This document shows positions 1 to 64,000 of a stretch of DNA of 64,000 nt, one piece after another. How positions within the stretch are numbered: the stretch's first letter is position 1; each line of letters opens with the position of its first letter. Under the pieces are notes generated by a model. That model searched no databases. It was not told where the DNA came from and saw only the letters and a program-made list of their open reading frames with translations. Source of the DNA: Candidatus Woesearchaeota archaeon (lineage in GTDB: Archaea; Nanobdellota; Nanobdellia; Woesearchaeales; UBA9642); assembly GCA_041658255.1 (NCBI GenBank), contig JBBAAQ010000005.1, positions 1,544 through 65,543 on the forward strand, in the 5' to 3' direction. A program made the translations under genes and the position numbers.

Positions 1-826
1 CGCCTTTACCTTCACGTCCAGGAACAGCGATAACCTTATCGTTAACTTTTAAGATGCCACTTTCAATACGCCCGACAGGAACTACACCAATACCGGTGAT
101 GTTATACACATCTTGAATTGGCATTCTGAATGGAAGTTCTGTAGGTTTCACTGGAACTTTCAAGTTATTGATTGCTTCAAGAAGTGTTGGACCGTTATAC
201 CATGGCATCTTGTCTGATTTCTTTATAATATTCTCTCCAAGTAATGATGCGAGTGGAACAAATGCAACATCTTCAACTTTCCAACCCGAAGCTTTGAGAA
301 GTGCAGAAACTGCTTTCTTGATACCTTCATAACGTTCTTGAGAGTATGCCTGCATATCCATCTTGTTGATTGCAACAATAAGTTGGCCGACACCAAGAAT
401 CTTAGTCAATCGTGCGTGTTCAATGGTTTGTGGTGGAAGTTCAGTAATACCTTCAGTACCTTTAATTTCGTTTGCTCCACAGACGAGAACTGCAGCATCT
501 GCTTGAGAAGCTCCCGTAATCATGTTCTTGACAAAATCCTTGTGTCCTGGTGCATCGATGATGGTGAAGTAGTATTTATCTGTCTCGAATTTCTTGTGTG
601 CAAGATCGATTGTAACGCCACGCTCTTGCTCTTCTTTCAAATTGTCCATGACAAATGCGAATTCGAACCCGCCTTTACCTAATTCAGCAGCCTTATCTTT
701 GAGCTTACGCATTGCTTGCTCATCAACATTTCCTGAATCGTAGAGTAATCGTCCGACTGTAGTTGATTTTCCGTGATCAACATGACCGACGAAAACAAGG
801 TTAATATGTTCTTTGTTTTTTGCCAT
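1..826 (-). CDS. tuf: translation elongation factor 1-alpha (aEF-1A), N-terminal part; the gene runs off the left edge
   Basis: Reverse translation from ATG (826-824) reads [28 protein letters not shown]...DAPGHKDF...NKMD, giving the GTPase G1/G3/G4 motifs. A GGAGGT Shine-Dalgarno (SD) sequence lies just upstream. It is absent from the ORF track because no stop falls inside the window. Confidence 0.95.
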
Positions 827-1034
827 TTTAAAGACCTCCTCTCCTAAACATCAGTATGATCTATACTGTATACACTTTTAGTATCTTAATATTCAACCCC
901 CACGGGATTTATAGTAGGAATTATAGACTATTTATAAATATTTTGATTTGGTGGACGGGCGGATGGGTGAGACAATAGAAGGGTGTTGTTATGGAGGGAT
1001 GGTGAGGAATGATAGAGTTTCTCGCCATATTTTA

Positions 1035-1670
1035 CTAATTCTCTAATCGTTTTTTACTCTCTGGTTCTGTAAGATAGTTGTTTTTAGTTATGACTTTTCT
1101 TTTTGTCTTCTTTTCTAGTGCAATTTTTGCATCTTTTGCTATTGTTCCACCCTCTTTAGATATTTCTTTATGTTCAGGAAATGTTTTAGGATTGGTTGTT
1201 TTCTCAATTTCTGTAGTTGATGCTTCTCCAAGCATTGAAAATATGAGTTCGAGATCAGTCATGTGATCTCTAAGATTCTCCCTTTTTAGTCCTTTATACT
1301 CTTTATATTCATTTGGCGTCATATCAAGAGCTGCCTTACTAATTTCTGCAGTAAGTATCGCAAAATCGCTCTGAGCAGCCACCCCGCGTTTTTTCCATTC
1401 ATCAGTCAAATCCTGTCTTACTGCAATCCCTCTTATCCGCTTGTCAATCCATGACTTAGAATATCCCTTCTTTTCATAGAGTTCTTTCATACGTTCCTGT
1501 GCAAGTTCAGGATTCTCAATTTCTTGAACACGTTCATAACCTATTTTTGCAAGCCATAATTTGAATGGTTCAACTTTTGGTGAAGAAATGGATTGAATGA
1601 TACGAAATGCACCTTCAGTATTAGTACAATCAGTTTCACGTAACTTTCCATCTTCCGCAATCAATTTCAA
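1035..1670 (-). pseudogene. Bro-N/DinD-like (phage antirepressor-related) protein lacking its N-terminal domain; 5'-truncated copy
   Basis: RIIQSISSPKVEPFKLWLAKIGYERV...LTDEWKKRGV...NLRDHMTDLELIF matches the middle and C-terminal parts of Bro/DinD-like proteins. The track start is a TTG, and the frame stays open upstream into the inverted-repeat junction with no ATG. Confidence 0.55.
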
Positions 1671-1705
1671 CTGTCCGATTTTATCGGACAGTTCAAGTTG
1701 TTGGC
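1657..1705. repeat. head-to-head inverted-repeat junction between two Bro/DinD-like gene fragments
   Basis: AACTGTCCGAT (1669-1679) and ATCGGACAGTT (1683-1693) form a perfect 11-bp inverted repeat (IR) with a 3-nt spacer, extendable imperfectly to ~23 bp. Both arms encode IGQ(L/F)KL(I/L)A on opposite strands. Confidence 0.85.
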
Positions 1706-1847
1706 TGTCGAAGGCGCAGCTAAACGCGGCGGTAAAGTTGCAGGTAATGCACGTAAAGAGACTGAGAAAGAAATCGGTCGCCCAATCACATCGACTGAAA
1801 ATTATATTTCTGAACCTGAGAAAAAGAAGAAATTAGAGAAAAAATAA
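1683..1847 (+). pseudogene. remnant of a second Bro/DinD-like gene (internally deleted, C-terminal tail)
   Basis: The frame reads IGQFKLLAVEGAAKRGGKVAGNARKETEKEIGRPITSTENYISEPEKKKKLEKK*. This parallels the tail GGTIAKDAKIALEKKTKRKVITKNNYLTEPESKKRLEN of the minus-strand copy. Confidence 0.5.
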
Positions 1848-1909
1848 TTTTTCGATTTGAAATTAGTATTTCGATACCTTTTTATATTTCTTGTTGTAGG
1901 ATAGATTGT

Positions 1910-3511
1910 ATGATTGATCAATATGATTCTGCAGCGCTTAATTTGTATAGTTTGGGCATGTCTATGGCTTTACATGGTAAAGATGTTCAAGGCAAAGTCG
2001 GAAAATTGTCTGTTTTTCTTGAAGAATTCAAATCAGGAAAATTTGAACATGTACAAGATTTCGAGAAAATATCTGGTGAAGTTCTTGGAGATCTAGAATC
2101 AATTAAATCATCAGCAGATAGACTCATACATCAAGGAATCACTGACTTAAATCAGGTAATTCCTATTTTAAGCGCGGTTCAATTAACTAAAGAAGATTAT
2201 ATCTTAGTAAAGGATGCCATTAAAGATATCACTAACTATATCCATAAAGTCTTAAGAGTCCATTACAGAAATGAATCGCGAACAATGTCAGGATTTCCTC
2301 CAACTGCAAGTTTTCTAGAACGCGTATTCAACAAAAACATTGAAAAAAGAGAAATATTAGAAGGAAGAACACTGCAATACCTAGACACAAGAACGAAACA
2401 GGCCAGAGATGAACTTATAACCTTTACACAACATCATTCGCAAGATTCGGCTTTAATCACAAAAAAAGCAATAGAATATATTCTACTCTTAAAAAAAGAG
2501 TTTGAACAAGAATTTAATATAGAAAAAGACACAGAGATACAAGAAGCATCACTAGAGAAAAACGAAGAAGAAATAAAGAAATATCCCCAACTTGAGCAAA
2601 CATTCAAAAAAATACATGAAACGTATGCAGAATTTCTCGCGAGAGATATAAGAGAAGCAAAAGAGGACAAAAATTTAGAAACATTTGGATTAGACTCTAA
2701 AAGCAATATTAAGAATACACAATTTATAAATCGTAATTTGCCGGGAAAGGAATTTCACGAACTATCTACACTTTTCAAAAGAAAAATTACATCAACTCAG
2801 CCGATTAGTACTGTGCTTGCAATACTTCAAATATATTTAGATATAAGACAATATTTAAAAAATAATGGAAAAACGATAGATGAGGAAGCGTATTTTAGAG
2901 ATGTTAAGAAAGTATTGGAAAGAAAAAGAGTTTTAGAAATAGGCCCCGGGGCTAATGGAGGAAATATTTTAATTTTAAAAAATTTTTGCAACAGTATAGA
3001 CGCTACAATAATAGATACCGGGCGCAACATGGATCCTTACAAGTTGGGAAATCACGGTGTTGAAAAAAAAGAAATGAACGCTGTTTTTCACCCGGCCGGG
3101 ATTAACACAATATATATAAATGATTTTAAAGATGAAGATTACGAAAAACAAATAATCAGGTTGTATAATGCTTTAAACAAAATAGGGCCGTTTGATATAA
3201 TAATAAGTGAAAGAGTTTTTTATGATGGGGATTGTGGTTCCATTGCAATGGAAATCGACGACAGAAGAAGAGACTGGAGAGATACGTATAAATATAATAC
3301 AGAAATGATATTTTGGTTTCAGTTTTATAATATATTTTTAAAAAGAGGAGGCATAAGCGCACATAACTTCGCCGGTCGTAGTGAAACTCTTTTTAATGAG
3401 TTATTATCTGGATTGGATAATAAGATACTTAACAAGATAAATTCGGAACATGTAAGCAAACTTAAATATATTGGTAATAATTATATTTTTACTTTATTCA
3501 CAAAAGAGTAA
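1910..3511 (+). CDS. hypothetical protein with a C-terminal class I SAM-methyltransferase-like region
   Basis: 533-aa ORF. VLEIGPGANGG resembles motif I (E/DxGxGxG), and FDIIISERVF resembles a post-motif typical of class I methyltransferases. The N-terminal two-thirds is helical and charged with no recognisable family. Confidence 0.55.
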   Translation: MIDQYDSAALNLYSLGMSMALHGKDVQGKVGKLSVFLEEFKSGKFEHVQDFEKISGEVLGDLESIKSSADRLIHQGITDLNQVIPILSAVQLTKEDYILVKDAIKDITNYIHKVLRVHYRNESRTMSGFPPTASFLERVFNKNIEKREILEGRTLQYLDTRTKQARDELITFTQHHSQDSALITKKAIEYILLLKKEFEQEFNIEKDTEIQEASLEKNEEEIKKYPQLEQTFKKIHETYAEFLARDIREAKEDKNLETFGLDSKSNIKNTQFINRNLPGKEFHELSTLFKRKITSTQPISTVLAILQIYLDIRQYLKNNGKTIDEEAYFRDVKKVLERKRVLEIGPGANGGNILILKNFCNSIDATIIDTGRNMDPYKLGNHGVEKKEMNAVFHPAGINTIYINDFKDEDYEKQIIRLYNALNKIGPFDIIISERVFYDGDCGSIAMEIDDRRRDWRDTYKYNTEMIFWFQFYNIFLKRGGISAHNFAGRSETLFNELLSGLDNKILNKINSEHVSKLKYIGNNYIFTLFTKE

Positions 3512-3513
3512 TT

Positions 3514-3522
3514 CTTTTTTTT
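3514..3522 (+). terminator. oligo-T tract after the 1910..3511 CDS
   Basis: The T-run starts 3 nt after the stop codon. Archaeal termination commonly uses oligo-T. Confidence 0.35.
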
Positions 3523-3651
3523 ATCCTCCCCGAATTTTTTTGACTTTATAATCCTCGAACTGTTTTCACTTAGTAGAACAAAGTAATTGGCATAACTTTA
3601 ATAAACTATAGCACTATATCCGTTTACTAGAAAGAGAAAAAATAAAAAAAT

Positions 3652-5832
3652 TTATTCAGACTGTTCGTCTTCGCTGCCCTTCAGTCCTTTACGGGTCCTT
3701 ATTTGGCCGATGATTTTCCCTTGGAGTTCTTCGGGGAGTTTTTCGAAGTTCTGGTCGATGACAAAGAAGTTTCCGCGTCCTTCAGTTGCAGACCGAAGAT
3801 CTGAACTTAATCCGAACATTTCACCGACAGGTAATTTACCCTTCACAACGATTTGTACACCTTCTTGCTGCATATCGAGGAGTTGTCCACGCTTCGAGGA
3901 AATCAATTTAGAGATCTCTCCCATGAAGTCAATTGGAGCTTCGAATTGAAGTACTTGGACTGGTTCAAACATTAATGGACCAGCAGTCATCATTGCACCA
4001 CGGATACTGTCACGAACAGCAGGATATACCTGCGCTGGTCCGCGATGGATTGCATCCTCATGCAATTTAACATCATCCAAAGTGACTTTGACGCCAATAC
4101 AAGGATCTTTTGCGAGTGGACCTTTAGTCATAACATCTTCAAACATGTCACAGACCATTTCCATGATTTCACCAATGTGAACGATACCGCGGGTTCCGTC
4201 AATGAGCATATTCCCTTTATAGACATCTTTGACTTTTCTCGACTCCTTAGTTTCCATGTTTGCTTCTTCAAGTACGCCCCAGAGGTCCTGTAAGTTCTTC
4301 TTCGGCCTACCTTCAGGAAGTGCTCCGGATTTTATTGCAGCACGTAATTCGTCGCTGAGTGGTTCTACACGGAAGTAAAATTTGTTGTGTTTGTTTGGAG
4401 ATTTACCTTCATAGACATCAGGACTTTTCTTTGTTATAGTTTCACGATAGACAACAATGGGCGGTGATGATTGGATTTCTACACCTTTCTCGCTCTTAAT
4501 CCTGTTTTCGATAATTTCTAAGTGAAGTTCACCCATTCCTGCCATCAAATGTTCGCCTGTTTCCTTATTAATTTCAATACGGATACTGGGGTCTTCTTTA
4601 GATATTTGGATGAGTACTTCTACAAGTTTTGGAAGATCGCTTGGGCGTTTTGCTTCAATGGCTTTAGTCATGACTGGTTCGAAAATGTGGGTGATTGCTT
4701 CGAATGGATCGATTTCACCAACAGAAACTGTCTCTCCCGGGTATGCGCCGCGAAGTCCAGAGACACCAATAATATTTCCTACAGGAATATTATCGACAAT
4801 TTCACGTTTAGCACCATTATAGATAAAGAGTTGTTGTACGCGAACATCAGTTTTTGCTCTATTCAATCGGACAGTTTCTCCTTTACGCATGGTTCCACTA
4901 AAGATTCGTCCAGCGCAGATTTCTCCTGCCTGCGGATCAATAGTCATTTTTGTAACAACAAAAACTGCAGGGCCTTTTGGGTCTGCATGCATAAGTGATT
5001 TTCCTTCTGGACTTTCAACATCTCCATGCCAAATTTTTGGAATGCGATATACTTGCGCTTGCCTTGGGTCAGGATGGTGTTTGATGACTGCGTCTAGGAT
5101 AACTTCGTGGAGCGGAGCTTTCTGTTTGAGTTCCTTCCATTTATCATTTTCATAGGCATCAATAATATCCTTAAAACTAATACTCTTCTTTTTCATGTAG
5201 GGAACAGAGAGTGCCCAATTATGGAATGCAGAGCCAAAACAAACACTACCATCAAGAACATTTACTTGCCATTTAGCGCCCATGTCTGGCGAGAGATCCA
5301 TGATAAGTTTATTCACATGATTAATGATTTTCATGAATCGTTCCTGCATTGCTTCAGGAGTAAGTTTGACTTCTTTGATAAGTCGGTCCACTTTGTTGAT
5401 AAAAAGTATTGGTTTAACACGTTCACGAAGTGCTTGTTTAAGTACTGTTTCTGTCTGCGGCATGATGCCTTCAACAGCGCAGCATAATACGATTGCACCA
5501 TCAACTGCGCGCATTGCACGGGTAACGTCACCACCAAAATCCACATGTCCTGGTGTATCGATTAAGTTAATCAAATATTCAGTATGTTCGATCATGTGTA
5601 CCATGGATACGTTTGCAGCGTCAATTGTAATACCACGTGTTTGTTCATCTTCGTGAAAATCCAGAGCGCATGCTTTACCGGCAAGATCCTGCGACATCAT
5701 TCCTGCACCCCATAAGAGATTATCTGAAAATGTTGTTTTTCCGTGATCAATATGCGCGCAGGTAGCAATATTTCTAATGTTTTCTACAACACCAGCAATT
5801 CTCATAACCTTATCAACAGTTTTTTCTCCCAT
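3652..5832 (-). CDS. fusA: translation elongation factor 2 (aEF-2)
   Basis: 726 aa. AHIDHGKTT, DTPGHVDF and NKVD GTPase motifs are present, and HEDAIHRGPAQ is the diphthamide-histidine loop typical of archaeal and eukaryotic EF-2. Confidence 0.97.
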   Translation of the reverse strand: MGEKTVDKVMRIAGVVENIRNIATCAHIDHGKTTFSDNLLWGAGMMSQDLAGKACALDFHEDEQTRGITIDAANVSMVHMIEHTEYLINLIDTPGHVDFGGDVTRAMRAVDGAIVLCCAVEGIMPQTETVLKQALRERVKPILFINKVDRLIKEVKLTPEAMQERFMKIINHVNKLIMDLSPDMGAKWQVNVLDGSVCFGSAFHNWALSVPYMKKKSISFKDIIDAYENDKWKELKQKAPLHEVILDAVIKHHPDPRQAQVYRIPKIWHGDVESPEGKSLMHADPKGPAVFVVTKMTIDPQAGEICAGRIFSGTMRKGETVRLNRAKTDVRVQQLFIYNGAKREIVDNIPVGNIIGVSGLRGAYPGETVSVGEIDPFEAITHIFEPVMTKAIEAKRPSDLPKLVEVLIQISKEDPSIRIEINKETGEHLMAGMGELHLEIIENRIKSEKGVEIQSSPPIVVYRETITKKSPDVYEGKSPNKHNKFYFRVEPLSDELRAAIKSGALPEGRPKKNLQDLWGVLEEANMETKESRKVKDVYKGNMLIDGTRGIVHIGEIMEMVCDMFEDVMTKGPLAKDPCIGVKVTLDDVKLHEDAIHRGPAQVYPAVRDSIRGAMMTAGPLMFEPVQVLQFEAPIDFMGEISKLISSKRGQLLDMQQEGVQIVVKGKLPVGEMFGLSSDLRSATEGRGNFFVIDQNFEKLPEELQGKIIGQIRTRKGLKGSEDEQSE

Positions 5833-5919
5833 AATTTTTTAGGAAACAGTGTTTGCCTGTTCCTACCTCCGTGTTTTTTAATAATTGTTAGTCTATATTG
5901 ATTATAATAAATAAAAAAA

Positions 5920-6453
5920 TTAAAAGACAAAAACTTCATGCACTGTTTTGTAACTGTGCAATTCTTCAGGTGTGAACCAGAGATTAATCTCATAGGTTGC
6001 TTCTTCGGGTTTTCCTGATGCATGAATGAGATTTATAACTGAAGTGTTTTTCTTATCTGCAAATCCGTAGGAATGTTGCGCGAAATCACCGCGGATAGTT
6101 CCGGGTAATGCAGATTTTGGTTCTGTTGGTCCAACCATCTTCCTTACAAGTTCAACAGCATCAACACCTTCAAGCACTAATGCAACGACTGGTCCTGAAG
6201 TAAGATACTTGAGGAGGTCGCGAAATACGCGTGGTCCTTTACGTTCTTCAACATCAAAATAATGTTTTTTTGCAAACGCTTCATCAACCCACTGCATTTT
6301 CATACCAACGATTTTAAGACCACAATCTTCAAACCGTTGGATAATACGTCCAATTACTTGGCGTTGGACACCATCAGCTTTGATGAGTACGAGTGTTCTT
6401 TCGATTTTTGATTTCATTGCTTGTTCATTGACATCAGGATTTGCTTTTACCAT
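5920..6453 (-). CDS. ndk: nucleoside diphosphate kinase
   Basis: ERTLVLIKADGVQR...GPVVALVLEG...GTIRGDF...NLIHASG (active-site His). I prefer the ATG at 6453-6451, preceded by AAGGTGGA, over the GTG at 6471 used by the track. Confidence 0.92.
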   Translation of the reverse strand: MVKANPDVNEQAMKSKIERTLVLIKADGVQRQVIGRIIQRFEDCGLKIVGMKMQWVDEAFAKKHYFDVEERKGPRVFRDLLKYLTSGPVVALVLEGVDAVELVRKMVGPTEPKSALPGTIRGDFAQHSYGFADKKNTSVINLIHASGKPEEATYEINLWFTPEELHSYKTVHEVFVF

Positions 6454-6463
6454 AGTATCCACC

Positions 6464-6661
6464 TTATTCACTAGCTACGTTTTCTACCTTCTTTATTTTC
6501 GGTACATCAGTCCATTTTATTTCACGGGGGATGCGGCCAAGTTTTAAGAGGTTCTTTTCGCATTTGTTTGAACAAAAATAAAGGATTTGACCTGATACTT
6601 TAACAAACATCTTTCCAGTTCCTTTATGAAGTTCATTGTTACAAAATGAGCATTTAACCAT
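6464..6661 (-). CDS. rpl24e: 50S ribosomal protein L24e
   Basis: MVKCSFCNNELHKGTGKMFV...FCSNKCEKN zinc-ribbon L24e signature. The ATG at 6661-6659 is preceded by AAGGTGGA. Confidence 0.9.
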   Translation of the reverse strand: MVKCSFCNNELHKGTGKMFVKVSGQILYFCSNKCEKNLLKLGRIPREIKWTDVPKIKKVENVASE

Positions 6662-6696
6662 TGATTCCACCTTGTGTGTGCTGCTGACGTATCAGT

Positions 6697-7008
6697 TTAT
6701 TGATTTCCTCGACCCATCTTATTAAGTGGCCTGGCTTCAATTTCAGTTTCTCTGAGCATTAAAATATCGCCGAGTTGTACGGGTCCGCGAACATTTCTGC
6801 GCATGGTCTTGTTCTTGTCTCGTCCATCAAGGATTTTGACGCGAACTTGTGTTGCTTCTCCTCTTGTTCCTGTTCTGCCAACAATCTCTTCGACACGTCC
6901 GGGGACTGCGTAAGTAAAATTGACTGAACCTTTAATCTCAGCTGGAGCAGCGGGTGCTGCGTCTTGACCTTTTACTGGTCTTTGTTGTTGTGGTTTTGGT
7001 GCTGCCAT
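6697..7008 (-). CDS. rps28e: 30S ribosomal protein S28e with an N-terminal Pro/Gln/Ala-rich extension
   Basis: [26 protein letters not shown]...[22 protein letters not shown] is the S28e core. About 30 extra N-terminal residues are present. Confidence 0.9.
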
Positions 7009-7016
7009 GGTACACC

Positions 7017-7319
7017 TTAATCTTTAAGGAGATTCTTTGCGTCTCCAAGATCAGTAATGGCAACTGCGGCAGTAGGTTTCGTAAGTCCTGCTGCTGCGCC
7101 AAGTTCTTCTTTACTGGGAACTTCAAAGCACGGTATTCCTTTTTCTTTTGCAAGAAGCGGAAGATGCATGATGATCTCTTTAGGGTTAACATCTGTTGCA
7201 TAGACAATTGCTTTTGCAAATCCACGTTCAAGAAGTTTTGTCACTTCATTCGTTCCCTTCTTAATCTTTCCGCTCTTCCGAGCGATTTCAACAATATCAT
7301 ATCCTTTATGGTCTGCCAT
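7017..7319 (-). CDS. rpl7ae: 50S ribosomal protein L7Ae (K-turn binding protein)
   Basis: [27 protein letters not shown]...[15 protein letters not shown]...ELGAAAG. The ATG at 7319 is preceded by GGAGGAAC; the track start at 7355 adds an implausible leader. Confidence 0.92.
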
Positions 7320-7360
7320 TTTAGTGTTCCTCCGAGGTGATATTAGAATAAACATCCCTC

Positions 7361-7386
7361 ATTCAGCCCATGTGGGCTTCATTAAT
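7361..7386 (-). promoter_or_regulatory. box C/D-like (K-turn-like) hairpin in the rpl7ae leader
   Basis: The minus-strand RNA reads AAUGAAGCCC-ACAU-GGGCUGAAU. A 5' GA and a 3' CUGA could form tandem G.A pairs stacked on a GCCC/GGGC stem. The flanking canonical stem is weak. Confidence 0.25.
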
Positions 7387-7394
7387 CACAGGTA

Positions 7395-7436
7395 TAGCAA
7401 ATAACATTATCGACTTTAAATTGAAGTTATTTGCTA
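7395..7436. repeat. perfect 11-bp inverted repeat TAGCAAATAAC / GTTATTTGCTA
   Basis: Arms at 7395-7405 and 7426-7436 with a 20-nt spacer, in the divergent rpl7ae / 7669 intergenic region. Confidence 0.85.
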
Positions 7437-7437
7437 G

Positions 7438-7483
7438 ATAGTAAATTACTTTCAAATGTATATAGCCAAAAGTAATTTACTAT
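7438..7483. repeat. perfect 15-bp inverted repeat ATAGTAAATTACTTT / AAAGTAATTTACTAT
   Basis: Arms at 7438-7452 and 7469-7483 with a 16-nt loop, immediately following the previous hairpin. Confidence 0.85.
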
Positions 7484-7635
7484 AAACCCAAGAAATAGGG
7501 ATTGTTTTATAAATATTGTTGTTGAGGTGACGTGCAACATTGCAAAGCAAAAAATTTCGAAGAGTTGGAGAATGAGCATTAAAATAAAACTAGATAGATA
7601 TTATTTTTAATTTTTAAGTAGTAACGATAGAAAAA

Positions 7636-7643
7636 TTTATAAA
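7636..7643 (+). promoter_or_regulatory. TATA box TTTATAAA
   Basis: It ends 25 nt before the ATG at 7669. The same octamer lies 21-26 nt before several other first-gene ATGs in the window. Confidence 0.5.
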
Positions 7644-7668
7644 GGAAATATTCTTTCTAATTAGCATT

Positions 7669-8064
7669 ATGGCAGAAACAATAGCAGATGCGTGTGCTCC
7701 TGGAGAAAAGAAATGGCACTGGTATAATGTTCAAGCAGATTTAGTTAAACAAGGCGGATTAGAAAACAGGGAAGTAATGATTAATCCTCTTTCTGTTCAT
7801 GAGCACGGATGTGGGGGCGAACATAAAGGAAATCCATTTTACATAACATGGATTCCTGATACATTCCTTCTTGTAACTGCTAAAGAATATGATCAAGCAT
7901 TAGTTGATGCCTTTGCAAAAGTTGTAGAGTATAAACCATTCGCAAAATATAAGGAACCAGATAATGGAATGATAACAACCGAATGGGATAGAATTAATCC
8001 AAATGACAGATATCAAGAGCTTCAGAAAGAAGGTAGATTAGAATTAACTAAACTTTTAGAGTAA
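7669..8064 (+). CDS. hypothetical protein
   Basis: 131-aa ORF with a TATA box at the expected distance. No family was recognised. Confidence 0.55.
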   Translation: MAETIADACAPGEKKWHWYNVQADLVKQGGLENREVMINPLSVHEHGCGGEHKGNPFYITWIPDTFLLVTAKEYDQALVDAFAKVVEYKPFAKYKEPDNGMITTEWDRINPNDRYQELQKEGRLELTKLLE

Positions 8065-8256
8065 ATGTTTTGAACGCATATTTTTCAAATTAATTCTTTT
8101 ATAAGTCATTGTCCAATTAGTCTATCAATTGTGACTAATATCTATTAAACATAAAACAGTATCTCATTTATTGTCAGTTACTCCCGAAACTATTTTTTCC
8201 GCAACCTTTTTATACTCCTTTATTCAAGGAACATCTATTATCCATTTCGAGGTGGT

Positions 8257-8670
8257 ATGATGGCAGTGATTGATATGTTGACCGGCGGCCTTATCGGCGC
8301 GATGATTGGAGCAGCAGTTGCAACAATGGTTTTTGGCGCGATTGCGTTATACATCTATTTTGCATTTGTATTCTCTACACTTGCAAATAAAATGAAACAT
8401 AAAGATATTGCATGGCTTGCATGGGTGCCAATCGCAAATCTTGCATTAATCCCAATCCTTGCAAAAAAGAAGTGGCCTTGGGTTTTTATCTTCCTTGTTC
8501 CATTTGCAAATATCGTATTCTTTATTATCTGGACGTGGAAGATTTATGAATTCAGAAAATATCCTGGCTGGCTTGCATTACTCCCTGTCTTGTTCTTCTT
8601 CCCTGTGCTTGGATTTATTGCAGGTATTGGCGAACTTGTGATGTGGGGGATTGTTGCCTGGAGAGATTAA
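8257..8670 (+). CDS. small multi-pass membrane protein (DUF5684-like)
   Basis: AWLAWVPIANLALIPILAKKKWPWVFIFLVPFANIVFFIIWTWKI resembles the widespread small membrane-protein family with a repeated (I/V)P(I/F)xN motif. GAGGTGGT SD upstream. Confidence 0.65.
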   Translation: MMAVIDMLTGGLIGAMIGAAVATMVFGAIALYIYFAFVFSTLANKMKHKDIAWLAWVPIANLALIPILAKKKWPWVFIFLVPFANIVFFIIWTWKIYEFRKYPGWLALLPVLFFFPVLGFIAGIGELVMWGIVAWRD

Positions 8671-8674
8671 AGAA

Positions 8675-8695
8675 TTTTATTTTTTTTTATTTTTC
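8675..8695 (+). terminator. oligo-T tracts after 8257..8670
   Basis: TTTTATTTTTTTTTATTTTT starts 5 nt after the stop codon. Confidence 0.4.
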
Positions 8696-8809
8696 TTAAA
8701 CATGCAGCAAGAATAATATTACACAATATAAAAAATATTTTTAGAAGACTTTTTCACTGGAGCCGTTCGAATCACAACCTTCATAAACCCTAAACACCCT
8801 ATATATCCT

Positions 8810-9004
8810 ATGCCTGATAAGCGTTACTGGTATGTGGAACGAGTCTATGGCAAACATCATGAAGATGTAGAAATCACTTCTAATGGTGAGACTAAACACG
8901 TCAAAAATATTCTTGAACGAGAGATACATCCCGGAAACTTCTTAGTATTAGAAGGTGATTTGATCATGGACGTCCTGCATGAAGCGCAAGTGCCGAAGAA
9001 ATAA
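8810..9004 (+). CDS. small hypothetical protein
   Basis: The 64-aa ORF has a protein-like composition. It competes with an antisense 62-aa ORF. Confidence 0.35.
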   Translation: MPDKRYWYVERVYGKHHEDVEITSNGETKHVKNILEREIHPGNFLVLEGDLIMDVLHEAQVPKK

Positions 9005-9023
9005 ATTCTCCGGAAAAAGTCTT

Positions 9024-9731
9024 CTATTGTTTAAAGTATTCAAAGAAATCGCTCTTCATTCCGAAACGTGCTCTGAAGAAAAATTTATCTCTATCATCAA
9101 AAGGAAAAGAAATGTCTCTTCCATACACTTCCTTCAACAACGTCAGTGTTGCTGGAGTATCATGAGGATGATTATTATTCAATACATGTGTAGCGTCTGC
9201 AACAAATATCAAAACATCCGTCGTCAGTTGATTTGGAGATTTTCTTTGATATTCAAAATCGCACGTATATACACTTCCACGATTTTGATATTGTTTATTT
9301 AACTTGAAGAAATTTTTAAGATAAGGATCTCCGTGACTTTCTCCTAAGCTATGAATTCCATACAATTGCTGTAGACCTTGTTTAAAATAATTTAATTTAT
9401 CATCCTTATGTATTCTTGGATCTTGGAATACTTCAACAAAATCAGTTAATTCAAGCGTTTTCATATTTAATGTCAATGTTTGATCGTCCATATTTATCAG
9501 TTCTGGTGTATTAAGTCCTGCAGCAAAAAATTTAGGAATTAGACGTTTTTCTCGAGCGTATCTTTGCGCAGCAGACATATAGGGTTTTCTTTCTAAGAAT
9601 CCCCAAAGCATAGTCAGGGAGAAGCCACGATAAGTTTTTTCAACTTTTTCTGGCGTAATCTTGACTTTATTCGTTCTCAGCCATTTTCCGATATTGTCAA
9701 GCTTCATATGTATGTTGGGAAGTAAGGTCAT
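9024..9731 (-). CDS. protein-kinase-like fold protein (Kdo/RIO/Bud32-like, degenerate)
   Basis: LYGIHSLGESHGDPYLKNFF resembles the HGDxxxxN catalytic loop of small atypical kinases, followed by CDFEY, which is DFG-like. Confidence 0.5.
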   Translation of the reverse strand: MTLLPNIHMKLDNIGKWLRTNKVKITPEKVEKTYRGFSLTMLWGFLERKPYMSAAQRYAREKRLIPKFFAAGLNTPELINMDDQTLTLNMKTLELTDFVEVFQDPRIHKDDKLNYFKQGLQQLYGIHSLGESHGDPYLKNFFKLNKQYQNRGSVYTCDFEYQRKSPNQLTTDVLIFVADATHVLNNNHPHDTPATLTLLKEVYGRDISFPFDDRDKFFFRARFGMKSDFFEYFKQ

Positions 9732-9838
9732 ATTTTAAAACTTTTGTTCATTCTTACAAAAATCACGTATTATATAAAGCATACAAAACAACTACAAATA
9801 TCTTACACAAAGCATACCTTCCTTTTCTTCAATTCATT

Positions 9839-9869
9839 TTAAGCACAAAATATTGAGATTTGTGCTTAA
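9839..9869. promoter_or_regulatory. perfect 11-bp dyad TTAAGCACAAA-N9-TTTGTGCTTAA upstream of the RHH genes
   Basis: Arms at 9839-9849 and 9859-9869. It lies 9 nt upstream of the TATA box at 9878-9885. Confidence 0.55.
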
Positions 9870-9877
9870 CCAAAACC

Positions 9878-9885
9878 TTTATAAA
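9878..9885 (+). promoter_or_regulatory. TATA box TTTATAAA for the 9963.. operon
   Basis: Same octamer as the other promoters. It lies ~78 nt before the ATG at 9963, so a leader is implied here. Confidence 0.4.
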
Positions 9886-9962
9886 TCTCTATTCCGATTA
9901 CGAGAAACATACAAATAGCTAACATAAAAAATACGTTTGTTTTCCTTTATTTTGAGATTAAA

Positions 9963-10118
9963 ATGGATAACATTGAAATTATCAATATCCGGCTTTCTTC
10001 TGAATTATTAAAAAAAGTAGATGAACTTATCCGAGAAGGATCCTATTCTTCACGCAGTGAAGTCATCCGTGAACTCTGCCGCAACTATGTATTGGAGGAA
10101 CGCTACAAAGATGAATAA
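9963..10118 (+). CDS. ribbon-helix-helix (CopG/NikR-type) DNA-binding protein, 51 aa
   Basis: MDNIEIINIRLSSELLKKVDELIREGSYSSRSEVIRELCRNYVLEERYKDE shows the classic RHH pattern (beta strand, LxxxD, SRSEhIR). It is below the size cutoff of the ORF track. Confidence 0.7.
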   Translation: MDNIEIINIRLSSELLKKVDELIREGSYSSRSEVIRELCRNYVLEERYKDE

Positions 10119-10464
10119 TACTCCTGCAGCAAAAAACTCTGTACGGCAAAAAAAAGATGCAGTAGTATCTGTTCGCATGCCGAAAGGATTAGTGCAAGAA
10201 TTAAGGGATCTCCAAAAGATAAATCACTTCATGGACATTTCTGATGAAATACGATTCGTGATCCGAAAATATTGCTTACCGAAAAATCTCACCCAAGAAC
10301 GATCACAGAAATCACTCGAAGAAAAACAAAAACTCATCACCGATCTTGACAAAATCTTGCGTGAACTCAAAACCGATGCATCATCCTACGAAGAAAGATT
10401 GCACGAACTTAAAAATATGGATACAAAGAGTGGAGATACTAATCATCGCGATAACGCGCAGTAA
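10111..10464 (+). CDS. second RHH-like protein with a coiled-coil tail
   Basis: VSVRMPKGLVQELRDLQKINHFMDISDEIRFVIRKY is RHH-like. Its start overlaps the upstream stop (ATGAATAA). The track start at 10021 overlaps the first RHH gene in another frame. Confidence 0.6.
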   Translation: MNNTPAAKNSVRQKKDAVVSVRMPKGLVQELRDLQKINHFMDISDEIRFVIRKYCLPKNLTQERSQKSLEEKQKLITDLDKILRELKTDASSYEERLHELKNMDTKSGDTNHRDNAQ

Positions 10465-10467
10465 CCT

Positions 10468-13400
10468 ATGAATACCATTAATACATCTGGACAAAGGATA
10501 GTCTCCTCGAGAGTTATTATACTCGTTGCGCTAGTTATTTTCATTGCGATTATGCCTATTGCATCTGCGCAGTATCTTACGATCACCACTCCTGATTCTC
10601 CAATAGATCTTAATGCAATTAATTATACGATTGCAACAAGTGAACTTAATATCTCAAATACACATTCGGAGTCTCTCGATGCGTCTGCCAATACGACGAC
10701 ATTACTAGACATCAATGATACATTGTTCATTGATTGTATGCTTACTATTAATGCAACCTTATTGTCAAATAATACCGACGCATTAAATATCTCGAACATC
10801 ACTACCCATTATTCCACTACATTCAATGTGACTGATGCGACACCATCGCTTCAGTATTCACAACAAATCTCGCCATCACTCGCTGACGGCTTACATCGCA
10901 TGATATTGAACTGTACGACGACGCTTTTCGAATTGAATACCACTACACTCATCATCACAAATTATATCATGGTGCCTTCCAATTTGAGTGATACTAATTC
11001 AAGTAGTAATAATAGTGGAAATTTCTCTATCATTGAAACAAATACGACAACAATCACTCAAACCAACACCACACAAGTCATCAATTCCGGAACACAAAAA
11101 AATGTTATTGTAGATACTGCAATGCCGATCATCACCATTATTACTCCACTAACGCAATCAATTAATTCCTCGTCGCTGCAAAATGTAACTCAAAATACAA
11201 ATTCCTCTTTGTATCTCTTGCCCTTTAATTTTACACTCACGGAAGGATCAGATAGTATTTGTCAACTTACGTTAAGCCCAATCCCTCCGGTAAATGGCTC
11301 TTTGCAGATTGTTAGTTTTTCAATACCACTCGATGCATCATCTCCCGAATTGAGTTCAGGACTCAAAACCACGACGATATCAACTTCATTCAATGTTACT
11401 GCAATAAATTACTCTTACATTCTTACGTGTACTGACCTGTTCAATCGAACACAATCAGCAAATAATACATTCAGTGTTACCCCTCTATTCTCCCCCACCT
11501 CCCCCGAGGTCCAACCATTCCTTTCTATCACTATGACAAAATCTGCGTATAATCTGGGAGAACTTGCGTATTATGATATTTTTGCCATAAATAATAGTAA
11601 TGTTTCAATAACGATTTGTCCGGTTGCTCAAGGATGGGTGCAATGCTATGCGACGCCAGAATTCAAAAATGATACCTTTCCCAAACATTATGCGATGCCG
11701 TATACGAATAAGACCGGGCAATACCTCGTCGAAACTGTGATGCGTTATAAAAATACTACGTTACATGCAAATACGACTTTTGAAGTAGTTAATAGTATCA
11801 GTGCAACTATTACTCCGCATAATACACATGCTGTTGCAGGAAATCTTGTGACGTTTAATGCAACCGCAAACGGGGGTATTGCGCCATACACGTATAAGTG
11901 GACGTTGTATGATGGGCAAACATTTAGTGGTTCTGGGGCATACAAAAACTTCACGAGCAGTGGAACATATCAAATCAATCTTACGGTTAATGATAGCGCA
12001 GGAAACAGTTATACTACCATAACATCAATAAAAATTCGTGAACTCTACCAACTCAAAATTATTACTTATGATAAAAAAACAGGGAGCAGAGCCCGTGATG
12101 TTCTCGTGCGCATTGATGATGCAGTGAATAAGACAACAAATCCTGATGGTGAAGTTGTTTTTAGTCTTGTTCAAGGAAAATATGATATCTATGCTTCAAA
12201 AGGTGATTATGGCGGGTTTCTGAGTAATGTTCTTGTTGATAAAAATATCACGGTTTCCATGAATCTTTCAATCGAAGACTATTTCCCGCCGAAGATTACG
12301 CTTCTCACGAGTACTGGCGCAACATTTACGAAAGACACAATCAAACTCAAATTTAAAGCCGAGGATATGAGTGAGATGTATTGCGCGCTCTATACTGCAA
12401 AACTCGAAGATCATTGGTTCACACTCAAAGATGCAGGACCGAATTTAAAGTCGAATATTGAGTATACGTTTGATATTACTAATCTTGATTATGGATCCTA
12501 TAAATGGAAAATCGAATGTCGTGATGAAAGTAATAATAGCGCATATAGTGATGATTATAATTTTACTATTTCAAGTATTGATCTGCAGGCCGTAGCACAA
12601 AAAACTGCAACATCTTCTGATGATTTGAATGCTGCACTTGATCGGATAGATGCATTATCCGTGCAGGAAGCCGAGGTTGCGCAGATTTTAGGTATTAAAA
12701 ACGAATTGAAAGATATCCTTGAAAAAGTCAATAATCTCGATCGGGATATTCATAATCTTGCATTCCGCAGAGACCTTAATGAAAATGGGAAACTGTTATT
12801 ACAAAAGAATTATACTGATACGATCGAATACCTGAAATACCACACACCCATAAATGTCGAAGTCAAAGAGACTAAAACCTTTGTGAAATATGTTCGTGAT
12901 CCTGAACTTAAAATAATCCTTGATGAATATCGTTCCCTTAAAAATCTTAATATTAAAGAAAATCTCTTTTTTGAATCAACAAAAACTACGCAATCAAAAG
13001 CAATCATCTCAACTAAGGCGCGTGTCGTTGTTCTCTCCTATTTGAATGGTGAAAAAAAAGAGATTACACTTATCACGAAAGATATTCGTGTTGCAAAAAT
13101 TGAAGACCAGCAACTCTTCGCAAAATCGACGAGCATTACCTTTGTTGAACATATCCCTAAAACCGTTATCCCGACAATCAAATCAGTAACTGTTCTCAAT
13201 AAAGAATATACTGTTTTAAAAGAAGACCCGCTCCTCGAGTTTCCCGGATCAACAACAACAATATCGTACAGTATCGCCAGTGCAATAAATCTTGATACTA
13301 TCCAACAAATCGATACTGTGATCATTGATAAAAATGTTCAATCCACAAATCGCTTTACCGGCCTTGCAATTACTGATTTTAAGTTAATTCAAGAATCACT

Positions 13401-13911
13401 AAATGGAAAAGTACTCCTCGCTATTGTCATTTTTATTCTCATCCTCGTCTATGTTATCATTAGTTTTGATATTGCGAGTCGTATTAAGAATTTCTTTGGT
13501 ATGTTCTTTTATAAAAAGAAGACAAGTTATATCCGTGTGTTGATTAATGATTCTTCAGATTATTTACATGAAGGGGATAGTGCAAAAGCAGCGCTCATCT
13601 ATCACGAGATTAAACTAACGTATGAGAGTTCTCCTCCCCCAATTCAACGTAAAGTCTATGAAGAATGCTACGAACTCTGCAATAAGATTGATATTTCATA
13701 CTTTTATGAACTTTCAGCAACTATCCAAGCGCTTGCAAAAACAAATCATATTCAAGAATCTATTGATCAGTATGAAACATTAGAAAAAACATATGTAAAA
13801 ATTGATGATCGGTATAAGAAGGATCTTACTGAGAGACTTCGTTCCATATCGGCTCAAGTGAGTGCTCTGCAACAATTTACCACGGGTCCATGCAAAATAG
13901 ATGACGTGTAA
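10468..13911 (+). CDS. large bitopic surface protein, N-glycosylation-sequon rich, with a PKD domain and a cytoplasmic tail
   Basis: 1147 aa with an N-terminal signal/TM segment and dozens of NxS/T sequons. A PKD-like segment (VAGNLVTFNATANGGIAPYTYKWTLYDGQ...YQINLTVNDSAGN) lies at ~nt 11790-12040. A TM segment (VLLAIVIFILILVYVIISF) is followed by ~140 cytoplasmic residues. Confidence 0.85.
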   Translation: MNTINTSGQRIVSSRVIILVALVIFIAIMPIASAQYLTITTPDSPIDLNAINYTIATSELNISNTHSESLDASANTTTLLDINDTLFIDCMLTINATLLSNNTDALNISNITTHYSTTFNVTDATPSLQYSQQISPSLADGLHRMILNCTTTLFELNTTTLIITNYIMVPSNLSDTNSSSNNSGNFSIIETNTTTITQTNTTQVINSGTQKNVIVDTAMPIITIITPLTQSINSSSLQNVTQNTNSSLYLLPFNFTLTEGSDSICQLTLSPIPPVNGSLQIVSFSIPLDASSPELSSGLKTTTISTSFNVTAINYSYILTCTDLFNRTQSANNTFSVTPLFSPTSPEVQPFLSITMTKSAYNLGELAYYDIFAINNSNVSITICPVAQGWVQCYATPEFKNDTFPKHYAMPYTNKTGQYLVETVMRYKNTTLHANTTFEVVNSISATITPHNTHAVAGNLVTFNATANGGIAPYTYKWTLYDGQTFSGSGAYKNFTSSGTYQINLTVNDSAGNSYTTITSIKIRELYQLKIITYDKKTGSRARDVLVRIDDAVNKTTNPDGEVVFSLVQGKYDIYASKGDYGGFLSNVLVDKNITVSMNLSIEDYFPPKITLLTSTGATFTKDTIKLKFKAEDMSEMYCALYTAKLEDHWFTLKDAGPNLKSNIEYTFDITNLDYGSYKWKIECRDESNNSAYSDDYNFTISSIDLQAVAQKTATSSDDLNAALDRIDALSVQEAEVAQILGIKNELKDILEKVNNLDRDIHNLAFRRDLNENGKLLLQKNYTDTIEYLKYHTPINVEVKETKTFVKYVRDPELKIILDEYRSLKNLNIKENLFFESTKTTQSKAIISTKARVVVLSYLNGEKKEITLITKDIRVAKIEDQQLFAKSTSITFVEHIPKTVIPTIKSVTVLNKEYTVLKEDPLLEFPGSTTTISYSIASAINLDTIQQIDTVIIDKNVQSTNRFTGLAITDFKLIQESLNGKVLLAIVIFILILVYVIISFDIASRIKNFFGMFFYKKKTSYIRVLINDSSDYLHEGDSAKAALIYHEIKLTYESSPPPIQRKVYEECYELCNKIDISYFYELSATIQALAKTNHIQESIDQYETLEKTYVKIDDRYKKDLTERLRSISAQVSALQQFTTGPCKIDDV

Positions 13912-13938
13912 ACTAAATAATATAAAGGACGTACGGAT

Positions 13939-16900
13939 ATGAATAGAAAAATAGATGATATTATCGCAGGAAAAAAAGATCGAAAGAATATACTTATCAT
14001 AGTTCTTATGCTCTTTTTTCTCTCAGGGTCAATACTTGGGCTTATGCTAGTCACCAATTTTGTAGGGTTTGTGTATCAGAATTATCTTTCAGGGCAGGCA
14101 GGATATGTATATGAAACTATTTTGGATTACCGTGAATGTGCATATATGTGGTCGGGAGTTTATGGGTTCGCCGAGATGATAAAAGGTGAAAACGGTTGGA
14201 GTGAACAAATATCGTCTTGTAGTTTATCTGCTATTAATATTTCTTTTAATTGTTTAGCTCCGGGCATTGATCATGAGATCATGGCTTCACAGGTTCCTTC
14301 AAGTACAATTTCATGGGATACATTAAGACCTGCAACAACACTCGAAGTAGATCAGTATATGGGTGTAGATCCAACGAATAGCATGTCCGCAACAAAAACA
14401 TTCACACAACAACATGTCTATCAGATAGGGCAAAACACGTACACAGTCTTTGGAACTTCGACAAAAAAAACAGGTAATGCTACAGACATTAATTTTGATA
14501 TGGGCGTCTTAAGAGACGGGAATGGAAATCTTATTTTTATTTCTCACATTTTAAAAAATAGCACTTACGGGTTCGATAATCAGATCTATAATTACCAGAT
14601 GATCCTTCCTTTGCGTAATGGAACAAATCCCGTGTATTACTTCTTTTCTGATCCTTTTGATCAATGTTCTGAAGAAGGTAGTGGTGATGATTCAATCTAT
14701 GTTCCTCCAGTAACTGAAACTTTGACGCCAGAAACAATCGCTAGTGGTTCTACTGGTTCATTTGATTTTGCAAAATCCGAAACCCTGGGTGTAACTACGA
14801 TTGATGTTACAGTCAAAGACGGCACTACAGGAACATTTACAGTTGCTGATTCTGACAAACCAACAGGATCCCCACTTGCGATAGCATCAACAACAGGCGC
14901 AGTATACAATTACATTCAAATCACTTCAACGATTCCTAATAGTAATATTGCTACTGCAACAATAAAATTCAAGGTTCCCAAAACATGGTTTACTACAGAA
15001 AATATTGATTATACTACTATTGCCTTGAAAAAATTAGTGAATAATGTGTGGGTTGAATATGCGACAACATCTGCGAGTGAAGGTTCATCATACTATTATT
15101 ATGAAACAGTTGTATCCTCGTTTTCATCGTATGTGATTGTAGGAAAGTATACTAATGCAACAACACTGCCCGCAACACCCATTCTGGAGCAGCCAAAACG
15201 TATTGAAGGTATTGATTATGGTATCTCACTCTCAAAAATTGACCGCAAGATTGTCGTTGGAAACTTCTTACAGGAAATTGTTGCATTCTATAATTATAGG
15301 TCCGCTCCTGCAAATCTTAATTTTTCAATTGAGGGAGAAAATCTCAGTAAACTTATCAAACTCGATAAGAGTAGCATGATTATCTCTCCAAATACCAATG
15401 ATCAACTTACATTGACAATCTTTGGTGAAGGAACACCCGGTATCTATAATGGGTCGCTTGTTGTTGATGGTACATTACAGCAAAAAATTCCTATCCATAT
15501 TGAACTCCTCTCAAAAGATCGATTACCCGTCGAATCGATCCTTATCTTTACAGATATCTATAATCGGAAAATCTTTTCTTTTGATAAGTTAAAATTTAAG
15601 ACAGATCTTCGTAATATGCTCTCTGATCAATCATACCCTGTAACACTCCAATTTACCATTCAAGATATTACGGGTTCTACAGTCTGGTCTGATCAATCAA
15701 ATGTATTTGTGCAAACATCATTTTCATTATTAAAAACCGCAGAACTTCCAAAGAATCTTTCGAATGGTAATTATGTCTTGGGTATACGCGCGAATTATCT
15801 TGGAGTTTCAAGCAGTACAAGCGCAGTGTTTAGTGTCGTTTCACCATTCTATGATCAATATTTGTTCGGAATGAGTGTATGGATTTGGATTATCCTTTTA
15901 GTATTTTTCCTCCCAGTAATTCTTGTATCGTTTTTTATGCGAAAACATATCAAGAGTAAGAAACATTATGCGGCAAAAGTATCTTACACTGAATTACCGA
16001 AAGTCGGTCTAAAATCTATGTTTGTGGGAAAAATTGCAGAGACAGATCATAAGACATATTTTGACCTTGAACAATTCAAAATGCACACTATTGTTGCAGG
16101 AGCAACAGGTGGTGGTAAGTCGGTTGCTGCGCAAGTTATCGTCGAAGAAGCATTGATGAAGGGCATTGCAGTTATTGTTTTTGATCCCATCGCAGAATGG
16201 TCGGGAATGCTGCGCAAAGGAATTGATAAGAACATGTTGAAATTATATCCGCAATTCGGGCTTAAAGCAACAGATGCAAGATCGTTTAATGGTAATGTAC
16301 GGCAGATTACGAATGCACTCGAAGTGATTGATATTAAAAAATATATTAACCCCGGAGAAGTCCAAATTTTTACACTCAATAAACTTGATCCGGAAGATAT
16401 CGACATTTTTGTTGCCAATTCGATTCGTGAAATATTTCACGCTAATTTTCCTGAGAATCCTGAGATAAAACTTCTCATTGTTTACGATGAAGTACATCGT
16501 TTACTGCCAAAATTCAGTGGTTCTGGAGAAGGATTTTTACAAATTGAGCGCGGATGTCGTGAGTTTCGTAAGTGGGGTATCGGTATGTTATTGATTTCGC
16601 AGGTCCTTGCAGATTTTGTCGGACAAATCAAAGCAAACATCAATACGGAAATTCAGATGCGTACGCGTGATGAAGGAGACATTGATCGCATTAAGGCAAA
16701 ATATGGTACTGATGTCCTTCAAGGTCTTGTCGAGGCAAGTGTGGGTTTTGGGATGGTTGAAAATCCGGCATATAATAATGGTCGACCCTATTTTGTATCG
16801 TTTCGTCCGCTACTGCACAATACGCAACGTCTCTCAGATGAAGAACTCGAGAAATATGATAACTGTAATGAAATCATTGACGATCTCCACTATCAACTCG

Positions 16901-17622
16901 AACAATTAGATGCAGAAAAACAGGATGTCTTCGGTCTCAAACTCGAATTGAAGATTGCACTTGATAAAGTGAAATCTGGAAATTTTAATATGGTCGAAAT
17001 TTATTTACAAGAACTCGTTCCCCGTATTGAAAAGATATGGAAACATCTGAATAAGGCGCCAAAAAAATGTGAACTCAAACTCGTCGATATTGCAAGTTTA
17101 AAATCCGAATTGAAAAAAGCCGAGGAATCACGTAATGAATTCGAAAAAGAACAACACACAATGCAAGCGAAAGCAACTGATGATTTTGTGAAAATACTCG
17201 ATGAGGATAAATCAAAAAATACTATGTTGTTCACGCCACAAACTTCACTTGCTCCACAGACGTTATCTGTTTCATCAACATTACCGGTTTCACCAACACC
17301 TATCCGGCCTGAACAGTACTTTTATACTGTTGATCATCTCATACTGCAATCACTTCGTGAACTTTCAACATATCTTACGACCGGTAGTCCTGATGCATTC
17401 GCGTATCATGTGAACTCGACAAGAAATGATTTTGCAAATTGGATTAGGGGGGTGTTTTTATTCAATTCGCTTGCAGATACGATTCAAAACATTACCGATA
17501 AAAACGAGATGCATCAGCACTTAGAAGAATTTTTGCAAAAAATTCCTGCGCAAATTGATCCTGTAGTGGGATCTTCAACACATACGCCAGCGAATCCTTC
17601 TCTTCAAGAGTCTCTCGTCTAG
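13939..17622 (+). CDS. two-pass membrane protein: extracellular PGF-pre-PGF-like domain fused to a cytoplasmic HerA/FtsK/VirB4-class P-loop ATPase and a C-terminal NDFANW domain
   Basis: 1227 aa. TM1 is at ~aa 17-40. The extracellular part contains YNYIQI...ATIKFKVPKTWF...YYYYETVVSSFSSYVIVGK, which is PGF-pre-PGF-like. TM2 is at ~aa 645-668. Walker A GATGGGKS is at nt 16099-16122, Walker B is LLIVYDEVHRLL, and LLISQVLADF...NTEIQMR is HerA/DUF87-like. Confidence 0.85.
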   Translation: MNRKIDDIIAGKKDRKNILIIVLMLFFLSGSILGLMLVTNFVGFVYQNYLSGQAGYVYETILDYRECAYMWSGVYGFAEMIKGENGWSEQISSCSLSAINISFNCLAPGIDHEIMASQVPSSTISWDTLRPATTLEVDQYMGVDPTNSMSATKTFTQQHVYQIGQNTYTVFGTSTKKTGNATDINFDMGVLRDGNGNLIFISHILKNSTYGFDNQIYNYQMILPLRNGTNPVYYFFSDPFDQCSEEGSGDDSIYVPPVTETLTPETIASGSTGSFDFAKSETLGVTTIDVTVKDGTTGTFTVADSDKPTGSPLAIASTTGAVYNYIQITSTIPNSNIATATIKFKVPKTWFTTENIDYTTIALKKLVNNVWVEYATTSASEGSSYYYYETVVSSFSSYVIVGKYTNATTLPATPILEQPKRIEGIDYGISLSKIDRKIVVGNFLQEIVAFYNYRSAPANLNFSIEGENLSKLIKLDKSSMIISPNTNDQLTLTIFGEGTPGIYNGSLVVDGTLQQKIPIHIELLSKDRLPVESILIFTDIYNRKIFSFDKLKFKTDLRNMLSDQSYPVTLQFTIQDITGSTVWSDQSNVFVQTSFSLLKTAELPKNLSNGNYVLGIRANYLGVSSSTSAVFSVVSPFYDQYLFGMSVWIWIILLVFFLPVILVSFFMRKHIKSKKHYAAKVSYTELPKVGLKSMFVGKIAETDHKTYFDLEQFKMHTIVAGATGGGKSVAAQVIVEEALMKGIAVIVFDPIAEWSGMLRKGIDKNMLKLYPQFGLKATDARSFNGNVRQITNALEVIDIKKYINPGEVQIFTLNKLDPEDIDIFVANSIREIFHANFPENPEIKLLIVYDEVHRLLPKFSGSGEGFLQIERGCREFRKWGIGMLLISQVLADFVGQIKANINTEIQMRTRDEGDIDRIKAKYGTDVLQGLVEASVGFGMVENPAYNNGRPYFVSFRPLLHNTQRLSDEELEKYDNCNEIIDDLHYQLEQLDAEKQDVFGLKLELKIALDKVKSGNFNMVEIYLQELVPRIEKIWKHLNKAPKKCELKLVDIASLKSELKKAEESRNEFEKEQHTMQAKATDDFVKILDEDKSKNTMLFTPQTSLAPQTLSVSSTLPVSPTPIRPEQYFYTVDHLILQSLRELSTYLTTGSPDAFAYHVNSTRNDFANWIRGVFLFNSLADTIQNITDKNEMHQHLEEFLQKIPAQIDPVVGSSTHTPANPSLQESLV

Positions 17623-17702
17623 AAATTTATTGTCTGAGAATCGTAATCGCAACACGCTCCAGAACAAACGCAGAATGCAGCTGATTGAGAAAAAAATTAA
17701 AA

Positions 17703-19460
17703 ATGGTTCAAGGAAATCCAGTACAAAAGAGGGCGAGTAACACGCGTAATCAGGATAGTTATACGAATCATGCAATTTCAAATCATAATATCTCTGATCG
17801 TGTTATTTCTGATCGTGTTATTTCTGATCGTGTTATTTCTGATCGTGTTATCTCTGATCGTGTTATCTCTGATCGTGTTATCTCTGATCGTGTTATCTCT
17901 GATCGTGTTATCTCTGATCGTATCATCTCTCATCATGAGATTATTATTGTGACAAGAGTTATGATCATGTTTTTATGTTATATCTTAATCTCTAGCATCA
18001 GTATCCCACAATCCTCTGCGTTAAGTATGCAAACTGTGCAAAATTCTGCAGGGCTCTCTTCCAATAATCCTCTTCTTCCCATCACTGTTGCGACTGATGC
18101 AGAAGTTTTTTCAGTCGGAGATGTGGTTCATATTTATCTTTTTCCGAATGATCTCTTGTCGCAGAATAAGTCCCGCGAATCCCGGGATTCCTTGTTTGCA
18201 TCATTGTCCCTTGAGGTAACATTACAGGAGGACACGAGTTATTTATTAAAATATCTTGGAGCGCTCGATAATGATATTTCGTTTATTCCGCAGAAACCCG
18301 GAACCTATTATATTAAGGTATATTTGCCGAAGAGCTATTTAGACTATCAAAATATCGTGAATTCAAATATCGTGGATTCAAATACATTAGGTTCAATCAT
18401 AGTAGATTCTTCGCCTCCGGATTTAGGTTCCTCGATTGAAAAGACTTTTGTTGTGTACGCAGAGAGCGCTTTTGGCTGCAAGGAATATGCTGCCGGAGAG
18501 AATGTGGATATCTCCTTGAGGGACTATGCACCCTATCACGATAATGCAAGTTTGCCTGCGAGTGTTATGCTCATCTACAGCAACATAAATTATTCAGAAA
18601 AATTGCTTTACTCCCAGGAAATACGCGATGTCATATCCTATTCCTCTGCACGATTAGGAAAATATTCATTATATGCCGACGGGGATTATCTGGATTGCTT
18701 TGTTATTACGGACAAACCTGTTATCTCTCAATCAAATTCAGACGCTGCTGATGCAGGCACTCTCATTGTTGATGCTGGTGCTCTGAGTGTTGATTCAAGT
18801 ATTCCGGATTTAGATGCGCTGATCCAAAAAAGAGAAAAAAGGAATATGCCTGTTCTTGGGATATCACAAGCGCTCAATATTTCGAAAGATACAATCGCCG
18901 ATATGAACGCATTGAATAATGGACTCATCGCGGTAAGGATCTTGAAAAATAATTCGAATCTTACAGTCTTATCGGAGTTATTGGTTATCGATCTGAACAG
19001 ATCAATCGCTATACTGATTGGATTCAATGAGAGTGCTCCTGCTGATGATTTTACAATTGGCGTCAAGGATCAAGGTATTGTCTGGATATCTAAAAATCAT
19101 GAGACGCTCTATCTTTTTGATACGCAAACTGCAACACATATTTCTCGACGAGTTTTACCCTATAATGTCTCCAAAGGAGAATTAGGGACAGTACTATTTT
19201 TGAATACTTCTCTCACCAATGAAACTGGTAGGACTGAACTGCCGATAGATTTTGCATGGGATGTAGAGTTTGACAATCAACAATTTTATTTTTATAATCC
19301 ACAATTCGGTCAAACTTTTTCAGATGACGATATGAAAGTCAAGGAAGCATTCAGAAAACTCATGGATATGGACCAGATTCTCAGACCGCAGGATATTGCA
19401 CACCTCGATCTTGAAATCGACAGGGATTTTGTTAATGCTGATGAGATGAGCACCACATGA
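17703..19460 (+). CDS. bitopic surface protein with an N-terminal cytoplasmic ISDRV pentapeptide repeat array
   Basis: The ATG at 17703 is in frame with the track's TTG at 17685. It has 8 ISDRV units plus 2 degenerate units, then a TM segment (VMIMFLCYILISSISI), then ~480 extracellular residues with no recognised family. Confidence 0.75.
   Translation: MVQGNPVQKRASNTRNQDSYTNHAISNHNISDRVISDRVISDRVISDRVISDRVISDRVISDRVISDRVISDRIISHHEIIIVTRVMIMFLCYILISSISIPQSSALSMQTVQNSAGLSSNNPLLPITVATDAEVFSVGDVVHIYLFPNDLLSQNKSRESRDSLFASLSLEVTLQEDTSYLLKYLGALDNDISFIPQKPGTYYIKVYLPKSYLDYQNIVNSNIVDSNTLGSIIVDSSPPDLGSSIEKTFVVYAESAFGCKEYAAGENVDISLRDYAPYHDNASLPASVMLIYSNINYSEKLLYSQEIRDVISYSSARLGKYSLYADGDYLDCFVITDKPVISQSNSDAADAGTLIVDAGALSVDSSIPDLDALIQKREKRNMPVLGISQALNISKDTIADMNALNNGLIAVRILKNNSNLTVLSELLVIDLNRSIAILIGFNESAPADDFTIGVKDQGIVWISKNHETLYLFDTQTATHISRRVLPYNVSKGELGTVLFLNTSLTNETGRTELPIDFAWDVEFDNQQFYFYNPQFGQTFSDDDMKVKEAFRKLMDMDQILRPQDIAHLDLEIDRDFVNADEMSTT
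17790..17924 (+). repeat. 15-bp in-frame tandem repeat, 9 units (ATYTCTGATCGTGTT)
   Basis: Read directly. Units 2-4 carry ATT and units 1 and 5-9 carry ATC. A tenth degenerate unit extends to 17939. Confidence 0.95.
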
Positions 19461-19503
19461 TGATTAAGATAAATGATGATTAAATAAATGATGATTAAGA
19501 TAA
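19457..19503 (+). repeat. three tandem copies of ATGATGATTAA(G)ATAA spanning the stop of one gene and the start of the next
   Basis: Copies at 19457-19472, 19473-19487 and 19488-19503. Only the third opens the 2513-aa frame; the first two are 8- and 4-codon mini-ORFs. Confidence 0.9.
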
Positions 19504-22500
19504 ATGGATTATGGAATGTGAAACAGTTCGTGCGTCTTGGATTCCTATTCTTAGTACTGGGCTTGTTCTGTATCTATTCTTCACCGGATGCTGCAGCCTC
19601 GATCAATGCAAGCGATTCACAATATCTTATCGCCATCGGGCCAGTTACTGGTTCAACTTCTGCGAATTACGTGTATCTCTCAATATTTAATCCTGCAACA
19701 TCCAACAATTCAGTCGTAATCAATTATTTATTTCTCCGGAACACCGCAGTCAATACTGCTACGTATCAGAAATTGACCCTGCGTCGTATCAATGCATCGT
19801 CAACAGGAACATTGATTGCACAATCAGATATCCCGAAAAAGAATACTAATTCAGCTAACGCTACAGTCGAGATACGCTATGCAGGACCCGCAGTGACTTA
19901 TCCCAATGGGGTCAATGCGCGGATCATCTCTGTTGTGGGTTCAGGAGCAGCAGGTTCATTAAATGGCTTTAAAGAATTAGTATTTAATGAGACAAATCCA
20001 CTTGTTCTCAGACCAGGCGAAGGAGTCGCACTTTATCAGGAAGCTGCCGGAAGTGCCAACCAGCGTGTCAATCTTCTTGTTGATTGGGAAGAAACAAACA
20101 CCACACCCCAACTCAAGAATGAATATATCATTGCCACACCCAAGGTCGCAATCGCTGCAACAGTCAATTATACTTATCACTCGTTCTTTAATCCTGCAGC
20201 ATCAGGAAAGACTTATCTTGTCAAGAGAATCGATATTAATGTTGATTGTAATGGCGCTGCAGTCTATACTAATACTATGGCGCTGCGCCGAATTACTGCG
20301 GCAAGCGTAGGAACACTCATTACACAATCAGATATTCCGAAAAAAGATACTGCAACAAATGTCAGCACTGCTGAATTGCGCAACACTAACCCGACAGTCA
20401 CACATGTCGGGACTGCAAACGCGCGATTACGCCAAGTAACTCCCTGCGGCGCAGCAAACCAGCATGGTGCATATAAAGAAACACTTTTTGAGTCCAGCGA
20501 GGAGCCACTCATTATTAAGCAGGGCGAAGGACTCGCATTAATATCAGAAACTGCAGGGGATGTCAGTCAACTTGTCGGTACGCAAATGGAATGGGAAGAG
20601 ATATCAAACACCACTACACCCCTGACAGAAAACGAATTGATGTATGCATCCCCTCCAGTCACGACCACTGCAACAATCAATTATACTTATCATTCGATAT
20701 TCAATCCTGTCGGCAGCGGCAAGGTAGCAATTATTAAGCGTATTGAAATACGTATGGACGCGGGAACTGCCAACAAAGTCTATCAGCCTGTCAATCTCCA
20801 GCGCATTAATGCCGCAAGTGCAGGAACACTTATTACACAATCAGATATCATGAAAAAAAATTCTGCGACAAATACGACAGTCATGGAATTACGGTATAAT
20901 GGTCCGACAGTAACATTAAATGGATCGACGGATGCAGCTATTCTTACCATAACTGGACCGGGAGCTGTCGGCCAATTGCGCTCGCGTAAAGAATTAATAT
21001 TCAATAATGAGAAGATTGTCCTGCGACCTGGAGAGGGGCTTGCAATGTATTCTGAAACAGCAGGTGGTGCGAGCCAGTATGCAAAACTTTATGTTGACTG
21101 GGAAGAAGAGCCACTTGCAGCAGTACCTGCAGCGCAAAACGAGTATGCGCTTAATGTTGGGTCGTTCAATGGTGTGACAACTTCAGGATATAATTATACT
21201 TCATTCTTTAATCCTGCACTGAGTAATGTGACTGCGATTGTAACTAAGATATTTATGGATATTGATACTGCGGGAACAGCAGTCTATATCCCGTTCACCA
21301 TTAGGCGCATAACAAGCGCATCAGGTGGAACATCCATTGCACAATCAGATATTCCAAAAAAGAATACTGGTTCAAATGTAAGTATTATGGAATGGCGTTA
21401 TGCTAATCCTACAGTGGCATATGTCGGATCAAGTAATGCGCGTATTGAAAGTGTGCAAAGTCCAGGCGCTTTAGGGACGGCTGTTGCACCACAATTGACC
21501 GGATGGCAAGACGATATATTCACAAAGGAACCCTATGTGATAAAACCCGGCGAAGGATTGACACTCTATCAGGAAGCAGCAGGAGATGTGGATTTTCGGG
21601 TGAAGTTCATGCTCGTATGGAAAGAAATATCTTACGCACTCACTCCGGCAACAGAAGGAAACTACATGACATCCATTGGGCCAGTGAGTGGATCGCTCAC
21701 TAATAATTATGTCTATGCAACAATCTATAATCCCCTGAATTCAAGCCGCGATTATATTATGAGGCGAATTGATGTTCGATCAGACAGGGTCGGCGCCTTG
21801 ACTGCTCCTGGTTACATTCCTGTTTCATTGCAACGGATTAATTCATCGAGCGGCGGGACACTTATGTCGTTGTCAGATATCCTGCCAAAGAATACTGCGA
21901 CAAATACTTCAACTGCTGAACTGCGCTCTGCAGGACCGACGGTAAATTTTGTCGGTACCACTGCTTCTGATATGATTGGTGTGATGGCGCCTGGCGCAGT
22001 TGGGCAGGAATATGGAAAGATAGAAATCATATCTGGTAAAGGTGATGAAATTATTCTCCATCCTGGTGAGGGACTCGCAATGTACCAGCAAGGCACTGCA
22101 GGAGACGCCAACATGCGTTACCGCATGGATCTTGTATGGAATGAATCAATCATCGTAACAAATACTGCTCCTACTTTTACGCAGTCTATTGGTGATCAAA
22201 GTATTTCTCATTCTGTGAATTTATCATTACAAGTAAATTGTACTGATTTAGATTTCGATACTATTCTTTATTTTGATAATACTTCTTTATTTGATATTAA
22301 TTCTTCTGGATATATTTTTGATAATCCGACTCAGGCAGAAGCCGGAGTATACAACATTTCCATAACTTGCGGCGATGGTGTGGCAAATACTTCAAGTAGT
22401 TTCTTATATACGATAACAAATAGTGCTCCAACAACTCCTACAACACCTTCTATTACTTCTGGTACGTATCGTAGTGACTCTTTTGTTTCATCGTCGGGTA

Positions 22501-25500
22501 CTGGTTCTTCTGATTCTGATGGTGATTCTTTATCTTACTCTTACCAATTTACTTCCTCGAGTAGTGGTACTATTCTTCAAAGTTTTGGTGTTTCAACTTC
22601 TTACACGACGTGTTCTTCTAATTCTGCTTGTAATAAGACTGGTGATATTAAGGTTCAGGTGAGGGTTTCTGATGGTTCTGCTAATACGGATTCTGCTTTA
22701 AGTTCAGCGAAGGATATTTTGAATACTGCTCCGACACAGCCTTCAGCAGATACCTTAACCCCGACTACTCCTATTATTGGTAATCAGTTTACTATGGGTT
22801 GTTCTGGCAGTACTGATGTTGATCCTGAAGATTCTTTGACATATTTTTATGGTTTGTATGATTTGAATGATTCTGTGTATCGTCAAGCATTTTCTACATT
22901 GGCTACTTATACACTTGTTGCTCCTGTTGATAGTCATGATACTTTCAGGACTGATTGTTATGCGAATGATTCTAGCAATGTGAGTTCTACGAGGACTGGG
23001 ACGACTTTAAGAACAGTATCTAATTCTGCTCCTGTTATGAGTTCTTCTCGTATTTCTCCGTCTACTGCGTATACTAATGATACACTTTTAGGTTATTGTA
23101 ATGCAACAGATGCAGATAATAATAATTTAACATATCATTGGAAGTGGTATTTGAATACTGTGCAGAATACTTCTGGAACGACGTCGAATAATTATTCGCA
23201 AGGGTTAGAGATTAATGTTGCGAATGTTTCAAGCGGTAATCTTTCTGACGGGCAGAATTGGACTCTTTCATGTCAGGCAAACGACAGTTCGTTGACGAGT
23301 AGCTGGTTGAATAGTAGTGTGTTAATGATTAGTCCATATTACGGTTCTTTGAATGTTACAATCACTTCTCCTGCAACAGATATTTCTGTAAATCAGAATT
23401 CTACATTTCAGATTAATGCAACAGTAACCTGCACGGGTGAGACAGGTGCAATCTGTGGAACAGTCTATGCAAATGCGCGATATAATGCGAGTAGTGCAAC
23501 GCCGGATACATTGATTAATACGACGAGTGGAGGAACACCATTATACATGACGGGTAACGGAGGTATGTGTTATCAGGAAAGTGCGAATGAGAGTACGGCA
23601 TGTGGGGGATTAAATACCGGAACATATGCAAATGAATCAACAGCTGGTTGGAATAATCTTAATTATACTATTGATGGAAATTGGAGTACAACAGGAGATA
23701 CTGGTGGACTGGCGGGAGATTCTGCGACACTTTATATAAATTATACAAAACCTTCAAATAGTTTGGATACCAGTGTATGGCGAGTTTCAAATGGTAATTC
23801 AACAGGAGGTGTTTTTATAGTAAATATTTCTTTGCCAATACTCTGCTGGAATTATAGTTCCACAATAATACGGTTGAAAGTAACATCACAACATGGAGCA
23901 TCGACACTTTTTAATGATGTAAAATGGGATTGTTATAATGGCACCGATTATTTAAATCTAAGTAGGACGACTGGTTCAGATCTTGTTTATGAAGAAGCAA
24001 TCTGGTGGAATATTTCTGGAACATCTAATCCACAAACATCTTCTTCAACACTTTCTCAAGGACAATCTTGGAGTATGAATTGGACGGTTAATACGACAGG
24101 AACTACCGGATCGAGTTATTATGTTGATGTACTCTTTAATTCGAGTTATGGTTCGGGTAGTGTTCCAAATAATGATACGGCGAATAGGAAGATGACTGTT
24201 AATAGTGCTCCTGTCTTGAATTCTTCTCGTGTTTCTCCGACGATTGCGTATACGAATGATACACTTCTAGGTTATTGTAATGCAACTGATAGTAATTTAG
24301 ATAATCTCACGTATAATTGGAAGTGGTATTTGAATGCTGTGCAGAATACTACGGGAACAACATCGAGTAATTATACTCAGGGTTTGGAGATTAATGTTGC
24401 TAATGTTTCTAGCGGTAATTTGTCTGTTGGTCAGAATTGGACTCTTTCATGTCAGGCAAACGACAGTTCGTTGACGAGCAGTTGGATGAACAGTTCAGTT
24501 GTTGCTATTCGAGCGGTTCCTGCGGTGTTGTTTGTTTATCCTACTCCTAACAGTGGTACCTCTGCTACCAATACCTCTATTATTGTTAATGCGAGTATTA
24601 ATATTTCTGTGTTAACTAACCTTTCGACTGTTACATGGAATTGGAATGGGACAAATTATACGATGTATAATAATTCTTTAGTGTTGTTGTATAATTTCAA
24701 TAATGTGTCTGTATTCGGCGAGAATGTATCAAGCAATAAGACTTTTGATTCGAGTACGTATGGTAATAATGGTACGTGTCAAGGTATGGGTGCGGGTTGT
24801 AATTATACTCTTGGTAAGTATGGTTCTGGAATAACTTTTGATGGTGTAAATGATTTAGTCAATGTAAGTAATCCCACTTCTTTGAATAATCTTGGTCCTG
24901 CGACGTGGTCGATGTGGGTTAATCGTAATAGTCTTACGAATTATGGTGCATTAATGTATAAGAGCGATAGTAATGTTAATGCGGGTTGGTGGATTGATTT
25001 TAGATCTGATAATGGTGGAGAATTAGGAATTAATATCGTACATTCCACGACTAATATTAGAAGATATACTAACGCGAGCATTCTTGGTGTCGGACAATGG
25101 TTTAATCTAGTTATTACCTGGACTAATGTCTCGAGTTATACTGCAGTAAATATGTACATTAATGGTGTTGAAACCGCATACAGTTGGAATACCACGCCTG
25201 CAGGGAATCATCTTTCTGATGCTGCTGAACCATTAACTATTGGTTATGGAAAAGCAATTACTGGTGGATATTTCAATGGTTCTATTGATGAAGTGATGAT
25301 TTGGAATAGGAATCTTAGTGCGTCAGAGATTAGTCAACTTTACAAATCCAATCTGTATAAGTATAATACAAGTAATTGGCAGTTTACATCCAATCAATCT
25401 AATTTAACGTTAGGCGGTTATACATACTTTGCGTGTGCAGATGATACTTCAGGTGTAAGTAATTGTACAGAGACGAGAACTCTTACAATAACTAATGTTT

Positions 25501-27029
25501 CTAATTTTGCTCCTGTGATGAATTTTTCTCGTATTTCTCCGTCGACTGCGTATACGAATGATACGCTTTTGGGTTATTGTAATGCAACAGATGCAGATAA
25601 TAATAATTTAACATATAATTGGAAGTGGTTCTTGAATGCCGTACAGAATACTACTGGAACGACGACAAATAATTATACTCAAAGTTTAGAGATTAATGTT
25701 GCGAATATTGCTTCTGGAAATCTTTCCATCGGACAGAATTGGACATTCTCGTGTCAGGCAAATGATTCTATAAATATGAGTAGTTGGATGAATAGTTCAG
25801 TTGTTACAATCATCGATACAACGCCACCCAGTGTTCAATTAGATGCGCCGGCACCAAATGATGCTCGCGATCAAGGGCAAATAACATTCACGTACACTCC
25901 TTCTGACCCTCAGTTACAAAATTGCACACTCTATACTAATCGTACGGGTGTATGGATGGCAAATGCAACCAATTCATCACCTATTAATATGTCACAAAAT
26001 AATTTCTTATTGAATTTGAGTTATGGCACCTATCTGTGGAACGTACAATGTTGCGACTCTTTTGCGAATTGTGGATTTGCGCCTGCAAACAGGACTTTGC
26101 AGATCGTAGGAGACTTTGCAATTAGTGATCAGGGTCTCTTATTGAGTTCGCCTAATCCCGTCGAGAATCAAAATATTACGCTATCATCAATTGTCCTTAA
26201 TCTTGGAAATAAATCAGAATCTAATATTCTCGTACGATTCTATGAAGGAGATCCTGATACGACGGGCATTCAGATAGGGAGCGACCAATATTTTAATTTT
26301 TCTGCACTCCAGAATATCACGGTGAATATGACATGGACAACAAAAGTCGGGGGTTATAATCTCTTCGTGAAAGCTGATCCCGCAAATGCAATTGTCGAAT
26401 TCAATGAATCGAATAATAAGGCAAATAAGAGTGTGTATACTGCTGCATGGCAGATCTATTATGGAAATATTACAGGACTTTTTGTATTAGGGACGAACAC
26501 GAATAATACTATTATCGATTGGTTGCCTACAAATCTGTCTGCAAATATTTATATCGCAGATTCTGATTCATCAATCTCTTGGCAATCCCTTAAAGCAATC
26601 ACGAGAAATATAACAGGGAATAGTACGAGTAATACGACGAATGATTTTGAAGAGATAGATACTTGCCTTGCTATTGAGAACCTCACAGATTCAGTTAATG
26701 CAACATATTCGAGTGGCGGTTCACCTATCCAAACAAATAATTATACTATCTATCAGAATAACTTGTCAAATGTTCCGGTCGTGAAGAGCACGAATACGAC
26801 AAATTTTTATTCAGGGATACTCTGGGATAGCGCTGATTCAGGAGATACGTATTATACGTGTAACCCTAATCCACTCTTACGAAAGGACATTATATTTGTG
26901 ACTACGCTTAATGCGCATCAAGCAGGCGCATACGGTACTTATGATTATGAAATACGAATTCCTGCAAAGCTTCGATCATATCGTGGATCGGACGAAACAG
27001 TCAGTTTATATTATGAGACAACAGGCTAA
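19488..27029 (+). CDS. giant secreted adhesin-like protein (2513 aa): 5 novel ~170-aa repeats, Ig/cadherin-like modules, 3 near-identical 100-aa cassettes, a LamG domain and a CARDB-like domain
   Basis: Signal peptide FLFLVLGLFCIYSSPDAAAS. Five repeats each end in PGEG(L/V)A(L/M)Y..(A)G...W(E/K)E. The LamG/ConA-like segment lies at ~nt 24680-25350 (GSGITFDGVNDLV...GYFNGSIDEVMIWNRNLSASEISQLY). The CARDB-like segment lies at ~26110-26440 (NITLSSIVLNLGN...YNLFVKADPANAIVEFNESNN). The protein is extremely rich in sequons. Confidence 0.9.
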   Translation: MMIKINGLWNVKQFVRLGFLFLVLGLFCIYSSPDAAASINASDSQYLIAIGPVTGSTSANYVYLSIFNPATSNNSVVINYLFLRNTAVNTATYQKLTLRRINASSTGTLIAQSDIPKKNTNSANATVEIRYAGPAVTYPNGVNARIISVVGSGAAGSLNGFKELVFNETNPLVLRPGEGVALYQEAAGSANQRVNLLVDWEETNTTPQLKNEYIIATPKVAIAATVNYTYHSFFNPAASGKTYLVKRIDINVDCNGAAVYTNTMALRRITAASVGTLITQSDIPKKDTATNVSTAELRNTNPTVTHVGTANARLRQVTPCGAANQHGAYKETLFESSEEPLIIKQGEGLALISETAGDVSQLVGTQMEWEEISNTTTPLTENELMYASPPVTTTATINYTYHSIFNPVGSGKVAIIKRIEIRMDAGTANKVYQPVNLQRINAASAGTLITQSDIMKKNSATNTTVMELRYNGPTVTLNGSTDAAILTITGPGAVGQLRSRKELIFNNEKIVLRPGEGLAMYSETAGGASQYAKLYVDWEEEPLAAVPAAQNEYALNVGSFNGVTTSGYNYTSFFNPALSNVTAIVTKIFMDIDTAGTAVYIPFTIRRITSASGGTSIAQSDIPKKNTGSNVSIMEWRYANPTVAYVGSSNARIESVQSPGALGTAVAPQLTGWQDDIFTKEPYVIKPGEGLTLYQEAAGDVDFRVKFMLVWKEISYALTPATEGNYMTSIGPVSGSLTNNYVYATIYNPLNSSRDYIMRRIDVRSDRVGALTAPGYIPVSLQRINSSSGGTLMSLSDILPKNTATNTSTAELRSAGPTVNFVGTTASDMIGVMAPGAVGQEYGKIEIISGKGDEIILHPGEGLAMYQQGTAGDANMRYRMDLVWNESIIVTNTAPTFTQSIGDQSISHSVNLSLQVNCTDLDFDTILYFDNTSLFDINSSGYIFDNPTQAEAGVYNISITCGDGVANTSSSFLYTITNSAPTTPTTPSITSGTYRSDSFVSSSGTGSSDSDGDSLSYSYQFTSSSSGTILQSFGVSTSYTTCSSNSACNKTGDIKVQVRVSDGSANTDSALSSAKDILNTAPTQPSADTLTPTTPIIGNQFTMGCSGSTDVDPEDSLTYFYGLYDLNDSVYRQAFSTLATYTLVAPVDSHDTFRTDCYANDSSNVSSTRTGTTLRTVSNSAPVMSSSRISPSTAYTNDTLLGYCNATDADNNNLTYHWKWYLNTVQNTSGTTSNNYSQGLEINVANVSSGNLSDGQNWTLSCQANDSSLTSSWLNSSVLMISPYYGSLNVTITSPATDISVNQNSTFQINATVTCTGETGAICGTVYANARYNASSATPDTLINTTSGGTPLYMTGNGGMCYQESANESTACGGLNTGTYANESTAGWNNLNYTIDGNWSTTGDTGGLAGDSATLYINYTKPSNSLDTSVWRVSNGNSTGGVFIVNISLPILCWNYSSTIIRLKVTSQHGASTLFNDVKWDCYNGTDYLNLSRTTGSDLVYEEAIWWNISGTSNPQTSSSTLSQGQSWSMNWTVNTTGTTGSSYYVDVLFNSSYGSGSVPNNDTANRKMTVNSAPVLNSSRVSPTIAYTNDTLLGYCNATDSNLDNLTYNWKWYLNAVQNTTGTTSSNYTQGLEINVANVSSGNLSVGQNWTLSCQANDSSLTSSWMNSSVVAIRAVPAVLFVYPTPNSGTSATNTSIIVNASINISVLTNLSTVTWNWNGTNYTMYNNSLVLLYNFNNVSVFGENVSSNKTFDSSTYGNNGTCQGMGAGCNYTLGKYGSGITFDGVNDLVNVSNPTSLNNLGPATWSMWVNRNSLTNYGALMYKSDSNVNAGWWIDFRSDNGGELGINIVHSTTNIRRYTNASILGVGQWFNLVITWTNVSSYTAVNMYINGVETAYSWNTTPAGNHLSDAAEPLTIGYGKAITGGYFNGSIDEVMIWNRNLSASEISQLYKSNLYKYNTSNWQFTSNQSNLTLGGYTYFACADDTSGVSNCTETRTLTITNVSNFAPVMNFSRISPSTAYTNDTLLGYCNATDADNNNLTYNWKWFLNAVQNTTGTTTNNYTQSLEINVANIASGNLSIGQNWTFSCQANDSINMSSWMNSSVVTIIDTTPPSVQLDAPAPNDARDQGQITFTYTPSDPQLQNCTLYTNRTGVWMANATNSSPINMSQNNFLLNLSYGTYLWNVQCCDSFANCGFAPANRTLQIVGDFAISDQGLLLSSPNPVENQNITLSSIVLNLGNKSESNILVRFYEGDPDTTGIQIGSDQYFNFSALQNITVNMTWTTKVGGYNLFVKADPANAIVEFNESNNKANKSVYTAAWQIYYGNITGLFVLGTNTNNTIIDWLPTNLSANIYIADSDSSISWQSLKAITRNITGNSTSNTTNDFEEIDTCLAIENLTDSVNATYSSGGSPIQTNNYTIYQNNLSNVPVVKSTNTTNFYSGILWDSADSGDTYYTCNPNPLLRKDIIFVTTLNAHQAGAYGTYDYEIRIPAKLRSYRGSDETVSLYYETTG
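23022..23321 (+). repeat. cassette copy 1 of a ~300-nt intragenic repeat
   Basis: Encodes NSAPVMSSSRISPSTAYTNDTLLGYCNATDADNNNLTYHWKWYLN...NWTLSCQANDSSLTSSWLNSSV. Most nucleotides are identical to the copies at 24201 and 25503. Confidence 0.9.
24201..24500 (+). repeat. cassette copy 2
   Basis: NSAPVLNSSRVSPTIAYTNDTLLGYCNATDSNLDNLTYNWKWYLN...NWTLSCQANDSSLTSSWMNSSV. Confidence 0.9.
25503..25802 (+). repeat. cassette copy 3
   Basis: NFAPVMNFSRISPSTAYTNDTLLGYCNATDADNNNLTYNWKWFLN...NWTFSCQANDSINMSSWMNSSV. Confidence 0.9.
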
Positions 27030-27039
27030 TATGAAATCC

Positions 27040-27420
27040 TATGCAAGCATCTTTACCGCAGCTCGTCGATAAAAACATCGAGCTCGTCGCGAGGGGTTGC
27101 TCCATACGGGAACGCAGAGCTAAGAGGATAATACATCTGTTAGCGAGGACGGATGCTTGCAAAAATTAAGAGGGTTTCGTATTAGCCGAGACAACATAAA
27201 ACTTTTTAAACAACAGAATTCCACTTATCTATGATGGGTGGTCGAAGTGGAATCTGCTGTGCTCAGGAATCACCGGTCGTGGAATTCTGAGCGCAACAAA
27301 ATCAATGATTTTGTGCGCAAGAAAAGCTGTGCTTTTCTTTGCGTCAAGAACCACATAATATTTCATTAACTAAGCAGTCATGCCACCAGTCTGTGACCGG
27401 TGGTTCTTGACATGAGAATG
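27040..27420. other. GC-enriched, multi-hairpin intergenic region; candidate structured ncRNA or regulatory array of unknown family
   Basis: There are five long perfect or near-perfect helices, several mutually exclusive (coordinates in the findings). No ORF of 60 aa or more occurs on either strand. The promoter-like TATATATAGTATATT for the next gene lies downstream of the region. Confidence 0.3.
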
Positions 27421-27488
27421 GGGTGTACTATATATAGTATATTGGACTAGGGGTGGAGAAGAGGTGAAACTATTACTTCTCAAAAAAT

Positions 27489-28427
27489 ATGACTGATCAT
27501 GCGCTACAATCAAAGAAGGATGATGATGTTGCATATGATAAAGATATAAAATCAGGTGCGATCCCTAATCCTCCACGAACACTTCCAGAACTCGCAAAAA
27601 ATCTTTATGATACAAAAAATCTTTATGATACCTCGAATAATTCGTATAATTCTTCAGGAACAGCACCCCTAAATTCTTCTGCGCAAACCATGCAAAAACC
27701 TTTAAGCGCGCCAATGTCGGCCCCGTTACAACCAGTCGATATGTCTTTTATTCGCCAATCGAATACTGCACCGTCGGTCTCGCCCGCAGTATCATCTATG
27801 GCAACACAAGAACAACTGATCGTGCCGCAAGGAGCTATACGATCTTCATCGATGAATGCAGGAAATGCAATGATTTATTCTCAGCAATATCCTTCTCAAA
27901 ATCATCCTCAAAATCCTCTTCAACCCATTATTATTCAGATGCCGTCACCATCTGCGCCACAAATATATATAGTGCCGTATCCCGTGTCCAGTAGTTCAAC
28001 AGGAAATCCGATAGGGGCTAATGAGAGTACACTTCAATTAATCCAGCTTATTGCGCAGATATTAAAATTATCTCTTCCGGGTGATATTTCTATGATCACT
28101 TCCGCTCCTAATTTTTTTTCAAATCCTGTGGCGTCGACAAATCCCGCACCTCTCGTAGATAAAGCCGCAGTGCAAACAATATTTCTTGATGATCTCTCAA
28201 AATTCTTTTATTTGCGCGACGGTGTTGTGTTACGTTCACTTCCTCAACTTGCGTATCATCTTCGTGCAATGTCTGATGAGGAATTTTCATATCACGTTAC
28301 AAACGAAAAAAATGATTTTGCGAATTGGGTAAGAGACGTTTTTGCACTTCCCGAATTTGCAGAAGAAATTTCTCGTATACAAAGTAAGAATAAACTTGCA
28401 GATTTCTTGATGAGAACAATTTTTTAG
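27489..28427 (+). CDS. low-complexity (S/P/Q-rich) protein with a C-terminal NDFANW domain
   Basis: 312 aa. The C-terminus FFYLRDGVVLRSLPQLAYHLRAMSDEEFSYHVTNEKNDFANWVRDVF is homologous to the C-terminus of the 13939..17622 ATPase. Confidence 0.7.
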   Translation: MTDHALQSKKDDDVAYDKDIKSGAIPNPPRTLPELAKNLYDTKNLYDTSNNSYNSSGTAPLNSSAQTMQKPLSAPMSAPLQPVDMSFIRQSNTAPSVSPAVSSMATQEQLIVPQGAIRSSSMNAGNAMIYSQQYPSQNHPQNPLQPIIIQMPSPSAPQIYIVPYPVSSSSTGNPIGANESTLQLIQLIAQILKLSLPGDISMITSAPNFFSNPVASTNPAPLVDKAAVQTIFLDDLSKFFYLRDGVVLRSLPQLAYHLRAMSDEEFSYHVTNEKNDFANWVRDVFALPEFAEEISRIQSKNKLADFLMRTIF

Positions 28428-28888
28428 TAAACACATATTTTTTTCAGTCGCTGTGAATCATTACTTATTTATTTGAATGACGAGTGATTTGAATTAATTC
28501 ATTATTACTTTTAACGCTGTTTTCTTTGTTGTATATAAAGTATAGAATACTTTTATACAGAGAAAATCCTGAGGATTTTCGAGTGTTCAAAAACTGAACG
28601 CTACAAACTTCAGTTTGCAGTTTTTGACACAACTTAAAAATTTTTGATTTGCGATAGCAAATTTTTCTTGTTTTCGAACTATTTTTAAGCCAATTTATGC
28701 TATTTTTCGCGAATTTGCCATTTTTAAGCCTTTAAAACAGTATATTCCCTAAAAGATACTAAAACGAAATATTTATATATAAGTATACATATTAGTATAT
28801 TAATGTAGGTTTGTTTGACAAAACGACCTTTTATTAAAAACAAAAAATGAAGACGACTATTTTTGGAATAAGTAACAAAGGTGAAAAA

Positions 28889-29602
28889 ATGGAGAAAAAA
28901 CTGATATTAATTGGCTTGTTGACATTGCTAAGCATTTCTTTTGTCTTCGCATTACCCTCAGGACCAAATAGTGCAATAACACCAGTAAGTAGCAGCAGAT
29001 ATACAGCAGCTACAGGAAAAACAACATCCGCAATTGCCGGTAATGTGACAGAGATTAATTTCAATGCGACAACAATAACACAAACATGGCAGGGGTATTT
29101 TGGAAGTGTGACCGGTACAATCGTACTTGGTAATAGCAATAATAAAACCCTTTATGATTGGAATCTTGCAAGTCCGCAAGGAGAGATCTATGCAACACGA
29201 TATGCTTCAACTCCTAGTTGGGCAGGAATTCGATGTGCAAATGCCACAGAAATAGGAGCAGAACACACATTTTCTGGCGCTACTGCTACTGCTGTTGATC
29301 GTTTGGCTAATACATTTATTGCTTCAACTGCATTCACTACATTCTATGTCGGAGCAACATCAATCGCTTCAGGTGCATCATGTTATGCAGCGAACATGTA
29401 TAATAATACTGGTGCGCAGACAGCAAAATTCTCAGAAGTCATCTTATCAGATACCACAAATATTATCTATACTGCACTCCTTGAACAGAATGCAATGGGT
29501 TTTGATGGTAGCACATACGATTTCGAGATGATTGTTGCAGAAAATGGTCACCTTACTGACACGAGTACAACAACCTACTACTTTTACTTAGAACTTGAAT
29601 AA
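28889..29602 (+). CDS. secreted hypothetical protein
   Basis: MEKKLILIGLLTLLSISFVFALPSG signal peptide. The mature part is Thr/Ala/Asn-rich. The track start at 28847 adds 14 residues. Confidence 0.7.
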   Translation: MEKKLILIGLLTLLSISFVFALPSGPNSAITPVSSSRYTAATGKTTSAIAGNVTEINFNATTITQTWQGYFGSVTGTIVLGNSNNKTLYDWNLASPQGEIYATRYASTPSWAGIRCANATEIGAEHTFSGATATAVDRLANTFIASTAFTTFYVGATSIASGASCYAANMYNNTGAQTAKFSEVILSDTTNIIYTALLEQNAMGFDGSTYDFEMIVAENGHLTDTSTTTYYFYLELE

Positions 29603-29632
29603 AGATTGAGTAAATGTAAGTGTAAACGGTTA

Positions 29633-29653
29633 TTTTTTTTTATTTTTTTTTTT
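29633..29653 (+). terminator. long oligo-T tracts after 28889..29602
   Basis: T8-A-T11 lies 30 nt after the stop codon. Confidence 0.45.
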
Positions 29654-29740
29654 AATTATAGAATACCCTGCTGTTTACGGCAGGTCGTAGTCTGTAATTC
29701 ACTTTTTCTATGAGAAATAATCAAATGTGTGAACAAATTT

Positions 29741-31585
29741 TTACTCTTTCTTCTCTTCAGTTACAGGTGCGGTTTGCGTTTCTTCTTTGACTGTGTGATG
29801 TTCATTGTGGTGATGATGATTAAATCGTTCTTTTCGAGTTTTGCCGTACAAGGATTCGTTGCATTTAGTGCATTTTTTCTTCCAGCGCAAATTTTTTCTT
29901 CCACAATGTTTACACTTCTTTTTATTAAAGATGAGGAAGAGTAGGAGGATGATGACTATGATAAGGATATAATAGATAAGATCAAGACCTTTTAATTGGA
30001 ATGCATATTCTCCAAAGATTGTCTTAATAAGCGAATTTTCACGTTCACCATAATATCCTTTAACTTTGATGATAGGATTATTCTGAATATCCGCGTCGCT
30101 GAGTTTTGCATCAATGAAGAGTTCTCCTTCTTTACCCGGTTTGAGGAGTATTGTTTTTTCAGATGCGACTGTCTTATATTCACCATTCATATAGAGATCG
30201 ATGAGTTCAATACCGACATAACTGTCGACTGTCCCGATATTTCTAACCGTGATGATGAATCGGCTATTTGATTGATCATAAACAATATTTGTCATATTGA
30301 CGATTGCATCGTCGAGAATATCGACTCCTTCTACAGTCATCGATTTTTCAAGAACATTTTCAAGCGATTTTTTCCCTTCACCAAAGAGTGTATAAGCTGC
30401 GGCAGTAATATTATCTCCTTCAATTGCGAGATCGTATGAGATGGTCTTATATTGATTCTTGTCAATAAATATAGGTTCTTGGTCTCCGATAACAACTTTA
30501 TTGTTGTTTGCATTGAGTGTGATTGTTCCTTTGAGATATGTCCCAATCGCTGCGTTATTACGATATGTAATCCATAATGCGTTTGTTGCCTTATTATACA
30601 TCATGGAATAAATTTCAAGATTGATTGTATAGCTTGGCATCGGAAATTTATCGAGATCTTCAACAGTTGCAATAGTGCCTGTCGGTGTTCGTGCGCCTTG
30701 CGCGAATTTTACGAATACACTGATGCCGAGCTGCCTGCGAATAGCTGTTGCAGAATTGATAAGTTCGTTTCCGACAAGAACTGCAACCTGGAATCCACTT
30801 GATTTAATATATTCTTGAACTTGTGTCGGAACAGTGTTTTTTCCGATAAAGAGCACCGGGTCGTCTCCGGACATAATACTTGATTCGATGAATTCTCCAT
30901 TACTCATTACGGTCTGTTTTGACTCTTTGATCTTTTGGTAACGTTTTACCATTTCGATATTGTTTTCGAATCGATCACCGGTATTAATTGTTTCAGGATT
31001 ATATTTTGCAAGACGCGTCTTAACAACTTCACTTACTTGCCCGAAAATAATGACTTTTTCAGGACTTACATCCCCTAAGAATGTATCAATCTGCCCAATA
31101 TTTCGTTCGTTAGCGAATACGACAAAATACTTGTCAATGACTGCGTATGAGGCAGCCGACAATGCATTATATCCGTATGCGTCGTCTACGATAATAAATT
31201 TTTTGATATTTTTCTCTTTGTTGATACGTTTTGCAAGTTCGAGATTGATTGTATTTGAGATAACCTCTTCAACATTTTTATATCCTTGTGCATCCATGAC
31301 TGCCTTATAATTGACAACATAGGGTTGCGATCGTGACGACATGACAAGTGTACCATTAGAATCTTTAGGTATTGAATAGAGAAGGACAGTCCCATGCCGC
31401 GCGCTTGTCAGGAACAATCCGGGTTTTTTATCGATAAGACTCGCATAGAGCATCACTGAATAGACATCTTTCCAGTCTGCAGAATTTGAGATGACTTTAT
31501 CTACTGCAAAAACAGACGTACTCAGTACGAGTACAGTAATAATGAATCCCACTACAAATAATAGCGCGCGCTGTTGTGTACACAC
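29741..31585 (-). CDS. bitopic surface protein with a cytoplasmic zinc-ribbon and His-rich tail
   Basis: 614 aa with an N-terminal TM/signal segment and a large ectodomain. The N-terminal modules resemble cell-wall-binding-repeat-2-type Rossmann-like units, but only weakly. A C-terminal TM segment is followed by CKHCGRKNLRWKKKCTKCN and HHHHNEHH. Confidence 0.75.
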   Translation of the reverse strand: MCTQQRALLFVVGFIITVLVLSTSVFAVDKVISNSADWKDVYSVMLYASLIDKKPGLFLTSARHGTVLLYSIPKDSNGTLVMSSRSQPYVVNYKAVMDAQGYKNVEEVISNTINLELAKRINKEKNIKKFIIVDDAYGYNALSAASYAVIDKYFVVFANERNIGQIDTFLGDVSPEKVIIFGQVSEVVKTRLAKYNPETINTGDRFENNIEMVKRYQKIKESKQTVMSNGEFIESSIMSGDDPVLFIGKNTVPTQVQEYIKSSGFQVAVLVGNELINSATAIRRQLGISVFVKFAQGARTPTGTIATVEDLDKFPMPSYTINLEIYSMMYNKATNALWITYRNNAAIGTYLKGTITLNANNNKVVIGDQEPIFIDKNQYKTISYDLAIEGDNITAAAYTLFGEGKKSLENVLEKSMTVEGVDILDDAIVNMTNIVYDQSNSRFIITVRNIGTVDSYVGIELIDLYMNGEYKTVASEKTILLKPGKEGELFIDAKLSDADIQNNPIIKVKGYYGERENSLIKTIFGEYAFQLKGLDLIYYILIIVIILLLFLIFNKKKCKHCGRKNLRWKKKCTKCNESLYGKTRKERFNHHHHNEHHTVKEETQTAPVTEEKKE

Positions 31586-31747
31586 GATTTAATCACCCAC
31601 CGATACGTCAATAGGAAATTTCTGTATATATAAATGTTGTGTCGTTTTTGGCTCTGGTAAAAATGTTTTGAACGACACGTGTGAGAATCACTGATAAAAG
31701 TTCTCCATACGCTAAAAAATAATTTGTGATTTAGGTATATATTCTTC

Positions 31748-33199
31748 TTATTTAATCATTTCAACTTTCATCATATTGATTGATCCTTGCGAATTGAAAG
31801 GGATACTGGCGGTGATGACGACGACATCGAATGATTCGACAAGTCCTTTCTCTTTAATAACATTTAATGCGGTGCTAATGAGTTCATCAGTATTTTCCGG
31901 CATGGTAATACGGACAGGCCGGACGCCCCAACTTAAAATTAATTTTCGATATTCTTTTTCACTAGGAGTTACTGCAAAAATGGGTGTGAGCGGCCGATGA
32001 CTTGAAATCTGGCGTGCAGTATTACCGGTGACTGTACAGGTAACGATTGCTGCAGCTTGCAGATCGCGGGCAGTTCTGCATACAGATCTACTCATTGAAT
32101 CGACGATTGTGGGTTGGTGATCTTTTTCAGTGTCTGCCCACGGATAGAGTTTCATGAAATGCAGTGTTCGCTCGGTTCTTCGCGCTATTTTATCCATAAT
32201 ATCAATAGCACGTAATGGATGCTTGCCGCTTGCGGTTTCTCCGGAAAGCATAATCGCATCTGTTCCGTCGAGTATTGCATTTGCAACGTCAGTTGCTTCT
32301 GCGCGTGTCGGACGGGGATTCTTCGTCATGGATTCAAGCATTTGTGTTGCAGTAATGACAGGTTTTCCTGCAATATTACATTTACGAATAATCCGTTTTT
32401 GTACTTCAGGAATATCTTCAATAGGAATCTGTACTCCAAGGTCTCCTCTTGCAACCATAATGCCATCAGATACTTTGATGATTTCATCAAGACATTGGAG
32501 TGCCTGGAATGATTCGATTTTGGCGATGATATGGATGTGTTCTGCATCATGTTTTTTGAGTAGTTCGCGCACTTCTAATACGTCTTCTGGGGTTTTTACA
32601 AATGACTGTGCAATAAAATCAATATTGTTCTTGATGCCAAATTCAATGTCGCTAATATCCTGTTCAGAGACTCCCGGAAGATCGACAATACTTCCAGGGA
32701 CATTCACATTTTTTCTTGTTCCGATATCTCCACCAATATTTACTTTACAGATAATTTCTGTTCCGCGTACTTCTTCAACGCGAAGTTCAACAGTTCCATC
32801 CGCAATATAAATAAATGATCCCTTCTCGACGATTTTCGGAAGATTCTTATAACTTACTTCAATAATTTTTTCTGTCGAGAACTCTAATTTTTCTGTTGTC
32901 AAGACCACTTCTTCGTTATCTTTAAGTGTGATGGGTGATTCAAAAACGCCGATACGAATCTCCGGGCCCTTGGTGTCAAGCATGAGTCCGATGGGAATTT
33001 CGAGTTCTTCATTAATTGCGTGAATGTGGTCAATAAATTTTTGATGATCCTCGTGCGTACTGTGTGAAAAATTGAGTCTTGCGATATCCATACCTTTTTC
33101 GTGCAGTTTTTTAATCATCTCCCGGGTATTAGAACTCGGGCCGAGTGTGCATACAATTTTTGTTTTTCGTGCTGTAAAATGTTTTTCCATGAAAGTCAC
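31748..33199 (-). CDS. pyk: pyruvate kinase
   Basis: KTKIVCTLGPSS, ARLNFSHS, LDTKGPEIR and MVARGDLGVQIP motifs. Confidence 0.95.
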   Translation of the reverse strand: MTFMEKHFTARKTKIVCTLGPSSNTREMIKKLHEKGMDIARLNFSHSTHEDHQKFIDHIHAINEELEIPIGLMLDTKGPEIRIGVFESPITLKDNEEVVLTTEKLEFSTEKIIEVSYKNLPKIVEKGSFIYIADGTVELRVEEVRGTEIICKVNIGGDIGTRKNVNVPGSIVDLPGVSEQDISDIEFGIKNNIDFIAQSFVKTPEDVLEVRELLKKHDAEHIHIIAKIESFQALQCLDEIIKVSDGIMVARGDLGVQIPIEDIPEVQKRIIRKCNIAGKPVITATQMLESMTKNPRPTRAEATDVANAILDGTDAIMLSGETASGKHPLRAIDIMDKIARRTERTLHFMKLYPWADTEKDHQPTIVDSMSRSVCRTARDLQAAAIVTCTVTGNTARQISSHRPLTPIFAVTPSEKEYRKLILSWGVRPVRITMPENTDELISTALNVIKEKGLVESFDVVVITASIPFNSQGSINMMKVEMIK

Positions 33200-33268
33200 C
33201 TTTACGCGCTATTTTCTCTTATTACTTCTATTCTTGGAGTAGATGTTTATATGCTTTATGGATTTGGA

Positions 33269-33423
33269 GGGGTTGTCGGAAAATAGTTTTAGCATCTTAA
33301 GGTGAGTGTTCTCTGAAGACTATCAAGAAAATAGTGTAGAATTGCAAATGACACCATTTTCCTTTAATATCACATCTCGACACGAGCGATGCTAAAAACG
33401 TAAGTTTATTTTCCGACAACCCC
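33269..33423. repeat. 155-bp element bounded by long inverted repeats (17-bp perfect plus ~10-bp second block)
   Basis: GGGGTTGTCGGAAAATA (33269-33285) pairs with TATTTTCCGACAACCCC (33407-33423). GTTTTAGCATC (33286-33296) pairs with GATGCTAAAAAC (33388-33399). Confidence 0.85.
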
Positions 33424-33486
33424 AGTTGCGGTTAACACTGGTTGTGGATATATTGCGCCCCTATTTTCGTTAAATATTTAAGTGAT

Positions 33487-34191
33487 ATGTCTTTAATAAT
33501 GAATATGTGGATATTAAGAGCAAAGGCATATACACCCGATAGCAAACTCACTCAGGCTGTGAAAAGGAATAACGTCAGATTGCATTATTATCCTATAAAT
33601 AATTATTCCGAAAAAGGACGACAGCATTTTATTATGACTGCGGTAATTCAAGGAAAACAAAACAGCATTGAAAGATTTTTCAGAGATATCAAAAAGTTGA
33701 AGAATGTAAAGACTGGAAGAAAACTCGATTTTCTTGAGCGTGAAGGAACTTTCTTTACAATGATAACTTCACATTCTTTAGATGTAGAGGATAAGATAGA
33801 TATAAAACTTGCATACAATCCTTCGTTGATACATTATAAACCTGTAATTTGGTGGGAAGATGGATGGGAAGAGGTCAGCATCGCATCGCCTGAAAGAAAG
33901 GTTCTGGAAAAAATGATTTTGGCATGCAGAGAAGTATGTGCGCTTAAAATTTTGGAATTCAAACAGAAAAAACTTTCAAATTTCGGTTTTCTTTCTATTC
34001 TCCCAGAAATCACAAGTAAACAAAAGAAGGCAATTGAACTTGCTATGGAACAGGGATATTATGAGCATCCAAGAAGAATTGGACTTCAAAAACTTGCAGA
34101 AATGTCAAAACTTGCATTATCCACCTATCAAGTCCATCTTAGAAAAGCAGAAATAAAACTGTTGCCATATATCATTTCTAAGTATAAATAA
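33487..34191 (+). CDS. HTH_10 (Bat/bacterio-opsin-activator-type) transcriptional regulator
   Basis: The C-terminus LTSKQKKAIELAMEQGYYEHPRRIGLQKLAEMSKLALSTYQVHLRKAEIKLL is the HTH_10 signature. The ATG at 33487 is preferred over the TTG at 33442. Confidence 0.75.
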   Translation: MSLIMNMWILRAKAYTPDSKLTQAVKRNNVRLHYYPINNYSEKGRQHFIMTAVIQGKQNSIERFFRDIKKLKNVKTGRKLDFLEREGTFFTMITSHSLDVEDKIDIKLAYNPSLIHYKPVIWWEDGWEEVSIASPERKVLEKMILACREVCALKILEFKQKKLSNFGFLSILPEITSKQKKAIELAMEQGYYEHPRRIGLQKLAEMSKLALSTYQVHLRKAEIKLLPYIISKYK

Positions 34192-34205
34192 TTGTCGATT
34201 CTCAT

Positions 34206-34299
34206 TCTATACTCACAGACAATAATATCCATACAAAATGTTGTCTTTTCGTAATAAGCAAATGACATATTCGTATAAAAAATTGTGTCATTTGCTATA
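34206..34299. repeat. intergenic repeat element, copy 1 (module I plus module II)
   Basis: Module I (34206-34256) matches 37115-37165 at 48 of 51 positions. Module II (34257-34299) is identical to 37220-37262 and contains the IR AGCAAATGACA-N18-TGTCATTTGCT. Confidence 0.9.
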
Positions 34300-34404
34300 T
34301 ATTCTTCAAAAATACGCTAAAAGACGAAATATTTCGCTATAAAACATATATACCGGGACAGTATTACTTTTTAGTAAAGACTGATTAGAGAGGAGAAAAT
34401 TAAA

Positions 34405-34770
34405 ATGAATAAAAACATATCTCTTGAAGAGGCAATTAAACTGATTGATCGAGTTAAAACATGGGATTATCATTCGGAAATCGATCCTGTGGGCCATGCA
34501 TATATTGGAATAGTGGGACCTATAGGAAAAGATGAGGATCTTCTATCAGTATCTATAGGAACAAGTCTACTCTTGTCTAGGCCATATATCTGTATACGGA
34601 GTAATCTAGAAATTTATACCATTAAATTGTTTTTTCAAAGAACGCGATTTGGGAGACCAAAGATAATATCTCAAAAATACAAAGAAGTAGATGCGAAATA
34701 TAAACAAATAAGAGAAGCTGAAGAGTCTGCGAAGGTAAAACGCGCATTTGATAATTATGAAGGGGTTTAA
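34405..34770 (+). CDS. hypothetical protein
   Basis: 121-aa ORF with GAGAGGAG SD upstream. No family recognised. Confidence 0.5.
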   Translation: MNKNISLEEAIKLIDRVKTWDYHSEIDPVGHAYIGIVGPIGKDEDLLSVSIGTSLLLSRPYICIRSNLEIYTIKLFFQRTRFGRPKIISQKYKEVDAKYKQIREAEESAKVKRAFDNYEGV

Positions 34771-34865
34771 CAAATATATTTCTGATATGTTGCAAATGCA
34801 ATTTTTACCAAAGCTGTTCATCGCATTCCAATACATTTAAATAACCGTAATATCAAGACAGGCTA

Positions 34866-35837
34866 ATGAAGATTGGTATCATCGGTGCAGGAAATTTGGG
34901 GACTGCATTCGCAAAGATATTTTCTGAAAAGCACACCATCGTTCTCTACGACAACAATGCGCAAACCATTACCACCATCGGTACGCGTAAAGAGAACACG
35001 CGTTATTTGCCCGGTGTTATATTAGGAAAGAATATTTTTCCGACAACAAACTTTTCATTGATAAAGGATTGTGAAAGTATTATTTTTGCAATTCCCTCGG
35101 CTGCTGTTATCGCAGTTTCACGAAAACTCAGATCTTATTATACGAATCAATACATCATTTCTGCGAGTAAAGGATTGTCTATTGATGGATTGGTATTGAC
35201 TGATGTCATTGAACATGAATTACAGTGCAAGCCACATAAAGTCGTTGCATTATCCGGCCCCTGTATTGCGCACGAACTCGCACGTCATAAACCGACTGTC
35301 GTGATGCTTGGTGGCAGTATACGGACATTACAAAAGATAAAACATGAATTAGAGACAAATAATCTCTTCTTCAATTTGACAACAGATAAGCAGGGCATTC
35401 AACTGCTCGGCTTCTACAAGAATATCATTGCACTACTCGTCGGGATCTGTGAAGGCCTGGGACTCGGACACAATTTTGAATCATCACTAGTATCAAAGGC
35501 CTATAGTAGATTTTATTATCTTAATACAGGGAAGAATATCCGAAGACACACCTTTATCGGCCCTGCAGGAATAGGGGACTTATATGTGACTGCAGTCTCA
35601 CCCCATTCACGGAATCGGACATTCGGATACTTGCTTGGCAAGGGAATAAGTGTTGAGAAAGCTCTTAAGAAGATTGGTCAGACTGTTGAAGGATATGATA
35701 ATCTACGATTATTACGTGCACTTAAGAATAAATCGCATATTGACTGCGAACTTACAACACTATTACTGCAGATCATTGATGGCAAAGTGACACGCATGCA
35801 GATACGAGTATTATTGCGTAATTATCTGAATTCCTGA
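34866..35837 (+). CDS. gpsA: NAD(P)H-dependent glycerol-3-phosphate dehydrogenase (GpsA family)
   Basis: MKIGIIGAGNLGTA Rossmann motif. GPCIAHELARHKPT and GPAGIGDLYVTAVSPHSRNRTFGYLLGKGISVEKALKKIGQTVEGY align with E. coli GpsA GPTFAKELAAGLPT and [29 protein letters not shown]...IGQVVEGY. Confidence 0.85.
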   Translation: MKIGIIGAGNLGTAFAKIFSEKHTIVLYDNNAQTITTIGTRKENTRYLPGVILGKNIFPTTNFSLIKDCESIIFAIPSAAVIAVSRKLRSYYTNQYIISASKGLSIDGLVLTDVIEHELQCKPHKVVALSGPCIAHELARHKPTVVMLGGSIRTLQKIKHELETNNLFFNLTTDKQGIQLLGFYKNIIALLVGICEGLGLGHNFESSLVSKAYSRFYYLNTGKNIRRHTFIGPAGIGDLYVTAVSPHSRNRTFGYLLGKGISVEKALKKIGQTVEGYDNLRLLRALKNKSHIDCELTTLLLQIIDGKVTRMQIRVLLRNYLNS

Positions 35838-35876
35838 ATACGTTCATCCTTTTTGGGCCGCGTGGTTAGGTTTGTC

Positions 35877-36746
35877 TTAATTCTTTTTTACGACAATGAC
35901 GCTGATATCGTCGTCGATATTACCTGTTCTTGCGCGATCCTCAACAATGCATTCTACAATGGTTTTTGCGGGGAGATTCTTGGTTTTACGTAGTACTTCT
36001 TGCAATTGCGTCAGGGTATACTGTGATGATTGTGCAGGATCTATTAAACCATCAGAGTAGATGATAAATAAGTCTCCATTGTTTAAAAATTCCCACTCAT
36101 TAATCTGATATGTTGGTTCGTATCCAATGACTCCTTTAGGATATATACGGATGCTACTATTAGGGGGCCGGACGCCGAGCATCATGTTATTCGTATAAAT
36201 ATTTTTGCTGCTGATATCCTCAAGCGCATTATTCTCTTTTGAGAAAATGTAGGGAGATGCGTGTCCTGCAGACATGAACCTGAATATTCCACGAGAAGTT
36301 ATTTCACCAAAAATCATGGTGCCGTGAATGTTGCGGTGATGAAAATAATCGCTAATATTATCAATGAATTCCTGTCGGATTTCGCCGTGTTCCCGGAGCT
36401 GCTGATTGATTGTACCATCCAATATTGCGTCAAATTGCGCAGCATAAATCGCTGCTTGCGTACCATGCCCTTCAAAATCTGCAATAATCAATGCAGTACG
36501 GTTTTTTGTTTCCGCAACGGCTTTTGTTATCCGTTGCACATGATTGGGGCTGTGATTTGCGTAGGAGTATTCAAGGATTTTTTTAAAGTCGTACTCTTTG
36601 GTGTATTTGATGATGCGTGCATAATCTCCGCCGACAGCTTCGCACGGGATCATGGTTCCTGCAATATCTATCCCCCGAAGATTCGGGATCTCTCCAATAG
36701 GAGGGGTCATGCGCTTCAATAATTTTTCGATAGGGTCATGAGTCAT
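35877..36746 (-). CDS. PP2C/SpoIIE-family serine/threonine phosphatase
   Basis: GGDYARII, IADFEGHGTQAAIYAA, FMSAGHASPYIF, IIYSDGLIDP and DDDISVIVVKK are SpoIIE-type motifs. The ATG at 36746 (MTHDPIEKLL) is preferred over the track start at 36851. Confidence 0.8.
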   Translation of the reverse strand: MTHDPIEKLLKRMTPPIGEIPNLRGIDIAGTMIPCEAVGGDYARIIKYTKEYDFKKILEYSYANHSPNHVQRITKAVAETKNRTALIIADFEGHGTQAAIYAAQFDAILDGTINQQLREHGEIRQEFIDNISDYFHHRNIHGTMIFGEITSRGIFRFMSAGHASPYIFSKENNALEDISSKNIYTNNMMLGVRPPNSSIRIYPKGVIGYEPTYQINEWEFLNNGDLFIIYSDGLIDPAQSSQYTLTQLQEVLRKTKNLPAKTIVECIVEDRARTGNIDDDISVIVVKKN

Positions 36747-36883
36747 AGTATGTACTTTAGGATGTTGATGGTATGATACTCTAAAAATCGCCCGATAACG
36801 ATAAAAATAAAAAATCAGTCTATTCTTCTTGCGCAAACTGCTTAATCGCACTCAAAACGTTGTTTTGGTGCCCTGAAAAATTT

Positions 36884-37033
36884 TTATTCTTCCTCGGCAA
36901 AATTTTTTATGGCGTCGTAGTTCTCGACAATCATCTTAGCCTTGTTCTTGCCAAATTGGAAGGGGAACGGATCATCTTCCTTCTTTTTAATAATAATCAT
37001 CTTATTACCTTTGAATTCACCATATTCAATCAT
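36884..37033 (-). CDS. small hypothetical protein (49 aa), not in the ORF track
   Basis: MIEYGEFKGNKMIIIKKKEDDPFPFQFGKNKAKMIVENYDAIKNFAEEE has a protein-like composition. The 67-aa plus-strand ORF at 36860..37063 looks like its antisense shadow. Confidence 0.4.
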   Translation of the reverse strand: MIEYGEFKGNKMIIIKKKEDDPFPFQFGKNKAKMIVENYDAIKNFAEEE

Positions 37034-37114
37034 AGTATCACCTGCAGCAGTGGGTTGCCTTGAGTTTTAAAAAGTTAATGGATTATGAATGTGGAGCATG
37101 AGTTATTTTTCGAG

Positions 37115-37262
37115 TCTATACTCACAGACAATAATATTCATACAACATGTTGTCTGTTCGTAATACATAAAAATTGCAACACAATTTTTAGTACAAGAAA
37201 TGCGATGCATTTCTTTGTAAGCAAATGACATATTCGTATAAAAAATTGTGTCATTTGCTATA
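37115..37262. repeat. intergenic repeat element, copy 2, with a 54-nt insertion carrying two extra perfect hairpins
   Basis: The insert (37166-37219) contains AAAAATTG-CAACA-CAATTTTT and AGAAATGC-GAT-GCATTTCT. Module I carries the IR ACAGACAA (37124-37131) / TTGTCTGT (37150-37157). Confidence 0.9.
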
Positions 37263-37328
37263 GTTTCATAATATTTATATATGATGATTATTAACTATCG
37301 TTAATCATCGTGTTGTTTGAGGTGTATC

Positions 37329-37787
37329 ATGAAAAAATTACCTGTTGTCATCATGCTGTTATTTATTGGTGTTGTGCTCTTTGTTGCAGGATGCACGCAA
37401 AAGACTACGACCTCAATATCGCAGCCATCCTCTCCGCAAGTTCAACAAGGTGGCGCCGGGCAGATTCCGCAATCTGCGCCCAGCCAACCATCATCCTCTT
37501 CGACTACGCCACGTGTCATAAAACTTGAAGCATACAGTTGGGGGTTTAATCCGTCGACAATAACGGTAAAGAAAGGTGAAACAATCAAACTCGAGATCTC
37601 TGCAACATCCGAAACACACAGCCTCACAATCCAAGGATATAATGTGAATAGCGACACCGTAAGTCCTGGGCATGATGCCTCTGTAACATTCACCGCCGAT
37701 AAAGTCGGAACATTTGAATTCTTTTGCAGCACCTATTGTGGTGAAGGACATAACAGTATGACTGGAAAACTTGTAGTGACTGAATAA
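37329..37787 (+). CDS. cupredoxin-fold lipoprotein with a CuA-type (cytochrome oxidase subunit II-like) copper motif
   Basis: Lipobox LFVAGC. The HSL...FFCSTYCGEGHNSM pattern H...CxxxCxxxHxxM matches binuclear CuA ligand spacing. Confidence 0.75.
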   Translation: MKKLPVVIMLLFIGVVLFVAGCTQKTTTSISQPSSPQVQQGGAGQIPQSAPSQPSSSSTTPRVIKLEAYSWGFNPSTITVKKGETIKLEISATSETHSLTIQGYNVNSDTVSPGHDASVTFTADKVGTFEFFCSTYCGEGHNSMTGKLVVTE

Positions 37788-37839
37788 ATTATTATCCGAA
37801 AAAGGCAATATTTAAAAATAGTTTCCTTCTCCTATTTCT

Positions 37840-38130
37840 ATGGAATCACAAGTGCATATTGAAAAAATACTTTTCGACGAGAAATCCCTCGCGTTTCGCG
37901 ATAGTTTAGGAAACCGCATTATGCATGGAGCACTTTACGGAATTTCTGTTGCACCATTTTTATATGATTCTACTGAGTTGCCCTTTGTAATTGCAGAAAA
38001 ATTTTTTTTGCGGTACTCTGAAGAGTTAATTGTTGAAAAACAATACGGATTTTTTCGTGTACGTTCTGCTTATAAAAATGCTGCAGAAACAATCCATCTT
38101 CTTACCGAAATACTTCATAGAGAAAAATAA
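37840..38130 (+). CDS. hypothetical protein
   Basis: 96-aa ORF. No family recognised. Confidence 0.45.
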   Translation: MESQVHIEKILFDEKSLAFRDSLGNRIMHGALYGISVAPFLYDSTELPFVIAEKFFLRYSEELIVEKQYGFFRVRSAYKNAAETIHLLTEILHREK

Positions 38131-38252
38131 TAAAAAATTTATTGTATCCCCCATTTATCTTCTTGCGCTGTCAGAAATCAATAGAGGTATATGAGTTCTA
38201 ATCATGCTCAGAAATTTTCAATTTCTGACATGTGATTGCGTGTTTCATGTGT

Positions 38253-38552
38253 TTACCCCAATCCAAATCGTTTACAATATACGCAATCCGTCTGTTTCCA
38301 TGAGAATTTACGGTTCTGCCATTCTTCATCGCTTAAATCACAAATTGTTTTATCGCTTCGCATCATCACTAAAAATGCGCGATGTGTCATTTTTATGTCA
38401 GCAAGTTTTTTCGCAAGTTCCTGAAGTTTTGGCAGATGTTTATCTCTGCGCTCTTCATCATCATAACATTTCCTTGCGCAATAATTGCCTTCGTACCAAC
38501 TGATTAAATGCTTAACGAGAATGGCTATTTTTTCGTCTTTCTTATACACCAT
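38253..38552 (-). CDS. hypothetical Cys-containing small protein
   Basis: 99-aa ORF. It competes with overlapping plus-strand ORFs that have poorer composition. Confidence 0.45.
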   Translation of the reverse strand: MVYKKDEKIAILVKHLISWYEGNYCARKCYDDEERRDKHLPKLQELAKKLADIKMTHRAFLVMMRSDKTICDLSDEEWQNRKFSWKQTDCVYCKRFGLG

Positions 38553-38710
38553 AGTGTACTTATACCGGTGATTTTTATATACTTTTCCACTTTAGTGGAT
38601 TAACAGATACACTTAAGTGTTTTTTTGTATTTTCTGCATCATAGTTATACTAAGAATTTATTCAGTGTTTATATACCCTACGCGTACATGTCCAGTGAGA
38701 AATAAATAAG

Positions 38711-41134
38711 TTAGTCTGGCTTAATACCTAGCTTCTGTTCCATTTCTGCTATTGCAAGCGTCGTCTTAATTACCGTATCCGAATTTAGAGAAATGCTATC
38801 GATGCCGCATTCAACCAAAAACTGTGCAAAATCAGCCCACTGACTTGGTGCCTGTCCGCAAATCCCGATCTTTCGATGATACAATTTACAATCTGCAATG
38901 ACTTTTTTAATCATGCGCTTCACTGCATCATTACGTTCATCATAGATGTGTGCGACAATTTCTGAATCTCTATCGAGTCCAAGTATTAATTGTGTCAGAT
39001 CATTACTTCCAATCGAGAATCCGTCGAAGACTTCTGAGAATTGGTCGCAAAGTATAATATTTGCAGGAATTTCGCACATGACATAGACTTGTAATCCGTT
39101 TTCTCCTTTACGTAATCCGTTCTTTTCCATCTCTGCAAGTACTTGTTTTCCTTCTTTTACTGTCCGACAGAATGGAACCATGACTTTCAAATTTGTAAGT
39201 CCATATTCATTGAGTACTTTAAGGATTGCCTGACATTCGAGTGCAAATCCCTCTTTATACCCTGGACTATAATATCGTGACGCGCCACGCCATCCAATCA
39301 TAGGGTTTTCTTCTTTAGGTTCGTAGGCTTTACCACCGATAAGATTTGCATATTCATTTGTCTTAAAATCTGAAAACCGTAAGATAACATCTTTCGGATA
39401 GAATGCCGCTGCAATCATCCCTACACCCTGCGCGAGTTTATCGACGAAGAATTGTGTCTTATTTTCATATCCGATACTTATCTCATCGATTTGCGCTTTC
39501 ACTTCAGGTGTCTGCTCATGATAATGCAGTAATGCCAATGGATGCGCTTTGATATAACTCATGATAATAAATTCTTCACGTGCAAGACCAACACCATCAT
39601 TCGGGATATAACTGAGATCAAATACTTCTTCGGGATTTCCACAATTCATCATGATCTTAGTTTTTGTACGTGGAATGTTCTCTAAATTAGTTTGTTTTAT
39701 TTCGAATGGGAGTATTCCATCGTAGACAAATCCTAAATCTCCTTCTGCGCAACTGACAGTAATTTTTTGTCCTGTCTTTATCTTTTCTGTACCATCAATT
39801 GTTCCGACAACACACGGGATTCCGAGTTCACGGGAGATGATTGCGGCATGGCATGTTCTGCCGCCCCTATTTGTTACAATTGCAGATGCAATTTTCATGA
39901 TGGGTTCCCAATCAGGATCAGTCATTTCTGTGACCAGTACCTGCCCTTTTCTGAATAATCCAATCTCGTGCGCATTTTTGATGACATTTGCCTCGCCGCT
40001 TCCGATACGTTCACCGACTGATTTTCCCTTGACGACGATCGTACCTTTCTCTTTTAAGAGATAATTTTCAAGAATATTCCTGTTCTTCTGGCTCATGACT
40101 GTTTCTGGACGCGCTTGTACAATAAATAACTCTCCTGATGCTCCATCTTTTGCCCATTCCATATCCATGGGTTTGAAATGTCCCGCTTTTGCTGAGTAAT
40201 GATCTTCAATAGCGCACGCCCACTTTGCAAGTTGTAATATTTCAGGCTCTGTAAGGACAAATTTATTTCTGTCCACAGTTGATACGGGAACATTTTTTGT
40301 GGTCTTTGTCCCTTCATGTGTATAAATCATTTTTTGTTCTTTAGTCCCGATTTTTTTAGAAATAATAGGTTTGAATCCTGTTTTTAATGTGGGTTTAAAG
40401 ACATAATATTCGTCAGGGTTTACGGTTCCTAAAACAATATTTTCTCCAAGACCATAAGATCCGGTGATGAATGCAACATCCTTGAATCCTGATTCAGTAT
40501 CAATAGAGAACATGACTCCTGAACATGCTAAGTCTGAGCGGACCATTTTCTGTACGCCAATACTGAGTGCGATTGAGAAATGATCAAAGTGTTTATCTTC
40601 GCGATAAGAGATTGCGCGGTTCGTGAATAATGATGCAAAACATTTCTTACAGGCCTCTAAAATTTGGAAGTCTCCCTTAATATTAAGATAGGTTTCTTGT
40701 TGTCCTGCAAAACTTGCATCAGGCAAATCTTCAGCAGTCGCTGAACTACGCACCGCAACATCAGTATCGCTGCGATCTTTGTTATATGCACCACATAAAT
40801 CACGATACGCAGAGAGGATTGCGATTTTTAATTCTTGTGGGAATTCAGCTTTCATGATTATGTCACGAACACGTTGTCCATGATCTGCAAGATTAGTCAT
40901 ATCACTAGTGTTTAAATCTTTGAGAATGTCTTTAATCTTATCTTTAATTCCTGCCTTTTCAAGAAAATAGCGATAGGCATAGGCGGTCACTGCAAATCCA
41001 TTCGGGACGCGGATACCTTGCGGTGTAAGATTGATATACATCTCGCCGAGTGATGCATTTTTTCCACCGACCTGCGGTACATCCTCGATTCCGAGTTGAT
41101 CAAACCAGAGAATAAACATCGTATTTTTATCCAC
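38711..41134 (-). CDS. ppsA: phosphoenolpyruvate synthase (pyruvate, water dikinase)
   Basis: 807 aa. VGGKNASLGEM, the phosphohistidine region GGRTCHAAIISRELGIPCVVG and the C-terminal PEP-utilising TIM-barrel motifs (GSNDLTQ) are present. Confidence 0.95.
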   Translation of the reverse strand: MDKNTMFILWFDQLGIEDVPQVGGKNASLGEMYINLTPQGIRVPNGFAVTAYAYRYFLEKAGIKDKIKDILKDLNTSDMTNLADHGQRVRDIIMKAEFPQELKIAILSAYRDLCGAYNKDRSDTDVAVRSSATAEDLPDASFAGQQETYLNIKGDFQILEACKKCFASLFTNRAISYREDKHFDHFSIALSIGVQKMVRSDLACSGVMFSIDTESGFKDVAFITGSYGLGENIVLGTVNPDEYYVFKPTLKTGFKPIISKKIGTKEQKMIYTHEGTKTTKNVPVSTVDRNKFVLTEPEILQLAKWACAIEDHYSAKAGHFKPMDMEWAKDGASGELFIVQARPETVMSQKNRNILENYLLKEKGTIVVKGKSVGERIGSGEANVIKNAHEIGLFRKGQVLVTEMTDPDWEPIMKIASAIVTNRGGRTCHAAIISRELGIPCVVGTIDGTEKIKTGQKITVSCAEGDLGFVYDGILPFEIKQTNLENIPRTKTKIMMNCGNPEEVFDLSYIPNDGVGLAREEFIIMSYIKAHPLALLHYHEQTPEVKAQIDEISIGYENKTQFFVDKLAQGVGMIAAAFYPKDVILRFSDFKTNEYANLIGGKAYEPKEENPMIGWRGASRYYSPGYKEGFALECQAILKVLNEYGLTNLKVMVPFCRTVKEGKQVLAEMEKNGLRKGENGLQVYVMCEIPANIILCDQFSEVFDGFSIGSNDLTQLILGLDRDSEIVAHIYDERNDAVKRMIKKVIADCKLYHRKIGICGQAPSQWADFAQFLVECGIDSISLNSDTVIKTTLAIAEMEQKLGIKPD

Positions 41135-41424
41135 GAAAAATCACCCTTACTTTTTAATTGATGAATACTGATGGAATTTTCGAAAAGAAAAGTCTCACCT
41201 CTTTTTCCCGAAAATTCCAGTATCGTAATGATATATGATACTCCCACCACAAAAATCTATTCTTAAATATATAAAGGTTTGTTATTATTAGAAAGTTAAG
41301 AGAAGAGAAAGTATTGACGCGCATGATTTTTGTTGATTGGAGAGCATCTTCTTTGTTGTTGTTTTGAGTATTCTTGTGTATGGGTGTTTCTGTTATCTTT
41401 TTTAAGTGGTTAATCAACGTTAAC

Positions 41425-41432
41425 TTTATAAA
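41425..41432 (+). promoter_or_regulatory. TATA box TTTATAAA
   Basis: It ends 21 nt before the ATG at 41454. Confidence 0.5.
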
Positions 41433-41453
41433 TTAGTATACATTCTTTCCTAT

Positions 41454-41975
41454 ATGATTAACACTGAAATTCAAGAACTCAAAAGGAAGGTTCTGGAAAC
41501 AGATATTTCGATTAACAATCCTGGGATGCAGTACATTATTGAATTAGAAATTACGAGATGGGTAAAGAGTTACGAAGAGAAAAAAACGAGAAATATCAGC
41601 GACTGTTATGGTGCACCCGGAGAAATACCTGATATCATAGCATTTCAAAATGTCATTTATACTCCACAAGAAATTCTAGCACAGGTAAAAGCACGTACTG
41701 AAATGGGCATGAGCATTCTAAGAAAGATTGAAGAAAATCATGAGTACATCCCAAAAAGGTTCATAAAAAGGGTGCTTGATCCTCGGCAAGCGATAGTAGA
41801 TTCAGTACCTGATAATGTTTGTCTCGATGAGATTGTAATAACATGCGCTTGCGGAGAGCATAATCAATCGTATCGCGACCTCCTTAATGGCATCATTTCT
41901 ACAAGTCCGGAATCAGCTGCATTAACTATTGGTTGGTCAGAAGGGATACAATCATTATACAAACGCGCCGATTAA
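41454..41975 (+). CDS. hypothetical protein
   Basis: 173-aa ORF with a TATA box at leaderless distance. Confidence 0.55.
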   Translation: MINTEIQELKRKVLETDISINNPGMQYIIELEITRWVKSYEEKKTRNISDCYGAPGEIPDIIAFQNVIYTPQEILAQVKARTEMGMSILRKIEENHEYIPKRFIKRVLDPRQAIVDSVPDNVCLDEIVITCACGEHNQSYRDLLNGIISTSPESAALTIGWSEGIQSLYKRAD

Positions 41976-42045
41976 TTGTATTATGTTCTTTTTATTCTCT
42001 ATGTTAAACACTAGAAAAAATTTGTTAAAAAGAAATTTTGTTTTA

Positions 42046-43107
42046 TTAATTCTTTACATAAACCGTCTGCGTCGGATATGCAAATTCTATTCCTGCATCT
42101 TCAAATCGTTTCTTGATTTCGAGATTTATTTGCGTACGTATGAGCGATGTTTTTTCTGGCGGATGCGAATATCCTACAGTAACATTTAATGAAGAATCTT
42201 TAAACATGTTGAAGCCGACATAATAGGAAGAATTCGGATCATTCTTGATGACGTCAGGATTTTTTTCAAGAATTTCCTTGACGATTACAACTGCCTCTTC
42301 AATCTTTGCATTTGAAGTGTTGTACACTAATCCAAGATCGAATGTTGCACGGATAGCATGATCCTTTGTTGTACTGATATTCTCGACAACACTGGATGCG
42401 ATGACTGCATTCGGTACATGTAGGATTGTGCCCTTGCCGGTCTTTACCGTTGTTGAACGCATTCCAATTTGAATAATATACCCTTCAAATTTGTCATCGA
42501 TCCTTACGCGATCCCCTATCGCAAATGGTTTGTCTGCAATGATTGCAATACCGCCAAAAAGATTTGTCAGGAGTGGTTGCGCGGCAAGTGCGAATGCGAG
42601 TCCACCGATACCGAGACCTGCAATAAGTGAAGTGATATCATATCCGAAATTATGGATTAAGAATAATATTCCGATAATGACAATGATTACTTTAACAAAT
42701 GTTTTTGCAAAGGGGAGGAGCTGGTCATCAAGGTCTGATTCGGATTTCTTAACCAGCGGGTGCAAATAATGTTCGATAATTGCGTCAGTGAGCCGTATCA
42801 AAATCCAGATAATATCGATGATGATGAGTATGGTAATGATTCTTGACCATACTTGTATTCCTCGCGGAGTGAGCGTCAATTGTTGTTCGATGATGGTAAA
42901 ACCGATAATAAAGAGTGTGAATATGAGCGGTTTTTCCAAGATATTGATGAGGATATCATCAAGCAAGGTATCTGTCTTTGCAGCAAGCTTTTTAAGAAAT
43001 TTAACGACAAGTAATGAAAATATCTGTCCGATTCCTATAAAGAGGAGAATAATTGCAAGTGAAATGATGTATTGATGGAGACCATTACCCCAGAGTATGA
43101 ATGTCAT
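42046..43107 (-). CDS. small-conductance mechanosensitive channel (MscS family)
   Basis: Several N-terminal TM segments, then AAQPLLTNLFGGIAIIADKPFAIGDRVRI, the MscS pore-helix/beta-domain signature. Confidence 0.9.
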   Translation of the reverse strand: MTFILWGNGLHQYIISLAIILLFIGIGQIFSLLVVKFLKKLAAKTDTLLDDILINILEKPLIFTLFIIGFTIIEQQLTLTPRGIQVWSRIITILIIIDIIWILIRLTDAIIEHYLHPLVKKSESDLDDQLLPFAKTFVKVIIVIIGILFLIHNFGYDITSLIAGLGIGGLAFALAAQPLLTNLFGGIAIIADKPFAIGDRVRIDDKFEGYIIQIGMRSTTVKTGKGTILHVPNAVIASSVVENISTTKDHAIRATFDLGLVYNTSNAKIEEAVVIVKEILEKNPDVIKNDPNSSYYVGFNMFKDSSLNVTVGYSHPPEKTSLIRTQINLEIKKRFEDAGIEFAYPTQTVYVKN

Positions 43108-43147
43108 AGCAAATAGAATGAACAGTTTTTTTATAAATTTTTTGTTA

Positions 43148-43651
43148 CTACTCTTCTTCTGTTTCGTTCTCTTTGTCAGAATTCCCTTCAGAACTCATCT
43201 TGAGCGTGTGCGTCTTGAGATATTCTTTGAGTTCATTACGTGTCACAAATTGTTGTGGGGACCAGAGGAGTAAATATTTCTCGATGACTTTAACATCCTG
43301 TTTTTTTGCGCTCTTGTTGAGTTCGTCATGAAAGATGAGAATCTTCTCTGAGAAATCATTCATGGTGCGTTTCAAGTCCATGAGTTCATCATTCACGGTG
43401 CGGATCTCCTTGATAAATGAGCGTTCGCTCTCGATAAGATTCTGGTCACTGAGCTGTACTTTTTTACGCAGATTCCCGTAGCGTTCTTCAAGTGTACGCA
43501 ACCGACGATCAAGATCGCTGATGACGCTCGATAAACTCACTTGTTCATGCGGTTCTTTATTCTCTTCATGGCCTGCTTGTGGTAGTCCCTGCGGGAATGA
43601 CGGCGTGTATCCTGCATTTGCAGATATTTCTTGATTGGGAAGATCGCTCAT
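43148..43651 (-). CDS. coiled-coil hypothetical protein
   Basis: 167 aa, charged and heptad-like. No family recognised. Confidence 0.5.
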   Translation of the reverse strand: MSDLPNQEISANAGYTPSFPQGLPQAGHEENKEPHEQVSLSSVISDLDRRLRTLEERYGNLRKKVQLSDQNLIESERSFIKEIRTVNDELMDLKRTMNDFSEKILIFHDELNKSAKKQDVKVIEKYLLLWSPQQFVTRNELKEYLKTHTLKMSSEGNSDKENETEEE

Positions 43652-44048
43652 GGGTGCTCGTAATAATTTTTATAGGTATATCTTTGTATACAATATGATT
43701 CTTACTCTCTGGTATTCTTATATTTAAATGTACTGGTTGAATTGATGTATTCGGATTTTTGAAGTTACGCGCAGTACCGTCGCTCACATTTCCATCGTTG
43801 TATGGAAGGAAAAATCCGCCACTTGCAATCCTGCGGATTTTTCAGCAGTGTTTTATGAATGATGTTCGCGCATTGACGGTACTGCTTCTTTGTGTCGTGC
43901 CCGTATTTTTTATAGTAAAATTTAAATAGGGCGTTCGTGAAGTAAGGGGTATTGTGTTTATTATGCGTGTATGGCGCATGTGTGGTGAGTAGATTGCAGT
44001 ATAGTAATCAGAGAACTGCAAAGCGTAGTAAACGATAAAAGAGGATTC

Positions 44049-46364
44049 ATGTTATTTTCGAATAGTGCGTCTGTTGAAATCTATCGGGAAGGAGAAGAGG
44101 TTGTGATGCGCCTCAATTATGAGTCTGCACTTGAAGTCCCGTCACTTGAAGATTCTGAGAATTGTATGGCAGACACCATTGAAAAACTGATGCAGAATAA
44201 GAATGTGACAAAAATCGTGTTTGTGCAAAAACGTGAGTATGAATATGAATATGCGCAGACCCGTTTACTCGTCGACATTGCAAAAGTCTATTCTACACTA
44301 CTCAAGCAAAAAGAACTTTTTACGTTTGCAGGAATCATCGGGCCCGGGCTTGATGTGATGATGATGCGTGAAGCGTCACAAAAATATACTGAACTCCAAC
44401 ACGTCATTTTTACCCTGTTCAAAAAAGATCCCATCGGCGCATATGTCGAACTCAAACGTCTTATCCGTCGGGAAAAAATCGATTTGGATAAATCCATCGA
44501 TGAACAATACACCGGGATGCTTGATCGCTATCTCCAAATTCTTTCGTATGTGATTAAACTTTTGGAGAGCACAAAACTTATCGAACTCTCGAAAAATATT
44601 GTTTCAGGAATGGCAGTCGGTGATCGCAGTATCTACAGGCGGATTTTTACGCCGAATATCAAGCCCGATTTCATGTTTACCAAGATGATGGCCGCGTATC
44701 CGAAGAATGCTGAAGAAGTTGATAGTTATTCCATGAAAGATTCTGAAGTGATTATTTTCCGGCTTGCGCATAATGTACAAAATCTGTATCATATCACGCC
44801 GCCAGAATTCAAATTCCCTGAAGAGAAATATGAAATTTTGGATCTTGCGCGAAAAATCATGTCTGAACATAAACCTGAAAAACAGGAATTTGTCGACCCT
44901 GCACGGATGCGCGAAGTTTTTATGAATGTCGGTCGCGATCTTGTCGAGGAAATTGCGGCATATAAGAATGTGCGGCTCACGCATAAGGATGTAAATGAAC
45001 TTGCGAGGGTTCTTGTGCGGTATACCGTCGGGTTTGGTGTTATTGAAGCGCTACTCGAAGATGAAAAAATTCAGGATATTACTATTAACAGTCCACTCGG
45101 CCAACAACCTATTTTTATTGTACATGCAGAATTTGATAATTGCCGGACAAATTTAATCCCTACGATCCGTGATGCAGAATCGTGGGCATCAAAATTGCGT
45201 ATGCTCTCTGGTCGGCCGCTCGATGAGGCAAATCCTATCCTTGACACTGAAATATTTATTCCCGGAACTGCAAATGCAAGAGTAGGCGTCATTAGCCCGC
45301 CACTCAATCCCACAGGCATCGCGTATGCATTCCGCAGGCATCGTGATAAGCCATGGACACTTGCACTCTTTGCAAAAGCCGGAATGATTAATCCACAGGC
45401 AGCAGGGCTCATGAGTTTTCTTATTGATGGATCGCGGACCATGCTCATTGCAGGAACACGCAGTGCAGGTAAATCATCGCTCCTTGGCGCAGTCATGGTC
45501 GAAGTGATGCGCAAATATCGTATGATTACTATTGAAGATACACTGGAATTGCCAGGCGAGAGTTTGCGAAAATTAGGATTCAATATCCAGCAGATGAAAG
45601 TAAGTAGCGCATTATCCAAAGGGTCAAGTGAAGTCAGTGCCGAGGAAGGTATCCGGACAACGCTTCGTTTAGGCGATTCAAGCCTTTTTGTTGGAGAAGT
45701 ACGAAGTACTGAAGCAAAATCACTCTATGAAGCAATGCGTGTCGGTGCGCTTGCAAATGTTGTTGCAGGAACAATTCACGGCGATAGTCCATATGGTGTG
45801 TATGATCGTGTGGTCAATGATTTGGGTGTTCCCAAGACGAGTTTTAAAGCAACAGATATTATTATTGTCGCAAATCCTATCAAGTCAGCAGATGGTCTTC
45901 ATAAATGGCGACGAGTCACCCAGATCACTGAAGTGCGCAAAAAGTGGGAAGATGATCCCTTGCGTGAGAAAGGATTTGTCGATTTGATGAAATATAATTC
46001 GAAGAGCGATCAACTTGAAGTCAGCGATGATCTGATGAATCAGGATAGCGAGATCTTGAAAGCAATTGCAGAGAATGTGAAAGAGTGGAGTGGAAATTGG
46101 GATGCCGTGTGGGACAGTATCATGCTTCGTACAAAAAATGTCGAGCAGCTTCTTGCGATATCGAAAAAATTGAACAATCCTGAACTCCTTGAAGCACGTT
46201 TTGTCGTCGAAGCAAATGATCATTTTCATAAAATCGCCGATAAAGTAAAAGATGAAGTGGGTGCTATGGACAGTAAGCGCATCAGTTTTGAATGGAATGA
46301 ATGGCTCAAGAAATCCGCTAAAGATTTTGATACGCGAATGAAAAAATTAGCACCGTCATCATAG
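44049..46364 (+). CDS. type II/IV secretion-family ATPase (archaeal FlaI/ArlI/PilB-like) with a long N-terminal extension
   Basis: Walker A AGTRSAGKSS, EDTLEL, VGEVRSTEAKSLYEAMRVG and GTIHGDSP are motifs typical of archaeal type IV filament assembly ATPases. Confidence 0.88.
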   Translation: MLFSNSASVEIYREGEEVVMRLNYESALEVPSLEDSENCMADTIEKLMQNKNVTKIVFVQKREYEYEYAQTRLLVDIAKVYSTLLKQKELFTFAGIIGPGLDVMMMREASQKYTELQHVIFTLFKKDPIGAYVELKRLIRREKIDLDKSIDEQYTGMLDRYLQILSYVIKLLESTKLIELSKNIVSGMAVGDRSIYRRIFTPNIKPDFMFTKMMAAYPKNAEEVDSYSMKDSEVIIFRLAHNVQNLYHITPPEFKFPEEKYEILDLARKIMSEHKPEKQEFVDPARMREVFMNVGRDLVEEIAAYKNVRLTHKDVNELARVLVRYTVGFGVIEALLEDEKIQDITINSPLGQQPIFIVHAEFDNCRTNLIPTIRDAESWASKLRMLSGRPLDEANPILDTEIFIPGTANARVGVISPPLNPTGIAYAFRRHRDKPWTLALFAKAGMINPQAAGLMSFLIDGSRTMLIAGTRSAGKSSLLGAVMVEVMRKYRMITIEDTLELPGESLRKLGFNIQQMKVSSALSKGSSEVSAEEGIRTTLRLGDSSLFVGEVRSTEAKSLYEAMRVGALANVVAGTIHGDSPYGVYDRVVNDLGVPKTSFKATDIIIVANPIKSADGLHKWRRVTQITEVRKKWEDDPLREKGFVDLMKYNSKSDQLEVSDDLMNQDSEILKAIAENVKEWSGNWDAVWDSIMLRTKNVEQLLAISKKLNNPELLEARFVVEANDHFHKIADKVKDEVGAMDSKRISFEWNEWLKKSAKDFDTRMKKLAPSS

Positions 46365-46409
46365 TAGTATGATCGTTGTTCAGTAAAGAGGATAAAGAGG
46401 TGAGTTGTT

Positions 46410-48677
46410 GTGCCCGTAGGCAAATCTGAAGAATTTAAAAGATTTGAAGAGAAGTATAAGGAAAAGATTAGACGGGAGTTTGAAGACTATAAGGGTACAG
46501 AATCTGTACGTACTGAATCTCGGGAATATCAGGAATTCAAGAGACAGTGGATGCCAAAACATTTAACACTGTATGAAAAGGCGTGTCAGTTTTCTGAATC
46601 TGTCTTCAAAATGAAGCCCGACCCTAAAGAGGCGGCATTACTTCAGGAAAGTATTGATATCTGTCATTTGAATGTAACGCCTGCGGGCGTGAAAAGTTTA
46701 TCCTATGTTGCGCCCATTGCACTTATTCTTATCGTCACTTTTTTCAGTCTTGTCATCCCTATGCTGTTCAGCAGTAATCCTGAGGCAGGCGGAGAAACAT
46801 TCTTTATCGTATTCTCGATTATCATCGGAATCATCCTCATTATCCCCCTCGGGAAATTGCCGCATTTTTTCGCGAATAGTTGGCGTATGCGTGCCAGTAA
46901 TCAGATGGTACTTTGTGTATTCTATCTGGTGACGTATATGCGCCATACGAGTAATTTAGAGAATGCAATTGATTTTGCTGCTGAACATTTGCCTGCGCCA
47001 CTCTCCCTTGATCTAAAAAAAATATTATGGAATGTGGAAACACAAAAATATAGTGGTGTCAAAGAATCACTCGATACCTATCTTGATTCCTGGAAGAAAT
47101 GGAATATGGAATTCATCGAGAGTGTCCACCTTATTGAATCCTCACTGTATGAAAATTCTGAATCACGTCGTCTTGATTCACTCGATAAATCCCTGAGTGT
47201 GATTCTTGAAGAGACCTATGAAAAAATGCTCCACTATGCGCATAATCTGCAAAGTCCACTGACCATGCTGAATATGCTCGGTATTGTTCTCCCTATTCTC
47301 GGACTTGTCATTTTACCCTTAGTGGTGAGTTTTATGGAGGAAGTCAAATGGTATCATCTTTTTGCACTCTATAATATCACGCTTCCCATCGCAGTATTTT
47401 ATTTAACAAAAACTGTTCTGAGTACGCGCCCATCAGGATATGGTTCGGGTGATATCTCTGAGGATAATCCTGAATTAAAAAAATATACCTATATCCGTTT
47501 TAACATCGGGAGTTCTGAATTTAAGCTCCATCCATTCTATATTGCAGTATGCATCTTTCTCGTACTCTTCTTTATTGGGATGAGCCCGATGATTATTCAT
47601 GCAGTTGCGCCAGAATTTGATGTGGTGGTCTTACGTGAAACATTCCAAACACAACTGGTGACTGTCAGGACGACCTGTCCCATCCCTCTAAATCCCAATG
47701 TGATATTCTCTTTTATTGGATACAAATGTAATAGGTCAAATCAACTCGTGGGGCCGTTTGGTTTAGGCGCAGCCATCCTTAGTTTAGCTATCCCCCTCAG
47801 TTTTGGTCTCAGTTTAGGAATCTATTATCGATTACGATCGAATAATGTCAAAAAAATCCGTGACGAGACAAAACGTTTAGAACAAGAATTTGCGTCTGCA
47901 CTCTTCCAATTAGGGAATAGATTAGGTGATGGCCTGCCTCTTGAGATCGCATTTACCAAAGTTGCTGATGCCATGGAGGGGACGACTTCAGGAAAATTTT
48001 TCGAACTCGTAAGTGTGAATATTACGAAACTCAGTATGAGTGTGGAATCTGCAATTTTTGATAGGCATCAAGGAGCGCTCGTGTATTATCCGAGTCCATT
48101 AATCGAGAGTTCAATGAAGGTTCTTGTCGAATCCAGTAAAAAGGGTCCACTTGTTGCCTCGCAGGCACTCATCAATGTTTCTGAATATATCAAACAGATC
48201 CATCGGGTTGATGAACGCTTAAAAGATCTCATGGCTGATACGATCAGTAGTTTGCAATCACAAATATCGTTTTTAACACCGGCAATTGCAGGAATTGTCA
48301 TCGGAATAACATCGATGATCACAACGATTTTGGGAAGTTTAACAGATCAATTGTCTACTATCTCAAAAGGTGTTGATAGTGGAGGAGCAAGTGCAGTGGG
48401 GGGCGCAGGCGTGGGTAGTTTAGGTGACATGTTCGGTCTTGGTATTCCTGCATTCTATTTTCAATTCATTGTAGGACTTTATGTCGTGCAAATCATTTTT
48501 ATTATGACCATACTTGTCAATGGCATCGAGAATGGTGAAGATTCATTGAGCGAACGGTTCCTACTGGGAAATAATATGATAACGAGTACTCTACTCTATG
48601 TAGTCATCGCATTCATTGTTATGATGGTCTTCAATATGGTGGCGGCGTTTGTCTTGCCATCGACGGGAGTTGTGTAG
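46410..48677 (+). CDS. polytopic membrane protein, probable FlaJ/TadC-like platform protein
   Basis: 755 aa with many TM segments in two blocks separated by a soluble domain. It lies immediately downstream of the ATPase. GTG start with AAAGAGGTGA SD upstream. Confidence 0.65.
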   Translation: MPVGKSEEFKRFEEKYKEKIRREFEDYKGTESVRTESREYQEFKRQWMPKHLTLYEKACQFSESVFKMKPDPKEAALLQESIDICHLNVTPAGVKSLSYVAPIALILIVTFFSLVIPMLFSSNPEAGGETFFIVFSIIIGIILIIPLGKLPHFFANSWRMRASNQMVLCVFYLVTYMRHTSNLENAIDFAAEHLPAPLSLDLKKILWNVETQKYSGVKESLDTYLDSWKKWNMEFIESVHLIESSLYENSESRRLDSLDKSLSVILEETYEKMLHYAHNLQSPLTMLNMLGIVLPILGLVILPLVVSFMEEVKWYHLFALYNITLPIAVFYLTKTVLSTRPSGYGSGDISEDNPELKKYTYIRFNIGSSEFKLHPFYIAVCIFLVLFFIGMSPMIIHAVAPEFDVVVLRETFQTQLVTVRTTCPIPLNPNVIFSFIGYKCNRSNQLVGPFGLGAAILSLAIPLSFGLSLGIYYRLRSNNVKKIRDETKRLEQEFASALFQLGNRLGDGLPLEIAFTKVADAMEGTTSGKFFELVSVNITKLSMSVESAIFDRHQGALVYYPSPLIESSMKVLVESSKKGPLVASQALINVSEYIKQIHRVDERLKDLMADTISSLQSQISFLTPAIAGIVIGITSMITTILGSLTDQLSTISKGVDSGGASAVGGAGVGSLGDMFGLGIPAFYFQFIVGLYVVQIIFIMTILVNGIENGEDSLSERFLLGNNMITSTLLYVVIAFIVMMVFNMVAAFVLPSTGVV

Positions 48678-48683
48678 ATACGG

Positions 48684-48690
48684 TTTTTTT
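48684..48690 (+). terminator. oligo-T after 46410..48677
   Basis: T7 lies 7 nt after the stop codon. Confidence 0.35.
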
Positions 48691-48721
48691 AGTATTATTC
48701 TCTAGTTAGAAATAAAATAAT

Positions 48722-48839
48722 TGGGTCGGATGGAATTTGAATCCATGACATCTACGGTTCGAAGAATGCGCGGCATTCTTTGCTGTTTGCCGCGACAAAC
48801 ACTTCAGCGTAGCGCTCTCCCAGGCTGAGCTACCGACCC
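48722..48839 (-). tRNA. tRNA-Phe (GAA) with a 44-nt intron at the canonical 37/38 position
   Basis: GGGUCGG/CCGACCC acceptor stem, GCUC-AGCCUGGGA-GAGC D arm, CUACG/CGUAG anticodon stem, anticodon GAA (complement of 48803-48805), AUGGA-UUCAAAU-UCCAU T arm and discriminator A. The intron spans 48758-48801, with anticodon GAAG pairing to intron CUUC. CCA is not encoded. Confidence 0.9.
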
Positions 48840-48971
48840 ATAAGAGATATTTGCCTGGATATATTGAATTTATTCTTCATTTAAATAGGTTGTGATTTGG
48901 TCCTTTTTTGAAGATGTCTTATACCCTTTTTTTATGGAAAACTATAAAAACGTAAACGTGTATCTTGTGCT

Positions 48972-49934
48972 ATGGAGTCTCTTTTCCGACAACGGATAGG
49001 TTTTAACGGAGATTTAAAAGAACTCTCGAAAATTATCTGCAGGGATTTTGATCTAGGCAGGTTTATCGCTTGTTCTGTTGTTCTCGTGGGTTATGAAGAT
49101 TTTAATTTTTCTTTAGAGACCACCAAACGTAAGTTTTTTGTAAAAGTATTTTCGAACACCCGGACACTCGATGATTGCAAAAGAAATGTTGCTGTAGTAG
49201 TTAAGTTAATAGACGCCGGAGTCTTTGTTCCTAAATTATATCCCTCAGAACAGGGATATCTTCATATATTGAAAATTGATCAATCAGCATTAAGACTTTG
49301 TGTTATGGATTTTACTGAGGGTAAAGATTTTTTTACTTCTCGAACAACAATCACTCATGAAGATATGCGCACGTTGGCACGTCAGGCAGCTGTAATAAAT
49401 TCTCTTAACATCAAACCATCTCATATCTATGATTCATGGGCGATAGTTAATTTCCCTCGGGAATTTGAAAAGAAAAGTGAATATCTAGAACAAGAAGATT
49501 TAGAATTGATTCAGCCTCTTATTGAAGGATTTCAAAGTCTTACTATCGAAACATTGCCTCATTGCTTTGTTCATGGAGATATACTCCGCACCAATGTGAT
49601 TAAGGATAATAACGCTAAGATTTGGATTGTGGATTTTTCAGTTTCAAATTACTGTCCGCGTATTCAAGAATTGGCAGTCCTTGCTTGCGATATTTTATTT
49701 AATAAAGATAATAAGATTGCAAGTGAACAAAATTTGAACGATGCGTTAGAAGAATATCAAAAAACGATAACATTAACTTCGAGGGAATTGGAATCTTTGC
49801 CTCTTTACATTAAACTTGCCCACGCGATGCATGCATTATGTGCGAACTATGAGAAAAAAGTTAATAAGAACAATTCTAAAGAAAACGAATATTTTCTTAC
49901 TATCGGAAGGTCAGGATTAAGACAGATGGATTAA
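48972..49934 (+). CDS. aminoglycoside/choline/homoserine-kinase-type phosphotransferase (APH family)
   Basis: CFVHGDILRTNVIKDNNAKIWIVDFSVS gives the HGDxxxxN catalytic loop plus a DF(S/G) motif. Confidence 0.75.
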   Translation: MESLFRQRIGFNGDLKELSKIICRDFDLGRFIACSVVLVGYEDFNFSLETTKRKFFVKVFSNTRTLDDCKRNVAVVVKLIDAGVFVPKLYPSEQGYLHILKIDQSALRLCVMDFTEGKDFFTSRTTITHEDMRTLARQAAVINSLNIKPSHIYDSWAIVNFPREFEKKSEYLEQEDLELIQPLIEGFQSLTIETLPHCFVHGDILRTNVIKDNNAKIWIVDFSVSNYCPRIQELAVLACDILFNKDNKIASEQNLNDALEEYQKTITLTSRELESLPLYIKLAHAMHALCANYEKKVNKNNSKENEYFLTIGRSGLRQMD

Positions 49935-49954
49935 AAACGTCGCTTTATCTCCCG

Positions 49955-51166
49955 TTATTTTTTCAGCCATTCAATTTCTTCTTTCTCTAATTTCAATTCT
50001 TCAGTCATCCGGTCGAGGTATTTCTTATCTTTGGATCTCTTATAGATTGCGCGAAGATAGAGCACATCATGAAATGCTCGTTTTGTCGACGTGTGTGTTT
50101 TTATTGCAACCTTTTTTGCAATCGCTTTACGCCGCAATTTTTTTTGGTTTGCAATCCAGATCTGTAAGATACGTCCACTCTGTTTATATTCAACTGCATG
50201 GGTGTAGCGTTCTTTTTTTGAAAGCGCAATACCTGCAGAAAGTAAATTATAGATATAGACATAGTAACGATAATATTGCCATCTGCGGATGCGGCCGAAG
50301 TAGACGTCGGCGAGTGAGAGGTTTTCATAAGCTGCAGCAAGGTCTTGCGGTTTGAGATATTCTTTAGGGATATTTTCGTCAAGCCATAAAAATATCTGAT
50401 CAATATCTTCATCAATATGTTCATACGCACCGAGTGCAATATCCGGATTTGTTGTTTTTAACACTTTGAGGAGAGCATTTGCAATGGTCTCTTCGCGCTC
50501 GCGATCGCCGGTTTCGAGGACATCCTCTTTCGAGAGTTGTTTTTTTCCTGACATTGCATTCTGAAAATCATTCAATGCTGCACGCAAATCGCCTTTGCTT
50601 ATTCTCGCAAGATGACTTACGGCATCTTCATCAACTATTGTTTTTTCTTGCAGAGCAATTTTTTTGAGAAATGCAATGGTTTCAAGAATAGATACTGCTT
50701 TGTATTCAATCATGATACACTGTTTTCGCAAGGGTGAAAATTTTTGGTCCCAGGGATCATTTGCCGTGAGAATAATAGGGTATGGGCTTTGTTCAATAAA
50801 TTTACTGATTGCAAGAAGTCCACCCCGATCGCTCGTCCCAGAAATACCGTCTATCTCGTCAATAAGAATGATTTTTCCTTTAGAGAATAATGATTGCTGT
50901 TTGATTGCCGGCAGCACTTTTTGCTCGAGCCCCTCAGTATTACGGCTATCTGATGCATTCACTTCAATGAGTTCGAGATCTAACTCTTTTGCAAGCGCAA
51001 TAATAGAAGATGTTTTACCTGTTCCTGTAGGTCCATAAATAAGGAGTGCCTTTTTTATCTTCTTTGAAGAATACTCGTGAACACCCTTCTTTAATGCTTT
51101 AAGTGCATCATCCTGTCCAACAACATCTTTAGTTGTCTTTGGAATATACGTGTGCGTAAGCGACAT
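49955..51166 (-). CDS. rfcL: replication factor C large subunit
   Basis: VVGQDDALKALKKGV, LLIYGPTGTGKTS (Walker A), IILIDEIDGI (Walker B), SDRGG and PIILTANDPW. Confidence 0.9.
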   Translation of the reverse strand: MSLTHTYIPKTTKDVVGQDDALKALKKGVHEYSSKKIKKALLIYGPTGTGKTSSIIALAKELDLELIEVNASDSRNTEGLEQKVLPAIKQQSLFSKGKIILIDEIDGISGTSDRGGLLAISKFIEQSPYPIILTANDPWDQKFSPLRKQCIMIEYKAVSILETIAFLKKIALQEKTIVDEDAVSHLARISKGDLRAALNDFQNAMSGKKQLSKEDVLETGDREREETIANALLKVLKTTNPDIALGAYEHIDEDIDQIFLWLDENIPKEYLKPQDLAAAYENLSLADVYFGRIRRWQYYRYYVYIYNLLSAGIALSKKERYTHAVEYKQSGRILQIWIANQKKLRRKAIAKKVAIKTHTSTKRAFHDVLYLRAIYKRSKDKKYLDRMTEELKLEKEEIEWLKK

Positions 51167-51245
51167 GATTGATGGAGAGGAGAGGTTTTTATAAAGGTTA
51201 TTGCAGATTAAAAAAATTTATAATAAGCATTCGTGTGTTATATTT

Positions 51246-51764
51246 ATGGTCAACAAACCAGTTTTCGAAATCTGGAACTATCGTGGAGACCGGATTAAGT
51301 CTATGTGGTGTACTGCTCGTTCTTATAAAAAATTACGACCTATCACACAGATCTACGGTGTTTGTTTTACGCCTGAAGGCAAAGTAATGGTTATTCGTGC
51401 AACAAGCTATGATGGATGGAGTATTGGCGGCGGAAAACCAGAAGCAGGAGAAACCCCTCTTCAAGCACTTCGACGAGAGATGGATGAAGAGGCATCAGTG
51501 GATTTAGCAAAAGCAAAAATGATTGGTTATTGTAAAACAAGAAATCTTGATAAGGATAGGAAATGGATTTACCAATTGCGATATGTTGCTTTAATCGATC
51601 GGATAAAAGTACTCAAACCCGATCCGGATAAAGGCGTCTTGCATAAGCGAAAATTTATCAGACCAGAAGAATTTAATAACTATGTTTCGTGGGGATTAGT
51701 GAGTAAAGCGATGTTTAACGTAGCGTATCTCGAATTCAATAAGTGGAAGAAAAAGAATTTATAA
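51246..51764 (+). CDS. Nudix hydrolase
   Basis: GGGKPEAGETPLQALRREMDEEASV is the Nudix box GX5EX7REUXEEXGU. The ATG at 51246 is preferred over the TTG at 51201. Confidence 0.85.
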   Translation: MVNKPVFEIWNYRGDRIKSMWCTARSYKKLRPITQIYGVCFTPEGKVMVIRATSYDGWSIGGGKPEAGETPLQALRREMDEEASVDLAKAKMIGYCKTRNLDKDRKWIYQLRYVALIDRIKVLKPDPDKGVLHKRKFIRPEEFNNYVSWGLVSKAMFNVAYLEFNKWKKKNL

Positions 51765-51793
51765 TATTATTCTCCAGTAATCTTGATCAGAAT

Positions 51794-52012
51794 CTATTTG
51801 AGCGGTGTTCGAGTGCCGTCAGGATGAACAATGAATTTTTCCATGCCTTCTTGTGGCGCCTGATCGCTATATACAGCAATAGGGTTGCCTACAGCATCAT
51901 TTGCATTTGTTTGTTTCTCGTCTGCTACAGTAATGGCGAATGTTGTAAAAGAGACGATAAAGACAATTGCAACAATTGCAAGAATGTAATTTGTCGATGG
52001 ATTATTCTTCAT
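51794..52012 (-). CDS. small membrane-anchored hypothetical protein
   Basis: 72 aa with an N-terminal TM segment (YILAIVAIVFIVSFTTFAI). Confidence 0.4.
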   Translation of the reverse strand: MKNNPSTNYILAIVAIVFIVSFTTFAITVADEKQTNANDAVGNPIAVYSDQAPQEGMEKFIVHPDGTRTPLK

Positions 52013-52034
52013 GATTACGCTGAGTCATTTTTAT

Positions 52035-52970
52035 TTATAAATTTTGCTGAATGACCTTCTGGATATAGGCATTCTTGTGTTCGAGTTTATGGATTTTTGC
52101 AAGTTTTAATAATGCGCGATCAAAACTCGAACCATACTGCGCTGCACGTTTAGGTCTTTGCGCGTGCAATCCGAGGAGCGATTCCGCAGCTTTGCGTAAA
52201 ATCATCTTACTCCCGGTATTATTAATCTTGTATTGAATGGGGATTTTGAGTGAATAACATGCGAGTTCCTCGTCAAGAAATGGAGTAGTAAACGAAAATT
52301 TGAGCGCTTTTGGAATTGCAGTATCTCGCAAAAGATCACGTTCATACATCTTCAAAAGTCCGTCAAAACATTCTTCGTTTGTTGGGTTCAATTTATGCCG
52401 TTCATATCCTGCGTAGAGTTCTTCAGATCCAAGGCCTGAAAAGAATATTTTTTCATTCTTCGAGATTGAGTGTGCTGCGACTTCAACAGCACCGACACCG
52501 ACAGTCACGACATTGACGATGTTCGTGTTATAGGTTTGTGAACCTTGCTGAAGAATTTTAATAGTCTTAATCATCACGGGTTCAATCTCCTTTATAGAGA
52601 ACACTTTTTCTTTGAATTCATCATTATGTAATTTAAGGTGTTTTGCAACTGCACGTGCTTGGATGATGTCTTCGGGATCCTTAAATTGTCCGTCTTGGAA
52701 ACCGACAGTATAACACGTGAAGTTTGCTTTGAATTTTTTGCAGAGGCCGGCAATGTATGAACTATCGAGTCCCCCGGAAAAGAAGATGCCAACCTCATCT
52801 AATCCTTCAAGTCGTTCTTTCACTGCAGATTCCACAAGCTGTTTTATTTGAAGCACAATTTTATCCTCAGAATCAGAGAGTTCATGATCTACCCGAAACG
52901 AATTAATTTTCTCTTCCCATTTGGGTTTACTGATGAGTTTTCCGTCATGCACAAAAAATTCTTGCTTCAT
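52035..52970 (-). CDS. asparagine-synthase-like PP-loop ATP pyrophosphatase (synthetase domain only)
   Basis: VGIFFSGGLDSSYIAGL is the SGGxDS PP-loop, followed by an AsnB C-terminal-like region. No glutaminase domain is present. Confidence 0.7.
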   Translation of the reverse strand: MKQEFFVHDGKLISKPKWEEKINSFRVDHELSDSEDKIVLQIKQLVESAVKERLEGLDEVGIFFSGGLDSSYIAGLCKKFKANFTCYTVGFQDGQFKDPEDIIQARAVAKHLKLHNDEFKEKVFSIKEIEPVMIKTIKILQQGSQTYNTNIVNVVTVGVGAVEVAAHSISKNEKIFFSGLGSEELYAGYERHKLNPTNEECFDGLLKMYERDLLRDTAIPKALKFSFTTPFLDEELACYSLKIPIQYKINNTGSKMILRKAAESLLGLHAQRPKRAAQYGSSFDRALLKLAKIHKLEHKNAYIQKVIQQNL

Positions 52971-53011
52971 CGGATGATATGAATACGGGAGGTTTTTTAA
53001 AGCTTCTTTAA

Positions 53012-53284
53012 TTATCGCTCTTCATCTTCTCTGTGTTCTCTAAAATATTTTTCGGCATATGAACACGTCGGAATCGCCTTAAGTTTATGTTTTTTCAGAT
53101 ATTGAGAGATTTCATCATAGATCATGCGTGCGATGCCTTTGCCGCGCAATGCTTCAGGAACGAACGTATGTGTGAATTCCAATGCACCAGGATGGATAAC
53201 ATATTTAACGAAGCATTTTTGTTCGTCCATTGTACAATAGAATTTATGGTTTTTCTTGTCATGTACGATTTTTACGATCTTCAT
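53012..53284 (-). CDS. small GNAT-like acetyltransferase (YjdJ type)
   Basis: FTHTFVPEALRGKGIARMIYDEISQYLKKHKLKAIPTCSY. Confidence 0.65.
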   Translation of the reverse strand: MKIVKIVHDKKNHKFYCTMDEQKCFVKYVIHPGALEFTHTFVPEALRGKGIARMIYDEISQYLKKHKLKAIPTCSYAEKYFREHREDEER

Positions 53285-53363
53285 GGCATATGGATGTTTT
53301 CTTTCTTTTTTAATTTATTGAAACCTAAAAAGTACTCACCAATCAGTGATAACTATAGAAATC

Positions 53364-53371
53364 TTTATAAA
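53364..53371 (+). promoter_or_regulatory. TATA box TTTATAAA
   Basis: It ends 21 nt before the ATG at 53393. Confidence 0.5.
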
Positions 53372-53392
53372 TGGCTACTTTCTCCTTAAACT

Positions 53393-54199
53393 ATGCTCAA
53401 TACTCAATCTAATGCATTCAAAGAAAAATTTGGTGAAAAACCTATCTTTGCAGGTGTATATACTGACAAGTCCATGGATGAAATGATCGATGAGATCCAA
53501 TTACTTTCTGATGAAGGCATTAACGCCGTGTATCTAGAAAATATTAATTCCCTAAAAGATATCGGACAGTATTCTGGCGAATTATCCAAGATTGGACGTG
53601 TGCTTGATATTGTTCAAAGAAAAGATCTTCCCATTAAAATAGGTGTGAATCTTCTGCCTGATCGTAAGGGAACTGAGTCCATTGTTGCATTGAATCTTGC
53701 AAAAGAATTCAACCTTGATTTTATTGTGGATGATATGATTGCCGGAACATATACTCTTAGTCCTAAATATGCAGATGATACTATCCTTAATCCAATATCT
53801 TTACATAAGGATTATCTTGCTATTCGAAAGACTGCTCCTGATTGTGCAGTATTTGGCGGGATTCTCCCACCTTATGTAAATTTGGTCAGTAATGAATCAG
53901 TGGCTGAACTTGTTACTCTTGCATCCGAACGGTCCGATGCGATACTTGTAAAAGCAAAAGATGGTGAATCAGAAGTTCCGTTAAGTCGCATTGAAGAATA
54001 TCGTCGTTATACTCAAAAACCATTAATTCTTGCCTCAAAAGTGACTCCAAAAAATATGTATGGATATGTGCCTTATGTTGATGCATTTATTATCGGATCA
54101 GCATTATATAAGAATGGTTCGCTTAATCCTGATGCTATACGCCAAGTCCAGTATGCGGTAAATAGGGCTCTGCAGAAAATGTTAGTCGCCTTAAGATGA
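53393..54199 (+). CDS. hypothetical TIM-barrel-like protein (possibly BtpA/SgcQ family)
   Basis: 268 aa. MIDEIQLLSDEGINAVYLENINS loosely resembles the BtpA motif (AG.DAI.VEN). The assignment is weak. Confidence 0.4.
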   Translation: MLNTQSNAFKEKFGEKPIFAGVYTDKSMDEMIDEIQLLSDEGINAVYLENINSLKDIGQYSGELSKIGRVLDIVQRKDLPIKIGVNLLPDRKGTESIVALNLAKEFNLDFIVDDMIAGTYTLSPKYADDTILNPISLHKDYLAIRKTAPDCAVFGGILPPYVNLVSNESVAELVTLASERSDAILVKAKDGESEVPLSRIEEYRRYTQKPLILASKVTPKNMYGYVPYVDAFIIGSALYKNGSLNPDAIRQVQYAVNRALQKMLVALR

Positions 54200-54290
54200 G
54201 CATCTTCAAAATATCTTTCTAAAAATGTTTATAGAATTCCAAATGGTAAACATTTTCTTCAAAAAACATTAAGAATGCGAATGGCGACTA
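54199..54290. repeat. palindromic intergenic element, family copy A
   Basis: It starts with AGCATC overlapping the TGA stop. The inner IR is AAAATGTTTA (54222-54231) / TAAACATTTT (54247-54256). The core AAATGTTTATAGAATTCCAAATGGTAAACATTT is close to 61981-62013. Confidence 0.8.
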
Positions 54291-54336
54291 CGAACGAAGT
54301 GAGAATTTCTACAGAGCCGGTAAATAGATAATCTTC

Positions 54337-54864
54337 TTATATTGCGTAATATTCCTTAATTTTCTGGTGAATAGGGCCCACGGGTGTGAGTATACTCTGA
54401 TAGAGGATGAACCGATCAATCATGAACTCAATCTCGGGGATATCGATTGCAGATAATTTCTTTGCAAGTTCTTCTTTGTTATCGAGCATAATCTGCCGTG
54501 CACGCGCAATCGTTACATGGGGCATGAATTTATCCTTATATGCAGATAATGAACGGATATTTTTTTGCAATTGCATGAATGCGTCATTCATCTCAAGACC
54601 AATCCACACGATCCGGATACGGTTGTTCGCAGGGAAGAATCCTGGCTTTTGAGTCTTAAGTGTTATTGGTTTAAATGTGATGTGATCCAGTTTTGCAATT
54701 ATTACATTCATATCTTTCTCAGCGACCTCTCCAAGAAATGAGAGTGTCAAATGGATATGTTCATCCCTAACCTTGCGTAGTCGTGAGTCATCTAATTTTT
54801 CAAGAATCCTTCTCCCCATATCCTTTGCTTCTTGCGGGATTTCAATAGCGATAAAGAGTCGCAT
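54337..54864 (-). CDS. thpR: RNA 2',3'-cyclic phosphodiesterase (2H phosphoesterase, ThpR/LigT)
   Basis: MRLFIAIEIP, with two HxT motifs (HLTLSF and HVTIAR). Confidence 0.85.
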   Translation of the reverse strand: MRLFIAIEIPQEAKDMGRRILEKLDDSRLRKVRDEHIHLTLSFLGEVAEKDMNVIIAKLDHITFKPITLKTQKPGFFPANNRIRIVWIGLEMNDAFMQLQKNIRSLSAYKDKFMPHVTIARARQIMLDNKEELAKKLSAIDIPEIEFMIDRFILYQSILTPVGPIHQKIKEYYAI

Positions 54865-55037
54865 ATCTTCATTAGGATGATAGATTTTATAAATTTAAAG
54901 ATAAATTCATAAAACTTTATAAAACCGTGTTGTATCCTCGTCAGTATGCAAGTCGGTGTCGTTGGGAACGTGAATTACAAAAATTGTCCTTCAGCAAACG
55001 GGAAAAAGTATTTGCGCTCTCAATAGAACTCATCGTT

Positions 55038-55472
55038 TTACATCATGTTTTCATACTCATCTCGTAACACCCCAAAAGGATTCGAAAGTTTTCTGCAATT
55101 GTCTGTTTTCATATCTGATTTATGGGTCGGAAAATTTTGATCTCTCGTTGTTCTCTTAGTGTACGCTGTTATTTCTTCATCAATTAACTTTAGCAGTTTT
55201 TCTTGGACATATGGTCTGTCTTCGTTATTGAAAGATGCCCCGATGTTGTAAGCTTCTCTAAAAATAATTCTTACGGGAGGAGAATATTCACTTATTGTCT
55301 CTAAGGCTTTATCAATCCCATTCAATCCGCATTGAAGCATAAATCTCATAGAATCCAAGCATTGGATTCTTTCAGATCCTTCGAACTTACTTGTTAATCT
55401 CATTATTTCTTGTTTTTTTGCTTCGATTGTATCGTCGATATTTTCCATTGTTCTCATCCTCCTATTAATCAA
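55038..55472 (-). CDS. hypothetical protein
   Basis: 144-aa ORF. No family recognised. Confidence 0.45.
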   Translation of the reverse strand: MINRRMRTMENIDDTIEAKKQEIMRLTSKFEGSERIQCLDSMRFMLQCGLNGIDKALETISEYSPPVRIIFREAYNIGASFNNEDRPYVQEKLLKLIDEEITAYTKRTTRDQNFPTHKSDMKTDNCRKLSNPFGVLRDEYENMM

Positions 55473-55573
55473 ATAATATACTACTTAAGTATAGCATTGT
55501 GTCTGTTTTTACTATAAAATGGTTAAAAGATAACAGTATATTAATCTTTGTTGTCAGGTTATCTGACGAAAGA

Positions 55574-55581
55574 TTTATAAA
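55574..55581 (+). promoter_or_regulatory. TATA box TTTATAAA
   Basis: It ends 21 nt before the ATG at 55603. Confidence 0.5.
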
Positions 55582-55602
55582 AATGAAAGTCTTCCCGAAA
55601 GT

Positions 55603-56331
55603 ATGAACAAAGATGCATTGAAATCAGTGGGAATGACTAATTCAGAAGTAGAGGTTTATCTCGATTTGATAATGAACGATCAGTCTTCGGCATCTGAGAT
55701 AGCAGAAAGGGTGCAGATTGCGAGGACTTATGTCTATGATGCATTAGCGCATTTAATACAGAAAGGGATAATAAGCTATGTTTTAAAAAACAACAGGAAA
55801 GTGTTCCAAGCAAAAGACCCTGAAAAATTAGTTGAATATATTGAATATAAGGAAAAACAGTTAGAAATTCAAAAGAATGAGATAAAAAATTTAATCCCTG
55901 AATTAAAAAAATGCAAAGTTCTTAAATCTACCAAGCCAAAAGTTGAGATATTGGAAGGACCAGAAGGACTAAAGACTGCATTTAATGATATTGTGAAAGA
56001 AGGCCACGACATTCTTGCATGGGGCGGAACAAGAGAAAGTTATAAGCATGTTCCTGAATTTGTAATAAAAAAATATGTGAGAGAGAAAGCAGAAAAAAAT
56101 ATTAAAACAACTCAACTGTATACTAAAGGATCAGGAACATTTTCAGGGCCAGGATATAAAAACATAAAAATATCAAGAGAATTTTCGGCACCAGCAACAG
56201 TAGCAACGTACGGAAAGAAAACAGCAGTATTTATTTGGGCAGAAACTCCTGTCACAATTCTTATAGAGAGCAAAGAAGTTGCTGAATCATTCAAGAAACA
56301 CATAACTTTTCTCATAAATAAATTAGCATAA
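55603..56331 (+). CDS. TrmB-family transcriptional regulator
   Basis: LKSVGMTNSEVEVYLDLIMNDQSSASEIAERVQIARTYVYDALAHLIQKGIISYV is the TrmB winged-helix N-terminal domain. Confidence 0.8.
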   Translation: MNKDALKSVGMTNSEVEVYLDLIMNDQSSASEIAERVQIARTYVYDALAHLIQKGIISYVLKNNRKVFQAKDPEKLVEYIEYKEKQLEIQKNEIKNLIPELKKCKVLKSTKPKVEILEGPEGLKTAFNDIVKEGHDILAWGGTRESYKHVPEFVIKKYVREKAEKNIKTTQLYTKGSGTFSGPGYKNIKISREFSAPATVATYGKKTAVFIWAETPVTILIESKEVAESFKKHITFLINKLA

Positions 56332-56496
56332 AAATTTCTAAAGTTTTCACTGGACATCCTCGCGTAGGATATTTAAATCCTTCTTAATTTCCTCATACTG
56401 CTCTGTTCGATGTTCTCGGGTTTGGTGGAGAATATTTTTCTAATAGTATATGGAACTATGGATGTAATCTTTTGTAGTGGTTGATTTTTCGTTAAC

Positions 56497-56504
56497 TTTA
56501 TAAA
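56497..56504 (+). promoter_or_regulatory. TATA box TTTATAAA
   Basis: It ends 23 nt before the ATG at 56528. Confidence 0.5.
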
Positions 56505-56527
56505 CAAATGACTGTTATTATAGTCAT

Positions 56528-57079
56528 ATGACCATTAAATTATTCAGTATGGATTATGAAATAATGTTGTTATTGATCGGCGAGGAGCTTCACGGCAGAA
56601 TCATATCTAAGAAACTAAAAGCAAATCTCTCATCTGTGCAAAATCATCTCGAATTATTGAGAAATTTAAACGTCATCGATTATAAAACTGTCGGAAAAAA
56701 TAACATATATTATATCAAGAAATCATTGTCTGCACAAAAATATGTCTATAACGCTGAGAACTATAAGCTACTACGAATTATTGAGAAATATCCCTTCCTC
56801 GAGCCGCTTATCATGGATATTATCGGGCAAGATGTTAAGTTGATTATCTTGTTTGGAAGTTTTGCCAAATTAATTGCAAAAGATGACAGCGATATCGATG
56901 TGTACGTTGAAACGCAAAGGAAAGATTTAAAAAACTCTATGGAATCCATTAATTCAAGATTGAGTGTAAAGATCGGAGCGTTTGATATGCGCTCTTTACT
57001 TATAAAAGAGATTGTGAAAAATCACATCATACTCAAAGGTGTTGAGGATTATTATGACAGAATTGGATTTTTTAAATAA
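56528..57079 (+). CDS. winged-HTH plus minimal nucleotidyltransferase (MNT) protein
   Basis: LIILFGSFAKLIAKDDSDIDVYV gives the GS...DxD nucleotidyltransferase motif. The N-terminus is wHTH-like. Confidence 0.8.
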   Translation: MTIKLFSMDYEIMLLLIGEELHGRIISKKLKANLSSVQNHLELLRNLNVIDYKTVGKNNIYYIKKSLSAQKYVYNAENYKLLRIIEKYPFLEPLIMDIIGQDVKLIILFGSFAKLIAKDDSDIDVYVETQRKDLKNSMESINSRLSVKIGAFDMRSLLIKEIVKNHIILKGVEDYYDRIGFFK

Positions 57080-57539
57080 ATTAAAGAAAGAAGGAAAATT
57101 GGAATTAGTAGATCCATCACAAGAAATAAGCAAAGCATATCTTATTAAATCCGATAATTGCATAAGATCGTCTAAGTATTTATTTGAAAAAAATATTTAC
57201 GAAAATGCCGTGGCTGAAGCATACTTCGGGATATATAACTCCCTATTGTCTCTCTTATTTAAATGCGGTATCAAGTCAGAAACTCACGCCGGTTCCATAA
57301 TTTTGTTGAGAAGAATTTTTGGATTAGATGCCATAGCAAAAATAGTTTTTGATGCCAAAAAAGAAAGGATTGATAACCAGTATTATGTCACAGATAATAT
57401 TAATACAGCGATTAGTAGGGATTATTGTAAAAGATTTATCTCTTCTGCAGAAAAAATAGTTTTAGAGCTTCGATCATACGCGGCTCGTTTGACAGAAGAG
57501 AAAATTAATGTTTTAAGGAACAGATTTAAGAGAATATAG
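57054..57539 (+). CDS. HEPN-domain protein (partner of the MNT)
   Basis: The helical domain AYLIKSDNCIRSSKYLFEKNIYENAVAEAYFGIYNSLLSLL is typical of the HEPN family. It overlaps the MNT gene by 26 nt. Confidence 0.7.
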   Translation: MTELDFLNKLKKEGKLELVDPSQEISKAYLIKSDNCIRSSKYLFEKNIYENAVAEAYFGIYNSLLSLLFKCGIKSETHAGSIILLRRIFGLDAIAKIVFDAKKERIDNQYYVTDNINTAISRDYCKRFISSAEKIVLELRSYAARLTEEKINVLRNRFKRI

Positions 57540-57555
57540 TGCGGAGTAAAATAAA

Positions 57556-58758
57556 ATGCAGCTAGGTATTTGTGGCAAGCCAAATACAGGTAAGTCAACG
57601 TTTTTCAAAGCAGCTACGCTTATGGACGTTCTCATCGCAAATTATCCCTTCGCAACAATCAAACCGAATCATGGCGCGGGGTTTGTGAAGGTTCCGTGTG
57701 TGGACACATTCTTTAATACGCAGTGTAATCCTCGTGAAGGATTCTGTATCAATCATGTGCGATTTGTACCAGTAGACGTCATTGATGTCGCAGGATTAGT
57801 CCCCGGGGCACATGAAGGTAAAGGTTTAGGAAATCAATTACTTGATGATCTTCGACAGGCTGATGCGTTAATTCATGTCGTAGATTTTGCAGGAACAACT
57901 AATGAACGTGGAGAACCTGTCTCTGCCGGATCGCGCGATCCTTATGAAGACATTGTCTTTTTAGAGGAAGAAATCGATTACTGGTATCTTGGAATTCTTA
58001 ATAAGGGTTGGGAACGATTTGCCCGTCAGATACAACAGGAACATGCGGATGTCACGAAAGCGTTAGCAAAACAATTATCAGGACTCAAAGTGACTGACGA
58101 AATTATGGAAGACTCCATACGCAAACTTAAGCTCGACAAAGGACAGCTCACGAGATGGACTGATACTGATTTATTTAATCTTGCGCAAGCATTACGTAAA
58201 GTGACTAAGCCAATGATTATTGCAGCAAACAAAATGGATATTTCTGTTGCGCAGGAGAATTATCGTAAAATTCGTGCAGAACATCCCGAACTTACCATCA
58301 TTCCTTGTTCAGCTGAATCCGAACTTGCATTGCGGGAAGCAGCAAAACATCAATTAATCAATTATATCCCGGGAGAGACTGCGTTTACATTTGTTGATGA
58401 ATCAAAACTTAACGATAAACAAAAATTTGCACTTAATTTTATTAAAGAAAATGTTTTGCAGAAAAATGTTGAGGGAACAGGCGTACAAACCGCACTCAAT
58501 GCTGCAGTATTTGGCCTTCTTAACTATATGACGATTTTTCCTGGCGGCGTCAATAAACTGACTGATCAATACGGTAGAGTTCTTCCGGATTGTTTTTTAA
58601 TGCCACCGGGAACAACAGCACTTGACTTCGCATACCGATTACATACTGATTTCGGTAAGAACTTCATCAAAGCAATCGATGTTAAGAAACGACTTCCTGT
58701 CGGTAAAGATCATAAATTACAGAATGGTGATGTGATTGAAATCCATAGCGGGAAATAA
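57556..58758 (+). CDS. Obg/YchF/DRG-family GTPase with a C-terminal TGS-like domain
   Basis: GICGKPNTGKSTFF (G1), DVAGLVPGAHEG (G3), ANKMD (G4) and the C-terminal LQNGDVIEI. Confidence 0.88.
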   Translation: MQLGICGKPNTGKSTFFKAATLMDVLIANYPFATIKPNHGAGFVKVPCVDTFFNTQCNPREGFCINHVRFVPVDVIDVAGLVPGAHEGKGLGNQLLDDLRQADALIHVVDFAGTTNERGEPVSAGSRDPYEDIVFLEEEIDYWYLGILNKGWERFARQIQQEHADVTKALAKQLSGLKVTDEIMEDSIRKLKLDKGQLTRWTDTDLFNLAQALRKVTKPMIIAANKMDISVAQENYRKIRAEHPELTIIPCSAESELALREAAKHQLINYIPGETAFTFVDESKLNDKQKFALNFIKENVLQKNVEGTGVQTALNAAVFGLLNYMTIFPGGVNKLTDQYGRVLPDCFLMPPGTTALDFAYRLHTDFGKNFIKAIDVKKRLPVGKDHKLQNGDVIEIHSGK

Positions 58759-58774
58759 TACTTCAAAAATATGC

Positions 58775-59212
58775 ATGACTTGTACGCAGGTAAATCCTGA
58801 TGATTTAGTGTATGAATCAATGTATTGGCGTGTTATTCTTTGCGATGATCAAGCATATCTTGGGCGATCAATCATCGCACTCAAACGGCATGCACGACAT
58901 CTCTCTGTTTTAAGTGCTGCAGAATGGCAAGATTTTTCTCTACTTGCAAAGAAATTAGAGCATGCATTCATGGCCGCATTTGATGCGCGTATGTTTAATT
59001 GGACTGCACTCATGAATAGCGGATATAAGGCCAATCCCTATGATGCGCATGTGCACTGGCATATCCGTCCACGATATGATCACACCATTGCTATTGCAGG
59101 GCATACGTTTATTGACCCAAATTTTTCGCATCATTATGAACGAAAAACAGACCTCCATGTCTCTTTAACGGTTCGCAAGAATATTATCGATATGCTACGA
59201 AAAGAATTGTAG
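58775..59212 (+). CDS. HIT-family hydrolase
   Basis: AHVHWHIRPRY is the histidine triad. The ATG at 58775 is preferred over the TTG at 58736, which overlaps the GTPase gene. Confidence 0.8.
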   Translation: MTCTQVNPDDLVYESMYWRVILCDDQAYLGRSIIALKRHARHLSVLSAAEWQDFSLLAKKLEHAFMAAFDARMFNWTALMNSGYKANPYDAHVHWHIRPRYDHTIAIAGHTFIDPNFSHHYERKTDLHVSLTVRKNIIDMLRKEL

Positions 59213-59227
59213 ATACGTTATTACTCG

Positions 59228-59255
59228 TTATTTCCCATACGCTTCTCTAAGAATC
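59228..59255. repeat. duplicated copy of the tyrS 3' coding end (direct repeat of 59975-60002)
   Basis: TTATTTCCCATACGCTTCTCTAAGAATC versus TTATTCCCCATACGCTTCTTCAAGAATC match at 25 of 28 positions. The reverse strand would read LILREAYGK* versus the genuine KILEEAYGE*. Confidence 0.85.
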
Positions 59256-59282
59256 AGGATTTATTCTATTATCTGTCTATTA

Positions 59283-59876
59283 TTACTTTTTATACTTCAA
59301 GAATTCTGCATCGACAACTTCAGTTAATGTGTCTTTTACTGAAGAGTTTTTTATTTCTGCAAAGTCTGCAATACAGCTCCTGCGCAAATATCGATAAAGC
59401 TTATCATCTTTATAGCGTCCTTTCACAAATTCTGCCATTTTATAGTAGACCGTTATTTTTTCTAATGTGTCTATACGGTTATATGCGTGAGCTGTTGCAG
59501 AGAGAAATTTCAAAAACTTTTTTGTGCTTTCAAAAAATTCATCAATGCCCATATCAACACCATAGATGATGCCTATTATAAATTTTTCTGAATACCATTT
59601 ATCAATAAAAGCAATATCTGTTGCAAGCGTTTTTTTGCTAATATGTTTCCATCTTTTTTGTGCGTAGAGTCTGAAATCATTCTTCATATGACGCACCATG
59701 TAGTTATAGGTTTGAGTGTCATCATACGTTTCTAACGTGTAAGCTGCAAGTATGGCCTTATTGTAGAATGCATTATATTGGCTCCCGTGAGGTGTCGTTA
59801 TCTTCTTTTTGAATTGTAAGCATAGCCTCTTTTCACTATTAAGTTCATGAATGATGTCCTGAAGTGCGGTGTTCAT
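59283..59876 (-). CDS. hypothetical protein inside the segment bracketed by the tyrS-end repeats
   Basis: 197-aa ORF. No family recognised. Confidence 0.55.
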   Translation of the reverse strand: MNTALQDIIHELNSEKRLCLQFKKKITTPHGSQYNAFYNKAILAAYTLETYDDTQTYNYMVRHMKNDFRLYAQKRWKHISKKTLATDIAFIDKWYSEKFIIGIIYGVDMGIDEFFESTKKFLKFLSATAHAYNRIDTLEKITVYYKMAEFVKGRYKDDKLYRYLRRSCIADFAEIKNSSVKDTLTEVVDAEFLKYKK

Positions 59877-59974
59877 GCTTTAAGAATAACGGGATTCTTT
59901 ATTAACCTATCGTCTAAAAAATTGAAAATTATTCGAATGTTACCGAAAGATTTTCGGGAATATGTTCTTTTATA

Positions 59975-61012
59975 TTATTCCCCATACGCTTCTTCAAGAA
60001 TCTTCTTCGCGTGCGCGTGTTCAAATTTCTTGCGGATGGGTTCGAGTAATGTATCTATTTCGACTGCGACCCCGTTCTTTAAATCTGTAGGATGGAGTTG
60101 TTTAGTCGTATATGCGTCGAGAAGTCCTTCTTTCGTGCTGAACATGAGTGGTCCGCCCCACTTTTCCGGCCGATCAATGATGAATGATTCGCTTTTGTCC
60201 ATTTTCTGCGTCATGATGATTGTTAATGCAAAATCAAGCACCCCATTTTCCGGATTTCCTTCTTCACAGTATGCATTCTTCAGTTTTTCTTTTATGGTTT
60301 TCAAATCATCGAGTAAATCGATCTTGGAGTTCTTGACTGAACTTGACATCTTCCCGTCTGCAGTAAGCCCGCGGATAAAGGGGGTCATAAGTTCAATTCG
60401 ATGTCTATAGCCGATTTGCGGCAGGTATTCACGCGCAAACACAAAGATTTTACGTTGATCAATACCACCCATCTGGATATCGACACCAAGATATTCTTCA
60501 TCAAGCGCTTGCATGATAGGATAGATTAATCCTGAAAGTTTTGGGTTATCACCCATCTTGACAACGTCTGATGCAGCGCGGGTACAATCATTGACTGAAG
60601 TGAGCGTAGACATCTTTAAGACGTCAAGAATATATTCTTTTTTGAGCTGAAAATCTGATCCTTTAATCATTTCGAATTTTTCAAGGTCTCCGCCCATGGA
60701 TTCAATCATTGCAGGGATAACGATTTCATAATACTTGTAGCGTTTTTCAAGCAATTCCCATGGGCAATTATCAAGCGCTCCATGGATATCCGCAAGGAGT
60801 ACTTTGACTTTGAATCCTGCTTTTAAAAAATCTGCAAGTTTTTGTACCCATGAAAAGTAGCCGATATGGGGTCTACCCGTAACTGATGTCCCAAGATATA
60901 CTGAGGGATTTTTTTTTGTTTCTAATAATAGTTTCAATTCGTCAAGCGTTATGATCTCCTGGCAGTTTCGGGAAATGATTGCGATTTTTTCATCAGTATT
61001 CATCATCATCAC
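59975..61012 (-). CDS. tyrS: tyrosyl-tRNA synthetase (archaeal type)
   Basis: GRPHIGY (HIGH), LLADIHGALDN, GGIDQRKIFVFAREYLP and KMSSS (KMSKS). Confidence 0.9.
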   Translation of the reverse strand: MMMMNTDEKIAIISRNCQEIITLDELKLLLETKKNPSVYLGTSVTGRPHIGYFSWVQKLADFLKAGFKVKVLLADIHGALDNCPWELLEKRYKYYEIVIPAMIESMGGDLEKFEMIKGSDFQLKKEYILDVLKMSTLTSVNDCTRAASDVVKMGDNPKLSGLIYPIMQALDEEYLGVDIQMGGIDQRKIFVFAREYLPQIGYRHRIELMTPFIRGLTADGKMSSSVKNSKIDLLDDLKTIKEKLKNAYCEEGNPENGVLDFALTIIMTQKMDKSESFIIDRPEKWGGPLMFSTKEGLLDAYTTKQLHPTDLKNGVAVEIDTLLEPIRKKFEHAHAKKILEEAYGE

Positions 61013-61033
61013 ATCGCCTATTGCGCGTCCTTC

Positions 61034-61264
61034 TTATTCGTGCTTTTGCATATACAAATATGCAGCAAATCCGCCAACAACAAAAACAAAGAGTATCTGT
61101 CCAAATCCTGCGTAAGATACTGGCGCAGAATATGCAACAACATTTCCCGTCAATCCATTACCTGAAGACTCAGATGTTGCTCCGCCTGAAAGCATGATAA
61201 CCACTCCGACGAGTGCAACGATTCCGACAATCACTAAGATATAGAGTCCTGTTTTATCCTGCAT
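61034..61264 (-). CDS. small two-TM membrane protein
   Basis: 76 aa with two hydrophobic segments. Confidence 0.5.
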   Translation of the reverse strand: MQDKTGLYILVIVGIVALVGVVIMLSGGATSESSGNGLTGNVVAYSAPVSYAGFGQILFVFVVGGFAAYLYMQKHE

Positions 61265-61268
61265 AGTT

Positions 61269-61859
61269 TCACCTTATCAGTTTATGCTGCCGTAATACGC
61301 GGGTATATAATTTAAAGTCCTCGCTCCTCTTGAATTCCTGTAATTTTTCTGGAGGAAGTTGAATAATCCATTCATGCATATTTTTGAGCATGGCCTTCAT
61401 TTCTTCTTCAGAAACAGGCGTATCGTCCTGTTCCGCTTCCGATGAAGATGTTTCAGGACGGTTCTGGTATTCATCTGAATGATGATCTTTTTTATCTTCA
61501 GTGATATCATCACCACTATCTTCTTCATCTTGTTTTTCTCTTGTTTTTGATGATCGCAATTTTTTGAAGAATCGTTTGAGCACTCCCTCATGTTCTTCTT
61601 CAATCTTTTCTTCTACTTCGCGCTCGACTTTGTCGACTTCTTCAATTTTATGTTCCATCTCTTCAAGATCTTTCTTTTCTTCTGCGGGCATCTCTTCGAC
61701 TTTTGCTTTTTCTTCGAGTTCTTCTTTGATTTCTTCCTGAACCTCTGTTTTTGGTCTTGGGTTTGATCCGAACACTTTCCTCCAGAATGGCGTAGTTTTT
61801 TTACGCTCATGAATATATGATTTCAAGTCGTCATTGATCTCTTTTTGATTCATAATCAT
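61269..61859 (-). CDS. highly charged (Glu/Lys-rich) hypothetical protein
   Basis: 196-aa ORF ending 5 nt before the next gene. Confidence 0.55.
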   Translation of the reverse strand: MIMNQKEINDDLKSYIHERKKTTPFWRKVFGSNPRPKTEVQEEIKEELEEKAKVEEMPAEEKKDLEEMEHKIEEVDKVEREVEEKIEEEHEGVLKRFFKKLRSSKTREKQDEEDSGDDITEDKKDHHSDEYQNRPETSSSEAEQDDTPVSEEEMKAMLKNMHEWIIQLPPEKLQEFKRSEDFKLYTRVLRQHKLIR

Positions 61860-61936
61860 CTACCCCGTGATATCATACTCTCATTACTCCACCCACATTT
61901 TTAAAGTTAATGATTTTTGTAGTCCTTTTCTCATAA

Positions 61937-62052
61937 ATGTTCAGCATCAATGTGCGAGCATTAGTGTACGTACTATCAAGAAATGTTTATAGGATTGCAA
62001 GTGGTAAACATTTCCTGCGATTGCTTATAGAAATGCGAGCGATGCTGAACAT
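61937..62052. repeat. palindromic intergenic element, family copy B
   Basis: The outer IR ATGTTCAGCATC (61937-61948) / GATGCTGAACAT (62041-62052) is 12 bp and perfect. The inner IR GAAATGTTTA (61980-61989) / TAAACATTTC (62005-62014) is also perfect. Confidence 0.9.
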
Positions 62053-62093
62053 AGCAATGAATGAGTGGTTAGCAGTTATTTTTACTTTCTCCC

Positions 62094-62780
62094 CTAGAAG
62101 AATTTCATCTTCAAAAATTCGTAGATATTGAATGTGAGAATGTTAACGCCATAGGTTAAAAAAAATTTGATGAAGAGGACGAGGAGGAGTAATTCGATGA
62201 GTTTTCCGATGAGAAGCCAGAGGAGGAATTTCCAGAAATTAAATTTGACGCTTCCTAAAAATACGGTGAGTGCTTCAATAGGAAAGAAGGGAATAAAGTT
62301 TCCTACGACGAGTAATGAGGTTCCCCATTTGGAGAATTTCTTGTTGAATGTTTTCACATCTTCTTTCAAAATCTTTTTGCGGACAAAACGCGAAAAAAAG
62401 AAGCCAATACCATAATTGACTACGCGTCCGAGTGAGACGGAAATCACTGCGACGAGTGTTGTCATCCACGGGTCTGCGCCGTCAAGAATATAGTAGACAT
62501 AAAAGAAATGCGCGGGAAGGCTCACAAGAATCGTGCTTCCAATAAAACTAATCATAAAGAGCCAGAAGAATGATTTTTGTGCGAGTTGATCTTTTGCAGT
62601 CATATAGGATTGTGAAATCCATGAATCCTTGTCTGCGTGAGTAATGATATAGGGTTGGAATGCAGCCATGATGAGCGCGATGGCGAGGATTCCTCCTGCA
62701 AAGAGGATAAGGCGCGAATATTCCTGCCAGAAGGATTTAGGTGGTGTTACTATTCGTTTACGTGAAGATATCTTCGACAT
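62094..62780 (-). CDS. DedA/VTT-domain (TVP38-like) membrane protein
   Basis: VVNYGIGFFFSRFVRKKILKEDVKTFNKKFSKWGTSLLVVGNFIPFFPIEALTVFLGS. The ATG at 62780 (MSKISSRK) is used because the track's longer ORF runs through the tRNA-like gene. Confidence 0.75.
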   Translation of the reverse strand: MSKISSRKRIVTPPKSFWQEYSRLILFAGGILAIALIMAAFQPYIITHADKDSWISQSYMTAKDQLAQKSFFWLFMISFIGSTILVSLPAHFFYVYYILDGADPWMTTLVAVISVSLGRVVNYGIGFFFSRFVRKKILKEDVKTFNKKFSKWGTSLLVVGNFIPFFPIEALTVFLGSVKFNFWKFLLWLLIGKLIELLLLVLFIKFFLTYGVNILTFNIYEFLKMKFF

Positions 62781-62844
62781 ACATTTACAATACTCCTCGA
62801 CTTTAAAAAGGTTATTTGATGGAATAAATAATAAAAGAAAGTGA

Positions 62845-62961
62845 TGGGGATGCTGGGATTCGAATTTCTGAGACGCCACTTTCAAACGTCTTCCCAGATC
62901 AACCGGTATCTTCTGGCACGTCATCGGCTTTCGCCTCATCGCTCCATTATCTGGAGCCGGT
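62845..62961 (-). tRNA. tRNA-Trp(CCA)-like gene portion (positions 27-73) with two introns; no 5' acceptor or D arm found
   Basis: ACCGG-CUCCAGA...CCGGU anticodon arm (anticodon is the complement of 62952-62954), with a 43-nt insert at 62907-62949. The T arm CUGGG/UUCGAAU/CCCAG is interrupted by a 28-nt insert (62865-62892) that folds into a perfect hBHBh' motif. The 3' acceptor is CAUCCCC plus A. No GGGGAUG lies upstream. Confidence 0.5.
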
Positions 62962-63064
62962 TATTCTAGCCAGGTTAGTCTTTAATTTGGTATATTATAT
63001 TTAGTTTTATATGAAATAAACGTCAGGAATTTAAATACTCTTGCGCAAGCCTTTATTGAATAAG

Positions 63065-64000
63065 ATGAGAGCAATAAAAGACCCAAGAAACCCACAAAAC
63101 AGTGTAAAAAACACCAAAGACTATATCGCCCTAGCCGATATAAGTACCGAACAAAAAGAGCTATTAAGCGCGTACTTTAGGTCCTTAATGGCGTCGGAAG
63201 GCAACAAGACAAAAAGCGCTCATACAGAGAGGTGCCATATTCGCTGTAAAAGGCTTTGCAGAATATGTAAAAAAACCATTACGAGAGGTAATTAAGGACG
63301 ATATCATAAATTACACTATTCACCTAAGAGAACGAGGTCTAAAAGAGTCCACTAGAGAATTCTACAAGCTAAGAATAAAACTATTCTATAAATGGGTAGA
63401 TGGAGGATATACGTCTAGAGTTGATTGGATAAAAAAAACGGACATAAAAAAGGACTTATCAGAAACAGACCTGATACAACCAACAGAAATACGTAAAATG
63501 GTTGAAATCTGTGAGAATGCCAGAGATAAAGCACTAGTAAGCGGGCTATATGAAAGTGGGGTCAGAATCTCAGAATGGTTAGGTGTAAAAATCAAAGATA
63601 TAATATTTGATGATTACGGCGCAAAGATAAAGGTAACAGGAAAGACAGGAACAAGACAGATAAGACTAATCGACTCAGTACCTTACCTCATAGAATGAAT
63701 AAATCAGCATCCATACAAAACAGATAATGGTAGGTACTTATTCATTAATTTTGCATCAAACTATTATGGAAGAAACCTATTCCTAGGAACTGTAGGAACA
63801 ATGCTAAGAAAATACGCGAAAAGAACAGGAGTAAACAAAAAAATATATCCACACTTATTAAGACATAGTAGATTAACGTGGTTGGCCCAAAGAGAAAACT
63901 TTAATGAAAGAGATCTAAGAATATTCGCGGGGTGGTCAGCATCATCAGACATGCCCAACACATACCTGCACTATAGTGAGGAAGAAGTAGATAAAAAACT
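63065..64000 (+). pseudogene. tyrosine recombinase/integrase (XerC/D-phage integrase family), disrupted; runs off the right edge
   Basis: LVSGLYESGVRISE (catalytic Arg), HLLRHS and NTYLHY motifs. A frame change is needed within the A5 run at 63211-63215, and an in-frame TGA sits at 63696-63698 (PYLIE*INQHP). Confidence 0.8.

What the first reader, a model, noticed from the sequence alone, without database searches (positions are those of the whole stretch)
9839..29602. Long co-directional operon for an uncharacterised cell-surface apparatus
From 9963 to 27029 every gene is on the plus strand. Junctions are -8, 3, 27, 80 and 27 nt, consistent with one transcription unit behind a dyad operator and TATA box.

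The content is unusual. Two small RHH proteins come first. Three proteins with large sequon-rich ectodomains and cytoplasmic tails follow (10468, 13939, 17703). One of these carries a cytoplasmic HerA/FtsK/VirB4-class ATPase. Last is a 2513-aa secreted adhesin with LamG, CARDB-like and Ig-like modules. Two further plus-strand genes (27489, 28889) follow, and one of them shares a domain with the ATPase.

Adhesins combined with a membrane-spanning translocase-type ATPase are what one would expect of a contact-dependent transfer or attachment machine in an episymbiotic archaeon. I know of no described system with this gene set.
Basis: partly seen in the sequence, partly recalled or inferred. Interest (0 to 1): 0.85.

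Follow-up and report, generated by a model that had tools for sequence, protein, structure and literature searches.

The report
Split SPEARE-like surface ATPase operon
This is a real, widely conserved operon of Woesearchaeota (tiny symbiotic archaea) in which a membrane-anchored HerA-type motor ATPase, a large membrane scaffold protein and a separately encoded giant adhesin form the split-gene counterpart of the giant "SPEARE" surface proteins already known from nanohaloarchaea, so it is a new variant of a known but functionally unsolved host-contact machine.

Summary
Coordinates, strand, junctions (-8, 3, 27, 80, 27 nt), the dyad, the two RHH proteins, the membrane topologies, the HerA-class ATPase and the LamG/CARDB giant are all as described.

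The claim that no such system has been described is wrong. The cytoplasmic ATPase domain is 51% identical over 369 aa to the C-terminus of a 4,079-aa Ca. Nanosalina giant protein. It belongs to the conserved cytoplasmic domain family of SPEARE-type giant proteins of DPANN archaea (Hamm 2019; reanalysed 2023).

Four things look new:
- In at least 80 Woesearchaeota/Nanoarchaeota species genomes the ATPase sits in a conserved cassette: RHH1, RHH2, 1,000-aa scaffold, ATPase, then module and coiled-coil proteins, then a giant secreted protein.
- One extracellular domain recurs at the ATPase N-terminus, at the giant's C-terminus and in the small downstream protein G8. This suggests non-covalent docking that rebuilds the fused SPEARE architecture.
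- By profile and fold the ATPase falls in the HerA clade, not VirB4/TraG or a restriction enzyme.
- An ACAAA..TTTGT operator-like dyad recurs upstream of RHH1.

The 591-aa gene is strain-specific. The otherwise near-universal coiled-coil partner is missing from this window. Cargo and direction of transport remain inferred.

The parts
9839..9869 (.). Perfect 11-nt inverted repeat (TTAAGCACAAA-N9-TTTGTGCTTAA). Candidate operator for the RHH pair.
   Evidence: unique in the window, 0 expected from shuffles. ACAAA..TTTGT dyads lie upstream of RHH1 in 12 of 49 relatives against about 1 expected.
9878..9886 (+). TATA-like box TTTATAAAT, 9 nt downstream of the dyad and 77 nt upstream of the RHH1 start codon.
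   Evidence: Read directly from the sequence. Function is inferred.
9963..10118 (+). RHH1, a 51-aa CopG/NikR-type ribbon-helix-helix protein.
   Evidence: Pfam RHH_1 at E 1e-9. Found in 55 of the 82 loci searched, always at the head of the cassette.
10111..10464 (+). RHH2, 117 aa: a divergent RHH domain followed by a C-terminal coiled coil. Overlaps RHH1 by 8 nt.
   Evidence: The F12 (RHH1-family) HMM hits it at E 9.5e-9. hhalign probability 95.5%. Found in 53 loci.
10468..13911 (+). G3, a 1,147-aa bitopic membrane protein. It has a sequon-rich ectodomain with a PKD domain, a TM at aa 982-1000 and a 147-aa helical cytoplasmic tail. Proposed scaffold partner of the ATPase.
   Evidence: Homologues lie immediately upstream of the ATPase in 69 loci, with a median gap of 1.5 nt.
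13939..17622 (+). G4, a 1,227-aa membrane-anchored HerA-clade ATPase. Order: TM, ectodomain, TM, ATPase, helical bundle/coiled coil, DUF5752-like module.
14080..14652 (+). G4 aa 48-238: the N-terminal extracellular 'WQGY' head domain, shared with G8 and with the G6 C-terminus.
   Evidence: hhalign of the G8 family against the ATPase family: probability 99.4%, E 5.7e-21. The F9 HMM hits 70 ATPase homologues.
14722..15144 (+). G4 aa 262-402: PGF-pre-PGF domain. Most relatives have a CarboxypepD_reg domain at this position instead.
   Evidence: NCBIfam TIGR04213 at E 1.6e-19. Alignment A1.
15178..15882 (+). G4 aa 414-648: conserved membrane-proximal beta-rich ectodomain. It belongs to the family core and is also present in Micrarchaeota and Altiarchaeota members.
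   Evidence: Invariant columns in A1. F0 HMM positions 376-660 match in L083 and L084.
15940..17040 (+). G4 aa 668-1034: cytoplasmic ATPase domain with Walker A GATGGGKS, Walker B VYDEVH and the invariant QIERGCREFRKWG, followed by a helical bundle.
   Evidence: 51% identity to the Ca. Nanosalina 4,079-aa giant.
17320..17574 (+). G4 aa 1128-1212: C-terminal DUF5752-like 'NDFANW' module, shared with G7 and with the F3 proteins of relatives.
   Evidence: F3 HMM at E 7.5e-28. hhalign probability 99.2%. pLDDT 80-89 in the model.
17703..19460 (+). G5, a 585-aa type II membrane protein. Its cytoplasmic N-terminus carries about ten (I/V)SDRV repeats. It is strain-specific and occupies the position that the module and coiled-coil genes hold in relatives.
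   Evidence: No homologue in 80 related loci or among the collected proteins. Tandem repeat at 17789-17934.
19488..27029 (+). G6, a 2,513-aa Sec-signal giant adhesin with LamG (nt 24840-25334) and CARDB (nt 26145-26426) domains and no C-terminal TM.
   Evidence: Its modules are found inside the ectodomains of giant ATPase fusions P0104, P0083, P0108 and P0120. Its C-terminal 430 aa is 35% identical to the giant in L051.
26424..27026 (+). G6 C-terminal ~200 aa: a third copy of the WQGY head domain and the candidate docking domain.
   Evidence: BLASTP against G8 at E 3e-9. hhalign against profile A5: probability 96.1%. BLAST hits to F9-family proteins over about 200 aa.
27489..28427 (+). G7, a 312-aa soluble protein. 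It has a low-complexity N-terminus and the DUF5752-like module at aa 237-311.
28847..29602 (+). G8 (likely start codon at 28889), a ~240-aa secreted stand-alone WQGY-domain protein. Relatives carry tandem arrays of paralogues downstream of the giant.
   Evidence: Model pLDDT 72.9 with no PDB fold match.

Best explanation
The locus encodes the split-gene, Woesearchaeal form of the SPEARE-type surface machine of DPANN archaea.

What is shown:
- G4 is a bitopic membrane protein. Its cytoplasmic part is an intact HerA-clade P-loop ATPase of the SPEARE cytoplasmic-domain family.
- In many relatives the same TM+ATPase unit is fused to a 2,000-5,600-aa adhesin-like ectodomain.
- In this window and in at least 80 related species the ectodomain is short, and a giant secreted adhesin is encoded separately downstream in the same cassette.
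- The cassette is headed by two RHH proteins and by a conserved 1,000-aa bitopic protein (G3).
- One extracellular domain (WQGY) occurs at the N-terminus of G4, at the C-terminus of the giant G6 and in the small secreted G8.
- One cytoplasmic module (DUF5752-like) occurs at the C-terminus of G4 and in G7.

What is inferred:
- The RHH pair binds the dyad next to the TATA box and autoregulates the operon.
- G6 and G8 are exported by Sec and dock through WQGY-WQGY contacts onto the G4 ectodomain. This would rebuild non-covalently the adhesin-TM-ATPase architecture of fused SPEARE proteins, with G3 as co-scaffold.
- The adhesin binds the host cell surface.
- The ATPase, by analogy with HerA, CedB/CedD, FtsK and VirB4/VirD4, forms a hexameric ring under the membrane and uses ATP to thread a polymer across the symbiont membrane at the contact site. 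The polymer is most likely DNA, possibly protein. The 12 or more TM helices of the ring, plus those of G3, would form the conduit.
- G7-type module proteins act as cytoplasmic adaptors or regulators of the motor.

Cargo, direction and stoichiometry are unknown.
For: Family identity:
- phmmer with the ATPase domain finds 365 clusters at E<1e-30. Protein lengths run from 250 to 6,253 aa and the ATPase is always C-terminal, just after a TM.
- P0160 is a 4,079-aa Ca. Nanosalina protein and is 51% identical over 369 aa. It also carries the Pfam ResIII hit that explains the published 'restriction enzyme' label.
- The named taxa (Woese-, Pace-, Nano-, Micr-, Aenigm- and Altiarchaeota) match those listed for SPEARE-like cytoplasmic domains in PMC6642349.
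- The architecture of signal peptide, Ig-rich ectodomain, TM, ATPase and coiled coil is described in PMC10266531.

HerA clade:
- The family profile against PDB gives HerA 4d2i at 1.3e-15. FtsK scores 2e-4, DotL 3e-4, VirB4 4e-3, TrwB 0.1 and EccC 0.7.
- The top Foldseek hits are HerA 4d2i and Sir2-HerA.
- Walker A, Walker B and the arginine-rich motif are invariant across the family.

Conserved cassette.

Rosetta-stone link between the giant and the ATPase: G6 modules occur inside fused giants.

Shared domains:
-.
- The WQGY domain is present only in the mid-size, split-type ATPases and in none of the fusion proteins of 2,000 aa or more.
- G8-type arrays lie directly downstream of the giant in a relative, with the same flanking pyruvate kinase gene as in the window.

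Operator.

Precedent: membrane-anchored HerA-clade ATPases that import DNA are known in the form of CedB/CedD (PMC11868833).
Against: - No experiment bears on function for any member of the family. Even for SPEARE proteins the role (invasion tool, secretion 'straw', DNA uptake) is disputed between PMC6642349 and PMC10266531.
- The cassette encodes no polytopic channel protein of the VirB6/CedA type, so a translocation conduit has to be assumed from bitopic helices.
- G6 has its own Sec signal, so the ATPase is not needed to export it.
- The window lacks the F2 coiled-coil partner, which is otherwise present in 63 of 80 relatives and also in a Micrarchaeota locus. The strain-specific G5 stands in its place, so this particular locus may be rearranged or partly degenerate.
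- WQGY-mediated docking is inferred from domain sharing alone. The G8 model has only moderate confidence (pLDDT 72.9) and no structural analogue.
- The ATPase model has a mean pLDDT of only 66.5.
- I did not compare directly with the named SPEARE accessions (NAR1_1133, AOV94740.1).
Confidence: 0.6

Rival explanations
1. Surface filament or sheath machine. The small WQGY proteins (G8 and the arrays of paralogues in relatives) would polymerise into an extracellular fibre or lattice. The fibre would be nucleated on the homologous head domain of G4 and capped by the WQGY-tailed giant. The ATPase would power or regulate assembly or retraction rather than move cargo.
For: - The G8 family has 337 members of about 240 aa, each with a signal peptide and a conserved C-terminal YYF.ELE strand.
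- These proteins occur in tandem arrays of 3-6 paralogues next to HTH regulators.
- The same domain sits at the membrane-distal end of G4 and at the C-terminus of G6.
Against: - The subunits are Sec substrates, and a cytoplasmic HerA ring has no obvious access to them.
- Arrays lie within 10 kb of the ATPase in only 13-14 of 80 loci.
- The fused giant forms lack the domain entirely, yet they keep the ATPase.
- The G8 model shows no similarity to any pilin or donor-strand fold.
Confidence: 0.15
2. Housekeeping FtsK-like DNA translocase for chromosome segregation or cell division, regulated by a CdrS/CdrL-like pair of RHH proteins.
For: - The cassette is chromosomal and shows synteny with adenylate kinase and other housekeeping genes in many relatives.
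- RHH1 weakly matches the CdrS and aCcr1 cell-cycle regulator models (E 8e-5 and 2.5e-3).
- The ATPase belongs to the FtsK-HerA superfamily and is membrane-anchored.
Against: - The RHH matches fall far below the family cut-offs (22.6 bits against 100).
- The ectodomain is hypervariable, ranging from 150 to 5,600 aa, and is built of adhesin, protease, LamG and Ig modules. That pattern indicates an outward-facing, fast-evolving interaction.
- The FtsK score is eleven orders of magnitude weaker than the HerA score.
- No ftsZ, sepF or cdv genes are nearby.
Confidence: 0.07
3. Remnant or cargo of an integrated conjugative or T4SS-like mobile element, with RHH relaxosome-accessory proteins and a coupling-protein-like ATPase.
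For: - Weak partial matches to TraD, TraC, VirB4 and TrwB models.
- RHH proteins commonly accompany coupling proteins.
- PMC10266531 calls the domain VirB4/TraG-like.
Against: - The window has no integrase, relaxase, VirB6/CedA-like channel, VirB4 N-terminal domain or flanking tRNA.
- GC content matches the flanks, apart from the giant gene itself.
- Gene order and chromosomal context are conserved vertically across 80 species.
- The profile places the domain with HerA, not with VirB4 or VirD4.
Confidence: 0.05
4. HerA-based DNA repair (HerA-NurA) or an anti-phage HerA defence system (Sir2-HerA or DUF4297-HerA type).
For: The best sequence and fold matches in PDB and PADLOC are HerA proteins from those systems.
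Against: - The matches are partial, at 15-20% identity.
- No NurA, Mre11/Rad50, Sir2 or DUF4297 partner is present.
- The protein lacks a HAS-barrel N-domain. Instead it has two TM helices and a 600-aa glycosylatable ectodomain.
Confidence: 0.02

Closest known systems
SPEARE / giant membrane-anchored extracellular proteins of Nanohaloarchaeota (Hamm et al. 2019, PMC6642349; reanalysed in PMC10266531)
   Same: - The cytoplasmic ATPase domain is homologous, at 51% identity over 369 aa to a 4,079-aa Ca. Nanosalina member.
- The topology is the same: ectodomain, a single TM just before the ATPase, then a helical/coiled-coil tail.
- LamG, Ig-like and NPCBM-type adhesion modules are associated with the system.
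- The organisms are DPANN episymbionts.
   Different: - Here the machine is split. The ATPase protein carries only a 600-aa ectodomain, and the 2,513-aa adhesin is a separate Sec-exported protein.
- A WQGY domain, absent from the fused giants, is shared by the ATPase, the giant and G8.
- The cassette has extra conserved partners that the SPEARE papers I read do not report: two RHH proteins, the G3 scaffold, DUF5752-module proteins and a coiled-coil protein.
- There is no serine-protease domain in this locus.
- There is no second VirB4-like ATPase downstream.
CedB/CedD of the crenarchaeal Ced DNA-import system (PMC11868833, PMC9905601)
   Same: Both are membrane-anchored HerA-clade ATPases of archaea and both act at cell-cell contacts. 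NCBIfam CedD is among the best partial matches (E 4.9e-8). This system is the best functional analogy for ATP-driven DNA uptake.
   Different: - The match covers only the P-loop region, at 32 bits against a cut-off of 600.
- The locus has no CedA/VirB6-like channel, no CedA1/A2 and no VirB4-like N-terminal domain.
- The ectodomain is large, whereas Ced ATPases have none.
HerA of HerA-NurA end resection and anti-phage Sir2-HerA / DUF4297-HerA
   Same: These are the closest solved structures by profile (4d2i at 1.3e-15, 9x1l at 3.2e-15, 8wiv at 1.6e-13) and by fold. The Walker A, Walker B and arginine motifs are of the same type, so a hexameric ring is presumed.
   Different: - The window protein has no HAS barrel and no nuclease or Sir2 partner.
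- It is integral to the membrane and has an ectodomain.
- Identity is only 15-20%.
Type VII secretion EssC/EccC with EsaA
   Same: The layout is conceptually similar. An FtsK/HerA-superfamily ATPase is anchored by TM helices and works with a large bitopic/polytopic protein that has a long extracellular domain and with very large surface substrates.
   Different: The sequence and fold signal is negligible (EccC E 0.7; Foldseek probability 0.3 or less). There is a single ATPase domain rather than three, no WXG100-type substrates, and the giant has a Sec signal.
FtsK/SpoIIIE
   Same: A membrane-anchored DNA pump of the same superfamily. Pfam FtsK_SpoIIIE gives a weak P-loop match (E 4.7e-5, just below the cut-off).
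   Different: The window protein has no gamma domain, no four-TM N-domain and no division-site context. It scores far more weakly against FtsK than against HerA.

Membership tests
SPEARE-type giant surface protein family (DPANN) | Conserved cytoplasmic P-loop domain, described as the most conserved region of SPEARE proteins. | tested here: met
   G4 aa 668-1034 is 51% identical (E 2e-123) to the C-terminal domain of the 4,079-aa Ca. Nanosalina protein P0160. P0160 gives the same ResIII/DUF87 Pfam pattern that led to the published annotation. The named SPEARE accessions themselves could not be fetched, so the link rests on architecture and taxon.
SPEARE-type giant surface protein family (DPANN) | A TM helix immediately N-terminal to the cytoplasmic domain, with the bulk of the protein extracytoplasmic. 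| tested here: met
   The TM is at aa 649-667 and the ectodomain spans aa 46-648. The same layout holds in 51 representatives of 1,900 aa or more.
SPEARE-type giant surface protein family (DPANN) | Giant size (3,000 to over 9,000 aa), with the adhesin ectodomain in the same polypeptide. | tested here: not met
   G4 is 1,227 aa. The 2,513-aa adhesin G6 is a separate gene 1.9 kb downstream. I therefore file this as a split variant and not as a SPEARE protein sensu stricto.
SPEARE-type giant surface protein family (DPANN) | At least one laminin-G domain and further adhesion domains in the extracytoplasmic part. | tested here: met
   This is met at the level of the system. G6 has Laminin_G_3 (E 2e-19) and CARDB, G3 has PKD and G4 has PGF-pre-PGF. 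G6 modules align to the ectodomains of fused giants.
SPEARE-type giant surface protein family (DPANN) | Serine protease domain. | tested here: not met
   No peptidase domain is found in any protein of the locus, although P0078, a fused relative, has Peptidase_S8. PMC10266531 itself disputes that this is a defining feature.
HerA clade of the FtsK-HerA superfamily | P-loop ATPase core with Walker A and Walker B motifs and best profile and fold similarity to HerA. | tested here: met
   Pfam DUF87 at 1.4e-11 and HerA_C at 1.7e-7. Profile against PDB: HerA at 1.3e-15. Foldseek: 4d2i. Invariant GxTGxGKS and YDExH motifs.
HerA-NurA repair helicase | Soluble HerA with an N-terminal HAS barrel, encoded next to NurA (and usually Mre11/Rad50). 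| tested here: not met
   Only about 50 aa separate the TM from Walker A. The window has no NurA, Mre11 or Rad50. The NCBIfam HerA equivalog models score 24-34 bits against cut-offs of 800-970.
Type IV secretion / conjugation (VirB4, VirD4/TraG) | A VirB4 or T4CP ATPase together with a VirB6-like channel and other T4SS components. | tested here: not met
   VirB4 scores 4e-3 and TrwB 0.1, against 1e-15 for HerA. There is no VirB4 N-domain (PF03135), VirB6/CedA or relaxase in the window or in the cassettes of relatives.
Ced DNA-import system | CedB/CedD ATPases with the CedA channel and CedA1/A2. | tested here: not met
   The CedD model scores 32 bits against a cut-off of 600, over the P-loop region only. 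No polytopic partner is present.
Ribbon-helix-helix autoregulator pair | RHH fold and a palindromic operator at the protein's own promoter. | tested here: inconclusive
   The fold is supported for RHH1 and RHH2. The dyad is present and enriched family-wide. Binding has not been tested.

The most novel reading that the evidence does not exclude
Woesearchaeota build a modular host-contact translocon. A membrane HerA-type hexameric motor (G4) carries an extracellular WQGY 'socket'. Separately encoded and rapidly diversifying giant adhesins (G6) and small WQGY paralogues (G8 arrays) plug into that socket non-covalently. Adhesin specificity could then be swapped without touching the motor. The motor would pump host-derived or symbiont-derived DNA or protein across the symbiont membrane under control of a dedicated RHH pair. 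This would be a cell-to-cell transfer machine evolutionarily independent of T4SS, Ced and T7SS, and the fused SPEARE proteins would be its single-chain form.
Probability: 0.3. Interest if true: 0.8.

Novelty: new variant of a known kind. Interest (0 to 1): 0.58.

Why it matters
DPANN archaea depend on hosts for lipids, nucleotides and amino acids, yet no machine that moves material between symbiont and host has been identified. SPEARE-type proteins are the leading candidates, but single polypeptides of 4,000-9,000 aa are very hard to study.

The split Woesearchaeal form separates the motor (1,227 aa), the scaffold, the adhesin and the candidate docking domains into individually expressible proteins, and it adds conserved partners. 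That makes several questions directly testable:
- Is the HerA-like domain a DNA- or protein-stimulated hexameric ATPase?
- Do the WQGY domains dock the adhesin onto the motor?
- What do the RHH proteins sense?

The analysis also corrects the literature annotation. The domain is HerA-clade, not a restriction enzyme and not specifically VirB4/TraG. The family reaches well beyond Nanohaloarchaeota: it comprises 365 clusters (50% identity) at E<1e-30, and named members include Woese-, Pace-, Micr-, Aenigm-, Alti- and Hadarchaeota.

Tried and rejected
- Pfam, NCBIfam and PADLOC gave nothing for G5, G7 (beyond a sub-threshold DUF5752 hit), G8, the F2 coiled-coil family, F7 or the G3 tail.
- The F2 profile against PDB returned only generic coiled coils.
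- The G8 model against PDB returned no match below E 2, so the WQGY fold stays unassigned.
- The ATPase-part model is of moderate quality (pLDDT 66.5). TM-scores to HerA are low because of floppy regions, so I relied on the profile search for clade placement.
- I searched for the F2 and F7 partners in all six frames of the window and found none.
- A cell-division reading based on CdrS/aCcr1-like RHH hits was rejected as generic RHH similarity.
- The defence-system, HerA-NurA and conjugative-element readings were rejected on architecture and neighbourhood.
- G3 and G4 share only one Ig-like domain, so G3 is not a degenerate paralogue of the ATPase protein.
- Literature searches for DUF5752, for Woesearchaeota with FtsK or RHH, and for DPANN with HerA or DUF87 found no description of this cassette.
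- The Rfam search of the structured 27030-27488 spacer was negative.
- The sigma-70 promoter/terminator scanner was not used, because it does not apply to archaea.

Full report
OBSERVATION

The window is archaeal. It contains an intron-bearing tRNA found by Rfam but not by ARAGORN, with EF-2, NDK, S28e and L7Ae upstream of the locus and pyruvate kinase downstream. The same contig is present in a public metagenome assembly (ENA ERZ27247322, 75.5 kb).

Every coordinate in the finding checks out.
- Plus-strand genes lie at 9963-10118 (RHH1), 10111-10464 (RHH2), 10468-13911 (G3), 13939-17622 (G4), 17703-19460 (G5) and 19488-27029 (G6).
- The junctions are -8, 3, 27, 80 and 27 nt.
- G7 (27489-28427) and G8 (28847/28889-29602) follow after gaps of more than 400 nt.
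- The dyad TTAAGCACAAA-N9-TTTGTGCTTAA at 9839-9869 is perfect and unique in the window. It abuts a TATA-like TTTATAAAT.

- RHH1 matches RHH_1.
- G3 contains a PKD domain.
- G4 contains DUF87/HerA. NCBIfam adds an extracellular PGF-pre-PGF domain.
- G6 contains Laminin_G_3 and CARDB.
- RHH2 has no Pfam hit, but it is an RHH paralogue.

Hydropathy gives the predicted topologies. Sequons are about two-fold enriched in G3, G5 and G6 but not in G4.

IS THE GENE ORDER CONSERVED?

Yes, and strongly. The full G4 sequence finds 35 full-length relatives of 1,170-1,580 aa, plus a few partial or local matches, almost all labelled Woesearchaeota or Nanoarchaeota.

A pattern scan of one genome per GTDB species found 117 species that encode a relative, and 80 loci were fetched. 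I searched the window proteins against these loci with tblastn.
- RHH1 is present in 55 of the 82 loci searched, which include two copies of this same contig.
- RHH2 is present in 53 loci.
- G3 is present in 69 loci.
- All three always lie in the same order and on the same strand, immediately upstream of the ATPase. Absences are mostly contig ends.

I then clustered all ORFs of these loci. This revealed further conserved members that the window does not show.
- Directly downstream of the ATPase lie one or two small soluble proteins (family F3, 62 loci).
- Next comes a ~350-aa coiled-coil protein (F2, 63 loci).
- Some loci also have a ~200-aa protein (F7).
- A large secreted protein of 800 aa or more follows on the same strand in 35 of 48 loci with more than 6 kb of downstream sequence. 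Many of these are cut by the locus end.

Junctions are operon-like across the family. The medians are -4 nt for RHH2-G3, 1.5 nt for G3-ATPase, 3.5 nt for ATPase-F3 and 0 nt for F7-giant.

The window itself departs from this consensus in three ways.
- It has no F2 or F7 in any frame.
- The slot between the ATPase and the giant is filled by G5, which has no homologue anywhere in the data.
- The single F3-like protein (G7) sits after the giant.

WHAT IS THE ATPASE?

A phmmer search with aa 668-1034 against 1.84 billion representative proteins finds 365 clusters at E<1e-30. The ATPase is always near the C-terminus and is preceded by a TM helix, while total length ranges from about 250 to 6,253 aa. 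Of the best 149 representatives, 51 are 1,900 aa or longer.

Cluster look-ups name several of these giants.
- Woesearchaeota proteins of 3,933 and 4,862 aa.
- Hadarchaeales members.
- A 4,079-aa 'helicase HerA-like domain-containing protein [Candidatus Nanosalina sp.]'.

That nanohaloarchaeal giant is 51% identical to G4 over 369 aa. It also carries Ig-like, CarboxypepD_reg and NPCBM_assoc modules, plus a Pfam ResIII hit on the P-loop domain.

This is the published SPEARE architecture. Hamm et al. 2019 (PMC6642349) described proteins that are mostly extracytoplasmic. [quoted passage not shown] The authors noted similar sequences in Woesearchaeota, Aenigmarchaeota, Micrarchaeota and Altiarchaeales. 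My profile search named the same taxa.

A 2023 reanalysis (PMC10266531) found no endonuclease. It called the domain VirB4/TraG-like with a C-terminal coiled coil, and it proposed a secretion 'straw'.

My data refine that placement.
- The family profile scores HerA structures at 1e-15 to 1e-11, against FtsK 2e-4, DotL 3e-4, VirB4 4e-3, TrwB 0.1 and EccC 0.7.
- Foldseek on the AlphaFold model of the cytoplasmic part (pLDDT 66.5) also puts HerA first.
- Walker A, Walker B and an arginine-rich QIERGCREFRKWG motif are invariant, so the enzyme is probably active.

It is not a HerA-NurA helicase. It has no HAS barrel and no NurA, and it is membrane-embedded. It is not a defence HerA either, because no effector partner is present.

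DOMAIN SHARING TIES THE LOCUS TOGETHER

Three lines of evidence link the separate genes.

1. The cytoplasmic module.
- The ~70-aa C-terminal module of G4 carries the motif ...H-V-x-x-x-K-N-D-F-A-x-W-I... and gives sub-threshold DUF5752 hits.
- It recurs in G7 and in the F3 proteins of relatives.

2. The extracellular WQGY domain.
- G8 belongs to a family of ~240-aa secreted Woesearchaeota proteins (337 hits, no Pfam).
- G8 is homologous to the N-terminal extracellular domain of G4, aa 48-238 (hhalign probability 99.4%, E 5.7e-21).
- The last ~200 aa of the giant G6 are a third, more divergent copy of that domain. Support comes from BLASTP against G8 (3e-9), hhalign against the G8-family profile (probability 96.1%), and BLAST hits to family members over about 200 aa.
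- I call it the WQGY domain after its conserved W-Q-G-Y-x-G-N motif.
- It is found at the N-terminus of the mid-size (1.1-2.0 thousand aa) ATPase proteins and in none of the fusion proteins of 2,000 aa or more.

3. A Rosetta-stone link.
- G6's LamG-containing region aligns to the ectodomains of several giant ATPase fusions, with E values down to 3e-22.

In a relative on the same contig as ATPase homologue P0014, an array of G8-type genes lies directly downstream of the giant. A pyruvate kinase gene on the opposite strand follows that array, as in the window.

The simplest reading is that the fused SPEARE architecture has been split, or was originally assembled, into a motor subunit and an adhesin subunit that dock through WQGY domains. 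The fold of that domain is unassigned. The G8 model has pLDDT 72.9 and no PDB match.

REGULATION

The RHH pair heads the cassette in essentially every relative with enough upstream sequence. The window's dyad contains ACAAA..TTTGT. Such dyads occur within 200 nt upstream of RHH1 in 12 of 49 relatives. Shuffles give about 1 (maximum 5), and random windows of the same loci give 0.9. This supports, but does not prove, a conserved autoregulatory operator. An imperfect copy (GCGCAACAAAATCA / TGATTTTGTGCGC, near 27295-27322) lies in the spacer before G7. That is a single occurrence and not statistically meaningful.

MECHANISM: SHOWN AND INFERRED

These points are shown:
- family membership;
- topology;
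- intact ATPase motifs;
- the conserved cassette;
- the shared domains;
- fusion of the ATPase to giant adhesins in relatives.

These points are inferred:
- RHH autoregulation;
- Sec export of G6 and G8 and their docking on the G4 head domain, with G3 as co-scaffold;
- host binding by the adhesin;
- a hexameric HerA-like ring that threads DNA or protein across the symbiont membrane.

The best functional precedent is CedB/CedD, the membrane-anchored HerA-clade ATPases required for DNA import in Sulfolobales (PMC11868833).

Several facts weigh against a confident mechanistic claim.
- The cassette has no polytopic channel protein.
- The giant is Sec-dependent.
- No experimental data exist for any member of the family.
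- The missing F2 partner and the orphan G5 make this locus atypical.

Other family members occur in quite different contexts.
- One lies next to housekeeping genes with no cassette (L086).
- One is a fused giant followed by a second stand-alone, much shorter (417 aa) paralogous ATPase (L087), as reported for nanohaloarchaea.
- One is a Micrarchaeota fusion with a Kelch-repeat ectodomain. It still has the F2 coiled-coil gene downstream (hmmsearch E 1.3e-56).

F2 is therefore a partner found in more than one DPANN phylum. G3, the RHH pair and the WQGY domain look specific to the Woesearchaeal split form.

VERDICT

The feature is real, conserved and biologically coherent. It is not categorically new. 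It is a split, operon-organised variant of the SPEARE-type giant-adhesin/ATPase system, which is known from the literature although its function is unresolved.

I found no description of these elements in the searchable literature:
- the conserved cassette;
- the WQGY docking-domain pattern;
- the shared cytoplasmic module;
- the recurrent operator-like dyad;
- the HerA-clade placement.

I rate interest as moderate to high. The finding does not overturn anything. It does turn a hard-to-study giant protein into a set of separable parts that can each be tested for function in DPANN-host interaction.

Noticed in passing
window 19457-19506: The translation start region of the giant gene G6 is triplicated (ATGATGATTAAGATAA x3.2). 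This creates two tiny upstream ORFs (MMIKINDD*, MMIK*) between the G5 stop codon and the real G6 start at 19488. It could be a translational control or slippage site.
   Followed up: partly
window 17789-17934: A 15-nt tandem repeat of 9.7 copies (96% matches) encodes about ten (I/V)SDRV repeats in the cytoplasmic N-terminus of the orphan gene G5. The gene has no homologue in 80 related loci.
   Followed up: partly
window 27030-27488: The 459-nt spacer between G6 and G7 folds far better than shuffles (MFE -148 kcal/mol, z = -5.5) but matches no Rfam family. It also holds an imperfect palindrome with the same GCACAAA/TTTGTGC core as the operon's upstream dyad. It could be an ncRNA, a terminator cluster or a second operator.
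   Followed up: partly
window 44049-48677: A 771-aa T2SSE-type (FlaI/PilB-like) ATPase is followed by a 755-aa protein with no Pfam hit. This is probably a type IV filament (pilus-like) assembly locus 17 kb from the cassette. Such loci are also discussed as DPANN host-attachment devices.
   Followed up: no
window 48722-48839 (-): A tRNA gene of 118 nt, so presumably intron-containing, was found by Rfam (52 bits) but missed by ARAGORN. This supports the archaeal origin of the window.
   Followed up: no
window 29741-31585 (-): A 614-aa protein on the opposite strand has an N-terminal signal/anchor, a C-terminal TM, and a cytoplasmic tail with a CxxC...CxxC zinc-ribbon-like motif and a His-rich run. 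It has no Pfam hit and no homologue in the related loci.
   Followed up: no
L083 1-11098 (Micrarchaeota, GCA_026396285.1): The public gene call for the ATPase (366 aa) is only the tail of an open frame of at least 2,019 aa. That frame overlaps a Kelch-repeat gene of 1,889+ aa. The giant fusion seems to have been split by gene calling or by a frameshift, so short 'stand-alone' family members in databases may often be artefacts.
   Followed up: partly
L025, L028, L050, L052, L055, L070, L085 (G8-family arrays): In relatives, 3-6 paralogues of the secreted WQGY protein form arrays. They are interleaved with a ~310-aa sequon-rich secreted protein (F11) and small HTH regulators (F17, F18). This may be a separate surface-structure module that borrows the ATPase's head domain.
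   Followed up: partly
relatives' ATPase C-termini (alignment A1): Most Woesearchaeal homologues carry a C-terminal TPR array after the DUF5752-like module. Some carry two or three copies of the module. The window protein ends right after one module and has a PGF-pre-PGF domain where the others have CarboxypepD_reg.
   Followed up: no

What the first reader, a model, noticed from the sequence alone, without database searches (positions are those of the whole stretch)
13939..17622. HerA/FtsK-class ATPase fused to an extracellular PGF-pre-PGF-like domain through two TM helices
HerA/FtsK/VirB4-type ATPases are normally soluble or carry short membrane anchors. Here ~600 residues lie between two predicted TM segments (aa ~17-40 and ~645-668). 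That stretch contains a clear archaeal surface-protein module (YNYIQI...ATIKFKVPKTWF...YYYYETVVSSFSSYVIVGK).

The cytoplasmic part has Walker A GATGGGKS (16099-16122), Walker B LLIVYDEVH and the SQ...R region of HerA/DUF87 proteins. A Ser/Pro/Thr linker and a separate C-terminal domain follow.

The topology physically couples an outside sensor or adhesion domain to an inside translocase-type motor. The closest conceptual analogue is the membrane VirB4/HerA-like ATPases of archaeal DNA-exchange systems, but with a different architecture.
Basis: partly seen in the sequence, partly recalled or inferred. Interest (0 to 1): 0.8.

Follow-up and report, generated by a model that had tools for sequence, protein, structure and literature searches.

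The report
Membrane HerA-type ATPase with extracellular domain
This gene from a tiny symbiotic-type archaeon (Woesearchaeota) fuses an outside-facing surface domain to an inside-facing DNA-pump-like motor; it belongs to a large family, not described in any paper I could search, that sits in a conserved surface-protein gene cluster and may link contact with other cells to transport across the membrane.

Summary
Window 13939-17622 is one uninterrupted 1227-aa ORF: N-in TM1 (aa 18-38), a ~600-aa ectodomain, TM2 (aa 647-667), a HerA-clade P-loop ATPase with intact catalytic motifs, an S/P/T linker and a DUF5752-like end domain.

It is not an artefact or a one-off. An independent assembly holds a 98%-identical protein. 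The ATPase domain defines a family of 367 clusters (50% identity) and at least 584 loci in species-representative genomes, essentially all Woesearchaeota/Nanoarchaeota/Pacearchaeota. A TM helix always lies 51-69 aa before Walker A. The ectodomain ranges from ~150 to ~5600 aa.

The PGF-pre-PGF module (aa ~245-410) is a swapped-in cassette; relatives carry a CarboxypepD_reg-like module there.

The gene sits in a conserved operon: two RHH proteins, a PKD single-pass protein, the ATPase, DUF5752 adaptors, a coiled-coil protein and a giant surface protein. No channel, pilin, nuclease or relaxase is present.

Function is inferred. Most likely it is the motor and anchor of a DPANN-specific envelope-spanning machine, with DNA the favoured substrate by homology (HerA, CedB/CedD, VirB4, TraD). 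I found no published description.

The parts
9963..10118 (+). RHH1: 51-aa ribbon-helix-helix (CopG-type) protein, first gene of the cluster
   Evidence: Pfam RHH_1 E=9.7e-10. A homologue occupies the same position in 56 of 80 related loci.
10111..10464 (+). RHH2: second RHH-like small protein with a coiled-coil tail. The listed ORF runs 10021-10464; the start at 10111 is inferred from relatives.
   Evidence: 66% identical to L004 6401-6652 and 64% to L001 6444-6704. Present in 56 of 80 loci.
10468..13911 (+). PKD-domain single-pass membrane protein (1147 aa): N-terminal signal/anchor, sequon-rich ectodomain, TM at aa 982-1000, ~147-aa cytoplasmic tail
   Evidence: PKD_4 E=4.3e-9. TMs. 48% identical over full length to L004 6649-9927. 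Found directly upstream of the ATPase in 69 of 80 loci.
13939..17622 (+). The finding: 1227-aa bitopic HerA-clade ATPase (whole ORF)
13990..14052 (+). TM1 (aa 18-38), preceded by a basic cytoplasmic N-terminus (MNRKIDDI...KKDRKN)
   Evidence: KD hydropathy 2.74; 6 K/R before it and 0 after. The N-terminal motif and TM are conserved in relatives.
14059..14679 (+). Ectodomain N-module (aa 41-247): conserved, Cys-containing beta-rich domain with no family assignment
   Evidence: AF2 pLDDT ~90. C105 and C243 are invariant. No Pfam or PDB-sequence match. Present in 62 of 80 loci, sometimes as a stand-alone secreted protein.
14680..15168 (+). Variable cassette (aa ~248-410) carrying the PGF-pre-PGF domain (TIGR04213 match aa 262-402 = 14722-15144)
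   Evidence: TIGR04213 E=1.6e-19. Close to zero identity with the 33 aligned relatives, which have a CarboxypepD_reg-like module here. Found in 0 of 80 genome loci. 65% identical to the membrane-proximal domain of surface protein P0038.
15169..15873 (+). Ectodomain C-module (aa 411-645): two membrane-proximal beta-sandwich (Ig/PapD/FnIII-like) domains
   Evidence: AF2 pLDDT 80-94. Foldseek hits to RbmA, Caf1M/FimC and HYDIN PapD-like domains at E 1e-7 to 1e-11. Many invariant columns. Present in 78 of 80 loci and in several giant members.
15877..15939 (+). TM2 (aa 647-667), followed by a basic cytoplasmic stretch (RKHIKSKKH)
   Evidence: KD hydropathy 2.93; 6 K/R after it. A TM lies 51-69 aa upstream of Walker A in nearly all of 149 family representatives.
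15979..17073 (+). HerA-clade P-loop ATPase domain (aa ~681-1045): Walker A 16099-16122, Walker B 16471-16497, Arg-finger motif REFRKWG 16558-16578, ISQV 16594-16605
   Evidence: Pfam DUF87/HerA_C. PDB profile search: HerA 4d2i at 2.3e-14. Foldseek: 4d2i at 1e-6, VirB4 1.7e-3, EccC 4e-3, FtsK 5e-3. Catalytic residues are invariant. Coordinates.
17074..17298 (+). Long helix plus disordered S/P/T-rich linker (aa 1046-1120; S/P/T run aa 1102-1126)
   Evidence: AF2 helix followed by a segment with pLDDT <50. This region is gapped or variable in relatives.
17299..17619 (+). C-terminal DUF5752-like helical domain (aa 1121-1227), a module shared with small cytoplasmic proteins of the system
   Evidence: Pfam DUF5752 E=4e-4, below the cut-off. 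A family HMM scores 1.3e-31. pLDDT ~90. Homologous to the N-termini of downstream small proteins in L001/L004/L005 and to the C-terminus of window g312.
17685..19460 (+). g591: lineage-specific protein at the position where relatives encode DUF5752 and coiled-coil proteins. Its likely true start is M93 (17961), which gives a signal peptide MIMFLCYILISSISIPQSSA.
   Evidence: No homologue in 80 loci. Sequence and Met positions.
19488..27029 (+). Giant surface protein (2513 aa; signal peptide, Laminin_G_3, CARDB), last large gene of the cluster
   Evidence: Pfam hits. Relatives have 1250 to >7000-aa proteins with MG2, Big_13, LamG_3, DUF2341 and CARDB domains at the same position.
27489..28427 (+). 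g312: cytoplasmic protein with a low-complexity N-terminal part and a C-terminal DUF5752-like domain
   Evidence: Family HMM 2.5e-27. blastp matches to the ATPase C-terminus and to the small adaptor proteins.
28847..29602 (+). g251: stand-alone secreted paralogue of the ectodomain N-module, ending in ...YYFYLELE
   Evidence: blastp to the ecto N-domain of relatives, E=1.7e-6. Aligns along its full length with the N-module and with stand-alone copies from L064, L068 and L083.

Best explanation
What it is (shown). The gene encodes a bitopic membrane protein of a Candidatus Woesearchaeota genome. A short basic N-terminus and the whole C-terminal half are cytoplasmic, and ~600 residues between the two TM helices are extracellular. 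The C-terminal half is a catalytically intact HerA-clade P-loop ATPase, a linker and a DUF5752-like docking domain.

It belongs to a large DPANN-restricted family. In that family the ATPase and its preceding TM helix are constant, while the ectodomain is modular and ranges from ~150 to ~5600 aa. The gene is embedded in a conserved chromosomal cluster: two RHH proteins, a PKD single-pass protein, the ATPase, DUF5752-domain proteins, a coiled-coil protein, sometimes a wHTH protein, and a giant adhesin-like surface protein.

How it most likely works (inferred).
- Like its relatives, the ATPase assembles into a hexameric ring held against the inner face of the membrane by TM2.
- The six ectodomains, together with the PKD protein, form the membrane-proximal base that holds the giant surface protein. 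In the giant family members that surface protein is fused in cis.
- DUF5752 modules on the ATPase tail and on small cytoplasmic proteins dock accessory factors to the ring.
- The ring uses ATP to thread a linear polymer at the site where the surface complex contacts another cell or substrate.
- By homology with HerA, CedB/CedD, TdtA, VirB4, TraD and TraB, that polymer is most probably DNA, taken up or exchanged by an organism of a lineage thought to live on scavenged nucleotides.

The PGF-pre-PGF domain in this particular protein is an exchangeable spacer or adhesion cassette, not a defining part.
For: Architecture and topology.

ATPase:
- Motifs are intact and invariant.
- HerA-clade fold and profile: 4d2i 1e-6; 4d2i 2.3e-14; Thermococcus HerA 2e-13.
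- Family members match the NCBIfam models CedD (18/18), HerA (18/18), TraC/VirB4 (18/18), TraD (17/18), TraB (9/18) and CedB (2/18). All of these are polymer, mostly DNA, translocation ATPases.
- CedB and CedD are TM-anchored HerA-clade ATPases required for DNA import. TdtA is a HerA-like DNA-donation ATPase (PMC11868833; PMC9905601).

Spread:
- Family size: 367 clusters at E<=1e-30.
- At least 584 loci in species-representative genomes, labelled Woesearchaeota, Nanoarchaeota or Pacearchaeota.
- The window itself is Woesearchaeota.

Operon and physical coupling:
- Conserved operon.
- Rosetta-stone evidence for physical coupling of the surface proteins with the motor: members of 2000-6253 aa carry the ATPase at the C-terminal end. 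The N-module is either fused or free. The DUF5752 module is shared between the ATPase tail and the small proteins.
- The coiled-coil partner is kept even next to the 4862-aa and 6253-aa giants.
- The cluster is chromosomal and lies next to housekeeping genes.

Physiology: Pacearchaeota and Woesearchaeota are proposed to depend on scavenged nucleotides (abstract of PMC8204110).
Against: - No experiment or structure shows a hexamer, a pore or any substrate.
- Neither this cluster nor 80 relatives contain a polytopic channel protein (VirB6/CedA/ComEC-like), a pilin, a nuclease or a relaxase.
- The two TM helices are purely hydrophobic (1-2% polar residues) and TM1 is poorly conserved. They look like anchors rather than a conserved aqueous DNA channel.
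- The HAS-barrel of true HerA and the VirB4-like N-domain of CedB/CedD are absent. Only ~50 aa separate TM2 from Walker A.
- All NCBIfam matches are far below their cut-offs, for example 34 bits against 800.
- The RHH and wHTH proteins may simply be operon regulators.
- This window lacks the otherwise near-universal coiled-coil partner, so this copy may work differently or be incomplete.
Confidence: 0.4

Rival explanations
1. Protein-export or surface-assembly motor, analogous to type VII EssC/EccC or a type IV coupling protein. The membrane-tethered ring recognises cytoplasmic proteins through the DUF5752 or TPR tail and exports them, or it drives assembly or turnover of the PKD and giant-adhesin complex.
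For: - The 2-TM N-in/C-in layout before an FtsK/HerA-superfamily ATPase is the layout of T4CPs and of EssC/EccC. EccC appears among the structural matches (4nh0, 4e-3), and TraD and DotL among the sequence matches.
- The operon encodes several small cytoplasmic helical proteins that share a common domain (DUF5752-like) with the ATPase tail. This resembles a substrate or adaptor recognition arrangement.
- A large single-pass ectodomain partner (the PKD protein) recalls EsaA/YueB of T7SSb (own knowledge, not tested).
- No DNA-processing enzymes are present in the cluster.
Against: - The ATPase is HerA-clade, not FtsK-clade: HerA profile 2e-14 versus FtsK 8e-4.
- There is a single ATPase domain, not three.
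- The giant and PKD proteins have ordinary N-terminal signal or anchor sequences and should use Sec.
- Cis-fusion of 2000-5600-aa ectodomains to the motor makes little sense for a catalytic exporter of those same proteins.
- No WXG100-like or signal-bearing substrates were recognised.
Confidence: 0.2
2. Anchor and mechano-chemical coupler without a trans-membrane substrate. The protein fixes the giant adhesin complex to the membrane through its ectodomain. The cytoplasmic ring, with the coiled-coil protein as a membrane-associated scaffold, uses ATP to remodel, cluster or release the surface complex, or it ties the complex to the nucleoid. Signalling could run inside-out or outside-in.
For: - The most constant partner is a cytoplasmic coiled-coil protein with basic-aromatic ends (MxxFKKKK... 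...FGFLKK). It is kept even beside the giant fusions.
- The TM helices look like plain anchors and the cluster has no channel component.
- The downstream giant protein g2513 has no C-terminal anchor of its own, so it needs a membrane-bound partner.
- The ectodomain is modular and hypervariable, as expected for host-contact proteins.
Against: - No HerA/FtsK-superfamily ATPase is known to act as a pure signalling or scaffold-remodelling device (own knowledge).
- The extreme conservation of the whole ATPase, 45-72% identity between clusters with invariant catalytic and Arg-finger residues, fits a processive motor better than a switch.
- The coiled-coil protein gives only compositional matches to Rad50, SMC or keratin, so its role is unknown. 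It is absent from this window.
Confidence: 0.2
3. HerA-based anti-phage defence module, of the same kind as SIR2-HerA, DUF4297-HerA or mad8.
For: PADLOC HerA models match the ATPase (best 1.6e-14), as does mad8 (3.3e-12). SIR2-HerA structures are among the best fold matches.
Against: - The matches cover only the generic ATPase core.
- No SIR2, DUF4297, NurA or other effector lies in this window's cluster, and no such family recurs across the 80 relatives.
- Known defence HerAs are soluble with a HAS-barrel (own knowledge); this protein is membrane-embedded with a glycosylated-type ectodomain.
- The gene is a conserved, syntenic chromosomal core gene rather than a patchy island gene.
Confidence: 0.04
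4. Artefact: a frameshift or misassembly joining a surface-protein gene to a separate ATPase gene.
For: One relative (L067) has the ectodomain and the ATPase as two adjacent ORFs. The PGF-pre-PGF cassette has no counterpart in relatives.
Against: - An independent assembly gives the same 1227-aa protein at 98% identity.
- All flanking ectodomain parts, both TMs and the ATPase are collinear with about 35 full-length relatives.
- The cassette shows no GC anomaly: 37.1% versus 36-38% for its flanks.
- The architecture recurs in 94 or more representatives.
Confidence: 0.01

Closest known systems
CedB / CedD of the crenarchaeal Ced DNA-import system (and TedB)
   Same: Archaeal, membrane-anchored, HerA-clade ATPases that power DNA movement across the envelope during cell-cell contact (PMC11868833, PMC9905601). 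CedD is the NCBIfam model hit by all 18 sampled family members.
   Different: - CedB/CedD have a TM anchor followed by a cytoplasmic VirB4-like N-domain. They have no large extracellular domain.
- They work with a polytopic VirB6-like channel (CedA/CedE) and a VirB2-like pilin (CedA1). None of these is present here.
- Scores are ~32-37 bits against a cut-off of 600.
- Different phylum.
HerA (HerA-NurA DNA end-resection helicase; also SIR2-HerA defence complexes)
   Same: Best sequence-profile and fold match for the ATPase core (4d2i, 9x1l, 8wiv). It shares Walker A and B, the R-E-x-R-K-x-G Arg-finger motif and the SQ motif.
   Different: - No HAS-barrel N-domain.
- No NurA, Mre11, Rad50, SIR2 or DUF4297 partner.
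- Membrane-embedded with a 600-aa ectodomain.
- C-terminal DUF5752 or TPR extensions.
Type IV coupling proteins (VirD4/TraD/TrwB/DotL) and Streptomyces TraB / FtsK-SpoIIIE
   Same: Hexameric FtsK-HerA-superfamily motors tethered by N-terminal TM helices (two in T4CPs, N-in/C-in) that deliver DNA or proteins to or through a membrane. Weak matches to TraD, DotL, TraB and FtsK.
   Different: - In T4CPs the loop between the two helices is tens of residues long. Here it is 150-5600 residues of folded surface domains.
- There is no all-alpha domain, no gamma domain and no T4SS partners.
- The ATPase is closer to HerA than to the FtsK/TraD clade.
Type VII secretion ATPases EssC/EccC
   Same: Two TM helices followed by a cytoplasmic FtsK-like ATPase. 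They work with single-pass partners that have large ectodomains and with small helical cytoplasmic proteins. EccC is a weak fold match.
   Different: - EssC/EccC have three tandem ATPase domains and N-terminal FHA/DUF domains.
- They are bacterial.
- Their substrates are WXG100/LXG proteins.
- They have no large extracellular loop.

Membership tests
FtsK-HerA superfamily of P-loop pumping ATPases | Walker A GxxGxGK[ST], Walker B hhhhDE, a trans-acting arginine in the R-x-x-R-K-x-G motif after Walker B, a conserved S/T-Q sensor strand, and a RecA-like fold | tested here: met
   All motifs are present at aa 721-728, 845-853, 874-880 and 886-889 and are invariant in the family. They align to HerA 4d2i. 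Foldseek gives 4d2i at 1e-6 with probability 1.00. The profile search gives 2.3e-14. Pfam DUF87 is above its gathering score.
HerA proper (HerA-NurA helicase, NCBIfam NF040937/NF040819) | N-terminal HAS-barrel domain preceding the ATPase | tested here: not met
   Only ~50 residues lie between TM2 (ends aa 667) and Walker A (aa 721). The DUF87 match begins at aa 696. The model shows only three short strands there.
HerA proper (HerA-NurA helicase, NCBIfam NF040937/NF040819) | Whole-protein score above the curated cut-off; operon with nurA, mre11 and rad50 | tested here: not met
   34 bits against a cut-off of 800, and 24 against 970. No such neighbours in the window or in 80 loci.
Ced/Ted DNA-import ATPases (CedB, CedD, TedB) | TM anchor plus HerA-clade ATPase | tested here: met
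   TM2 lies 53 aa before Walker A. The CedD model is hit by 18 of 18 members, best E=3.8e-13.
Ced/Ted DNA-import ATPases (CedB, CedD, TedB) | Cytoplasmic VirB4-like N-domain; co-occurrence with a VirB6-like polytopic channel (CedA/TedA) and a VirB2-like pilin (CedA1/TedC); score above the model cut-off | tested here: not met
   There is no cytoplasmic N-domain, because the N-terminal 600 aa are extracellular. No polytopic or pilin-like recurrent neighbour was found. The score is 32-37 bits against a cut-off of 600.
Type IV coupling proteins (VirD4/TraD/TrwB) | Two N-terminal TM helices (N-in, C-in) followed by the nucleotide-binding domain | tested here: met
   Met in form only: the loop is ~600 aa instead of a few tens.
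Type IV coupling proteins (VirD4/TraD/TrwB) | Membership by sequence, an all-alpha domain, and association with a T4SS and relaxase | tested here: not met
   SXT_TraD scores 28 bits against a cut-off of 366. TrwB scores E=0.27 against the PDB. There are no T4SS or relaxase genes.
Type VII secretion ATPase EssC/EccC | Three tandem FtsK-like ATPase domains after two TM helices | tested here: not met
   There is a single Walker A and a single ATPase domain. EccC is only a weak fold match at 4e-3.
PGF-pre-PGF domain proteins (TIGR04213) | Score above the model's trusted cut-off | tested here: met
   70.4 bits against 28, E=1.6e-19, aa 262-402 covering profile positions 11-153 of 153.
PGF-CTERM / archaeosortase A substrates | PGF-CTERM sorting signal (PGF motif, TM, basic tail) at the C-terminus after the pre-PGF domain | tested here: not met
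   The domain is internal. It is followed by 240 aa of ectodomain, TM2 and the ATPase. No PGF-CTERM model was reported for this protein by NCBIfam.
Known HerA-containing anti-phage systems (SIR2-HerA, DUF4297-HerA, MADS) | Adjacent effector or partner gene of the system | tested here: not met
   PADLOC hits only the ATPase core. The neighbours give no hit. None is recurrent in 80 loci.
Woesearchaeota/Nanoarchaeota '2TM-ectodomain-HerA' family (annotated only as DUF87 domain-containing protein) | TM helix 51-69 aa before Walker A; family signature peptides FDPT[AG]QW[ST]G and [AG]xREFRKWG; membrane-proximal tandem beta-sandwich (ectoC); upstream RHH-RHH-PKD genes | tested here: met
   One deviation: the first signature reads FDPIAEWSG in the window protein, a variant of the consensus.

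The most novel reading that the evidence does not exclude
The family is the core of a self-contained, DPANN-specific cell-to-cell conduit. Six subunits form a cytoplasmic HerA-type ring. Their ectodomains, from ~150 to ~5600 aa and either fused or supplied by the PKD and giant proteins, bundle into an extracellular stalk or tube that reaches a host or neighbouring cell. DNA, or another polymer, is pulled through this structure without any VirB6/ComEC-type channel or pilus. That would make it a previously unrecognised class of envelope-spanning translocation apparatus, and a molecular basis for material transfer in Woesearchaeota and Pacearchaeota.
Probability: 0.15. Interest if true: 0.92.

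Novelty: new variant of a known kind. Interest (0 to 1): 0.72.

Why it matters
DPANN archaea such as Woesearchaeota and Pacearchaeota have tiny genomes and lack much biosynthesis. They are thought to live attached to other cells and to scavenge nucleotides, yet the machinery that mediates contact and transfer is essentially unknown.

This family is a concrete candidate for that machinery:
- It is abundant: at least 584 loci in species-representative genomes.
- It is chromosomal and strongly conserved.
- A DNA-pump-type motor is covalently tied to hypervariable, adhesin-like surface domains.
- It sits in a fixed operon with giant surface proteins.

The candidate can be tested directly by biochemistry of the soluble ATPase domain, hexamer modelling, cryo-ET and proteomics of enrichment cultures.

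The family also extends the known architectural range of the FtsK-HerA superfamily. I know of no other member with a large folded extracellular domain between two TM helices, nor one placed at the C-terminus of 4000-6000-aa surface proteins.

For annotation, it shows that the label 'DUF87 domain-containing protein' hides a coherent multi-gene system.

Tried and rejected
1. Misassembly or frameshift: rejected.
2. Degenerate ATPase: rejected, since the motifs are invariant.
3. PGF-pre-PGF as the defining ectodomain: rejected. It is a cassette absent from all 80 related loci. Its closest copy (65% identity) is the membrane-proximal domain of an unrelated surface protein on a 43.8%-GC contig.
4. 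Mobile-element, plasmid or viral origin: no phage match, and only 25-30%-identical haloarchaeal megaplasmid DUF87 genes. The window and the relatives are chromosomal.
5. Defence system: only generic HerA hits.
6. Identity of the ecto N-module: no Pfam, NCBIfam or PDB-sequence match. Foldseek output for the ectodomain model was dominated by the tandem beta-sandwiches, so the N-module fold could not be classified.
7. Identity of the coiled-coil partner: only compositional Rad50, SMC, keratin and JetC matches.
8. A search for a hidden channel, nuclease, relaxase or pilin by unbiased clustering of all neighbouring ORFs found none.
9. A search of the window for the coiled-coil and wHTH partners with family HMMs found them absent.
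10. Literature: eight full-text searches and five papers read gave no description of this family. Iyer et al. 2004 (PMC521647) is not held and could not be checked.
I did not repeat it, since the scan does not cover archaeal promoters.

Full report
**1. The observation**

Window 13939-17622 (+) is one uninterrupted 1227-codon ORF. Kyte-Doolittle scanning gives two strong hydrophobic segments, aa 18-38 and aa 647-667, and nothing else of TM quality. The weaker peak at aa 729-751 is the beta-strand/helix following Walker A.

NCBIfam TIGR04213 (PGF-pre-PGF) matches aa 262-402 at E=1.6e-19, 70.4 bits against a cut-off of 28. Pfam DUF87 (45.3 bits against 23.2) and HerA_C match from aa 696.

Walker B (LLIVYDEVH), REFRKWG and ISQV align residue-for-residue with Walker B, the Arg-finger motif AREGRKFG and SQRP of S. 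solfataricus HerA.

**2. Not an artefact, not a singleton**

A protein from an independent ENA assembly (P0001) is 98% identical and also 1227 aa. About 35 further proteins of 1170-1580 aa align over 96-100% of the length at 42-58% identity. All have TM1 at about aa 20-40, TM2 at about aa 590-635, and Walker A about 70 aa after the start of TM2.

The EF-2 gene of the window (3652-5832, minus strand) is 100% identical to an NCBI 'Candidatus Woesearchaeota archaeon' protein on an 80.7-kb contig. The window also carries pyruvate kinase, PEP synthase, RFC and an Obg-like GTPase. The locus is therefore chromosomal DNA of a Woesearchaeote.

**3. Topology**

In this protein, 6 K/R precede TM1 and 0 follow it. 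One acidic residue and no basic residue precede TM2, and 6 K/R follow it. Nine N-x-S/T sequons lie between the helices, against two in the equally long C-terminal half.

Across 94 family members that have both helices:
- Sequon density is 2.07 versus 0.29 per 100 aa (higher outside in 93 of 94, Wilcoxon p=4e-17).
- K+R counts are 3.8/0.6 (in/out) at TM1 and 1.6/5.1 (out/in) at TM2 (p~1e-15).

The ecto N-module has invariant cysteines C105 and C243. Together with the domain types found in the middle region (PGF-pre-PGF, CarboxypepD_reg, Ig/PapD-like) and the need of a P-loop ATPase for cytoplasmic ATP, the N-in / ectodomain-out / C-in topology is well supported. No dedicated topology predictor was available.

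**4. Anatomy of the protein**

The family alignment (A1; per-bin identity) and two AF2 models divide the protein as follows:
- aa 1-17: basic tail with the conserved MNRKIDDI motif.
- aa 18-38: TM1.
- aa 41-247: conserved, Cys-containing beta-rich N-module (pLDDT ~90) with no Pfam, NCBIfam or PDB-sequence match.
- aa ~248-410: a cassette with essentially zero identity to relatives. It holds the PGF-pre-PGF domain and was not modelled (pLDDT <30).
- aa 411-645: two membrane-proximal beta-sandwich domains (pLDDT 80-94). Foldseek matches tandem FnIII/PapD/Ig-like proteins such as RbmA, Caf1M/FimC and the HYDIN PapD-like domain.
- aa 647-667: TM2.
- aa ~681-1045: the ATPase, with 60-99% column identity to relatives.
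- aa 1046-1120: a long helix and a disordered S/P/T linker.
- aa 1121-1227: a small helical DUF5752-like domain (pLDDT ~90). The Pfam hit, E=4e-4, is below the cut-off; a family HMM scores 1.3e-31.

Most relatives carry a CarboxypepD_reg-like module in place of the cassette, and TPR repeats after the DUF5752-like region. The PGF-pre-PGF cassette occurs in none of 80 related genome loci. Its best relative (65% identity over 147 aa) is the membrane-proximal domain of an unrelated 1167-aa surface protein. That protein lies on a 43.8%-GC contig where three consecutive surface proteins carry the domain. The cassette has no GC anomaly in the window.

**5. Classification of the ATPase**

- The single sequence against the PDB gives HerA 4d2i at 4e-7.
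- A profile of 18 diverse family members gives HerA 4d2i at 2.3e-14, Thermococcus HerA at 2e-13 and SIR2-associated HerAs at 1e-12. DotL (2e-4), FtsK (8e-4) and VirB4 (5e-3) are far weaker.
- Foldseek of the cytoplasmic model gives 4d2i at 1e-6, then SIR2-HerA and HerA-NurA, VirB4 at 1.7e-3, EccC at 4e-3 and FtsK at 5e-3.
- NCBIfam models matched by the 18 members: CedD 18/18, HerA 18/18, TraC 18/18, TraD 17/18, TraB 9/18, CedB 2/18. All are far below their curated cut-offs.

It is therefore a distinct family in the HerA/VirB4/Ced sector of the FtsK-HerA superfamily. It lacks the HAS-barrel of HerA and the VirB4-like N-domain of CedB/CedD, since only ~50 residues separate TM2 from Walker A.

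**6. Size and range of the family**

An exhaustive phmmer search with the ATPase domain against 1.84 billion representatives gave 1219 hits at E<=1e-3, 538 at <=1e-10 and 367 at <=1e-30. In the best 149, the ATPase domain starts anywhere from residue ~30 to ~5650 of proteins up to 6253 aa long. A TM helix lies 51-69 aa before Walker A in nearly all, and most complete sequences also have an N-terminal TM.

Among 94 sequences with both helices, ectodomain length is 146-4822 aa, median 573. Longer examples did not pass my TM threshold. These include P0082 (6253 aa, ATPase at 5646-6017) and P0089 (4862 aa, annotated 'DUF87 domain-containing protein [Candidatus Woesearchaeota archaeon]'). Giant ectodomains contain Laminin_G_3, NPCBM_assoc and similar beta-sandwich modules.

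A scan of one genome per GTDB species with two family signature peptides found at least 584 confirmed loci. The 80 best carry Woesearchaeota, Nanoarchaeota, Nanoarchaeia or Pacearchaeota labels. Some carry 'uncultured Methanosarcinales' or, once, 'Saccharibacteria' labels on automatically named bins, which I take to be mislabels. One MAG has two loci (L062, L076).

**7. Genomic context**

The window cluster is co-directional and tightly spaced:
- RHH1 (9963-10118; RHH_1 E=1e-9).
- RHH2 (~10111-10464).
- A 1147-aa PKD single-pass protein (10468-13911).
- The ATPase (13939-17622).
- g591 (17685-19460).
- A 2513-aa surface protein with Laminin_G_3 and CARDB (19488-27029).
- Further downstream: g312 with a DUF5752-like C-terminus, and g251, a stand-alone secreted copy of the ecto N-module.

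Across the 80 loci, the counts are RHH1 56, RHH2 56, PKD protein 69, coiled-coil protein 51, DUF5752-domain proteins 56 and wHTH protein 19. Many loci are truncated by contig ends. The order is almost invariant: RHH1, RHH2, PKD protein, ATPase, (DUF5752), coiled-coil, (DUF5752), (wHTH), giant protein.

Variants inform the model:
- A short form of the ATPase (~780 aa, ectoC plus ATPase only) goes with a longer PKD protein.
- The N-module can be free-standing.
- One locus (L067) splits the ectodomain and the ATPase into two ORFs.
- The 4862-aa and 6253-aa giants lack the RHH and PKD genes but keep the coiled-coil gene immediately downstream.

These fusions and fissions are Rosetta-stone evidence that the surface proteins, the ATPase and the cytoplasmic adaptors form one physical assembly.

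Unbiased clustering of all neighbouring ORFs revealed no additional recurrent partner. In particular there is no polytopic membrane protein, pilin, nuclease or relaxase. The coiled-coil protein has conserved basic-aromatic termini (MxxFKKKK... ...FGFLKK) and only compositional database matches. This window has neither the coiled-coil nor the wHTH gene. g591, which sits in their place, has no homologue in the 80 loci.

**8. Mechanism**

Shown:
- The architecture, the topology and the intact catalytic site.
- Membership in the HerA sector of the superfamily.
- The conserved operon and the modular ectodomain.

Inferred:
- The ATPase forms a ring at the membrane, as all structurally known relatives do.
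- The ectodomains, with the PKD protein, anchor the giant surface protein.
- DUF5752 modules dock accessory proteins.
- The ring translocates a polymer.

I favour DNA as the polymer (confidence 0.4 for the whole statement), for three reasons. Every characterised close relative handles DNA: HerA, CedB/CedD, TdtA, VirB4, TraD, TraB and FtsK (PMC11868833, PMC9905601). The operon encodes three small DNA-binding-type proteins. These lineages are proposed to depend on scavenged nucleotides (PMC8204110).

The main arguments against are the absence of any channel component and the plain hydrophobic, weakly conserved TM helices.

The rivals are:
- A T7SS/T4CP-like protein exporter (0.2).
- An anchor or mechano-chemical coupler working with the coiled-coil scaffold (0.2).
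- A defence module (0.04; only generic HerA matches).
- An artefact (0.01).

**9. Comparison and novelty**

Functionally, the nearest known things are TM-anchored HerA-clade DNA-import ATPases (CedB/CedD), and 2-TM coupling proteins and EssC-type ATPases. The protein fails the membership tests for each: no VirB4-like N-domain, no partner channel or pilin, a single ATPase domain, and scores far below the cut-offs.

I know of no FtsK-HerA-superfamily member with a large folded extracellular domain between its TM helices. I also know of none placed at the C-terminus of multi-thousand-residue surface proteins.

Eight full-text searches and five papers read gave no description of this family. No held paper contains DUF87 together with Woesearchaeota, and none contains DUF5752. 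The founding superfamily paper (Iyer et al. 2004) is not held, and subscription literature is not covered, so prior mention cannot be excluded. Database names are only 'DUF87 domain-containing protein', 'helicase HerA domain-containing protein' or 'tetratricopeptide repeat protein'.

I rate it a new variant of a known kind (a membrane-tethered FtsK/HerA-type motor). There is a 0.15 chance that it is the core of a categorically new cell-to-cell conduit.

**10. Verdict**

The significance is larger than the single gene, because this is one member of an abundant, conserved and apparently undescribed DPANN envelope system. It is also less specific than claimed, because the PGF-pre-PGF domain is incidental. 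Function remains inferred. Interest 0.72.

Noticed in passing
window 17789-17934: A 15-bp tandem repeat (TATCTCTGATCGTGT, 9.7 copies, 96% matches) lies between the stop of the ATPase gene and the probable true start of g591 (M93 at 17961, which gives a signal peptide). If read from the listed TTG start at 17685, it translates as (ISDRV)n. It could be a regulatory or phase-variable element upstream of a lineage-specific surface protein.
   Followed up: partly
window 28847-29602: g251 is a stand-alone secreted paralogue of the ATPase's N-terminal ectodomain module and ends in ...YYFYLELE. Similar free copies of 241-248 aa, ending in YYFYVELA, YYLYVELT or YWFYVEIA, occur next to short-form ATPases in L064, L068 and L083. 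The module has no Pfam or PDB-sequence match.
   Followed up: partly
window 27489-28427: g312 has a long low-complexity S/P/Q/N-rich N-terminal part and a C-terminal DUF5752-like domain homologous to the ATPase tail. In relatives, DUF5752-like modules sit at the N-termini of 2-3 small cytoplasmic proteins per locus, and in up to 3-4 copies in the ATPase tail of P0035.
   Followed up: partly
window 1-64000 (absence): The coiled-coil protein (~300-430 aa, termini MxxFKKKK... and ...FGFLKK) is the most constant partner of the family and is present even beside the 4862-aa and 6253-aa giants. It is absent from this 64-kb window, as is the wHTH protein. g591 occupies their position.
   Followed up: yes
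window 44049-48677: A type IV pilus/archaellum-type assembly ATPase (771 aa, T2SSE E=9e-14) is followed by a 755-aa protein with no family match. This is possibly a second surface-appendage system in the same genome region.
   Followed up: no
L086 10001-24589; L087 10001-28762: Giant family members of 4862 and 6253 aa have the HerA-type ATPase at the extreme C-terminus. They are chromosomal (next to gyrB, SRP54 and MCM) and lack the RHH and PKD genes, but are each followed directly by the coiled-coil gene.
   Followed up: partly
L067; L022 versus L021; many 'uncultured Methanosarcinales' loci (e.g. L008, L010, L018): In L067 the ectodomain and the ATPase are separate adjacent ORFs, either a real split or a sequencing frameshift. 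L022 is labelled Candidatus Saccharibacteria but has the same gene sizes as the Woesearchaeota locus L021, so it is probably mis-binned. The Methanosarcinales labels on auto-named bins also look wrong for this DPANN-type cluster.
   Followed up: no
L088 1-8794: Three consecutive surface-protein genes (341+, 1167 and 1311 aa) each carry a PGF-pre-PGF-like domain near the C-terminus. The middle one is the closest relative (65% identity) of the cassette in the window protein. The contig GC is 43.8% against 37.9% for the window.
   Followed up: partly
window 19457-19506: A 16-bp repeat (ATGATGATTAAGATAA, 3.2 copies) spans the end of g591 and the start codon region of the giant gene g2513.
   Followed up: no

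Follow-up and report, generated by a model that had tools for sequence, protein, structure and literature searches.

A hairpin-rich spacer in a Woesearchaeota-type archaeon is probably a pile-up of non-autonomous mobile DNA, with a MITE beside an IS200-type PATE

The window analyzed here is a 64,000-nt stretch from the ~1.44 Mb genome of a DPANN (Woesearchaeota-type) archaeon, in which positions 27040-27420 occupy a spacer between two genes. A sequence-only reading had proposed that these ~380 nt form a single novel structured RNA. Our analysis points instead to non-autonomous mobile elements piled up at one place, with a MITE (element A) standing beside an IS200-type PATE (element B) that carries a 50-nt insert; PATEs are palindrome-associated elements of IS200/IS605-type transposons, defined in Haloquadratum walsbyi (PMC3119063). 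We put the probability that the spacer is mobile DNA of this kind, and not a new regulatory RNA, at roughly 85%. The region divides into three independent insertions (A, B and the insert in B), and each is also found on its own at other sites, where its ends are sharp and its flanks unrelated. Elsewhere in the genome there are 2 more copies of the interval 27030-27208; for 27205-27415 the genome contains ~10 full copies in addition to fragments, and the flanks of all these are unrelated. The features are as follows.

19488..27029, + strand: gene for a 2513-aa surface protein, whose final GGC codon and TAA stop come from element A
27015..27023: left copy of the element A TSD, 9 bp, GAGACAACA, 100% identical to the right copy
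27024..27187, no strand assigned: element A, a 164-nt MITE with TIRs, TSD and three genome copies
27024-27040 and 27171-27187: TIRs of element A (GGCTAATATGAAATCCT and AGGGTTTCGTATTAGCC), 17 nt, 88% complementary
27042-27051 with 27152-27161: internal helix of element A, 10 bp, perfect
27188..27196: right copy of the element A TSD, 9 bp, GAGACAACA
27205..27209, + strand: left-flank motif TT(T)AA, presumed target or transposon-adjacent motif
27208..27412, + strand: element B, a probable 205-nt IS200-group PATE (155-nt core and 50-nt insert), 5′ boundary uncertain by up to 3 nt (27208-27211)
27214-27224 with 27279-27289, + strand: long-range helix P1 (CAGAATTCCAC with GTGGAATTCTG), 11 bp, perfect; 97.1% of cells paired, 4 of 7 pairs changed on both sides
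27247-27256, + strand: weaker, local alternative partner for P1, 88.7% paired; in this sequence the second partner of 27214-27224 falls at 27245-27253
27221..27241, + strand: left-end subterminal hairpin CCACTTATC-TAT-GATGGGTGG, 95.3% of cells paired, 3 pairs compensated
27263..27273 with 27400-27410, + strand: P2alt, alternative 5′ partner of the 3′ end, 98.8% of cells paired
27291..27340, + strand: nested double-hairpin insert, 50 nt (hairpins 27291-27318 and 27319-27339), edges ambiguous by 3 nt (GCG on both sides)
27343-27354 with 27400-27411, + strand: outer right-end helix P3 (GTCAAGAACCAC with GTGGTTCTTGAC), 12 bp, perfect; 97.5% paired
27383..27403, + strand: right-end subterminal hairpin CCACCAGTC-TGT-GACCGGTGG, 94.8% paired, 3 pairs compensated
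27404..27412, + strand: right-end tail TTCTTGACA, 9 nt, reaching the element boundary

The structural observations that had drawn attention to this region were sound. Every helix listed in the sequence-only reading is present in the DNA; the proposed pairing of CACCGGTC with GACCGGTG lies inside a match between 27263-27278 and 27395-27410 (16 nt, 88% complementary). Within the insert, 27296-27304 pairs with 27306-27314 over 9 bp, a helix that GCGC/GCGC pairing lengthens with a single bulged A, and 27319-27327 pairs perfectly with 27331-27339, also over 9 bp. The reported G+C enrichment was borne out (0.42-0.44, compared with a genome value of 0.375 and with 0.25-0.30 in the intergenic spacer that follows), as was the lack of an ORF, the overlapping frames being only 42-54 aa long. 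On the + strand, the region gave an MFE of -134.9 kcal/mol against -103.0 +/- 5.9 for shuffled sequences (z -5.42), and the - strand likewise beat its shuffles (z -5.31). The view that the region falls in no known RNA class agrees with a scan of Rfam 15 covariance models, which returned nothing at gathering score and a best E of 3.7 with permissive filters (E<=10), and which we count as no match even at E<=10; the HEARO and IS605-orfB motifs were among the models without a match in the region. RNase P RNA and SRP RNA were rejected as identities, the genome's own being located at G000:C6:23906-24219 and C1:162414-162687, respectively, and ARAGORN detected no tRNA-like structure in the region.

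Element A entered the 2513-aa gene precisely at its stop codon. Removing A along with one copy of the TSD restores ...TAT TAT GAG ACA ACA TAA, so that the protein, which now ends in ...YYETTG*, once ended in ...YYETT*. The two other copies in the genome lie at G000:C2:66974-67137 (95%) and C13:24223-24386 (82%), and a copy in the same-genus genome G005 has compensated TIRs, in which the two arms co-vary. A 9-bp TSD was present in 4/4 copies checked, and each was different (GAGACAACA, AAAGATATA, AAATAAAGA and, for G005, GAAGTGTAG). The 17-nt inverted repeat at 27024-27040 and 27171-27187 had been missing from the earlier list of helices. By this account, a DDE-type transposase acting in trans would recognize the 17-nt inverted termini and move A by cut-and-paste, a staggered cut would have made the 9-bp duplication, and the long hairpin would represent the two termini and internal palindromic sequence, nothing more. 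Element A resembles known MITEs in its small size, 17-nt TIRs, 9-bp TSD, absence of an ORF and presence in several copies, and its termini covary between species. It differs from them in that no parent insertion sequence with matching termini was found in the genome: a search for the terminus GGCTAATATGAAATCC gave the three MITE copies and nothing else. At contig ends there are unassembled insertion sequences that begin with GGCTCC or GGCGCC, and these share only GGC (in some cases GGCT) with the terminus of A.

The boundaries of element B are of a different type. In 60 distinct insertions, T occupies position -3 of the left flank in 54, -2 in 60 and -1 in 42, while the right flank is motif-free, and B therefore has no TSD. 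GACA in the tail is invariant in 60/60 insertions, and sequences past the tail are unrelated between copies. The tips, 5′-AAACAACAGAATT... and ...GGTTCTTGACA-3′, are not complementary, so B is without terminal inverted repeats. What it carries are two end hairpins, both of the form CCAC-NNN-TCTNTGA-NNN-GTGG and in the same orientation, one 11-13 nt inside the left end and the other 9 nt inside the right end. The element is built of three related stem units (CAGAATTCCAC, CAGGAATCAC and CAAGAACCAC) and their complements. Its length ranges from 123 to 290 nt, too short for a transposase, 43-nt terminal-only forms exist, and no recurring ORF family was found beside 117 right-end matches. Copies in this genome are 95-99% alike. 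A cut after TTT, TTTAA or TTTAAA is in each case compatible with the flank and disrupted-gene data. We considered the TTTAAA junction as a TATA box and dropped it, since a transcript starting ~25 nt downstream would lose the covarying 5′ arm of P1.

The 50-nt insert is absent from 155-nt core copies; in this genome only copies C5, C9 and C20 have it. Copies in G004 also carry the insert, with hairpin-preserving changes, and one of its hairpins recurs at four other loci. Another type of insert interrupts the left-end hairpin of B (G000:C1:168809 and C4:50786). These observations suggest that 50-54-nt double-hairpin inserts are independently mobile, and the double hairpin in the present copy would have entered B after B was formed.

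As for its distribution, B was found in 47/301 sampled genomes and 41/216 genera of the order, with >116 matches in Woesearchaeota, Pacearchaeota and Nanoarchaeota MAGs. Its sites are non-orthologous, same-genus genomes lacking B at orthologous positions, and its copies flank unrelated genes with no conserved leader position. Between co-directional genes, 17 insertions are in the sense orientation and 3 antisense (p 0.0026), and 9/20 touch or overlap the stop codon of the gene that precedes them on the same strand. Three ORFs take their last nine residues from B copies. One copy truncates a XerA-like recombinase gene ahead of the catalytic Tyr. Using its reading frame and the LLGH-4 aa-TT spacing, which is invariant in 11 homologues, we reconstructed the empty site, and the result is a 152-nt insertion without duplication. 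Direct searches for empty sites gave the following: contigs encoding identical proteins had the same arrangement or were broken inside B, no paralogous joined flanks were found, and in same-genus comparisons synteny was broken. Viral contigs contained no exact match to either end of B.

Covariation had been proposed as a check on the RNA reading. For element B, the 3′ two-thirds of the region, pairs are kept by compensatory changes, and this includes the mutually exclusive partners; the idea of one RNA did not survive. Overall, pairing holds in 96.1% of the cells of B helices, with changes on both sides in 11 pairs (38 cells), compared with <=48.5% paired and <=6 both-side-changed cells in slid controls. 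Alignment column 63 covaries with column 162 in 6 sequences, and column 101 does likewise; the three columns change jointly, preserving both alternative helices. Single-side changes in P2alt are all of the G-U type. Mispairs in B helices comprise 49 G:T and 20 A:C, an excess that, as judged from the alignment, favors folding of the + strand.

The connection between B and a transposase comes from other genomes. Members of a Y1_Tnp clade (PF01797) are flanked by B-type ends in G116, G302, G249, G264, G282, G285, G234 and G074, all of the same order. These relatives are ~0.7-kb IS200-type units with tnpA between B-type ends, and they too start after GTTTAA. The G302 element begins with TCAGAATTCCACCGGTTCTTTGACCGGTGG directly after GGTTTAA and ends with CCGCCGGTCTCTGACCGGCGGTTGTTTAA; the right end in G116 reads ...GATGCCACCGGTCAGAGACCGGTGGTTCTTCAC. 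The right-end hairpin of B follows the Y1 tnpA in G116, G264, G282, G285 and others, and in the transposase-bearing relatives it is bracketed by an outer helix equivalent to P3. Because Y1 genes in other genomes share the end hairpins of B, we interpret B as a PATE. Y1 genes are also commoner in genomes with B (27/47 versus 75/254; odds ratio 3.2), an association that may reflect general mobile-element load, and B was present in only 5/15 genomes with the matching Y1 clade (p 0.07).

Searches of this genome for Y1_Tnp, TnpB Zn-ribbon, IS110 DEDD and rve domains returned none. Many contigs of the bin end in shared IS termini and the interiors of multi-copy insertion sequences are missing, and the absence of Y1 and TnpB here is therefore weak evidence. 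The recombinases that it does encode are one resolvase and two tyrosine recombinases; one of the two tyrosine recombinases is the victim of a B insertion, and was rejected as its mobilizer. Other candidates were also set aside. TnpB occurs in 7/41 relatives, of which 0 have B. The resident IS200 elements of G004, G019, G010 and G033 have different ends (GGATAC-hairpin ... GAGGTTCAT) and were rejected as parents of B. Small contigs, considered as collapsed insertion sequences, hold housekeeping genes only. Integron attC or dif-like sites were dropped: copies are dispersed and not arrayed, they lack a GTTRRRY core, and hairpin centers of 3 nt are too short for the crossover region of a tyrosine recombinase.

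In the mechanism that we propose, B would derive from an IS200-group insertion sequence without retaining its transposase. On the model of IS608, a Y1 HUH transposase would bind the single-stranded top strand at its two similar subterminal hairpins, cutting on the left 3′ of TT(T)AA and on the right after the ...TTGACA tail. B would then be released as a single-stranded circle and pasted 3′ of another TT(T)AA without duplication. We infer the cleavage positions, the single-stranded mechanism and the transposase that moved the copies in this genome. The excess of G:T over A:C mispairs in the helices (49 against 20) and the bias in strand or orientation lend indirect support to movement as single-stranded DNA. 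If B moves as a single strand, its conserved helices are most simply explained as transposition-substrate signals inherited from the parent. Two further points count against the PATE reading. The IS608 paradigm requires only two hairpins with short guide and cleavage sequences, and in B the helix P1 and the two partners of the 3′ end are conserved beyond these needs. The other is the 17:3 sense bias.

These same points bear most directly on the possibility that B, although mobile in origin, has been co-opted as a sense-strand RNA, either as a 3′-end module that stabilizes or terminates the upstream mRNA, in the manner of REP/BIME elements in bacteria, or as an orphan guide-type RNA acting in trans, with the 3′ tail (27400-27411) switching between 27263-27273 and 27343-27354. 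Co-option would explain the three-way covariation of columns 63, 101 and 162, the sense bias and the order-wide persistence of B in genomes without a transposase; the frequency of insertions at upstream stop codons and the + strand fold indicated by the mispairs are in keeping with it as well. PATEs, moreover, have been reported often to encode omega-RNAs (PMC10055086). Against this, IS200/IS605 insertion is strand-specific and the TT(T)AA target contains TAA, which can by themselves account for insertions that lie in the sense orientation and at stop codons. Transposase-bearing relatives already have the outer right-end helix, TnpB is missing from the B-bearing genomes among the 41 relatives, no Rfam family matched, HEARO and IS605-orfB included, and copies disrupt genes too. 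We consider co-option unlikely, while keeping it in view. It would be a domestication of another sort if B were a REP/BIME-like repeat, maintained for host physiology by a single-copy RAYT-type Y1 enzyme, and not a decayed insertion sequence. The three related stem units with their complements, the intergenic location and the lack of a linked ORF in 117 instances fit such a repeat, and yet PF01797, the family that covers RAYTs, has no match in the genome, B has ~10 copies per genome and not hundreds, its distribution is patchy (47/301 genomes), and its relatives are ordinary IS200-type units. This makes a REP/BIME-like origin very unlikely.

Still less can be said for the original proposal, in which the whole 380 nt would be one gene-specific structured RNA (a riboswitch, attenuator or leader) for the downstream 312-aa gene. 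The strong predicted fold, the lack of an Rfam match and the position upstream of a same-strand gene speak for it, and the TATA-like TATATATAGTATATT that had been noted is indeed present at ~27429-27443, 45 nt upstream of the ATG at 27489. This box, however, is 3′ of the elements, which places them outside the leader of the next gene and speaks against a switch or attenuator. In addition, the units recur separately at ~13 other loci beside unrelated genes, the two strands fold with equal strength, and the 50-nt hairpin pair is missing from most copies; we give this reading almost no credence. Equally remote is the idea that dimeric proteins bind the palindromes as double-stranded DNA, in the manner of operators or recombinase sites, and so regulate the surface-protein genes on either side. 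Several palindromes are perfect, with 1-3-nt centers, and both strands have the same fold z-scores, whereas identical sequences recur beside unrelated genes, long-range helices 54-130 nt apart covary, the G:T excess is strand-specific, and both A and B bear transposon-type boundaries.

Taken together, the results favor a MITE and a PATE with a nested insert, and one false candidate for a novel class of RNA is thereby removed. In DPANN genomes, a spacer that is rich in hairpins and enriched in G+C can consist of stacked MITE and PATE insertions. Two undescribed non-autonomous families are defined, that of B being tied to IS200-group parents and widespread, in about one-sixth of the sampled genomes of the order. 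In genomes as compact as these, such small elements remodel the ends of genes, through a stop codon in the case of A and through ORF ends and a truncated XerA-like gene in the case of B. The conserved alternative pairings of B could mean that the single-strand structure required at some IS200-type ends exceeds that of the IS608 paradigm, or that these ends double as RNA elements.

Among known systems, B most resembles the PATEs of Haloquadratum (PMC3119063). Both lack inverted termini and target duplication, have similar palindromes near both ends with a longer gap between palindrome and end on the 5′ side than on the 3′ side, are kin to transposase-bearing elements (IS605-type) and host other small repeats; the shortest terminal-only versions are 43 nt in the B family and 52 bp in Haloquadratum. 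B differs in belonging to a DPANN lineage and in having a sequence unlike those of the haloarchaeal families, in having tnpA-only IS200-group parents as opposed to IS1341/TnpB types, and in its extra conserved internal helices with alternative pairings. The SMR-A elements of Haloquadratum, small mobile repeats that enter PATE palindromes (PMC3119063), have a counterpart in the 50-54-nt double-hairpin inserts of B, although the latter are half the size and without clear inverted termini. With IS608, which transposes as a single strand by 'peel and paste' (PMC3201880 for mechanism and end geometry), B shares subterminal hairpins on one strand, the lack of duplication, a Y1 HUH transposase (in its relatives) and a left cleavage site, presumed for B, outside the element at a short conserved motif. 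The right cleavage falls inside the element, ~10 nt 3′ of the hairpin in IS608 and a presumed 9 nt in B, whereas the left hairpin lies 11-13 nt from the end in B and 19 nt in IS608, and the target motif is TT(T)AA as opposed to TTAC. B has no transposase inside, and its likeness to IS608 is one of ends and hairpins. Finally, the REP/BIME repeats of bacteria and their RAYT (TnpA-REP) enzymes (PMC3333891, PMC8266576) parallel B as intergenic hairpin repeats akin to IS200/IS605 ends, with clusters of stem units in alternating orientation and possible effects on mRNA 3′ ends; B, in contrast, has far fewer copies, is archaeal, has no RAYT-type gene detected in its genome, and would move as one 155-nt unit.

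The spacer lies between a 2513-aa ORF (19488-27029, + strand) and a 312-aa ORF (27489-28427, + strand). The sequence-only reading had proposed it as a novel structured RNA or switch, and we found all of the inverted repeats on which this proposal was built, together with a further 17-nt inverted pair that had been overlooked (27024-27040 / 27171-27187). Both strands fold far more strongly than dinucleotide shuffles, with z values of -5.42 (+ strand) and -5.31 (- strand), and the reported G+C enrichment is confirmed at 0.42-0.44, versus a genome mean of 0.375 and 0.25-0.30 in the neighbouring spacer. That the region could not be placed in a known RNA class also agrees with our scan: no Rfam 15 family matched the hairpin-rich spacer at the gathering score, and the best match with permissive filters had E=3.7. 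RNase P RNA and SRP RNA were rejected as identities, as this archaeal genome (G000; its contigs are C1, C2 and so on, with the window on C5) carries its own at G000:C6:23906-24219 and C1:162414-162687, away from the spacer. Elsewhere in the window, Rfam reports a 118-nt tRNA at 48722-48839 (- strand; 52.4 bits) where ARAGORN has no match; it presumably contains an intron.

A BLAST search against the 1.44-Mb assembly divided the region into two repeat units, 27030-27208 and 27205-27415. Copies of the former occur at C2:66980 (95%) and C13:24229 (82-85%). The latter recurs on C9 and C20 (95-96%), in a form shorter by ~50 nt at four loci (C1 three times, C4), as three more full-length copies distinguished by inserts or divergence (C1:168778, C4:50755 and C13), and as fragments on C2 and C10. 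When copies were aligned with their flanks, similarity began and ended abruptly and the flanking DNA was unrelated. The helices are real, but they do not make up a single new RNA or switch: the hairpin-rich spacer is a MITE (element A) adjoining an IS200-type palindrome-associated transposable element (PATE; element B) with a nested hairpin insert, and the two families are new representatives of known kinds. Its features are as follows.

27015-27023 and 27188-27196: 9-bp direct repeat of element A, window copy, GAGACAACA
27024-27187: element A, ends GGCTAATATGAAATCCT / AGGGTTTCGTATTAGCC
27208-27412: element B, 155-nt core AAACAACAG...GGTGGTTCTTGACA
27221-27241: left-end hairpin of B, CCACTTATC-TAT-GATGGGTGG, 11-13 nt from the left end
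27291-27340: nested 50-nt hairpin pair, between GTGGAATTCTGA and GCGTCAAG
27383-27403: right-end hairpin of B, CCACCAGTC-TGT-GACCGGTGG, 9 nt from the right end

Of the helices first listed, that joining 27043-27051 to 27152-27160 is internal to element A, and those at 27291-27318 and 27319-27339 form a secondary insertion within element B.

Element A is a classical MITE. Its 9-bp flanking repeat is copy-specific (AAAGATATA at the C2 copy, AAATAAAGA at the C13 copy), and in a copy from G005, a genome of the same genus, both terminal arms have changed, the internal helix is compensated and the 9-bp repeat is GAAGTGTAG. Insertion took place at the extreme end of the giant 2513-aa gene, changing its C-terminus from ...YYETT to ...YYETTG, with the stop now within element A. 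A search of the window's genome for the element A terminus returned nothing beyond the known copies, and no parent element. Beyond their differing 9-bp duplications, the C5 and C2 copies are followed by 11-12 nt that are nearly identical (27197-27207 and G000:C2:67147-67157) and BRE/TATA-like, (T/A)(A/T)AAACTTTTTA; this common downstream sequence suggests that the MITE A transposase may prefer promoter-proximal targets.

The ends of element B were compared over 60 distinct insertions. T occupies the three positions preceding AAAC in 54/60, 60/60 and 42/60 insertions, respectively, with no constraint further left of this T-rich motif or anywhere right of GACA; this one-sidedness indicates a flank motif at the left only and no target duplication. 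The two end hairpins have the same form and the same orientation. The 50-nt insert is confined to the copies on C5, C9 and C20 and to G004, a genome of the same genus whose version carries changes that preserve the hairpins, and a different 54-nt double hairpin lies inside the left-end hairpin of two other copies. These two copies also have 11 nt upstream in common (GAATTCTTT), next to unrelated upstream proteins. Inserts of 50-54 nt and of one design occur in unrelated repeat families (27291-27340; ~37165-37220; G000:C1:168809-168862; C4:50786-50839), each with two short perfect hairpins whose 5′ arms are A-rich and 3′ arms T-rich, for example AAAAATC-AGA-GATTTTT and AAGAAAAGC-TGT-GCTTTTCTT; hairpin GTCATAAAAATCAGAGATTTTTAGGA is present at four other loci too. 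They may represent a very small mobile unit or cassettes that act as bidirectional oligo-T terminators.

A XerA-like tyrosine recombinase gene (PF00589) has a B copy (G000:C4:82520-82674), in antisense orientation, in its 3′ end. The disrupted ORF ends ...LLGHKNVKNHRSQTGGMTA and stop, a tail translated from element B, and the left flank encodes, in reverse complement, KTTQVYTHVAQNDITRFKGVL and stop. All 11 of 11 homologues have LLGH, 4 residues and TT.IYT(K/H)V, and removal of 152 nt regains their spacing and frame with zero duplicated bases. The reconstructed empty site (arrow, cut) is either ...TCTTTAA(A)↓TTCTTG, with cleavage following TTTAA or TTTAAA, or else ...TCTTT↓ACATTCTTG; GTTTAA before transposase-bearing relatives in two other genomes of the order (G116 and G302) favours the first option. 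The gene (L201:1344-2229, equal to G000:C4:82520-83405, outside the window) is the genome's best XerA-like gene, truncated before the catalytic tyrosine, and its lost C-terminus (KTTQVYTHV...) is still encoded beyond the far side of the B copy. A second PF00589 match, at window positions 63474-63983, falls in a frame of 358 aa that is interrupted by an in-frame TGA and is possibly a pseudogene or a piece of an integrated element.

The structure of element B was assessed in an alignment of 15 diverse copies (A1), using P1 (27214-27220 / 27283-27289), both hairpins and P3 (27343-27350 / 27404-27411). The helices are kept through two-sided changes: 96.1% of cells are paired, with two-sided changes in 11 pairs and 38 cells, versus no more than 48.5% paired and no more than 6 such cells in slid controls; cells of A1 are not independent, so the p-value is indicative only. 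The 3′ end (27400-27410) has an alternative partner in 27263-27273, with 98.8% of cells paired, one position covaries across all three strands (columns 63, 101 and 162), and local alternative pairings are weaker (81% paired). Mispairs comprise 49 G:T versus 20 A:C, an excess that points to the + strand as the one that folds.

Among 28 element B insertions for which both neighbouring genes could be called, those between co-directional genes are 17 sense versus 3 antisense (p 0.0026), and 9/20 adjoin or reach into the stop codon of the same-strand gene upstream. An RNA role could conceivably be the source of this pattern, but sense bias and stop-codon placement can arise without RNA function, since TAA is part of the TT(T)AA target and IS200/IS605 elements insert strand-specifically. 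At G000:C1:168781, C4:50758 and C10:16288, three upstream ORFs continue into the left end of B and share the C-terminus FKQQNSTHL and stop, encoded by the element.

B-type elements occur in 47/301 sampled genomes of the order and 41/216 genera, and an exact-pattern scan for the right end matched more than 116 places in MAGs labelled Woesearchaeota, Pacearchaeota and Nanoarchaeota, plus some probably mislabelled bins. Lengths cluster at ~126, 145-160 and 175-190 nt, with 43-nt terminal-only forms as well. Sites are non-orthologous between genomes of the same genus, and other assemblies carrying the neighbouring gene have the identical arrangement or are broken inside B. At L025:328-1191 (G004:C31), an rve-type (IS481-like) 287-aa transposase gene adjoins a short B-type element; the window's own genome has no rve match.

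Nor does that genome have a match to Y1_Tnp (PF01797, HUH transposase) or TnpB, an absence that is weak evidence because the internal parts of multi-copy insertion sequences did not enter the bin. Many contig ends have shared 127-bp termini (...GAAAGGAGCC and ...GGACGGCGCC, for example). Four groups have identical 127-bp sequences (such as C5:1-127, C2:1-127, C1:1-149 and C4:1-127) that break off at one or other of these two ends, and the shared sequences include an ORF start (MAKEEKLVNKFKRL... / VTKENKLIKKVKR...), so that at least two multi-copy insertion sequences break the assembly. IS200 copies of G004, G019 and G010 were rejected as parents because their ends differ, and no recurrent neighbour was found beside 117 B right ends.

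A B-type right end in G116 has a Y1 gene 68 nt upstream of it, and a search with the protein of that gene identified a clade in ~15 genomes with members bracketed by B-type ends. The G302 element has an intact 177-aa frame between a left end GGTTTAA|TCAGAATTCCACCGGTTCTTTGACCGGTGG and a right end CCGCCGGTCTCTGACCGGCGGTTGTTTAA| (bar, element boundary); right ends in G264, G285 and G234 read (C)ATGCCATCC.GTCT.TTGAC.GGTGG, and that in G282 reads ...GACTGGTGGTTCTTGAT. An outer helix surrounds the right hairpin of the transposase-bearing elements, with covariation (TTGAACACC/GGTGTTCAA, TTGAGCGCC/GGCGCTCAA), and is the counterpart of P3. The flanking of Y1 clade members by B-type ends makes element B, as judged from these sequences, a PATE of this G116/G302-type IS200-group clade. 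Y1 genes of any type are commoner in B-bearing genomes (27/47 versus 75/254; odds ratio 3.2), which may partly reflect overall mobile-element load. The descriptive features of element B fit the definition of a PATE (PMC3119063), and its ends match the geometry of IS608, in which cleavage on the left falls at a conserved motif beyond the element and cleavage on the right ~10 nt 3′ of the hairpin (PMC3201880).
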